Counted from the first letter of the stretch, positions 1 to 32,000 are shown. The stretch: 32,000 nt of DNA from Candidatus Lokiarchaeum ossiferum (GCA_025839675.1 CP104013.1:5220001-5252000), one strand, 5' to 3'. A program made the numbers and translations. Notes: generated by a model not told the origin, from the sequence alone.

Positions 1-1
1 T

Positions 2-3000
2 GAAGACACTCTATTCAAAACTGGAGCGTATGATGAATATAACTTGGATAGTTTCTCTTGGAAAATTTCCGATCTTTTAGATAACAGAGCGGATATCTTG
101 GATATCGATGAAGTTAATGATTACAAATGGAAAATTAAATATCCTATAACAACATTGGAGAGTACCACCCCTGCAATGCCCACCATATCTCCTTCTCCCC
201 GAATCCAGCTTGATTCGTGGGAATCGACTCCAATCATTCCTTCGAATGATCCTGCCCCTATGAAAATGCAATCCAATATGGGTTCGGCTTATATGGAACT
301 CGAATATTCTCTTACCGATTTAAACAAACAAACAAATATAACTTATGATCTTCTGTACAATGGCGGCGATTATCATTCTCCGAGTTATTATGATAACGAC
401 ATTAGTATGTCACAATACGTTGGGACCTCTATTACTGTAGCAGCATGTTCCACAAGTCCTAAACAAGGTGAAACAAGTATTACGTGGACAGATTATCGTA
501 ATACTCACCCGAATTTTGATCAAGTTGTAAGCGATTTGGCATCTTATGCGGAATTTACTGCCGCTTCCAATATATATGAAAAAATGGAAGCCATTGTCAA
601 TTTTGTTGGAGCCAATTTTGTTTATGATCCCGCCAGTGGGTTTCGTCCCGATGAAAATGAAGATCCTTTAGAATGGTTTTGTGAAGGAAAGCAATCGGCA
701 ATGTCATTTGAATTTACTTACTTGACGGTGTCGTTAGCTCGATTAAATAATATTGCAGCAAAGTATGTGTCTGGCTATAAATATAACCCTCTTTTTGAGT
801 TTCAATACGGAGGGGCTTATTCTGATCCTTCTGAAGGGGGGGACGTCGCCTACCCTTATCGAGTTGGAAATTTATATTCATGGGTTGAAGCTTTTATTCC
901 TACCTCTACTACCACTGGTGATTGGGTCTCCTTTGACAATCGATTTGATGCTGAACCCATAATCCCTACTCCTGATGGAGTAAGGTTAAACCTTGATTTT
1001 GGAGGGGCAGCTACTTCAGATTTGGCTGGTGTCCCTCGATTTATTTCTGATTTTCCTCTTGTCGGAAATGTTATCCCTGTTGAATTGACCTATACAATGC
1101 AAGGGTCAGCAATCCAAAATCAGAAAATAACTGTCAGTGATACCACATATGGCGAAGTTATTGGCGATTTTTATACCGGTCAAGGTGGAATTGGAACTTA
1201 TGAGATTGAACTTGAAAATCTGGTCCCTGGTACCCATGTATTGAATTTCACAACTACTTATTTGGGATTATCCTTTGGAAATGTTTCGGTTATTAATGTC
1301 TTGGATGACGTCGAAGTTTATTCCACTTTGAGTGACGAATATATCGTGGCTCCCTCAAATCAAGATCAAAATATTGATATTGATGGTTATGTCTGGGATC
1401 CTGTCTTAGGAAAACCAATCAAAAGTGCTCAAGTATCCTTCACCGGGTTAATGCAACCTACTGAGTCTCAACCTACTGAAGAAGTTTTTAATCTTTCACC
1501 CAATATTACGACAACGGTAGAAAATGGTAATGATTACAATTTTACTCTTGCGGCATTGATTCCAGGATTTCCTGTTGAAGATTATGGAAGGGAATACAAA
1601 ATTGTGACTAACTTTGATGGAAAATTCGATCTTTCGGCTGAAATACTTCAATACGCTCTCCCTTATCAGCTCATTTTTGCCGATATTTTTGGAGGGGGAG
1701 AACAAATCTGTACCTTCGATCCCAATGCCAATTTGTCCTTAACAGTAAATAATACGGTTGAGATTTATGATGACGAATACCATCGTTATACTTTTTACAT
1801 TAATAACTCATATTCTGTTAATAACACAGTAGGTACTTATCCTACAGGGCCAACAATTGGAGAACGTGATGGATCCTTTAGTTTATATATCAACGCGACA
1901 ACCGTTTTGGGAACTGGAGGTGAACCCGGTCAAACTATCAATATTTATGATGAAACCGAATCAGATCGTCTAGTTACCTCATTTATTACTGATGGAACGG
2001 GATTTGGTGAAATTTCGCATGATATCGCTGCTGAAGCTGTAATTAACCCTGAATTTTGGACTGCTGGCCCTCATCTTCTTCGCATAGAATGGGATGAACG
2101 TGCTCTCACATGTTACTCAAAAATATGGATCATGGTTCAAGCTCCGATTTTCATAAATCAAACCACGGAATATTTTGTTGATGGGCAAGGGGGTATTTCC
2201 AATAATCGCTATCTTATCGATTCGGGATCTCCAGCTGATGCTGACGATCTTATTTTACAAGGAACGATTCAAGATAATATTACAGGCGAATTTATTCATG
2301 GGGCCCAGATATATTACCAGTTATTTGATAAATCCTGGAATTTATTACCTTCCACATCGCTAACCACCGGTAATACGGAGGAAATAGTTGGTGCTGCCGA
2401 AGATTTTTATTCCGAATCGTTCTATTTCTCGGGATTGCTTGATACTAATTTGGCTCCCATCAGAACAAACATCAATTTTTCAGGTGAATGGGCTGGTTTG
2501 GGAGATAATTGGAATATTTTGTGGAATTCTTTATGGGGATCCTATTTTGGTGGATTTAATCTTAATAATGATACGAGTGATGGAATCATCCTTCTTGCTG
2601 ATCCAACTGATTATGGAATATCTGGTTTTGTAAATTCTACTAATTTTAATGATTATGATGATGGACAAGTCAATAAGTATTCTACAGTTGTAATCTTAGG
2701 GGACACTCTCAATATTTCAAGTCGCATTTTGACTGATGGAATCCCATTACCCGATGCCGTTGTAACCTTGACAGATAATTCAACTTTTCCATTACAAACT
2801 CTTACGACTGGATCAGATGGTTGGGCCAACTTTTCTCTTCTTATATTCAATAATTCAATCGATCCTGGTGATCATGAATTCACGTTGACGATTACCTTTA
2901 CAAATGGATCCTTCACTTATGTAAACACCTCTATACTCGTAGTTGAGTTTAATCCTTTAATTGGGTTTAATTTTGCTGAACTTCTAAATGGTGCGGATTT

Positions 3001-6000
3001 CACCAGTTATCCTGGACAGATTTATCCTCAAGTGGTATCCATTGGTGACAACATTAATTTCACCGGAAATGTAACTTATACCAAAAATAGTATAATACAA
3101 CAAATTGCTAATGCTAATATATCAATTTATGATAATGGTGTTCTTCTTTACAGTATAATTTCTGATGGTACGGGAGTTTACAATAAGCAAATTATTTTCA
3201 ACAATACATTCACTGAAGGAACTCATATATTTAATTTATCTGTTGAATATAATGGTGGAAGTTTTATCTTTTATGATTCTGCTTTAATGAATGTCACATT
3301 TGATCCAGCTTTAAATTACGGAACAAATTTCTTAGTAGAAGGAATTAATATTGAATCTCTTTCTGCAAATAATTATCCGGTTATCCAATTATTGGGTGAT
3401 TATTTAGATCTTTCAACCTACTTCTTCTATAATGATCCGAGTTCACCTTTAAGTGGAGCTTCCATTACAATTACCGATTCAGTTGCAGGAGTTATAGATA
3501 CTGGTAGTACTGATGCTTCTGGTTATTACAATTTCTCTGTATTTTATGACAGTTCTGTTGCAATAGATCTTCATACGTATACCATTAGCTTGTCTTTTAG
3601 TAATGTTTCGTTTTCAATTGCTAATATCTCAATGGTAATTGTTGATTATCAACCCGCTAATGGATATGTATTCATTCCTCGTATTAATGAAGTTCCCTTT
3701 GATAGCTGGAATAGATATGATCCCCTAAATATTCAAGGACCACAAGATATCTTGAAAGTTTCTTGTGCTTTGTACTATAATTATTCAGGAACTTTGGTTG
3801 GTGTTTCTGGGGTATCTGTGTCTTTAACTCAAGCGGGTGCTAACGGAACAACAATTATTCCTGGCGCAACCGATGGAAACGGATATTTTAATTTTTCCCT
3901 CCAATTTTTAAAACCTGATGCAGCAAATGGATCATATTCCTTTGAATTTGATATTAGCATTACAAATGGAACTTACAGTACCTCCTTTAATAATTTAAGT
4001 TATGTTGAATATGATGAATCTTTACTACATCTGTTCTTAGTTTATTTCAATGATGTTCCTCTCGCTGATATTGGAGGTACTTATGGAGATATTCAACATG
4101 CTGGTGATGTTGTTAATATTTCGGTACAATTTCTCTACGATGAAGGGTCAGGATTAGTCGGTCAAGATGGAGTGACAGTCACCTTTAACATTCCGACTAA
4201 TGGATCCTTTATACCTCAAAATTATATCACCGATAGTAATGGGTGGGTGAATTTCTCCGTATTATTTGACGGGTCGTTTGCAGTCGCCTCCCACAATTTT
4301 AAACTTAGTATGGATAATTCTTCAGCAGAGTATGCATATCAAATTGTTGAAGAAGGAATATGTACTTTCGTTCTAAATCCCGAAGATGATTATACCTTCG
4401 CGCCATTAATAGAAGCAAATCCCTTCGCTAATTATGCACCTTTATACAATTTTGATGCTGTACAAGCCATTGGAGACACCGTTACAATTTCTGGAACACT
4501 TGTTAACTCCAGTACGAATATTCAAGGCGCAACTGTAACTCTTTCAAATTCTTCTGGTCCTATGTTTAGCACTAATACAGATTTAAGCGGTGCTTTTAGC
4601 TTTACAGTAGAATTTAATAATTCAATGGCTATTGGGTTGCAAACTTTTACCGTTGCCATAACCTATATTGATTATTATGGCTTTACTATTGATTTTTCCT
4701 CAAATATTAGAATCGATTTCGATCCTGAACTTGGTTATACATTAGTCGGAAAGGTTGAAGGTAGTGCCATTGCTGATGGAAACCCGTATGTTACTCCGCA
4801 AGAAGTTTCAGACCAATTAACCATAACGGCAGAATATCATTTCTTTGGCTCTGGCGTTGCAAATGTATTGGTGACACTTTCAAATAGTTCTGGTCCTATG
4901 TATACTTCTTTGACAAATGGAGCTGGCGTGGCAACATTTACAATTGAATTTAATAATACAATAAATCCGGGCATACAGACATATACATTAAGTTTGACTA
5001 TTTTAAATGGAACTTGTAGTGTATCAAATACCACCTCCTTTACTATTAATTATGATCCTCTCCTGAGTTATGATCTCGTAGCTCGAATTGATGGTGCTCC
5101 TTATAGTAATCCTGTTCCGAGTAAAAATATAAACGATACCGTAATATTTTCTTATCAACTAATGTTCGACATCGGAGTACCTACCGGTGTTAATACGGCA
5201 ACTGTAAGGTTGTATGTCGATGGAGGACTTTTCGGAACTAATAATACTGGTGTAGGAGGTATTTATACCATTCCCTATACTTTTGTGGATACAACTACGA
5301 CTGGGACTCAGACCTTCCGATTAGAATTAAGTTTTACAAATGGAACCATTATAATTGATGATTTTGAAGCAAATACCATTTATTTTGACCCCTTAGGTGG
5401 TATGACCTATTCTCCCTTAGTTGATGGTGGAAATGATTTTTCAACAACCATTACTAAAACAACTGGTCAATCTGTTATTTTTACCTATCAAATTCAAAAT
5501 AATGGCGTTGCTGTGAGTGGCGTCACCGTTTCGCTTGATGGAGGTCCTTCTGGGAGCACTTTAACTGCCGATACAAATGGTGCGGGAATTGCCACCTTTA
5601 CTATTGCTTTTACGACTGCGATTAACCCCGGACCTTATTATTTCACAATCAGCTTTTCTCACACTTTCGGGATACATCCTGCTGTGGGAACTACAGAAAG
5701 TGTGTGGGTTGTATATGAAGATGCGTTAACTATTACGTATACTAATCCGGGTACAATTGAATTTACTACTGCTAATGATGCATCAGGATTTTCACTTAAT
5801 GGATTAATGGAAGCTTCAAGTAACCGCCCCTTAGTGAATGGAGGTCTTTTAATTGTGACGATAAATAATCCTTCTGCCACGGATGTAACGGATCAATTCA
5901 CGATTATTGGATTGGATTCTTATAATCCACTTGATGGATCATTCTCCATATCTGTTGATCAACTAGTTTCTGCAACCTTGGATGTTGGAAATTATAGTCT

Positions 6001-6433
6001 AATTATTTCTTATTCTGGTGATTTAACGACTGGGCCAGGTGGTTATAGTTATTCTTCAAATCCTTCCAGTTCCGCTTTTGTTTTTGGAGTTTTTGATAAT
6101 CCAGTTATATCGTCCTCTTGGACTCATAATTTGGATCTTCCATACTTTTTACCTAATGTTGCTGGAACTTGGAGCCAAATAAATATTACTGGAGAGCTGA
6201 ATTATTCAAATTCTTCTAATGTGAATATTGATGGACTTGCTATTGAAATATCTATTTACAGTAATAATGGTTTAGTTGAGACGATTACTGTTTATACAGA
6301 TGTTTTTGGTAATTTTGAACTCCTTGATTATGGGGTCACTGAAAACTATTTATATTATACAATTGATTTTGCAGGAAGCACAGATGATTTTCTCTACCCT
6401 GTAGAGGAAACAACGAACTTTACATTTGTATAA
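2..6433 (+). CDS. Giant surface protein (>2,140 aa, N-terminus outside the window): transglutaminase-like core followed by a long array of beta-sandwich (CarboxypepD_reg/Ig-like) modules
   Basis: Uninterrupted 6.4-kb ORF in an AT-rich background. The frame is open from nt 2 (gaa gac act cta ttc aaa act gga gcg tat gat gaa tat aac TTG), so the TTG at 44 is probably internal. Residues ~170-300 match the transglutaminase-core pattern by eye (AMSFEFTYLTVSLARLNNIAAKYVSGY ... YSWVEAF ... WVSFD). The rest is Thr/Asn/Ser-rich with recurring T(D/N)xxG(W/Y/A)xxF(S/T) anchors. About 55 N-x-S/T sequons by hand count. Stop TAA at 6431-6433. Confidence 0.85.
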   Translation, partial: EDTLFKTGAYDEYNLDSFSWKISDLLDNRADILDIDEVNDYKWKIKYPITTLESTTPAMPTISPSPRIQLDSWESTPIIPSNDPAPMKMQSNMGSAYMELEYSLTDLNKQTNITYDLLYNGGDYHSPSYYDNDISMSQYVGTSITVAACSTSPKQGETSITWTDYRNTHPNFDQVVSDLASYAEFTAASNIYEKMEAIVNFVGANFVYDPASGFRPDENEDPLEWFCEGKQSAMSFEFTYLTVSLARLNNIAAKYVSGYKYNPLFEFQYGGAYSDPSEGGDVAYPYRVGNLYSWVEAFIPTSTTTGDWVSFDNRFDAEPIIPTPDGVRLNLDFGGAATSDLAGVPRFISDFPLVGNVIPVELTYTMQGSAIQNQKITVSDTTYGEVIGDFYTGQGGIGTYEIELENLVPGTHVLNFTTTYLGLSFGNVSVINVLDDVEVYSTLSDEYIVAPSNQDQNIDIDGYVWDPVLGKPIKSAQVSFTGLMQPTESQPTEEVFNLSPNITTTVENGNDYNFTLAALIPGFPVEDYGREYKIVTNFDGKFDLSAEILQYALPYQLIFADIFGGGEQICTFDPNANLSLTVNNTVEIYDDEYHRYTFYINNSYSVNNTVGTYPTGPTIGERDGSFSLYINATTVLGTGGEPGQTINIYDETESDRLVTSFITDGTGFGEISHDIAAEAVINPEFWTAGPHLLRIEWDERALTCYSKIWIMVQAPIFINQTTEYFVDGQGGISNNRYLIDSGSPADADDLILQGTIQDNITGEFIHGAQIYYQLFDKSWNLLPSTSLTTGNTEEIVGAAEDFYSESFYFSGLLDTNLAPIRTNINFSGEWAGLGDNWNILWNSLWGSYFGGFNLNNDTSDGIILLADPTDYGISGFVNSTNFNDYDDGQVNKYSTVVILGDTLNISSRILTDGIPLPDAVVTLTDNSTFPLQTLTTGSDGWANFSLLIFNNSIDPGDHEFTLTITFTNGSFTYVNTSILVVEFNPLIGFNFAELLNGADFTSYPGQIYPQVVSIGDNINFTGNVTYTKNSIIQQIANANISIYDNGVLLYSIISDGTGVYNKQIIFNNTFTEGTHIFNLSVEYNGGSFIFYDSALMNVTFDPALNYGTNFLVEGINIESLSANNYPVIQLLGDYLDLSTYFFYNDPSSPLSGASITITDSVAGVIDTGSTDASGYYNFSVFYDSSVAIDLHTYTISLSFSNVSFSIANISMVIVDYQPANGYVFIPRINEVPFDSWNRYDPLNIQGPQDILKVSCALYYNYSGTLVGVSGVSVSLTQAGANGTTIIPGATDGNGYFNFSLQFLKPDAANGSYSFEFDISITNGTYSTSFNNLSYVEYDESLLHLFLVYFNDVPLADIGGTYGDIQHAGDVVNISVQFLYDEGSGLVGQDGVTVTFNIPTNGSFIPQNYITDSNGWVNFSVLFDGSFAVASHNFKLSMDNSSAEYAYQIVEEGICTFVLNPEDDYTFAPLIEANPFANYAPLYNFDAVQAIGDTVTISGTLVNSSTNIQGATVTLSNSSGPMFSTNTDLSGAFSFTVEFNNSMAIGLQTFTVAITYIDYYGFTIDFSSNIRIDFDPELGYTLVGKVEGSAIADGNPYVTPQEVSDQLTITAEYHFFGSGVANVLVTLSNSSGPMYTSLTNGAGVATFTIEFNNTINPGIQTYTLSLTILNGTCSVSNTTSFTINYDPLLSYDLVARIDGAPYSNPVPSKNINDTVIFSYQLMFDIGVPTGVNTATVRLYVDGGLFGTNNTGVGGIYTIPYTFVDTTTTGTQTFRLELSFTNGTIIIDDFEANTIYFDPLGGMTYSPLVDGGNDFSTTITKTTGQSVIFTYQIQNNGVAVSGVTVSLDGGPSGSTLTADTNGAGIATFTIAFTTAINPGPYYFTISFSHTFGIHPAVGTTESVWVVYEDALTITYTNPGTIEFTTANDASGFSLNGLMEASSNRPLVNGGLLIVTINNPSATDVTDQFTIIGLDSYNPLDGSFSISVDQLVSATLDVGNYSLIISYSGDLTTGPGGYSYSSNPSSSAFVFGVFDNPVISSSWTHNLDLPYFLPNVAGTWSQINITGELNYSNSSNVNIDGLAIEISIYSNNGLVETITVYTDVFGNFELLDYGVTENYLYYTIDFAGSTDDFLYPVEETTNFTFV
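2681..5743 (+). repeat. Protein-level tandem array of nine ~110-120-aa beta-sandwich modules inside the giant gene
   Basis: Anchor glycines of the (T/S)(D/N)xxG-aromatic-x-x-F motif fall at aa 926, 1044, 1160, 1280, 1400, 1516, 1628, 1739 and 1848. Spacings are 118, 116, 120, 120, 116, 112, 111 and 109. DNA-level identity is low except for short stretches such as ttctggtcctatgt, shared by the modules starting near 4550 and 4885. Confidence 0.75.
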
Positions 6434-6434
6434 A

Positions 6435-6440
6435 GAGGTG
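6435..6440 (+). promoter_or_regulatory. Shine-Dalgarno-like box (GAGGTG) for the 839-aa gene
   Basis: Located 10 nt upstream of ATG 6451 and 1 nt after the giant gene's stop, which suggests translational coupling. Confidence 0.5.
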
Positions 6441-6450
6441 AATATGATAG

Positions 6451-8970
6451 ATGAACTTAAAGAAACATAAAAACAACGATAAATTGAAATCTATAAGTGT
6501 ATTAGCTACAATGATTCTAATAGGATGTTCTCTTGTTTTTCAAAATGCTATTCAGTTGTCAGCTATTGAAAAGCTAGACGACACTGAGGATTTTTATACA
6601 AATATTGACTTGTCAGTCACCCCCAAATCTGCAGATTCTTCCACTATAAGAGTATATCTATTATCTATTAATCAAACCCATACAAATCGCGGTAAAAATC
6701 TCACGTTTACAGGGTATGTAGAAAAAGTTTCGGGAATTGTTCAAATTGATCCTCTCATTCTCTCCTATAGTAATGAAAGTGGAATTGATGTTTTTCCAAT
6801 AATAGATGGTCATGCTTGTGATGGAAGCGATGGAAATACTATCTTATATCCAAATTTAACTACAAAAACTTCCAATATAAATGGGGATGATGGACAATTT
6901 AGTTTTTCTTATCAAGTGGATTCTTCTTATGATATTGATCAAAACATGATAATAAATGCGAACTGTACAACAGTAGAAGCTGATAATACGTATTTTGGAC
7001 CTGATTCAATAATGAATAGTTCTTTCGTACACGATATCACTGTTGAAACTTTCATTGATATAGATACAAATATTCTTAGTCCTCTTTATGATGGTAATAT
7101 CTTTTATGTCAATTATTCTATTATAGATAATTTGGGAACTTCTCTCGATTTTATTTCTGAGAACATAACAATTTATCGAAACAATTCTTTGGGGGATGAA
7201 CTATTGAATATCACAGAATACAATGTCGACTATCTTACACAGAACGTGAGCATCTCCTATACGCGAGGAACAACGGATATTGGTGTTCATTTTAATGGAA
7301 TTAACGAAACACTTACTAATGGGGAGACTTATTATCAGTATGGTGAATGTAATGCTTCCACGGTTGTGGAATACCTAACTGCACGTGTATTTTTACTTTC
7401 TATGAATCAAACCCACACGCTTAGGGGTAATTCCTTCACTTATTCTGGATATACTCAACAATTAATTAATAACCAGTTTGTCAATATGACGGGTATTGAA
7501 GTTTATCCCATCATTGATGGTAACCATCTTCCGGGGAATTCTATCATTTCTGGGTCTGATGGGTTATTTTCATTTACCGTAAATGTTGCAGCCGATTATG
7601 ATAACACTGTGGATATGACTTTAAATGCAAATATTACTGAAAATATTGGAGATAATGTGATTGTTGGGGTAAGCTCTATCGCTAATTCATCTCTTATCCA
7701 AGATATAACTTCACGAACGAATTTGTCGATTCTCATTGACAATTCCATTCCAAAATTGATCGGCGATGAATTCGATTTAGAAATTACTCTCACCGATGAA
7801 TTGGGTGGCATTTTCACTATTCCAACAAATCGCTTTGAACTTTATCGAAATAGGAATCTTACTTCCACTCTTAGTCAAACAGGAATTAATATTGAAGCTT
7901 TGGATAGCACGGTGTTAATTCAAAACATTGTCCAAGAGAATGGGATGGAACATATAGGAGTTCACTTTCTAGGGGTGCCAACAACTAAACCTGGACAATC
8001 ATATTTAGAGTATCAAGCCTTCAATGCTTCCACATTTATACGAAGGGTTCAAGCAATTAATGGTTCGTTTAGTTTTGCAAACGCGGTACGAAACACGACT
8101 CTTCCCTATGTGTTTACTCAAGGTGATGTTTTCCTAAATGGGACTATTTCTATGGATGAAAATTATACTGTTGTGTCTCAAACTGTGGATTTCTACTTAA
8201 ATGGGCAGTTTATCGGATACACAGAAACCAATGCCGAAGGATACTTTGAATTTACCTTCAACCTTGCAGAAGAAGGATTTGCTGTAAATACTTCTATCGA
8301 TGCTTGTGTAATTACCCTTAATTTACGGAACATGGATTCTGAATATTTGGGGTCAAATACTTCCACCTCAATCAATACTATTACCCTAACAATTGAGGAT
8401 GGGGTGCCGTATGTGGCGCCAACTAACACATCTTTGATAGCGGGGGATGTTCCCTTAAAATGGATGAATATTGTCTACGTGGGATTGGGGGTGGTAGCCC
8501 TTGTTGTGGGTTTAGTCATCTTCCAACGTCAACGGATGGATCGATCTTCTAAAAGGGATCGTAAGTTGCGAAAGGTGGATTATTCCCGATTTGAAAATGT
8601 GAATGTCTTATATAATCAAGGGCGGAGACGGGAAGCAATTGCCTATACCTACAAAATCTTCGCTGATTTGATTAATGAAAAATATGGGTTGGTTAGAGAA
8701 GAACATGAAACGATTCGAGTGTTTGCGATTACTTGTGTCACGAAATATGGGCTCGATCCTATGCGAACGTATCCGTATTTAGCGCTCGTTGAAAATATTG
8801 TTTATGGGTTTTACGATTTAAATCTTGAAGCGTTTAAAAAATCAATGCTGGTGTTTGGAAGAGTTTTCCAAGAAATCACGGGAACAATGTTAGAATTTAC
8901 GTTAATTGAGAGTTCAGACGGTGGATTAGAATCTGAACAAACTTTAAAAATTGGAGCGGTGAGTGAATAA
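6451..8970 (+). CDS. Type-I membrane surface protein (839 aa): N-terminal signal/anchor, internally duplicated sequon-rich ectodomain, one TM helix, cytoplasmic DUF4129-like tail
   Basis: ATG lies 10 nt after a GAGGTG box. K-rich n-region plus hydrophobic ISVLATMILIGCSLVF. Two ~230-aa repeat units. TM helix WMNIVYVGLGVVALVVGLVIFQ (nt 8461-8526) followed by an R/K-rich stop-transfer. The tail REAIAYTYKIFADLINEKYGL...YPYLALVENIVYG fits the DUF4129 helical pattern. Confidence 0.8.
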   Translation: MNLKKHKNNDKLKSISVLATMILIGCSLVFQNAIQLSAIEKLDDTEDFYTNIDLSVTPKSADSSTIRVYLLSINQTHTNRGKNLTFTGYVEKVSGIVQIDPLILSYSNESGIDVFPIIDGHACDGSDGNTILYPNLTTKTSNINGDDGQFSFSYQVDSSYDIDQNMIINANCTTVEADNTYFGPDSIMNSSFVHDITVETFIDIDTNILSPLYDGNIFYVNYSIIDNLGTSLDFISENITIYRNNSLGDELLNITEYNVDYLTQNVSISYTRGTTDIGVHFNGINETLTNGETYYQYGECNASTVVEYLTARVFLLSMNQTHTLRGNSFTYSGYTQQLINNQFVNMTGIEVYPIIDGNHLPGNSIISGSDGLFSFTVNVAADYDNTVDMTLNANITENIGDNVIVGVSSIANSSLIQDITSRTNLSILIDNSIPKLIGDEFDLEITLTDELGGIFTIPTNRFELYRNRNLTSTLSQTGINIEALDSTVLIQNIVQENGMEHIGVHFLGVPTTKPGQSYLEYQAFNASTFIRRVQAINGSFSFANAVRNTTLPYVFTQGDVFLNGTISMDENYTVVSQTVDFYLNGQFIGYTETNAEGYFEFTFNLAEEGFAVNTSIDACVITLNLRNMDSEYLGSNTSTSINTITLTIEDGVPYVAPTNTSLIAGDVPLKWMNIVYVGLGVVALVVGLVIFQRQRMDRSSKRDRKLRKVDYSRFENVNVLYNQGRRREAIAYTYKIFADLINEKYGLVREEHETIRVFAITCVTKYGLDPMRTYPYLALVENIVYGFYDLNLEAFKKSMLVFGRVFQEITGTMLEFTLIESSDGGLESEQTLKIGAVSE
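6640..8046 (+). repeat. Internal duplication of a ~230-aa ectodomain unit in the 839-aa protein
   Basis: Matching landmark pairs: STIRVYLLSINQTHTNRGKNLTFTGY / TARVFLLSMNQTHTLRGNSFTYSGY; VFPIIDGH / VYPIIDGNH; GDDGQFSFSYQV...INANCT / GSDGLFSFTVNV...LNANIT; IGVHFNGI / IGVHFLGV; YGECNAST / YQAFNAST. Confidence 0.8.
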
Positions 8971-9037
8971 ATCCCCCCCATAAAAATAATCTCCAAGTGA
9001 GCTAAAACATTTAAGTGAAAAAATAAAAGAGAATCAT

Positions 9038-9042
9038 AGGTG
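9038..9042 (+). promoter_or_regulatory. Shine-Dalgarno-like box (AGGTG) for the 119-aa gene
   Basis: Located 6 nt upstream of ATG 9049. Confidence 0.45.
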
Positions 9043-9048
9043 TAAATT

Positions 9049-9408
9049 ATGGCAAGAAAGAAAAAAGGTGGCGGTTTTGATCTCGGTCAAAAATTGAATA
9101 ACATCAAGACTTTGAACGAAACAAAACGCCCAAAAGAAGCAATTGCTTATGAATACATGTTATTTGTAATGCTTTGCACTGCAAAATACAAAGAACGGAA
9201 ATTACCTTCTCAAAGCGTAAGAGATTATGCAATGAAAATGGTGAAAGAACATGATATGGATCCAACCATTGTTTATCCTTTCATTCAAGCAGTGGAAGAA
9301 GTGATCTATGGTGGAAAACCTTCCAATCCTGAAGTATTCCAAAAATCGTTGGTAGAATTTGGAAAAGTATTTGAATTCCTTGTTGGAAAACCTCTTCCTC
9401 CTATGTAA
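9049..9408 (+). CDS. Small soluble DUF4129-like protein (119 aa), paralogue of the cytoplasmic tail of the preceding gene
   Basis: AGGTG box 6 nt upstream of the ATG. KEAIAYEYMLF...KY...DP..VYPFIQAVEEVIYG...F.KSLVEFGKVF aligns residue-for-residue by eye with aa ~725-812 of the 839-aa protein. No hydrophobic segment. Confidence 0.7.
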   Translation: MARKKKGGGFDLGQKLNNIKTLNETKRPKEAIAYEYMLFVMLCTAKYKERKLPSQSVRDYAMKMVKEHDMDPTIVYPFIQAVEEVIYGGKPSNPEVFQKSLVEFGKVFEFLVGKPLPPM

Positions 9409-9447
9409 AATTTTTTAAAAAAAATTACCACAAAAAGTGAACAAGAA

Positions 9448-11991
9448 ATGAAAAATCCTGGCTGGTTAATTACGATTTTAAGTCTACCTTTGATTGCTGT
9501 CGGTGTCGTTTTCCTAACAATTAATTTTGGTACAACTGGAATAATTATTGGGAGTGTCCTGGCTGGATTGGGGGCATTGACATTTATTGGAGGGTTTTCC
9601 CGGTTAATTCAAGGTAAAAATCGTAAAATTATGGGTCAACTTATACGTCCTAAAGCTGCTGCCCGTGGATCGGCCGTATGGGCTTTTTTTTGTATAAATA
9701 TCACCCCATTATTGCTCGGTAATAATGCATTATTGGAATATCTTCAGGCTCCACCGCTTCCTTTAGTATTATTGCTCGGGCCAAAAAATATTGTACTCCT
9801 CGCATATATGTGGCTACCCGCTGTAATGATTATTCTTTTAATTTTTTGGGTGATAGGGATGATTTTTTCGGCTAAAATTCCTAAGATATATAATATTTAT
9901 AATAATTTTATCATTACTATCTGTTTTACTTTTTGGTTGAACTTTGGCTCTCAATTTTTCCTTTGGGCGGTTACGCTTAATAAAGATTTAATTTTACTGA
10001 TGGATCCTTGGAAGACTGCCACCACTATTCAAGAGGTTATCGTTCCCTTAGCAATCGGGGGAGCAGTTGTACTGGTTTCTCTTATTTTCACCCTTCGTTC
10101 CTTAAATAAACTTCAACAGTCCTTTTTAAATTTGAATATTTCAGGTAAAACAAAAATTATTATGATTGTTGCTCTCGTGGTAGTATATTCTGCTACCCTC
10201 TTTCCATTGTATTTTAGCGTTAAAGCTTGCATTACTACTACTGCTTTATTAGTTTCTTATCTAAATTATATTCCTCTTATCTTTATGGCAATTGTTGCCT
10301 TCAGTGCTATTTCTTCTCTTTCGAGCGCAACAAAAAATATTTCCACAGAAAGAATTGCTTCCGGAGAATCTGGGTCAAAATCGAGTTTTGGGATAAAAAC
10401 CGCTTTGATGGTCATGGTTCTTATCTTGATGTGGCTTCCTATCGTATATCCAGTAGTTGATGGTGGTGAAAATAAAAAAACGAATTCCATATACAATCCT
10501 CTTTGGAATGGGTGGTCTAATTTTCGGGAAGCCTTAGAAGCGGATACTGAGGATGGTGGATATACTGTGATGTCTGTCCAATCCTCTTTAAGTACTATTT
10601 CTCAGCTGGATAAAACGAAACAAGTTATTTTGGTCATACCCGGTCCCAATGTGTTCTACAATCCTGCAGCGGAAGTTCCCTACCTCTTAGAAGCTTTTAG
10701 TTCGAATTTTTCGATGTTCATTTGCGATGATCATGGAACCACAGAAACTTTAATGACTGAAATGTTTGCAGCTTCTATAGGTGTTTTGGGATTCGAACAC
10801 GCTACACCCTTAACATTCTTTCCCAAAGGTATTTTGTATGAAAACAATACCTACAGTAATGGAGATCCTATGTACTGGAAAAATCCTACCTTTCCGATCA
10901 TTTCTGATTTTCCCGCACATGAAATAAATCAAGGTATTGATCAAGTCGTTTTGGGGCAAGCAACTGCTTTCTTAGGGGGAAGTATGTTAAATATGTTAGG
11001 TTGGAACTTCATTGGTCAGACATCTGGATCTTATTCTTATATTGATACATCTGGCGATGGGATGTATGATCCTTTAGAAGATGTATACACTCTCGGAGGA
11101 AATATAGGGGATGTTTTAACTAGTGTATCTTCCGATAATGCGGAAATGGGAATTGCAACAACGATGCTTAAAGGTGGTTTTCCATTAGGTGGTTATGAAC
11201 AAGCTGTATTTAGCACCAAAGATATGGGTGTAAATGTTGCCGCTATTAACGGGGTGCATTCAAATCGTGTGTTTTGCGCCACTGATGCAAGTTGGCTTAA
11301 TAATGAATTAACGAGTATTGACGAGTTTGATAATTTACAAATGGGCTTAAATGCAATGGATTGGTTAACTTGTGGAAGGGCTCATTCTGATGTAATTGTG
11401 GTGTTTGACGAAGCACATATTACTCTTGATGAACAAGAATCTCTTTTTGGTGTAAACCTTGCGGGGCGTACGGAAATAAATTCGGCAGCATCATTTGGAG
11501 CGGTTCAAGGATATGTAAATTGGTTATCGACAAACCCCATTTTAGGGTTGGTCTATCCACTTTTTGCTTTACAAACTTTACGTAAATGGATTCCAAAAGA
11601 AGGAAATAAGAAAAAAATCCAATTAAAAGATTTGGAAGCTGCTGAGCGGGAAAAATCAATTCTAAAATTCAGGACTTCCTCATTTTTCGCTCAAAAAATC
11701 AATTGGTATCGTCAACATAAAAAATATAATCAAGCTTTATTACAACTATATCGTCGAATGGAGCGCAAATTGAATCGGTTATTAGGAAATTCTGGTGATC
11801 GGAGCATTGATGCGATTCTACGAGCGATTAGAGTTGAACGAGGAAAATATTTGTCCAAAGATCATTTTAATCGGATCAAAAGGTTCCTTGAAATGATGTT
11901 TGATATCAAGCGAAATAAAACCGTAATAAAAGAAGAACGAGAATTTGAGACACTCTTTATGGAAATGTCTTGGGTAAACGATCATATTTAA
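9448..11991 (+). CDS. Polytopic membrane protein with a large DUF4350 (GldG-like) extracytoplasmic domain (847 aa)
   Basis: First ~330 aa contain about 8 hydrophobic helices. aa ~345-700 carry DUF4350/GldG-type landmarks: KQVILVIPGPNVFYNPAAEVPYLLEAF...MFICDDHG, DNLQMGLNAMDWL, VIVVFDEAH. A further hydrophobic helix (NPILGLVYPLFALQTL) precedes a basic helical C-terminal tail. Confidence 0.7.
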   Translation: MKNPGWLITILSLPLIAVGVVFLTINFGTTGIIIGSVLAGLGALTFIGGFSRLIQGKNRKIMGQLIRPKAAARGSAVWAFFCINITPLLLGNNALLEYLQAPPLPLVLLLGPKNIVLLAYMWLPAVMIILLIFWVIGMIFSAKIPKIYNIYNNFIITICFTFWLNFGSQFFLWAVTLNKDLILLMDPWKTATTIQEVIVPLAIGGAVVLVSLIFTLRSLNKLQQSFLNLNISGKTKIIMIVALVVVYSATLFPLYFSVKACITTTALLVSYLNYIPLIFMAIVAFSAISSLSSATKNISTERIASGESGSKSSFGIKTALMVMVLILMWLPIVYPVVDGGENKKTNSIYNPLWNGWSNFREALEADTEDGGYTVMSVQSSLSTISQLDKTKQVILVIPGPNVFYNPAAEVPYLLEAFSSNFSMFICDDHGTTETLMTEMFAASIGVLGFEHATPLTFFPKGILYENNTYSNGDPMYWKNPTFPIISDFPAHEINQGIDQVVLGQATAFLGGSMLNMLGWNFIGQTSGSYSYIDTSGDGMYDPLEDVYTLGGNIGDVLTSVSSDNAEMGIATTMLKGGFPLGGYEQAVFSTKDMGVNVAAINGVHSNRVFCATDASWLNNELTSIDEFDNLQMGLNAMDWLTCGRAHSDVIVVFDEAHITLDEQESLFGVNLAGRTEINSAASFGAVQGYVNWLSTNPILGLVYPLFALQTLRKWIPKEGNKKKIQLKDLEAAEREKSILKFRTSSFFAQKINWYRQHKKYNQALLQLYRRMERKLNRLLGNSGDRSIDAILRAIRVERGKYLSKDHFNRIKRFLEMMFDIKRNKTVIKEEREFETLFMEMSWVNDHI

Positions 11992-12005
11992 TTTTTTTAA
12001 AACTA

Positions 12006-12012
12006 GGAAGGT
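12006..12012 (+). promoter_or_regulatory. Shine-Dalgarno-like box (GGAAGGT) for moxR
   Basis: Located 8 nt upstream of ATG 12021. Confidence 0.45.
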
Positions 12013-12020
12013 AAAAAAAA

Positions 12021-12980
12021 ATGGCAGAAGTATATGAAGAAGCAGATATCGGCATTGTGCGAGAGATTGCGCAGGATGTCATGAGTGAAGTGGGCCGCGT
12101 TGTCGTTGGACTCGGTGAAGTGCTCCAATACCTATTTATTGGGCTCCTCACCAACGGGCACATTTTGTTAGAAGGAGTGCCGGGACTTGCAAAGACCGTC
12201 ACCGCCAAAACGTTCGCCGAAGCCCTCGGTATCACGTTTAATCGAATTCAATTTACTCCGGATTTACTCCCCAGTGATTGTACCGGTTCCATGGTGTTTG
12301 ACCAATCCAAGGGTGATTTTGTAATCCGTAAAGGTCCACTCTTTTCGAATATTGTGTTGGCAGACGAAATCAACCGGACTGCACCGAAAACACAAGCGGC
12401 ATTGCTTGAAGCGATGGGAGAAAAACAAGTCACAATTGAGGGGAAGACCTATAATTTAGAAAAACCGTTTCAAGTGGTTGCCACCCAAAACCCTGTGGAG
12501 CAAGAAGGGACCTACCCACTGCCCGAAGCACAATTAGATCGATTCTTATTTAAATTGTGGTTAGATTATCCGCCAGAAGAGGAAGAAATCGAAATTATGG
12601 CGCGCCAACTGAGTGGGAACAATATAGTGATTGATCCAGTGACGAACGCCGAAGAAATCGTGGAATTACAACGCTTGGTGAATACGGTGTATATGGATCA
12701 CATAATTTTGGAATATATTAAAGATATTGTGTTCAAGACCCGAAACGATCCACAGATCGCCATTGGAGCAGGTCCGCGGGCCAGTTTAACCTTAATGAAA
12801 TGTGCCAAGGCAAGAGCGTCAATCTTAGGGCGAGATTATGTCACACCAGATGATGTGAAGGAATTATGTGTGCCCGTATTAAATCACCGCCTCGGATTGA
12901 AGGCAGAAGCGGAATTAGAAGGCTTAACAACCACAGCAGTCATTAATCGAATTTTAAATGAAGTGGTTGTGCCGATTTAA
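12021..12980 (+). CDS. moxR: MoxR-family AAA+ ATPase (319 aa)
   Basis: Walker A GVPGLAKT (nt 12174-12197), Walker B VLADEINR, TQNPVEQEGTYPLPEAQLDRF sensor/arginine region, and typical ~320-aa MoxR length. GGAAGGT box 8 nt upstream of the ATG. Confidence 0.95.
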   Translation: MAEVYEEADIGIVREIAQDVMSEVGRVVVGLGEVLQYLFIGLLTNGHILLEGVPGLAKTVTAKTFAEALGITFNRIQFTPDLLPSDCTGSMVFDQSKGDFVIRKGPLFSNIVLADEINRTAPKTQAALLEAMGEKQVTIEGKTYNLEKPFQVVATQNPVEQEGTYPLPEAQLDRFLFKLWLDYPPEEEEIEIMARQLSGNNIVIDPVTNAEEIVELQRLVNTVYMDHIILEYIKDIVFKTRNDPQIAIGAGPRASLTLMKCAKARASILGRDYVTPDDVKELCVPVLNHRLGLKAEAELEGLTTTAVINRILNEVVVPI

Positions 12981-12998
12981 AGAATCAAAACCTTCCTA

Positions 12999-13005
12999 TT
13001 TTTTT
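12999..13005 (+). terminator. T7 tract 18 nt after the moxR stop (oligo-T termination-type signal)
   Basis: cctaTTTTTTTac. I see no adjacent GC-rich hairpin. Confidence 0.3.
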
Positions 13006-13044
13006 ACATAAATCATAAAATAAGATATAAACGAGAGAAATAAC

Positions 13045-14373
13045 ATGCTGGGCGGAAAAGGACGTTCGTTGGTAGTATTAGGGACATTTTTATTGACTGC
13101 GGGATTCAGTTTTAAAAACTATTATTTAATTATTTGCGGCGTGTTCTTTCTGTTTGCGACATTCATTTCATTGCCTGCTTTTGAAAGTTCAATGAATATC
13201 GATGAATTGCATGTCACACGTGAAATCGACAATACACGTGTATTCCGCGATGACTTTATGCATATAAAGGTCATCATCAAAAACACTGGGGGAAATAAAT
13301 TCGATTTCTTAGATATATTTGATCAATTTCCAGCAAAAGCATTTCGGTTAGTTACGGGCGAAAACTATATCAGTACCCGAATTGATCCACATAAAACAAT
13401 CAAATTTTCCTACGTACTCGCACCTCGAGTGCGTGGAGAATTTGAATTTGGTCCATTAGAAGTAACCGTCCGAGATCGGCTAGGTTTTAATGCGGAAAAG
13501 CGAATTGTCCCCAAATCATTAACTGACATTATAATTTATCCTCCTTACGAACAAATTCGTGCCTTGGAATTGATGGGGGCACAACGTGCTATGGCAATGT
13601 CCTTCGGTATTCACCAAACGAAGAAAAAAGGGACGGGGACGGATTTACGAAATTTACGCCAATATGTCGCAGGAGATCAATTCCGGTTAATTGACTGGAA
13701 AGCGAGTATGCGATTACAAAAATTAATTGTTCGTGAGTTTGAAAGTGAAAGGAATGTATCAACAATCATATTAATCGATTCAAGTGAATCAATGGCTGGT
13801 GGGGCCGTAGATGCGACGAAATTTGAATATTCAATTAAATCTGCTATGTTACTCGCAAAAATTGCGATGGAACAGAAAGATCAAGTTGGAATCGCAACCT
13901 TTTCGGATAGAAGTAATTTTCGATGGCTGGCTCCCACTACTAAACGCAGTCATTTTTATGATATTATTAATTTTCTGGGAGAAATTACTCCTCAAGGTAA
14001 GAAAGAAATCTATTGGTCCATAGAAGAGTTTTCCCGCTCTTGGGATAAACGGAGTTTGGTCTTTTTAATCACCGATTTAGAGATTGCACAGTTAGATGTA
14101 CTTGCAGCCTTTCGGAAATTGAAATCTTATGGTCATGCAGTATGTGTTATCTCACCATTTTCACCGTGGTTTGAAATCCATGAATTAGAATTAACATCGA
14201 CAGATAAAGCCCTTGCAGAAGCTATCTCCGAAGAAATGATGTTACACATTGTGAATATTAAAAAGGATTCTCAAAAATTAGGTGTTCCTGTTATTTCTGT
14301 CGCTCCTGATGATATGTTTGAAGTGATTATGGCAGAATATCAAGAATCCAAACGGGTAGGAAAAGCAGAATAA
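13045..14373 (+). CDS. DUF58 family protein with vWA-like domain and an intact MIDAS motif (442 aa)
   Basis: Two N-terminal hydrophobic helices. Signature LRQYVAGDQFRLIDWKASMRLQKLIVREFESE (nt 13645-13752), followed by ILIDSSESM (a DxSxS MIDAS motif). Sits in the canonical position immediately downstream of moxR. Confidence 0.9.
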   Translation: MLGGKGRSLVVLGTFLLTAGFSFKNYYLIICGVFFLFATFISLPAFESSMNIDELHVTREIDNTRVFRDDFMHIKVIIKNTGGNKFDFLDIFDQFPAKAFRLVTGENYISTRIDPHKTIKFSYVLAPRVRGEFEFGPLEVTVRDRLGFNAEKRIVPKSLTDIIIYPPYEQIRALELMGAQRAMAMSFGIHQTKKKGTGTDLRNLRQYVAGDQFRLIDWKASMRLQKLIVREFESERNVSTIILIDSSESMAGGAVDATKFEYSIKSAMLLAKIAMEQKDQVGIATFSDRSNFRWLAPTTKRSHFYDIINFLGEITPQGKKEIYWSIEEFSRSWDKRSLVFLITDLEIAQLDVLAAFRKLKSYGHAVCVISPFSPWFEIHELELTSTDKALAEAISEEMMLHIVNIKKDSQKLGVPVISVAPDDMFEVIMAEYQESKRVGKAE

Positions 14374-14376
14374 AAG

Positions 14377-14385
14377 TTTTTTTTT
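14377..14385 (+). terminator. T9 tract 3 nt after the DUF58 stop
   Basis: taaaagTTTTTTTTTatt. Confidence 0.35.
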
Positions 14386-14433
14386 ATTATTACATATTGA
14401 AATGTAGGAAAATCATAGAAGGAAGAAAAGGGT

Positions 14434-15990
14434 ATGGCAAAAAATTACTTATTGATAGGGTTACGAATTACCTCCATTGCTTTATTAGTTTTGTTAATAA
14501 TTCAGCTAGGATTGATCTATAATCCAGAGATTTTTAATTTCTGGAATATTATGAGTATTATTGGGGATTTACGTGATATTTTTGCCTATGTTATGTATAT
14601 CGCATTGTATGGGATCTTTACAGGGATTTCCTTTGGGTTTTCTGCCGTTTTTAGTGTATTGGGTGCTGTTTTTAGTGCGGATTATTTCATTAATTTTGTA
14701 AATTCCGTTTTCTCAAATATGGTGGGAAATTGGTTTTACTTACCTAACTATAATCCAGATACAATGGTGGCTACTCCTGCTTTACTCGCCCCAACTCTTG
14801 CAGAATCATTATCTGGGTTACAATTTCTCTTTGCGGAGATAACTGAAGATCTTTACATGGTTCTTCTTCAAATTTGTATTGTTATTATGTTCTATCATGC
14901 ATTACGTGGAACAATTACTAGTGACCCCGGTCAAAGCATTAAAGTTATTGTTTATATTAATCTTATCATTATCGTTCCCCTATTTTTCAGACAAATCGAC
15001 ATTGTTCTAAACATGTTTTCCTCGTTCTTTGCAGAAATGCCTGAATGGTACACAAATCTGATAGAAAAAGATTTATTGCAACCTGAGATTTTTGTTGATA
15101 TTAAAGACTTGACTTTTGGTGGATTTTTAACCTCGAGTATTTTCTTAGTTGCAACTACAATGTTTGTCTATTTAGAATTTGTGTTCCAATTGGCTTATGT
15201 GGATAGTGTGACGACACCTTCAGTCGAACGGGAATTACGTTTGAATCGCCAAATTGATGTGATGCATACCGAAGCAGAAAAAGCCATTTCACGGATCAAG
15301 GCTATTGAAGAAATGAAACGAGAAAAAAAAGCGCAAAAGCGTCTTAACATAACCGATGAGGATCGTCAGGCTCAAAAGGAAGAAGAAGAACGCTTATCGT
15401 TGAGCGCATTGATGTCAGATAAGGCTGAATCGGTGGGTTTTTCCTTTATTGCTGAATTAATTGCCAAGAAAAAGGCGGAAAAAAATGAACAAGTGATAAT
15501 GGATGCTATGAAAGATACTCGACGTGTGGCGCACTATCTTGAAAAATTATTTAAACAAGATAAAGAAGCGCGAAATACATTGACTGCTAAAGCAGCATCA
15601 CCAAAGGCATCTCGTTTAATTGCATCCACGCTGATTAACATGTTGACACGCATTGTTCTTATTACTGCAATCATGTGGGTTGTAGTACATCCCTATAACT
15701 TTTTTGCTTTTCTTCGATCACCCGATGCAATTCTGAAAAGCGTGGAGTTGCAAACGGTGGAATCGACGTTATCCGTGTTATTGCCGTTTCTCCTTATTAT
15801 TCCGATGATTTCCAGTGTTATTCGAGTAACCAAACATAATAAACTAAAAGAAATGTTGAGATTGGAGGAATTACAAAGAGCAGGTTTAACAGAAGAAGAA
15901 TTGTTGGCATTGGAGTCTTCACGGGGTGTAGTTGATGAGAGTGGGGTACAGATGGCTCAAGATGCTGATGCTTCGGCCAGTCGGGCTTAA
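14434..15990 (+). CDS. Membrane protein with central Lys/Glu-rich coiled-coil (518 aa); no family recognised
   Basis: Long ORF with a GAAGGAAG box upstream. About 6 N-terminal hydrophobic helices. Charged helical region aa ~262-395 (EKAISRIKAIEEMKREKKAQKRL...QKEEEERL). Two more helices, then an acidic tail. Confidence 0.7.
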   Translation: MAKNYLLIGLRITSIALLVLLIIQLGLIYNPEIFNFWNIMSIIGDLRDIFAYVMYIALYGIFTGISFGFSAVFSVLGAVFSADYFINFVNSVFSNMVGNWFYLPNYNPDTMVATPALLAPTLAESLSGLQFLFAEITEDLYMVLLQICIVIMFYHALRGTITSDPGQSIKVIVYINLIIIVPLFFRQIDIVLNMFSSFFAEMPEWYTNLIEKDLLQPEIFVDIKDLTFGGFLTSSIFLVATTMFVYLEFVFQLAYVDSVTTPSVERELRLNRQIDVMHTEAEKAISRIKAIEEMKREKKAQKRLNITDEDRQAQKEEEERLSLSALMSDKAESVGFSFIAELIAKKKAEKNEQVIMDAMKDTRRVAHYLEKLFKQDKEARNTLTAKAASPKASRLIASTLINMLTRIVLITAIMWVVVHPYNFFAFLRSPDAILKSVELQTVESTLSVLLPFLLIIPMISSVIRVTKHNKLKEMLRLEELQRAGLTEEELLALESSRGVVDESGVQMAQDADASASRA

Positions 15991-15992
15991 TC

Positions 15993-15998
15993 TTTTTT
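15993..15998 (+). terminator. T6 tract 2 nt after the stop of the last gene of the + strand cluster
   Basis: taatcTTTTTTctttc, at the end of the co-directional block, before a convergent gene. Confidence 0.35.
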
Positions 15999-16191
15999 CT
16001 TTCATTTAATCTAAAAAGGATTTTCATTTTTTTAACACCTTCGAGTCTCTTATATTGAAAATATTTTTGAAAAACATTCCTTTAATTCTTCTAAAAAGAT
16101 GAAGTGTGAATTTATTAAAGATTTTGAAGGAAAATATACATTAGAATTTAAAAAAAAGAGTTGAAATTGTGCTGGAAATCACCTATACTTT

Positions 16192-17745
16192 TTATACGTT
16201 TTCTTCAAGTTCCACTTTTGCACTTGGTTCTTTTTTCATGGAAAACGCATGGACTCTCATTTCTTCCTTCACTGGAAATTTAAATTTTTGATATTGCTTA
16301 TTTCTTTTTGTTAAGTCAGTTAATGAAATCCACCATTTCGACTTGGAAAGATCTTCTTTTGTTGGAATCCATTCTTGCCATGGTTCAGGAAGCCATTTCT
16401 GTTCGTAGTAAAGCATAAGTTGGGTGAGAAATGTGATTTTTTCTTCATCATCGATCCATTGATTTAATGGATCCTTTAGCATGGCTTGAACTGCAAGATC
16501 CATCTTATTTCCCAAAGCAGCATCAACAGTATACTGTTGAGAATCACTATAGGGTGTAAGAATCTCAGTAATTTCATTTGGTAGATCCATATGGGATGCT
16601 GGTTGGAGTTTTTTACTTGTAAATATTATGGGGTATTCTACAATTGATTCTTCAGGAAGACTTTGGATCATCGATGATTCAAAATGATGATTTTGAATAA
16701 TTCCTGAAAATTTAGTTGAGTTTTCGTGCATAAAATCTATTGCTATGTCAAGGGCACCGGGTATCTTATTGTATGTACGAAAACTGTAGAGAATTGGATG
16801 AGGGATTAATTTTTTAACGCTATTTTTTAGAAAAGAGACTATTTTGTTTCGTTCTTTAATCTCTTTAAGTGGAAATTTCCAAATTGGGGATGAATTTAGG
16901 TGATTGAAATAATTCAAGTAATCTGGAAAATAATTTGCTAAATTTTTTGGTTTTGTATAACTGTATGCGCCCAAAGTGTTGTATAGATGAAGGTTAAATG
17001 AATATTGTTTAAATTTTTTTAATTTACTTGATTCCACAAGTTCATGTAACGAATTCGTGTAATCTTGATTTCCATAGGTAATTTTTGTTAACCAACTGCA
17101 ATGGGGAATCCCTGCATATTGATACATATACTCGAACTCTGAATTTTTCTCAAAATCGGGATGAGATTGAATAATTTTTTGAATTGGAATGGTACCCTCG
17201 TAAAGATCTGATGAAATCCCAAAAGATAATATTGATGGGGTTGTTTGTTGTGCTGCTAAGATATTCGAAGCTTTCGGATCTGTTAATATCATGAAAGGTG
17301 CGTTTGGGCATATTTTGTGGATTTTTTGTGATGTTTCGGAAGTAAGAACATTCGTCCGGAAACTTCGAAATATGCCTGCGGGACCAACTTGACTTCCATC
17401 AGCTTGAACAATCCCAAATTTCAACGGAAGATAATAATCGTAAAGCATGGTTTGCATATTATTTGTGGAAATGGCTTGAATAACAAAGTCGGAATTGGCT
17501 AATGCTTCTTCTTCTTTGGTATAGGTCGAAATAAGCACATTGGTAAGTTTTTTCTTATTGGTTCTTTTGATCGCATTATAGAGATATTGACTTAGCAAAC
17601 GTAATTTTCGCTCATCGGAATGACACAATGCGATTTCAATTGGATCTGGTTTATTTTGCAGAATTTTCTTAATATTCTTGAAAAGCATTGCAGAATAGCT
17701 GTAGGGGCAAGCGCCTAAATAAGTAATTTTAAATCTGTCTACCAT
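16192..17745 (-). CDS. Glycoside hydrolase family 4-like protein with degenerate cofactor and metal motifs (517 aa)
   Basis: By-eye match to GH4 landmarks. KITYLGACPYS against KIxxIGxGS. IALCHSDERKL against LxDIDxERL. GSQVGPAGIFRSFRTNV...ICPNAPFMILTDP against the GPGGxxRALRT...xPxAWxxNYTNP block. The position of the GH4 G-x-C-H metal site reads FGISS. Confidence 0.55.
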   Translation of the reverse strand: MVDRFKITYLGACPYSYSAMLFKNIKKILQNKPDPIEIALCHSDERKLRLLSQYLYNAIKRTNKKKLTNVLISTYTKEEEALANSDFVIQAISTNNMQTMLYDYYLPLKFGIVQADGSQVGPAGIFRSFRTNVLTSETSQKIHKICPNAPFMILTDPKASNILAAQQTTPSILSFGISSDLYEGTIPIQKIIQSHPDFEKNSEFEYMYQYAGIPHCSWLTKITYGNQDYTNSLHELVESSKLKKFKQYSFNLHLYNTLGAYSYTKPKNLANYFPDYLNYFNHLNSSPIWKFPLKEIKERNKIVSFLKNSVKKLIPHPILYSFRTYNKIPGALDIAIDFMHENSTKFSGIIQNHHFESSMIQSLPEESIVEYPIIFTSKKLQPASHMDLPNEITEILTPYSDSQQYTVDAALGNKMDLAVQAMLKDPLNQWIDDEEKITFLTQLMLYYEQKWLPEPWQEWIPTKEDLSKSKWWISLTDLTKRNKQYQKFKFPVKEEMRVHAFSMKKEPSAKVELEENV

Positions 17746-17803
17746 CGCGATTTCAACTTTTAGTTTTATATCTATACATTATTTGATTTACTAACCTTAA
17801 AAA

Positions 17804-18478
17804 TCAATCATTTCTAGGAAGACCAATGTAAGATTGAAGTTTTTTATAAATGTGCAGAATATCGGTAACTTCGTTATGGCAACGGGTTTCGATCTGTTCA
17901 TATTCTCCCTCATCATAATATTTCCAAACCGATTTTCCACTTGGTTTCCATTTTGTGTGAGGGAATAATCGCTTACTCACCTCATAAGCCGTTTTTGGAT
18001 ATAAGGTTGTTTCATTGGGGAATAGAAAAGCGCTCACATTACATAGATCAATGACTTTGGATTTTAAGAAAATTTCAAAAAGATTGGGCGTTGGGGCAAT
18101 ATGATGGTATTGGCTCCGAATATATAATGCTGGAAGATCTATTCTTGCAATTGCAAATCCACAAGTAACTACATCTTTAACTCGTTTTTCTAAAATTTGA
18201 GTGTTTTGCCCTTGTTGAAAACTAAATTCCTCTTCAAAAAAATTCTTAATCGCTCCTAATAATGTTTCCTCAGATGAATAATTCCAAATCCAAAATGATG
18301 TATCATGTCGAAAGGAAGCTTGATCTTCCGATTTGATGCTTGATATGGGTAATGAAATAAAATAGCCTCCCAATATAATATGATTGGAGTTTCCCGGATT
18401 GAAAACTAAAGTACCTCTCGAATTTGGGTGGTTTCGTTCCTCTGGCGGAACATAGAACTCTAGATCAAAAAAAATCAT
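17804..18478 (-). CDS. RNase H-fold 3'-5' exonuclease-like protein, PolB-exonuclease-related (224 aa)
   Basis: ATG start. FFDLEF (ExoI-like DxE), CGFAIARIDLPALY (ExoII-like), IDLCNV, and SGKSVWKYYDEGEYEQIETRCHNEVTD (ExoIII-like, with H-x4-D). The order and spacing parallel the upstream YprB-like gene. Confidence 0.55.
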   Translation of the reverse strand: MIFFDLEFYVPPEERNHPNSRGTLVFNPGNSNHIILGGYFISLPISSIKSEDQASFRHDTSFWIWNYSSEETLLGAIKNFFEEEFSFQQGQNTQILEKRVKDVVTCGFAIARIDLPALYIRSQYHHIAPTPNLFEIFLKSKVIDLCNVSAFLFPNETTLYPKTAYEVSKRLFPHTKWKPSGKSVWKYYDEGEYEQIETRCHNEVTDILHIYKKLQSYIGLPRND

Positions 18479-18530
18479 TTATTATGATCAAAATGTTTAG
18501 GTTGCTATAAATTCTCGGAAAGAATGTGGT

Positions 18531-19445
18531 TTACAGAAATTCAGAACCATATTTTAAATTGATAATCTGAAGAACATCCTTGGAAGCAATATTATCTAAC
18601 TGGATCGATTTAGGTGAATATTCAAGCTTTTTCTCGGGAATACGTTCAAATTTCCGCAGTTTTTCGTAAAAAAGGAACAGAATTTCTTGTAAATGAAGGG
18701 CATCCTCAGCATTATAGGCAAGCAAAGTGGATAAAAATTGTGGATCTTGTGTGGCTTGGTATTCGTTCCAAAGGAATATTGCCATTAGACCATTCATTTC
18801 CTCGGGTAAATTTCGTTGGATTCCCAATATTCGTTCAATTTGTTTTAATCCGCCTGATAACCTTACTAAACGACTGAGTGAAAAGAGATCAAAGTGAATT
18901 TTATCGAAGTGAATTTCAAATTCTTTTTCAAGAAACGGGATATCTGTCCGTATTCCATCAAAAGTTGCAATCGCTGTAAATTTTTCCAATAAACGGGGAA
19001 ATTCATCTAGATTTTTGTTTCTTACAAAATAATGGAGTTTAATTCCATCAAACGCAACAATTGTGGTGATTTTATCGTTTTGAATATCCAAACCTGTCAT
19101 TTCTACATCAAAATATAAAATTTGATCAACAAAATTAGGAAAAAACCGCCAATGAATTTCTTCGGGAAAATGCTGTAAAAAATAGTTAATATTTCCTTGG
19201 TCCCAAGCCTGTTGACACTCAATACATTCCTTTTTTAAAGCTTGCCACATTTTTCGGGTAAAATGGGGGTGTTTTTCTGATGTATTGATTAATTTTTGCC
19301 ATGTGGTGATCCCTGAATTCCATAGACGAATTTCTCCTTTCCTTAAAATATTCGGAATGTGTTGAAATGTTGATTCTATCATGATGGTTGATCCGAGGTA
19401 GCTTATTATATTATTTTTTCTCAATATCCATAGTGTCGAGATCAA
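18531..19445 (-). CDS. YprB/COG3359-type RNase H-fold exonuclease (304 aa as tracked; probably 283 aa starting at ATG 19382)
   Basis: FDVEMTGL (ExoI), TFDGIRTDIPFL (ExoII), HFDLF, LLAYNAEDALHL (ExoIII YNxxD). N-terminal HIPNILRKGEIRLWNSGITTWQKL resembles the helix-hairpin-helix-like head of this family. The tracked start at 19445 is a TTG. The first ATG (MIESTFQHIP...) ends at 19382. Confidence 0.7.
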   Translation of the reverse strand: MISTLWILRKNNIISYLGSTIMIESTFQHIPNILRKGEIRLWNSGITTWQKLINTSEKHPHFTRKMWQALKKECIECQQAWDQGNINYFLQHFPEEIHWRFFPNFVDQILYFDVEMTGLDIQNDKITTIVAFDGIKLHYFVRNKNLDEFPRLLEKFTAIATFDGIRTDIPFLEKEFEIHFDKIHFDLFSLSRLVRLSGGLKQIERILGIQRNLPEEMNGLMAIFLWNEYQATQDPQFLSTLLAYNAEDALHLQEILFLFYEKLRKFERIPEKKLEYSPKSIQLDNIASKDVLQIINLKYGSEFL

Positions 19446-19564
19446 AATAATATTTACCTATAAGCCAGACAAATGTAAGAAGAAAGGAAATTGAAAAAAT
19501 ATCTGAGGTTTAATGACGAAAATTTATAATTGAGATAATCAATAAAAATTATTAAGGATTAAAG

Positions 19565-20113
19565 ATGACAGAAAAATCATCCGTTTTATTGTATGTGGAT
19601 GCGATGTTTGGTAAACTGGGTCGTTTTTTACGGATTTTAGGATTCGATACTGAGATTGCAGACCCTAAATTAAAAGATCCGGAAATTTTAGAACATATCT
19701 TAAAGGTGAATCGGATTTTAATAACTCGGGACCACCTTTTTTATGAGATCACGCAGAAACGATTAAAAAAAGAAAATTTACCAGAAGAAATGGTACTTTT
19801 TCTAAATGAAGAAGAACTCCATCAACAACTCCATAAAATTTTTCAACATATTGGCTTTAAACCAGAAAAACTACTTTGGAATGATCTCCATGATTTAAAA
19901 TTTCAACCACGATGCTCGTTGTGCAATTCTGAGCTTGATGTTGTTGAAAAAAAACAAATTCTCGAGAAACTTTCAATGGGAACTGCTACCACTTTCAATC
20001 ATTTTTGGCAGTGTTCTAATCTGAATTGCAACCAAATTTATTGGAGAGGGCGACACTGGCAAGATATCGAAATAATATTAAAAAAAGTAATTTCAGCTGA
20101 TGATTTATCCTAA
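19565..20113 (+). CDS. Mut7-C family RNase: PIN-like domain plus C-terminal zinc ribbon (182 aa)
   Basis: N-terminus LLYVDAMFGKLGRFLRILGFDT is the family hallmark, followed by ILITRD. C-terminal CSLCNSEL ... CSNLNCNQIYWRGRHW is a 4-Cys ribbon with the conserved YW.G.HW. Confidence 0.8.
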   Translation: MTEKSSVLLYVDAMFGKLGRFLRILGFDTEIADPKLKDPEILEHILKVNRILITRDHLFYEITQKRLKKENLPEEMVLFLNEEELHQQLHKIFQHIGFKPEKLLWNDLHDLKFQPRCSLCNSELDVVEKKQILEKLSMGTATTFNHFWQCSNLNCNQIYWRGRHWQDIEIILKKVISADDLS

Positions 20114-20124
20114 AATCAAAAAAA

Positions 20125-20132
20125 TTTTTTTT
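20125..20132 (+). terminator. A7T8 element just after the Mut7-C stop
   Basis: tcAAAAAAATTTTTTTTga (20116-20134), a near-palindromic A/T tract with a T8 run on the coding strand. Confidence 0.3.
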
Positions 20133-20156
20133 GATCCATTCTTTTTCAACTATTAT

Positions 20157-20615
20157 ATGTCGGGTTCCAAAAAATCAACATCCTCTCTTTCGGAAGAAGA
20201 ACATCAAATTTTGCGACGAGTAAAGCAAGAGTTAAAAAATCAAGATATTCCAAGAGATCAGTGGCCTGCTTTAATTCAATCTGAAATTTCATCACACAGA
20301 TTATCGCTGAAGAAGAAACAAAAGGCATTGAAAAAGAACCCTGTGATATCTGCCCTTAAACGTATTGGTAAAACAATTCAAACTCGTATAATGAAGATGC
20401 TTTTAAAACGCCAGGGGCAATATAGTGAGGAAGAAATTGAAAAGATGATGAAGGCTATGGCGGGAGAAATCCCGCCCGAAATGGCGATGCCCAATGTTAT
20501 ACCCGATACTCGGATTGAAGATGCGGGAAAACATGGGACCTTTCTAACTACCGATCAAGATCACACTCGGAAAAAAATGGAAGTCTTTTTTGATGATGAC
20601 GATGACGAGGATTAA
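20157..20615 (+). CDS. Hypothetical Lys-rich protein with poly-acidic C-terminus (152 aa from ATG 20157; ORF track starts at 20100)
   Basis: The ORF-track start at 20100 overlaps the Mut7-C 3' end and spans an A7T8 tract (20118-20132). The ATG at 20157 (MSGSKKSTSS...) lies downstream of that tract. No recognisable domain. Ends FFDDDDDED. Confidence 0.5.
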   Translation: MSGSKKSTSSLSEEEHQILRRVKQELKNQDIPRDQWPALIQSEISSHRLSLKKKQKALKKNPVISALKRIGKTIQTRIMKMLLKRQGQYSEEEIEKMMKAMAGEIPPEMAMPNVIPDTRIEDAGKHGTFLTTDQDHTRKKMEVFFDDDDDED

Positions 20616-20633
20616 TAAAGAACCATTTTCAAC

Positions 20634-21248
20634 TTATTCATCTTCATAATGTGAAATATCCCCGTAGAGTTCAATTTTTTTGGTTTGATTATCAGTTCTG
20701 ATTATACTTAAACTGGTTGGGTGTATATATGGTAAAACCCATAAATTCTTCAAGGGTTCATTTTCAACAAATGCTAATATTGTTTTTACTACTACGGTAT
20801 GAGCCACAATTAATAGGCGTTCCTTCCTATGTTTTTGTATTAAACCCTCGAAAGTCTTTATGACACGTTCTTTTACATCAAAAAATGTTTCTCCTGCGGA
20901 AGAAACGTATAAATGAGGTAAATTCCAAAAATTATGATATTGTGTCGGATTCAATTGTTCAAATTCTTGAAGAGATTTTCCTTCCCATTCACCAAGATTA
21001 ATTTCTCTCAATGAGGCAAGTTTGATAATTGTTTTGGGCTGATTTTGGGTGATAATTTGAGCTGTATGATATGCGCGGTCACTATCACTCGAATAAACAG
21101 CATCAAAAGCAATAGGTCTAAGTTTTTTTCCTAATTGTTTCGCTTGAGCCTTTCCCAAATCTGTTAATGGGGCATTTTGCCATCCTTGCATGATGTGGGC
21201 TTTGTTCCATTCGGTTTGACCATGACGTGTTAGATAAATGATTGTCAT
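20634..21248 (-). CDS. Histidine phosphatase superfamily protein (phosphoglycerate mutase-like, 204 aa)
   Basis: N-terminal IYLTRHGQTEWN (RHG catalytic motif), SSDSDRAYHTA, and LIVAHTVV (second catalytic His). GGAAGGA box 10 nt upstream, directly abutting the Tex stop codon. Confidence 0.85.
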   Translation of the reverse strand: MTIIYLTRHGQTEWNKAHIMQGWQNAPLTDLGKAQAKQLGKKLRPIAFDAVYSSDSDRAYHTAQIITQNQPKTIIKLASLREINLGEWEGKSLQEFEQLNPTQYHNFWNLPHLYVSSAGETFFDVKERVIKTFEGLIQKHRKERLLIVAHTVVVKTILAFVENEPLKNLWVLPYIHPTSLSIIRTDNQTKKIELYGDISHYEDE

Positions 21249-21258
21249 CTAGAAAATA

Positions 21259-21265
21259 TCCTTCC
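21259..21265 (-). promoter_or_regulatory. Shine-Dalgarno-like box (GGAAGGA on the - strand) for the histidine phosphatase gene
   Basis: Immediately follows the Tex stop codon (21266-21268) and lies 10 nt upstream of ATG 21248. Suggests Tex and the phosphatase are co-transcribed and coupled. Confidence 0.45.
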
Positions 21266-23557
21266 TTAAGATCCTTTGGATTTTTTACTGAGGACTTGTT
21301 TAATGGACAATTGAATTCGATTCCGCGATAAATCAATTCCGATAATCATAAAATCCTTTACATCCCCAACGGCCAGAAAGTCATAGGGACTTTTCACAAA
21401 CTGGTTGGCGATTTGACTTTTATGGACTAAACCATTATATTTCACACCAATATCCACAAAGGCTCCAAAATCGAGAACATTACGAACGGTGCCTTTTAGG
21501 ATCATCCCTTCTTTCAAATCTTCAATAGATAATACATCCTGGCGTAATATTACCGGATCTAATTTTTCTCGAGGATCTAAGTTTGGTTTTCGTAATTGCT
21601 CTGCTAAATACCGTATTCGGTTTGGATCAACATCCATTTTCTTGGCAAAAGATTTCGGGCGAATAGAAAGCAATTTTTCTTGCACCAATTCTATTTTTTG
21701 GGGATCAGTTAGAAAGTCAATGGGAATCTCTAATTCTGCAAGAATTTTTTCCGTTAATTCGTAGGATTCCGGATGCACAAAAGTGCGATCTAAAGGATTA
21801 GTTGCCTCCATAATCTTTAAAAATCCTGCACATTGTTCAAACGCTTTTGGACCTAACCCTTTAATTTCATATAGTTGATTTCGGGAATAAAAATTTCCAT
21901 TTTCAGATCGATATTTCACAATTTCTTTACTGACCCTTTTGTTTAATCCGGAAACGTGTTCTAACAATTTACTTGAAGCTGTATTTAAATCGACACCTAC
22001 TCCATTGACACAATCTTCAATAACTGCATCCAATTCTGTTTTTAATTCGGCTTGATTCACGTCATGTTGATACATACCAACTCCAATACTTTTCGGATCA
22101 ATTTTTATCAATTCTGCTAAAGGATCTTGTAATCGTCGGGCAATACTTATTGCCCCTCTAACGGTTAGATCTAAATCTGGAAATTCTTCTATCGCTACTT
22201 CGGATGCAGAATAAATCGATGCTCCCGCTTCACTCACTATCGCAAATTCTAAAGGTAAATTTTTTGATCGATGTTCTGAAATGAGATCTGCCATCATTTG
22301 TTCGGTTTCTCTGGAAGCGGTTCCATTTCCCACTGCAAATGTATACGCATGATATTTTTTAGCCAAATTTAAAACTATTTTTTTAGCTTCTGCCAATTGA
22401 TTCTTAGGAGGATGAGGGTAAATTACACTATCTGCTAAATAATTGCCATTTTGATCGATTACCGCGACTTTACATCCTGTTCGATAACCCGGATCTAATC
22501 CAATGATTGCTTTTTCTTTAATAGGAGGTGTCATTAATAGATTTTTTAAATTAGTTGCGAATACGGTGATGGCATGAGCCTCTGCAGTATTACATAAAGA
22601 TTTCCATAGTTCGCGCTTGATGGCCCTGATGATATATCTTTTAAATCCCGCTTCAATGGCTTTTATGTAATAATCATAAAGTACATGAGTTTCAGGTGAA
22701 TGATTATGAAGTATCTGTTTTTTTAATTCATGCACAATTTCAGCTTCAGGAGTTTCAAAGGATACATCTAGCACTTCTAAATCCTCTGCACGATTGATTG
22801 CTAAAATTTGATGATTTTGTAACTGAATGGCTTCTAATGAGAAATCGAAATAATCTTCAAAGGTTCGGGGATCAATTGCTTTTCCAGAAGCAGAGTTTAT
22901 TTTTTTTTCATTTTTCAATACTAATTCATCGACTTCAGTTTTCACGATTGCTCGTTTAAAAACAATTTCACGAGTGAATTGTCGATACTCAGGATGATTA
23001 CCAATTTCTTCGGCAACGATGTCCACTGCTCCCGAGAGTGCTTCTTTGGATGAGGTGATTCCTTTTTCTTTATTCATAAAGGGGAGACAAATACTATCAA
23101 TAGTTCCTGTAGAAACACCTTCTTTAATAAGAATGGCAAGAGGTTCCAAGCCTTTTTCACGCGCCTTCGCTCCTAAAGTCTTATGCTTGATTTTGAAGGG
23201 AAGGTATAAATCCTCTACTTCTTGGGGGGTTGATGCTTCAAGAATCTTATCGCGAAGGGGAAGCGTTAATTTATTTTGTTTATTAATTAAATTGAGAACT
23301 GATATTTTTCGTTCTTCAATACCTACACTTAAATTGTATTCTTTTTGAATGGACCTCAACTTGATTTCATCTAAAGCTCCCGTCGCTTCTTTTCGATAAC
23401 GAGCAATAAAAGGAACAGTATTCCCATCAAGCAAAAGTTCGATGGATTTTTGAATAGATTGGAGTGATATTGATAAGTTTGCTGCAATTTGCTTCTGAAT
23501 TTTGGCTGTATCAATTTCTTGCGGAATTGCAATAGATTGAGTTGAGGTTTCACCCAT
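21266..23557 (-). CDS. tex: Tex-like transcription accessory protein (763 aa): Tex N-domain, YqgF/RuvC-like domain, HhH, C-terminal S1 domain
   Basis: TVPFIARYRKEATGALDE (Tex N-terminal hallmark), IGLDPGYRTGCKVAVIDQNGN (YqgF-like), VDLNTAS...LEHVSGL (HhH), GMILKGTVRNVLDFGAFVDIG...GLVHKSQI (S1). Confidence 0.9.
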   Translation of the reverse strand: MGETSTQSIAIPQEIDTAKIQKQIAANLSISLQSIQKSIELLLDGNTVPFIARYRKEATGALDEIKLRSIQKEYNLSVGIEERKISVLNLINKQNKLTLPLRDKILEASTPQEVEDLYLPFKIKHKTLGAKAREKGLEPLAILIKEGVSTGTIDSICLPFMNKEKGITSSKEALSGAVDIVAEEIGNHPEYRQFTREIVFKRAIVKTEVDELVLKNEKKINSASGKAIDPRTFEDYFDFSLEAIQLQNHQILAINRAEDLEVLDVSFETPEAEIVHELKKQILHNHSPETHVLYDYYIKAIEAGFKRYIIRAIKRELWKSLCNTAEAHAITVFATNLKNLLMTPPIKEKAIIGLDPGYRTGCKVAVIDQNGNYLADSVIYPHPPKNQLAEAKKIVLNLAKKYHAYTFAVGNGTASRETEQMMADLISEHRSKNLPLEFAIVSEAGASIYSASEVAIEEFPDLDLTVRGAISIARRLQDPLAELIKIDPKSIGVGMYQHDVNQAELKTELDAVIEDCVNGVGVDLNTASSKLLEHVSGLNKRVSKEIVKYRSENGNFYSRNQLYEIKGLGPKAFEQCAGFLKIMEATNPLDRTFVHPESYELTEKILAELEIPIDFLTDPQKIELVQEKLLSIRPKSFAKKMDVDPNRIRYLAEQLRKPNLDPREKLDPVILRQDVLSIEDLKEGMILKGTVRNVLDFGAFVDIGVKYNGLVHKSQIANQFVKSPYDFLAVGDVKDFMIIGIDLSRNRIQLSIKQVLSKKSKGS

Positions 23558-23744
23558 ACCATGATTAAATTTTACATTTTAAAAAAATTCTCTTATTCAA
23601 TTCGATTAGGAAATTAGAAATTCGTTTAAAGGATAAAAGGGAAGGAAGAAGTCATATATCTTTAATTAAATTGTATCAAAATATCATTTTACAAAAATTT
23701 GTTTATTAATTGTTAAAGGATAGGAGTAATAAGTGATAAAGAAG

Positions 23745-23752
23745 AAAAAAAA
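23745..23752 (-). terminator. T8 tract (- strand) 19 nt after the SBP-fusion stop
   Basis: A8 on the + strand at 23745-23752, downstream of the TAA at 23771-23773 in the direction of transcription. Confidence 0.35.
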
Positions 23753-23770
23753 GACACAAAACTATACTAT

Positions 23771-26422
23771 CTACGTATGTTTGCGTTTTTGCTGCAAAAT
23801 TATGCCAATAGCTACAAAAGTCCCTGAGATTATTAGAAATGTTACTGAATATCCGGGAATCCAAGAGAAAATATCTCCAAAGGGATTATTTGGTGTAGTA
23901 GTTGCTGTTTCTGTTGTATCTGTTGTTTCTGTTGCAGTTCCTTGTCCATCTCCTGGAAAACTATTTGCATCCAGAGGATTTTTTCCCATTTTGACTTCAT
24001 ATCCATCATAAAATCCATCATCGTCAGAATCATCATCTAAAGGATTTGTGCCCAATTTTACCTCAAAATTATCATTGAGATTATCATTATCCGTATCAAT
24101 TTTTAAGGGGTCGGTAAAATAGGTATTTATTTCACTTCCATCTTCTAAACCATCAAAATCCGTATCTTTCGATGTCGGATTGGTGGAATAAGTATAAACC
24201 TCCATTCCATCTAATATTCCATCTCCATCGGTGTCTGGTATATGGACGTTAGTGTTATAATTGACCATTTCTTCAAAATCCGTGAGAAAATCTAAATCTT
24301 GATCTTGAGGTGTGTCCATTGGATCCAAGGGGTCACTGAAATCTCCCAAACCTGCCGTTTCTTGCCCATCGGTGTAACCATCACCATCTGTATCTGGATT
24401 ATATGGGTTTGTGCCAATATCAAATTCATCATCATCTGTAATACCATCTCCATCGCTATCCATGCCAGGATAACTATTAGGATCATATGGATTGGTTCCT
24501 TCGGCAATCTCTACCACATTTGGGAATCCATCCCCATCACTATCAAGTCCAGGATAATCATTAGGATTTAAAGGATCTGATCCATAATTAACTTCAACGC
24601 CGTCATCATAACCATCTCCGTCGGTATCTGGATTATTTGGATCTGTACCTAATAAAATTTCTTCTCCATTCCAGAGTCCATCATTATCATCATCGGGGTG
24701 TGGAATTCCTGTCCAAATCATACTATAAAAATCTAAAAGGCCCATAGGATTGCGATGGGGGTTTGATAATTCGACGGTATAGACTGAACGTGCATTACTG
24801 GTGTATAAATAAATCCAAACACCTTGCTCAATAACACGTCTCTGAATATCATGATAAATGAGCTCGCGTATTGTTAAATTTGTTTCAACTAATCCAGCGG
24901 TCATTAAATCATTCAATCCAACCATTGGTTCTGAATCGTTTACGTGTGCATGGTTAGAGGTTGAGGTTGGGGATAATAATGGGTTGATAAAGTTGCTAGG
25001 ATCATTATAGTCTGGACCCCATCCCAACATAAAGATTTGGCATGATCCATCATCTAATGAGTCTAAGAATTCACCCCAGGTTAAACCAACAACGGTAAGA
25101 TGGATTCCTATTTTAGCAAAGTTTGCTTTTGCTAATTCTCCGACTCCTTCACGCATAGCGTTTCCAGAGTTGTAGGTGTAAGTGTAAGAAACAACGGTGG
25201 CTGCTTCCCACTCCATATCTGTAGAACTTGCAGTCAATCCTGTGGATTGAGAAAGTGCAAATACTCCTTCTCCTTCTCCTGCTGCGATAGCGGCTAGCAT
25301 CTTTTCACGGGCTAAGGTTAGATTTTGAATGGGTGCTGGGATAGAGGCATCATGGAACATGATTCCCTTGGGTACGATAGAGGTCATTTGAGCGAGATCC
25401 CCTTGACCCAATTCATTGATAACATAATTATAATCAAAAGCCGCTTGCATTGCATTTCTTGTATTTTTCTCGATTCTATTGAAATCGAATCCCATGTAAA
25501 TAATCACGGTGCCTTGCATACGATCCCCTACAACATGATTTGGGCTTGCCTCATATTCATCCATAAAATCCGAACTGATTGCTTCAGTAAAATCGATATC
25601 TCCTGCGAGATAGGCTTGATTCAATGTTGTTGCATCATCATATAATACCCAATGCATTTCTTTTATCGATGGGGCGGGACGGTAATAATCTTCAAAATAT
25701 TTAAATACGGTCAATCGTTCGCTGTTTGATTCTTGATAATAAGGTCCCGTTCCGATCAAAGTATCCGTAGCAGTTATATAATAATCATTTGTAGGAGTGC
25801 TTCCTGGTTGATCCGATAAAATAACAGAACCTGAAAAACATAAAAGGGATATAAAGGCAACATATTCATAATTTAATAAAAACTTTACATGGGTTGCATT
25901 TAATGCGGTTGTGCTATAAATTAATAAAGGTGAACTCGGATACAATGAAGCTAAAGGTTCATATAACTCTGAGATTTGAGTACTTGGTTCGCTTGAACAG
26001 AAGTTGTTTAATCGATCGAATGTAAAAACAACATCATCAGCAGTGAAATCTGAACCATCATGGAATTTCACTCCCGTTCGCAATTCAACTGTATAACTGA
26101 ATTTAATCCCGTCCATTGTACTTTCAGTTCCCCATACTCCAAAGCTAGTTGCTAATCTCGGAATTATTGCCAAATTAGGATCTCCTAAATCATACGCAAA
26201 TAATCCTTCACATACTTGTGTGATATGATCAACTGAAGCGCTATCCCATGCGAATTGAGGATCTAAATCCACAACTAAACTTGTAGTCCCATAAATTAAA
26301 GGACGTAAATCATCTGCAGAACTGTATGGTGTTCCTGCATTTGCTGGAATATTCCCATTGAGATTTGGAATTATCATAAATAACACCAAACCTAATAATA
26401 GTATTTGATTAATTTTCTTCAT
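23771..26422 (-). CDS. Family-5 (peptide/nickel-type) solute-binding protein fused to ~10 TSP3-like Ca-binding repeats, a Thr-rich linker and a PGF-CTERM-like anchor (883 aa)
   Basis: Signal peptide MKKINQILLLGLVLFMIIPNL. SBP_bac_5-type landmarks: GVKFHDGSDFTADDVVFTF, LIGTGPYY, GWGPDYNDPSNF. aa 575-825 contain repeated DTDGDG/DSDGDG...NP.DP units. The C-terminus is TATETTDTTETATTTP...IPGYSVTFLIISGTFVAIGIILQQKRKHT. Confidence 0.8.
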   Translation of the reverse strand: MKKINQILLLGLVLFMIIPNLNGNIPANAGTPYSSADDLRPLIYGTTSLVVDLDPQFAWDSASVDHITQVCEGLFAYDLGDPNLAIIPRLATSFGVWGTESTMDGIKFSYTVELRTGVKFHDGSDFTADDVVFTFDRLNNFCSSEPSTQISELYEPLASLYPSSPLLIYSTTALNATHVKFLLNYEYVAFISLLCFSGSVILSDQPGSTPTNDYYITATDTLIGTGPYYQESNSERLTVFKYFEDYYRPAPSIKEMHWVLYDDATTLNQAYLAGDIDFTEAISSDFMDEYEASPNHVVGDRMQGTVIIYMGFDFNRIEKNTRNAMQAAFDYNYVINELGQGDLAQMTSIVPKGIMFHDASIPAPIQNLTLAREKMLAAIAAGEGEGVFALSQSTGLTASSTDMEWEAATVVSYTYTYNSGNAMREGVGELAKANFAKIGIHLTVVGLTWGEFLDSLDDGSCQIFMLGWGPDYNDPSNFINPLLSPTSTSNHAHVNDSEPMVGLNDLMTAGLVETNLTIRELIYHDIQRRVIEQGVWIYLYTSNARSVYTVELSNPHRNPMGLLDFYSMIWTGIPHPDDDNDGLWNGEEILLGTDPNNPDTDGDGYDDGVEVNYGSDPLNPNDYPGLDSDGDGFPNVVEIAEGTNPYDPNSYPGMDSDGDGITDDDEFDIGTNPYNPDTDGDGYTDGQETAGLGDFSDPLDPMDTPQDQDLDFLTDFEEMVNYNTNVHIPDTDGDGILDGMEVYTYSTNPTSKDTDFDGLEDGSEINTYFTDPLKIDTDNDNLNDNFEVKLGTNPLDDDSDDDGFYDGYEVKMGKNPLDANSFPGDGQGTATETTDTTETATTTPNNPFGDIFSWIPGYSVTFLIISGTFVAIGIILQQKRKHT
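23774..23947 (-). other. Thr-rich linker plus PGF-CTERM-like C-terminal sorting/anchor signal
   Basis: GTATETTDTTETATTTPNNPFGDIFSWI-PGY-SVTFLIISGTFVAIGIIL-QQKRKHT. This is a Thr-rich linker, a PG(F/Y) tripeptide, one hydrophobic helix and a basic tail, which is the tripartite layout of archaeosortase substrates. Confidence 0.55.
23948..24700 (-). repeat. About 10 TSP3-like acidic Ca-binding repeats (coding, aa 575-825 of the SBP fusion)
   Basis: Recurrent D-x-D-x-D-G-x-x-D-x-x-E units separated by NP.DP/NP.NP turns: DTDGDGYDDGVEV, DSDGDGFPNVVEI, DSDGDGITDDDEF, DTDGDGYTDGQE, DTDGDGILDGMEV, DTDFDGLEDGSEI, DTDNDNLNDNFEV, DSDDDGFYDGYEV. Confidence 0.75.
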
Positions 26423-26554
26423 AACTTTTAATGCCTCTTTTCAACTCATCTAAAAAAAAATGAATGTAACAAAACACTTCGTTTAAGGCTTTAAAAAAAT
26501 TTCTATTGGTCAAAATATTAAAAGAAAAGAAAGAATTAATGAAGGAAATGGAAG

Positions 26555-26562
26555 AAAAAAAA
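26555..26562 (-). terminator. T8 tract (- strand) 11 nt after the 608-aa acyl-CoA ligase stop
   Basis: A8 on the + strand at 26555-26562. Confidence 0.35.
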
Positions 26563-26572
26563 TTTTTGAAAC

Positions 26573-28399
26573 CTACATCGCATCTTCATCATAAAGCGAA
26601 TTGATGGAGCCTTGATATTTTTGAAGGACTGCCCTTCGTTTAAGTTTCATGGTTTGGGTCAGCATTCCATTCTCAAGGGAAAAATCTTCGGTTAAAAAGA
26701 CAAATTTCCGGGGAATTTCATACCCTCCAAATTTACCCTTCAAATGGGCTCGAATTTCTTTGCCTATTAATTCTTGAATTTCTGGTTTTTGAATTAATAA
26801 TTCCGGTGAAGTGGACAATTTCATGGTTTCAGCATATCGTTGGGCAACAGCCATATCGGGAACCACAAGAGCTACATTATAGGGTTTTCCATCCCCATAG
26901 ATCATAATATTTGCCACCCAGGGAAGGAGTTTGATGTATTGTTCTATTGCTGCTGGATGAACATATTTTCCATTTTGCAATTTGAATTCATTTTTGATTC
27001 GACCGGTAATATATAAAAATCCGTCTTTATCAAGATGGCCTAAGTCTCCTGTTCGGACTCCTTTTATTCCGTTTTCATCTTCCACCATTACGGCAGCGGT
27101 TTGTTCTGGTTTATTATGATATCCTTGCATAATGTTTGGACCATATGCAATGATTTCTCCATCTTCAGAACCTTCCCCTACCATACTTGTATCAATTACT
27201 ACCTTTACTTTTTCTATTGGTACTCCCACACTTCCCAAACGGTGAACAACTGGGAGATTTAATGTAATTGCTGGAGCAGTTTCGGTCATCCCATAACAAT
27301 CGTATATTGGTAATCCAATATCATAGAAGAAATTTGCAATTTCAAGTTCTGTTTTTGCACTTGCGGTTAAAGATTCGAGTAATCGTGTTCCAAATCGTGC
27401 CCGCACCTTGCTAAAGACGAGCTTATCAAGTACCTTTAATTTCAAACTTGACTTACCTGTTTCTCGTTTTTTCTTTGCTGCTGCTTTTGCAGCATAGAAT
27501 AGTTTTTTCTTTATGCCTCCTTCTTTATCCATTAAGACATGGATTCCATCGTAAATTTTATTGAAAAGTCGGGGAACGCATATCAATGTGGTGGGATTTG
27601 CTTTAGTTAAATCTTCACTCATTGATTCAACTGATGTTATTCCTATACTTGCACCTAAGAGTGTAAAAGTATTCAATTCTGCAGTAAAGGCATAACTGTG
27701 TGCCCAAGGTAGAATGCTAAGTGCTCTCGCCGTCTCGTTTAAATGAGGAACTCCATTTCTTCCTGCTTGACAATTGCTAGTGAAATTTCCATGAGTGAGA
27801 ATTACTCCTTTAGGATCACCAGTGGTGCCAGAAGTATAAATCAGAGCTGCCACATCTGAATGGGAAGGTTTTTTCGATTGAATTATTTGAGTTTCTCCTT
27901 TTTTCTCTAAAGCAGCCATCGAATTTTCATCGTTACCATCAATTACAAAAATCTTCTCCAGAGTTGAGATTTCATCTTGAAAAGTTTTAACTTGTTCATA
28001 AATTTCCTTATTGGAGACAAAAAGGATCTTGATTTCCGCATCCTTAATGATATACTTCCATATTTGAGGTAATTCTTTCTCATACATGGGAATCCATTTG
28101 CAATTCAATCCATAGGTTGCATTCGCACAGATTGCCCACTCTTTACAATTGCTACGGATGATCCCAATCGCATCTCCTTCGTTAATTATCCCTAAACTGG
28201 CGATTCCACTGCGCAAATTGTCTATTCGATTCGCCGTCTGATGATATGTAATCCACTGATATTCTCCATTTGCATCTTTTTCTCCAATGTATTTTCGGTT
28301 CGGAAATTTTTTTGCGGATTGTTCGAATACATCGACTAAATTAACGGGTTCATCATACCGCATAATGGCGATATTTTTATTAAATTCTTCTAAGGTCAT
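26573..28399 (-). CDS. Long-chain-fatty-acid--CoA ligase (AMP-forming), 608 aa
   Basis: AMP-binding signature YTSGTTGDPKGV, YGMTET, TGDLGHLDKDGFLYITGRIKNEFKL, and C-terminal LENGMLTQTMKLKR. The long ACSL-type N-terminal region resembles eukaryote-like or FadD15-like enzymes. Confidence 0.85.
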   Translation of the reverse strand: MTLEEFNKNIAIMRYDEPVNLVDVFEQSAKKFPNRKYIGEKDANGEYQWITYHQTANRIDNLRSGIASLGIINEGDAIGIIRSNCKEWAICANATYGLNCKWIPMYEKELPQIWKYIIKDAEIKILFVSNKEIYEQVKTFQDEISTLEKIFVIDGNDENSMAALEKKGETQIIQSKKPSHSDVAALIYTSGTTGDPKGVILTHGNFTSNCQAGRNGVPHLNETARALSILPWAHSYAFTAELNTFTLLGASIGITSVESMSEDLTKANPTTLICVPRLFNKIYDGIHVLMDKEGGIKKKLFYAAKAAAKKKRETGKSSLKLKVLDKLVFSKVRARFGTRLLESLTASAKTELEIANFFYDIGLPIYDCYGMTETAPAITLNLPVVHRLGSVGVPIEKVKVVIDTSMVGEGSEDGEIIAYGPNIMQGYHNKPEQTAAVMVEDENGIKGVRTGDLGHLDKDGFLYITGRIKNEFKLQNGKYVHPAAIEQYIKLLPWVANIMIYGDGKPYNVALVVPDMAVAQRYAETMKLSTSPELLIQKPEIQELIGKEIRAHLKGKFGGYEIPRKFVFLTEDFSLENGMLTQTMKLKRRAVLQKYQGSINSLYDEDAM

Positions 28400-28590
28400 T
28401 TTTTATTTTCAATTCCTTTGTAATGTTTTGATCATAATATTTGCCATTTTTACTAAAAATGAACTCCCTCTTAATTGGAGTTATTATTTTCAACAATTAA
28501 TGCATATCTTATTTGAATAAAGTTACTTATAAGCCTTTATTTGGAATTAACTCGTGATAGTAAATGAAAAGAAAAGAAGAATTCAAAATC

Positions 28591-28598
28591 AAAAAAAA
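28591..28598 (-). terminator. T8 tract (- strand) 10 nt after the 611-aa acyl-CoA ligase stop
   Basis: A8 on the + strand at 28591-28598. Confidence 0.35.
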
Positions 28599-28607
28599 GT
28601 TGAAAAT

Positions 28608-30443
28608 TTAGTATGCGTCTGTATCATACATAGTATTAATCATGCTTTGATATTTTTGCAGAACGTTTTTCCGTTTCAATTTCATTGTCTGGGTTAACAT
28701 CCCATTTTCAAGAGTGAAATCTTCCGCAAGAAATTGGAACTTTTTGGGAATCTCATAACCCCCAAATTTGCCTTTCATGTGAGTTTTTATTTCTTCTTTG
28801 ACCATTTCTCGAATTTTCGGGCTATTCATAAGAGTGTCAACATCTTCTGGGAGATTTTCTTGCTTTTTATAATGGGCGAGGTATTCTCGGTCTAAAACAA
28901 TCAAGCAGACATTATAGGCTCGACCATCTCCATATAGCATAACATTGGCTACCCAAGGAAGTAACTTGATATATTGTTCGATAGATGCCGGATGCACATA
29001 TTTACCATTCAAAAGCTTATATTCATTTTTAATTCTCCCTGTAATAAACAGGAAACCATCTTCGTCAATTCTCCCTCGATCTCCTGTCCGAACTCCTTTA
29101 TTTCCATTTTCATCTTCAACCATGATGGCTGCGGTTTGTTCTGGTTTATTGTGATATCCATGCATGATATTTGGGCCGTATACCAAAATTTCTCCATCTT
29201 TTGCCCCTTCTTCCACAACCGATTTATCAATAACTATTTTTACTTTTTCAATCGGTTTCCCAACACTTCCCAATTTGTGTGCAGATTTAGTATTCATGGT
29301 AATTGCTGGGCTTGTTTCTGTCATACCATAGCAATCGTAGATGGGTAATCCAATATCATAGAAGAAATTTGCAATTTCTCTCTCCGTTTTTGCACTCGCT
29401 GTCAGAGATTCAATCATTCTGGTTCCAAATCTTGCTCTTACTTTACTAAAGACTAGTTTATCTAAAACTTTGAATTTCAAGCTCGATTTTCCAGTTTCTC
29501 GTTTCTTTTGAGCTGCCATTTTTGCGGCATCAAATAATTTCTTCTTTATGCCGCCTTCTTCTTCCATAACTTTATGAATACCATCATAAATCTTATTGAA
29601 TAGTCTTGGAACACACATTAGATGGGTTGGATTTGCTTTTTGTAAATCTGCGCTCATTGTGTCAACGCTGGTAATCCCAATGCTTCCCCCAAATTGAAAG
29701 AAATTATATAGTTCTGCTGTTTGTGCATAGGAATGTGCCCAAGGTAGAATGCTTAATGCTCGTGCCGTTACAGTTAAGTTCGGATAAATTCTATAACCTG
29801 CTTGAGCATTGCTTGTAAAATTACCATGGCTAAGTAATACACCTTTTGGATCTCCAGTTGTCCCTGAAGTATAAATTAAACCTGCAATGTCATGTACATC
29901 GGGTTTTTTTGATTCAACAGGTGCCTTTTTACCTATTTTTTCTAAATTGGCCATGCTATTATCTCCTGTTCCATCAATCACGAAAATTTGTTCTAAAGTT
30001 GGGATTTCATCTATAAATACCCTTACTTGGTTATAAATATCCTGTTTAGACACAAATAATACTTTTATCGAACTATCTTCAATAATATACTTCCATGTTT
30101 GCAATAATTCTTTCTCATACATTGGAATCCATCGACAATTTAATCCATAAGTTGCAAAAGCACATATTGCCCATTCTGCTCGATTATCTGCAATAATACC
30201 GATAGAATCATCTTTCTTCAGAATTTCTAAATTGGCAAGTCCACCTCGCAAATTATCAACTCGTGAAGCTAACTCTTCATATGTGACCCACTGAAAATCT
30301 CCATTCTCATCTTTTTCGCCAATACATAAATTTTTTGGATATTTTTTTACTGTATTTTCGAATAAATCTACCAAATTTGTAGGATCGTCATATCTTATGA
30401 TTAATTTATTAGTACCGTATTCTTCCCTCGTCATTTTTTTCAC
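28608..30443 (-). CDS. Long-chain-fatty-acid--CoA ligase (AMP-forming), 611 aa; tandem paralogue of the preceding gene
   Basis: Same motif set (YTSGTTGDPKGV, YGMTET, TGDRGRIDEDGFLFITGRIKNEYKL). Collinear with the 608-aa paralogue along its full length, roughly 70% identical by eye. Confidence 0.85.
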   Translation of the reverse strand: MKKMTREEYGTNKLIIRYDDPTNLVDLFENTVKKYPKNLCIGEKDENGDFQWVTYEELASRVDNLRGGLANLEILKKDDSIGIIADNRAEWAICAFATYGLNCRWIPMYEKELLQTWKYIIEDSSIKVLFVSKQDIYNQVRVFIDEIPTLEQIFVIDGTGDNSMANLEKIGKKAPVESKKPDVHDIAGLIYTSGTTGDPKGVLLSHGNFTSNAQAGYRIYPNLTVTARALSILPWAHSYAQTAELYNFFQFGGSIGITSVDTMSADLQKANPTHLMCVPRLFNKIYDGIHKVMEEEGGIKKKLFDAAKMAAQKKRETGKSSLKFKVLDKLVFSKVRARFGTRMIESLTASAKTEREIANFFYDIGLPIYDCYGMTETSPAITMNTKSAHKLGSVGKPIEKVKIVIDKSVVEEGAKDGEILVYGPNIMHGYHNKPEQTAAIMVEDENGNKGVRTGDRGRIDEDGFLFITGRIKNEYKLLNGKYVHPASIEQYIKLLPWVANVMLYGDGRAYNVCLIVLDREYLAHYKKQENLPEDVDTLMNSPKIREMVKEEIKTHMKGKFGGYEIPKKFQFLAEDFTLENGMLTQTMKLKRKNVLQKYQSMINTMYDTDAY

Positions 30444-30464
30444 TTTAGATTATTAATTGACTAA

Positions 30465-30481
30465 TTTTGAATTATTCAAAA
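30465..30481. promoter_or_regulatory. 8+1+8 inverted repeat TTTTGAAT-T-ATTCAAAA upstream of the 611-aa acyl-CoA ligase gene
   Basis: Perfect 8-bp arms, 22-38 nt upstream of ATG 30443 and just downstream (in the gene's orientation) of a TTTAAAA TATA-like element. AT-rich, so the chance expectation is not negligible. Confidence 0.2.
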
Positions 30482-30632
30482 TTTTAAATCTACATAGTAT
30501 TTTTTTCATGGCATTTTTAATAGTTTCCTTATGATTCTTTCCGAAAAAAGGAGGGAAAAATTTTCGTTGAATTTACATCCAATCAAATATGAAGTTAAAA
30601 ATTTTTTTTTTTCAAGAAAAATATATGCCATC

Positions 30633-31640
30633 TTAAGTGAAAAAAAGAATTATGCCATAAAATGTTGCGGAAAATAAAGCCGCAATAGGGAAAGTAACTA
30701 TCCAGCTATTAACCATCCTTTTAAAAGACCTCTTGTCTGGATGTTCACCTTTCATTCTTGCTGATCCGATTAATGCAAAAATAAGGATATGTCCTCCAGA
30801 AACTGGGAGACCTAAAAGTGTTGCAGCTAGAATAATAATTGCCGTTGCAGCTTCAACTGCTAAAGCTTCACTGGGTCTTAATTGCCCTGCTGTCGTTCCA
30901 ACATTTTTTATCAGGTTTCTTCCTATTAACATTAACCCTAGTGCAAAAGCGCAACCCGCAACTATAATAAGAATATTCATTTGGGAAACATCAATTTTAC
31001 TTGATCTCACAAGTCCATAGAAAATACCTATGGCATTACCGGAATCATTTCCTCCGCGACTAAATTGATTAATACAAGCAAATAATATGATTAAATAACG
31101 AAAAATCGTTTCGTTTTTTTCAACTTGAAGCAAACTATCATTTCGATTTTTCATTATTCTATTAATTATAAATTGTCCCATCATTGCTCCTAAAAAACCT
31201 AATAATGGAGAAAGTACCCATCCTATGGTTATTTTCCCCATATTTATCCAATTTATACTACTGAAGTAGTTTTTTTTTTCAGCAATTGCCCAAATAAAGC
31301 TTATTCCGAAAACCGAACCCACGACTGAGTGAGTTGTTGAAATTGGAACACTTGTTTTGGAAGCAATGAGTAACCAAAAAGATGTTCCTGCTAAAATTGC
31401 AAAAATCATATTGGAATTGTAATCGACATCTTCCCCCAATAAATCCGCTCCAATCGTTTCCCCGACCTTTGAAGAAAGAAAAATTACTCCTAAAAATGAT
31501 AAAATTCCCCCCAAAATAATTGCAAATTTTAAGGTTAATGAACCACTACCATACACTGTCGCCATACTCTCATCTTGCGCGCCTATTCCGAAGGTAAGAA
31601 TAATTGCGAAGATAATTAAACAATATGTTAACCAATCCAC
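30633..31640 (-). CDS. PiT-family inorganic phosphate transporter (335 aa)
   Basis: About 10 hydrophobic helices. Duplicated PiT signature regions GAQDESMATVYGSG (N-half) and GGNDSGNAIG (C-half), then STTHSVVGSV. The start is GTG at 31638-31640, with AGGAG ~10 nt upstream. Confidence 0.85.
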   Translation of the reverse strand: MDWLTYCLIIFAIILTFGIGAQDESMATVYGSGSLTLKFAIILGGILSFLGVIFLSSKVGETIGADLLGEDVDYNSNMIFAILAGTSFWLLIASKTSVPISTTHSVVGSVFGISFIWAIAEKKNYFSSINWINMGKITIGWVLSPLLGFLGAMMGQFIINRIMKNRNDSLLQVEKNETIFRYLIILFACINQFSRGGNDSGNAIGIFYGLVRSSKIDVSQMNILIIVAGCAFALGLMLIGRNLIKNVGTTAGQLRPSEALAVEAATAIIILAATLLGLPVSGGHILIFALIGSARMKGEHPDKRSFKRMVNSWIVTFPIAALFSATFYGIILFFT

Positions 31641-31663
31641 TTCTTTTTATCTCCTACAATTTT

Positions 31664-32000
31664 TCAAAGTTGATATTTGACAATAAGTCGATGGATTCCA
31701 TCTGCAAAAGTATTGGCTGTATCAATAGTTTTCATAATATTATGAATCAAACGATCGAAATACATAAAATTTCGAGTCCCTAAATTTAAATCATACAAAA
31801 TTTTTAACACATATAGATCATCGCGTTTTGCTTCTCTACGATTTTTTTCGATCAAATTTAGATAATTCGAAGCTTCATTAAAGTCAGTAAAAACGGCTTT
31901 GATGGCTTTTTTTAATAAAGTGCCAATTATTTTTCCCTTTTCACATATAGAAATTAATCGGGGGATTAATTTCGGAGGAACTAACGTTGGAAAATAGATT
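31664..32000 (-). CDS. DUF47/PhoU-like protein (usual PiT partner), 5'-truncated by the window edge
   Basis: The tracked 63-aa ORF starts at a TTG. My hand translation of 31856-31999 stays open (...PKLIPRLISICEKGKIIGTLLKKAIKAVFTDFNEASNYLNLIEKNRRE...), so the gene runs off the window. The C-terminal FDRLIHNIMKTIDTANTFADGIHRLIVK resembles the DUF47 helical end. Its position immediately upstream of PiT is typical. Confidence 0.55.
   Translation of the reverse strand, partial: IYFPTLVPPKLIPRLISICEKGKIIGTLLKKAIKAVFTDFNEASNYLNLIEKNRREAKRDDLYVLKILYDLNLGTRNFMYFDRLIHNIMKTIDTANTFADGIHRLIVKYQL

Follow-up and report, generated by a model that had tools for sequence, protein, structure and literature searches.

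A MoxR/DUF58 gene cluster of Candidatus Lokiarchaeum ossiferum as a possible Asgard module for the assembly or anchoring of a giant surface protein

What would a MoxR ATPase and its DUF58 partner do beside the gene of a giant surface protein in an Asgard archaeon, and is such an arrangement new in kind? The question is raised by a locus of Candidatus Lokiarchaeum ossiferum located in the window, i.e., the whole stretch of 32,000 nucleotides analysed here (GCA_025839675.1, CP104013.1:5220001-5252000), for which an earlier note had proposed a candidate uncharacterised surface-assembly system. As had been described, the ORF listing of the window contains seven co-directional ORFs on the + strand, whose coordinates and principal features are as follows.

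2..6433 (start 2/44), + strand: g1, giant surface protein, open at the left edge of the window
560..937, + strand: transglutaminase fold within g1 (Pfam Transglut_core; window protein residues 187-312)
2699..5743, + strand: ten tandem Ig-like repeats of ~95 aa in g1 (iterated hmmsearch; full-length residues 1084-2098)
5930..7310, + strand: hypervariable segment across the g1/g2 boundary (~130 C-terminal aa of g1, ~300 N-terminal aa of g2)
6451..8970, + strand: g2, second surface protein, 839 aa, with a signal/anchor at the N-terminus
9049..9408, + strand: g3, free DUF4129-family protein, 119 aa, without a TM segment, paralogue of the g2 tail
9448..11991, + strand: g4, 847 aa, ~9-TM N-terminal domain (aa 1-340) followed by DUF4350, a TM segment, and a tail
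12021..12980, + strand: g5, MoxR (MRP-type) AAA+ ATPase, 319 aa (AAA_3 213 bits, AAA_lid_2 84 bits)
13045..14373, + strand: g6, DUF58 protein, 442 aa (DUF58 103 bits, VWA_2 38 bits)
14434..15990, + strand: g7, ~8-TM all-helical membrane protein, 518 aa, interrupted at aa ~250-390 by a long coiled coil on the cytoplasmic side

The seven-gene cluster in L. ossiferum is real. The gaps between consecutive genes from g1 to g7 are exactly the 17, 78, 39, 29, 64, and 60 nt reported previously, g6 thus starting 64 nt 3' of g5, and the opposite strand, said to carry nothing credible, holds a single ORF of at least 80 aa (92 aa, 11957..12235). GGTG-type boxes are located 5' of g2 (AGAGGTGA) and of g3 (TAGGTG). 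The T6-T9 tracts that had been claimed after genes 3, 4, 5, and 6 are also present, together with one after g7; they lie directly 3' of the stops of g3, g4, g6, and g7, the run of g5 begins 19 nt past its stop, and no such run follows the stop of g1 or g2. The tracts after g3, g4, g5, and g7 are conserved, which suggests several transcription units and counts against the reading preferred below.

The full length of g1 is 2,327 aa, as deduced from the identical Logan contig L007:3000-9983. Its N-terminus is positively charged and is followed by one TM anchor, an acidic linker, the transglutaminase-fold domain, and at least 11 Ig-like repeats of the CarboxypepD_reg/bMG3 type, which are matched by Pfam CarboxypepD_reg (53 bits), bMG3, MG4, and SdrD_B; no C-terminal anchor was found in this protein. 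The claim of a transglutaminase core stands with regard to the fold and falls with regard to the enzyme. Transglut_core matches g1 with 39.6 bits (cut-off 23), and the profile of the domain matches PDB 3isr (E 5e-5) and TgpA (6g49, E 0.15), but the nucleophile Cys of 3isr (GVCRDF) and TgpA (GFCAHY) aligns with a Ser in L. ossiferum g1 (AMSFEF) and with a Pro in nine Lokiarchaeia homologues and in the Thorarchaeota homologue. By this alignment, the catalytic Cys has been lost. The position of the catalytic His is occupied by Y, Q, M, or D in the g1 family, a motif reading that is less certain than that of the Cys, and this residue is probably gone as well. The fold looks catalytically dead and, since it lacks the nucleophile Cys and probably the His, should not be credited with the chemistry of a transglutaminase or protease.

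The second surface protein, g2, has an internally duplicated, sequon-rich ectodomain of 640 aa, a TM segment (aa 673-691, nt 8467-8523), and a DUF4129-like cytoplasmic tail (nt ~8554-8895), whose claimed kinship with g3 is borne out by BLASTP (34% identity, E 1e-22). Against Pfam DUF4129 (PF13559), the g3 of the window reaches a sub-threshold 13 bits (E 0.097); the model matches 12 of the 21 members of the family formed by g3 and the g2 tails (best E 1.4e-5), UniRef names g3 DUF4129, and the Thorarchaeota orthologue, related to g3 with a BLASTP E of 1e-10, scores 53.4 bits (cut-off 24.8). The DUF4129 assignment is thus recovered at the family level and above threshold in the Thorarchaeota orthologue.

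The same holds for the DUF4350 assignment of g4. The window protein gives 18 bits, under the cut-off of 30.4; DUF4350 is recognised in 13 of 15 family members and in the Thorarchaeota orthologue, which scores 42 bits for DUF4350 and 49 bits for ABC_transp_aux/GldG. In L. ossiferum, this GldG/ABC_transp_aux-like domain is predicted to be extracytoplasmic (aa ~341-694) and is connected by one TM segment to a cytoplasmic tail that is basic and helical (aa ~713-847); the Thorarchaeota orthologue consists only of a signal peptide, DUF4350, one TM segment, and the tail, without the polytopic N-terminal domain. The g4 tail does not resemble DUF4129. A DUF3488 signal is found in the polytopic domain of no g4-family member, and nothing indicates that this domain descends from TgpA. 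Thus, domain searches recover all the calls of the earlier note, directly for Transglut_core, CarboxypepD_reg, AAA_3, and DUF58/vWA, and at the family level for DUF4129 and DUF4350. The closing gene, g7, has neither a Pfam nor a PDB match; the family is restricted to Asgard archaea, always directly after DUF58, and its recognition as an Asgard-only membrane family is a new point of this analysis. The AF2 models of g4 (pLDDT 64) and g7 (pLDDT 69) are moderate and without a PDB match, so they lend no structural support to any mechanism.

Hydrophobic segments, the positive-inside rule, the K+R content, and sequon enrichment are all consistent with the proposed distribution of these proteins inside and outside the cell. 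K+R amounts to 2.6% in g1 and to 2.6-3.4% across the g1 and g2 ectodomains and the g4 DUF4350 domain, which is of extracellular type, as compared with 3.8% in an extracellular SBP control, and to 9-24% in g3, g5, g6, and the tails, as compared with 11.6-13.6% in cytoplasmic controls. Sequons exceed compositional expectation in g1 (57 NxS/T, z = 4.7 vs. shuffles) and g2 (z 4.9) only. Moreover, two L. ossiferum genomes, elsewhere ~98-100% identical, differ in the segment 5930..7310 to the point of replacement or failure to align; identity between them is 83.5% for g1, 76% for g2, and 98.9-100% for g3-g7. This hypervariable junction of the g1 C-terminus and the g2 N-terminus is also a new point of this analysis, and the divergence of both proteins may be counted, at the level of sequence comparison, as evidence for surface exposure and selection. 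Cryo-ET of L. ossiferum has revealed no S-layer, but unidentified "complex surface proteins" (PMC9834061). The glycoproteome of P. syntrophicum, where glycosylation is low overall and such proteins are not reported among the abundant ones (PMC11284389), counts against the reading preferred below.

On the cytoplasmic side, MoxR and DUF58/vWA identities are recovered directly. In g5, both Walker motifs are intact (A, GVPGLAKT; B, VLADEINR), and the protein matches PDB 2r44 (E 4e-91). The g6 protein carries a hydrophobic hairpin at its N-terminus, a beta-sandwich of TRAP_beta/BatD-like type, and a vWA domain whose DxSxS MIDAS motif reads LIDSSES; its K+R content of 13.6% corresponds to a cytoplasmic composition. 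The ATPase motifs and the MIDAS motif look active as judged from these residues. Conflict systems of the MoxR-vWA type have reportedly been described by Kaur et al. in 2020, and the cluster could be imagined as such an anti-virus system, its variable surface proteins serving as decoys or sensors. The match of g5 to Pfam bpMoxR (34 bits, cut-off 27) and the hypervariable ectodomains would fit this idea, which is nonetheless highly improbable: AAA_3 fits g5 far better, the cluster proteins contain no beta-propeller or effector domain, a PADLOC search returns two weak P-loop matches only (E above 5e-4), and the locus belongs, in single copy, to the vertically inherited core and not to a defence island.

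The combination of hypervariable ectodomains and nearly invariant cytoplasmic parts with a vWA/MIDAS domain at the membrane might instead point to a somewhat integrin-like control of signalling or adhesion, in which binding of a ligand, partner cell, or virus by g1/g2 would be signalled into the cytoplasm by way of the DUF4129 tails, with DUF58/MoxR as the reader (outside-in), or MoxR would switch the conformation of the adhesin (inside-out). TPR and LRR proteins are inserted beside MoxR in relatives, and the bifidobacterial PFNA cluster (FN3 adhesin, MoxR, DUF58, Tgm) has been discussed in terms of host-signal recognition (PMC6803598). However, output domains such as a kinase or a response regulator are absent from the cluster, and analogy is the sole footing of this explanation, which seems quite unlikely.

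At least 12 independent genomes or MAGs of Lokiarchaeia share the gene order, as does a Thorarchaeota contig, and because of this recurrence the cluster is not a chance arrangement. The four genes g1-g2-g3-g4 are contiguous in all Lokiarchaeia loci but L024, whose transglutaminase gene is not next to the others; MoxR lies directly 3' of g4 in 12 of 16 distinct Lokiarchaeia loci, and DUF58 and g7 are adjacent in 9 of 9. The Thorarchaeota contig carries six of the seven genes in order (giant dead-transglutaminase protein, TM-DUF4129, DUF4350, MoxR, DUF58, and a g7-like gene). No MoxR, DUF58, or g7 gene lies beside g1-g4 in the diverged Lokiarchaeia loci L012, L022, and L023, nor beside g2-g4 in L024, and the two halves of the cluster can thus be encoded apart. 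Co-localisation of the giant gene with the MoxR-DUF58 pair holds in two Asgard classes and fails in these four loci. Such separation, the 2-7.5 kb insertions, mobile DNA included, that relatives tolerate between MoxR and DUF58, and the oligo-T tracts between genes would be explained if a surface-protein block (g1-g4) were a mere neighbour of a general MoxR-DUF58-g7 chaperone block serving other clients. We regard this as very unlikely, given that the order from g1-like to g7-like genes is kept between Lokiarchaeia and Thorarchaeota at only 24-54% protein identity and that DUF4350-MoxR-vWA linkage is general in archaea (PMC5898192).

The reading that we favour, tentatively and with a probability of about 0.45, is that of an Asgard-conserved cell-envelope module, here in its L. 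ossiferum copy, for the MoxR/vWA-assisted assembly or anchoring of the giant surface protein. Outside the cell, the N-terminally anchored g1, with its many N-glycosylation sequons, would stand with g2 as a second surface protein and with the DUF4350 ectodomain of g4; the g1 and g2 anchors, the g4 polytopic domain, and g7 (about 8 TM) would occupy the membrane; and the cytoplasmic face would present paralogous DUF4129 domains, in the g2 tail and in free g3, alongside the basic, helical g4 tail and the g7 coiled coil, together with membrane-tethered g6, bearing the vWA/MIDAS domain, and the MoxR AAA+ ATPase g5. In the pairs RavA-ViaA, CbbQ-CbbO, NorQ-NorD, and BchI-BchD, an AAA+ hexamer acts with a vWA/MIDAS adaptor that docks on the client, and this design is the basis of the mechanism proposed for g5 and g6. 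By analogy, the MIDAS of g6 may dock on an acidic residue of one cytoplasmic tail, the DUF4129 domains being the best candidates, and then recruit the MoxR hexamer, whose ATP hydrolysis would assemble, mature, or remodel a membrane base formed by g2, g4, and g7. This base could hold or position g1, either the dead transglutaminase fold or the DUF4350 domain serving as a non-catalytic point of contact. Those pairs serve soluble or respiratory enzymes, whose cofactors or metal sites they mature, whereas the only candidate clients here are the cytoplasmic tails of surface and membrane proteins, in a cluster without a metal-enzyme. We infer all physical contacts, the direction in which the module acts, and its role in surface assembly, and the "ATP-driven assembly machine" proposed earlier is still of the same nature.

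A dedicated secretion or export apparatus, in which g4 with its GldG-like DUF4350, g7, and g2 would form a membrane conduit or platform with MoxR/DUF58 as the motor or chaperone for exporting the g1 ectodomain of 2,300 aa, is unlikely. It would suit a very large protein anchored only at its N-terminus, as well as the ABC_transp_aux/GldG match of the Thorarchaeota DUF4350 orthologue; however, the N-terminal signal/anchor segments of g1 and g2 are ordinary and fit for Sec, and MoxR ATPases are known to act as maturation chaperones and not as translocation motors. Moreover, neither a channel-like fold nor a secretion ATPase emerged from domain searches or from model comparison for g4 and g7, and the four diverged loci retain g1-g4 (g2-g4 in L024) without the ATPase nearby. 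On the other side, the prediction of Makarova et al. covers the same core genes (PMC5898192), and M. tuberculosis MoxR1 has been reported to aid the TAT export of RipA (PMC12067865).

The cluster can be compared with several known systems. Bacteroides aerotolerance (Bat) type operons contain MoxR, DUF58, BatA/B vWA membrane proteins, and TPR proteins, and share with the cluster the MoxR-DUF58 core with membrane partners, the weakly BatD-like beta-sandwich of g6, and, in several Lokiarchaeia relatives, a TPR protein adjoining MoxR. In contrast, the TPR gene is missing in L. ossiferum, the cluster encodes no TM-vWA protein of the BatA/BatB type, and Bat operons in turn include neither the giant surface protein nor DUF4129, DUF4350, or g7.

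TgpA and Tgm are polytopic proteins that carry DUF4129 on the same chain as the transglutaminase fold. In the cluster, the fold is instead located on a single-pass giant protein that has no DUF3488 match, DUF4129 occurs on other polypeptides (g2 and g3), and the catalytic Cys of TgpA is replaced by Pro or Ser in the g1 family (profile alignment to PDB 6g49). The idea that TgpA has been taken apart is reduced to a parallel of domain inventories, since g4 shows no DUF3488 signal and its tail is not DUF4129-like. The likeness to TgpA neighbourhoods of P. aeruginosa and to the Bifidobacterium PFNA operon (pkb2-fn3-aaa_atp-duf58-tgm) lies in the linkage of MoxR, DUF58, and a transglutaminase-fold membrane protein, in the company that DUF4129 keeps with this fold, and, for PFNA, in a repeat-rich surface adhesin (FN3). 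PFNA is an analogy only, as its Ser/Thr kinase is absent here, the Pfam search found no kinase or FN3 domain in the cluster, and Tgm is polytopic. Such MoxR-DUF58-transglutaminase trios are well known in bacteria, with the FN3 adhesin added in bifidobacteria (PMC6803598).

A further close precedent is the complex of arCOG01314 (DUF4350), MoxR, Ig-vWA, and surface proteins predicted in archaea by Makarova, Galperin and Koonin in 2015 for secretion or membrane remodelling (PMC5898192). Both systems, known by prediction, gather in one neighbourhood a membrane protein of the DUF4350 type, whose flavodoxin/GldG-like domain lies outside the cell and which has a C-terminal TM segment, as well as MoxR, an Ig+vWA (DUF58) protein, Ig-rich surface proteins, and small polytopic membrane proteins. 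The Ig-domain, "S-layer-like" companions of that system include DUF1616/pfam07760 membrane proteins; in the cluster, g1 and g2 are surface proteins with Ig repeats, and no protein matches pfam07760 in the Pfam search. The vWA protein of the arCOG01314 system was proposed to be secreted, whereas the composition of g6 argues for a cytoplasmic location. With the core predicted in 2015 and the bacterial trios already known, the locus is not a newly recognised kind of system; the earlier interpretation keeps its domains, topology, and co-localisation and loses catalysis, derivation from TgpA, and newness of kind. The cluster is a new Asgard form of gene clusters already known, set apart from the arCOG01314 system by a transglutaminase-fold protein and DUF4129, neither mentioned in that paper, by a surface component that consists of a single giant repeat protein with a seemingly dead transglutaminase head, by about 8 extra TM segments gained by the Lokiarchaeia DUF4350 protein (~9 TM instead of a signal peptide at the N-terminus), and by g7 as its closing membrane protein.

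The seven genes that the earlier note had placed in one co-directional cluster are confirmed at their positions on the + strand, with gaps of 17, 78, 39, 29, 64 and 60 nt between them. Along the cluster, the opposite strand holds a single ORF of at least 80 aa, 92 aa long and sited where g4 meets g5. Numbered g1 to g7 from 5' to 3', the genes are placed by the ORF listing as follows:

2 (first in-frame TTG at 44) to 6433, + strand: g1, giant surface protein
6451-8970, + strand: g2, second surface protein with a DUF4129-like tail
9049-9408, + strand: g3, free DUF4129 protein
9448-11991, + strand: g4, polytopic protein with DUF4350
12021-12980, + strand: g5, MoxR
13045-14373, + strand: g6, DUF58/vWA protein
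14434-15990, + strand: g7, membrane protein of an Asgard family

The gene g1 is truncated by the window edge; its full length is 2,327 aa in an identical Logan contig, where the N-terminus is basic and followed by one hydrophobic anchor. Both g3 (NEF87_004458) and g4 (NEF87_004459) match Candidatus Lokiarchaeum ossiferum entries at 100% identity, and the cluster proteins also occur in the closed genome GCA_041410205.1 (6.27 Mb) and in several sequencing runs. The T6-T9 tracts reported 3' of g3, g4, g5 and g6 are present, and another follows g7, while g1 and g2 have none. Given these tracts and the recurrence of similar ones after g3, g4, g5 and g7 in other Lokiarchaeia loci, punctuated transcription of the cluster seems plausible. 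Outside the window, in the identical Logan contig (L007:1-909), g1 is preceded at a distance of about 2 kb by two archaellin-type (PF01917) genes, with an M24 peptidase and a thymidylate kinase in between; the thymidylate kinase gene adjoins the cluster in loci L011 and L012 too.

Profile searches of each ORF recovered the transglutaminase, DUF4129 and DUF4350 assignments, the last two at family level. Pfam matches above threshold were obtained for g1 (Transglut_core, 39.6 bits; CarboxypepD_reg, 53 bits; bMG3, 48 bits), g5 (AAA_3, 213 bits; AAA_lid_2, 84 bits) and g6 (DUF58, 103 bits; VWA_2, 38 bits), where a TRAP_beta/BatD-like beta-sandwich precedes the DUF58/vWA region. The window copies of g3 (DUF4129, 13 bits) and g4 (DUF4350, 18 bits) are both sub-threshold. 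Nevertheless, both assignments can be considered secure at the level of their families: g3 and the g2 tail are paralogous (34% identity, E 1e-22) and 12 of the 21 members of their family match DUF4129, 13 of 15 g4 relatives match DUF4350, and the Thorarchaeota orthologues match DUF4129 with 53 bits and DUF4350 with 42 bits (the latter also ABC_transp_aux, 49 bits). Moreover, g1 carries at least 10 tandem Ig-like repeats of about 95 aa, and one more upstream of the array. Domain searches gave no family match for the g2 ectodomain or for g7, and DUF2207_C and EMC3_TMCO1 were dismissed for g7 as single weak matches not common to its 32 family members. Neither g6 nor the DUF4129 family profile has a solved-structure relative by sequence. 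A third DUF4129 copy in the g4 tail was rejected (no BLASTP alignment; hhalign probability 1.7%), and a TgpA-type DUF3488 domain at the g4 N-terminus is unsupported, since DUF3488 is matched by no member of the g4 family. The g2 ectodomain (window 6451-8460) is internally duplicated in two halves of about 270 aa, each starting RV(Y/F)LLS(I/M)NQTHT..RG.

Regarding topology, g1 has one N-terminal TM segment, g2 a signal/anchor and a TM segment at residues 673-691, g4 about nine TM segments followed by the DUF4350 domain, one further TM segment and a strongly basic tail, g6 an N-terminal hydrophobic hairpin, and g7 about eight TM segments with a long helical insert. The inside/outside arrangement put forward in the earlier note is supported by composition. 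K+R makes up 2.6-3.4% of the ectodomains of g1 and g2 and of the g4 DUF4350 domain, resembling an extracellular SBP of the same window (3.8%), but 9-24% of g3, g5, g6 and the tails, resembling cytoplasmic controls of the same window (Tex, acyl-CoA synthetases and GH4, 11.6-13.6%). In addition, NxS/T sequons exceed compositional expectation only in g1 (57, z=4.7) and the g2 ectodomain (27, z=4.9). The K+R content of g6, like that of the cytoplasmic controls, argues that the DUF58 protein is cytoplasmic and not secreted. A dedicated export system is one rival explanation of the cluster.

The transglutaminase core of g1 does not hold up as an enzyme. In a single-sequence alignment to PDB 3isr and in a profile alignment to 3isr and P. 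aeruginosa TgpA (6g49), which agree, the catalytic Cys (GVCRDF, GFCAHY) aligns to a Ser in L. ossiferum g1 (AMSFEF); nine other Lokiarchaeia homologues and the Thorarchaeota homologue have Pro at this position. On a motif reading, the His of the HxW motif is likewise substituted (YSW, YTW, DAW). With both residues replaced, the fold is predicted to be catalytically dead and to serve as a scaffold or binding module, and the loss of the active site argues that this fold can be a scaffold, not an enzyme, in MoxR-DUF58-type systems.

The cluster seems to be kept as a neighbourhood in Asgard relatives. In a word-indexed search, members of the g3, g4 and g7 families were all from Lokiarchaeia/Promethearchaeota, and an exhaustive profile search found 109 representative g7 relatives, the named ones belonging to Promethearchaeota, Thorarchaeota and Helarchaeota. 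Comparison loci, annotated by BLASTP, came from a scan of species-representative genomes (13) and from exact look-ups (3). The block g1-g2-g3-g4 is contiguous in all Lokiarchaeia loci but L024, whose transglutaminase gene is not next to g2-g4; MoxR directly follows g4 in 12 of 16 distinct loci, and DUF58 and g7 are neighbours in every locus showing both, either directly after MoxR or beyond inserts of 2-7.5 kb. Among the contents of these inserts are a TPR protein, an LRR protein and resolvase-type mobile DNA. A Thorarchaeota metagenome contig, reached with a single Thorarchaeota protein as query because the broad g7 alignment had no sufficiently conserved stretch, keeps six of the seven genes in order:

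gene 1: giant dead-transglutaminase/Ig-repeat protein
gene 2: TM-DUF4129 protein, 149 aa
gene 3: DUF4350 protein, 463 aa, with signal peptide, ectodomain, TM segment and a basic tail homologous to that of g4
gene 4: MoxR, 54% identity
gene 5: DUF58, 39% identity
gene 6: g7-like protein, 30% identity

Since g2 and the eight extra TM segments of g4 are missing from this contig, they are, on this comparison, Lokiarchaeia additions. The MoxR, DUF58 and g7 genes are absent from the vicinity in four more diverged loci (L012, L022, L023 and L024), where unrelated metabolic genes lie 3' of g4. The rival that bears on this distribution is that the cluster represents two unrelated modules that are merely neighbours.

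As for the inserts, an orthologous TPR protein lies directly 3' of MoxR in three Lokiarchaeia lineages (L011:13686-15416, L021:13636-15318 and 16885-17742, and L018:4700-6013, coordinates that include the LRR site), among them P. syntrophicum MK-D1, which additionally has an LRR protein beside MoxR; L. ossiferum has neither there. As Bat-type MoxR operons include TPR proteins, this protein may be an optional component of the cluster. In Candidatus Harpocratesius repetitus (L010/L020:13800-20900), about 7.5 kb encoding a DEAD-box helicase and a resolvase/MerR-type gene separates MoxR from DUF58; here the cluster appears to have survived interruption by a mobile element. A 5.8-kb contig labelled as a Planctomycetota MAG (L025, JAJRVU010000430.1) carries homologues of g4 (44% identity), g5 (68%), g6 (52%) and g7 (33%) in Asgard order, and is probably a mis-binned Asgard contig, not a bacterial copy.

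Between two L. ossiferum genomes, identity is 98.9-100% for g3-g7 and about 98% for the flanking DNA but falls to 83.5% for g1 and 76.2% for g2, the C-terminal ~130 residues of g1 and the N-terminal ~300 of g2 being essentially swapped out (14-56% protein identity). This hypervariable cassette, covering the 3' end of g1 and the 5' third of g2 (window 5930-7310 versus L001:3940-5296 in the second genome), has sharp borders and gave no blastn alignment across it, as if recombination had exchanged the exposed tips of both proteins. Across Lokiarchaeia, g1 shows 22-36% identity and lengths of 1,235-2,381 aa, and MoxR 82-91% identity, a conservation that fits the high G+C of its gene (window 12001-13000; 44.5%, above the 32-39% of its neighbours). 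Judged from the sequences, such variation in g1 and g2 marks a surface component that is exposed and diversifying. A further rival reading of the cluster is a switch for adhesion or signalling.

Over these rivals, the best-supported interpretation is an envelope module, serviced by MoxR/vWA, that would carry the giant g1; its grounds are that the linkage is conserved, the predicted topology, and how MoxR-vWA pairs such as RavA-ViaA, CbbQO and NorQD behave in general. A MoxR hexamer, together with the DUF58 vWA/MIDAS adaptor tethered to the membrane, would act on cytoplasmic tails of the membrane components and would thereby assemble, mature or remodel the base that carries g1. Candidate targets are the g4 tail, the coiled coil of g7 and the DUF4129 domains in g2 and g3, where g3 E30 and E83 are examples of invariant acidic residues that the MIDAS site might face. 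The observation of the earlier note thus stands, and its surface-assembly interpretation is supported in part. A conflict or defence system is the weakest rival, as PADLOC gave no meaningful matches. A bolder proposal, which we consider unlikely, is that one of the complex surface structures observed in L. ossiferum by cryo-ET is a product of the cluster, along with an Asgard-specific, ATP-driven inside-out device (MoxR, the MIDAS domain of DUF58, g7 and the DUF4129 tails) controlling the display or shape of a giant hypervariable adhesin, a prokaryotic counterpart of integrin-like regulated adhesion for syntrophic partner contacts or virus evasion.

Asgard archaea are the closest known relatives of eukaryotes, and their cultured members lack an S-layer and bear elaborate surface proteins thought to mediate cell-cell contacts relevant to eukaryogenesis. 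The cluster, which is conserved between Lokiarchaeia and Thorarchaeota and which cultured strains carry, provides a concrete candidate set for such proteins, pairing a giant, fast-diversifying surface protein with a cytoplasmic ATPase/adaptor pair likely servicing it. L. ossiferum, which has been cultured and imaged, has no S-layer, and cryo-ET shows unidentified 'complex surface proteins' on it (PMC9834061). In P. syntrophicum, predicted S-layer candidates were undetected and one solute-binding protein dominates glycosylation (PMC11284389). The window also encodes an 883-aa surface protein of that class (23771-26422, - strand), with an SBP_bac_5 domain, bacterial TSP3 calcium-binding repeats, a C-terminal TM anchor and few sequons (1 per 205 aa). 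Other genes there are a tandem pair of paralogues for long-chain acyl-CoA synthetase (AMP-binding) (26573-28399 and 28608-30443, - strand); a full-length bacterial-type Tex (21266-23557, - strand; Tex_N, YqgF, HHH and S1 domains), which adjoins the cluster in L011 also; an RNase_H_2 (PF13482) exonuclease-like gene beside a 224-aa ORF without family (17804-19445, - strand); and, divergent from these two, a Mut7-C RNase-domain gene (19565-20113, + strand).

Among the papers open to searching, none connects MoxR with Asgard archaea or describes this locus. The closest archaeal description is that of Makarova, Galperin and Koonin (2015), in which arCOG01314 (DUF4350) is accompanied by MoxR, an Ig+vWA protein, small membrane proteins and S-layer-like proteins rich in Ig domains, an association proposed to form a novel secretion or membrane-remodelling complex, transglutaminase and DUF4129 both being unmentioned (PMC5898192); in contrast to that proposal, the vWA (DUF58) protein here is argued to be cytoplasmic by composition. 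In bacteria, MoxR(MRP)-DUF58-transglutaminase trios are a recognised pattern, found alongside an FN3 adhesin in the Bifidobacterium PFNA operon (PMC6803598, PMC12067865). The cluster is an Asgard-specific version of a known, functionally unexplained kind of system, and a natural test case for the widespread MoxR-DUF58-(transglutaminase/DUF4129/DUF4350) neighbourhoods. As predicted from its proteins, it is distinguished by a giant hypervariable protein whose transglutaminase fold is dead, DUF4129 divided among separate proteins, DUF4350 joined to a polytopic domain, and the new membrane family of g7.
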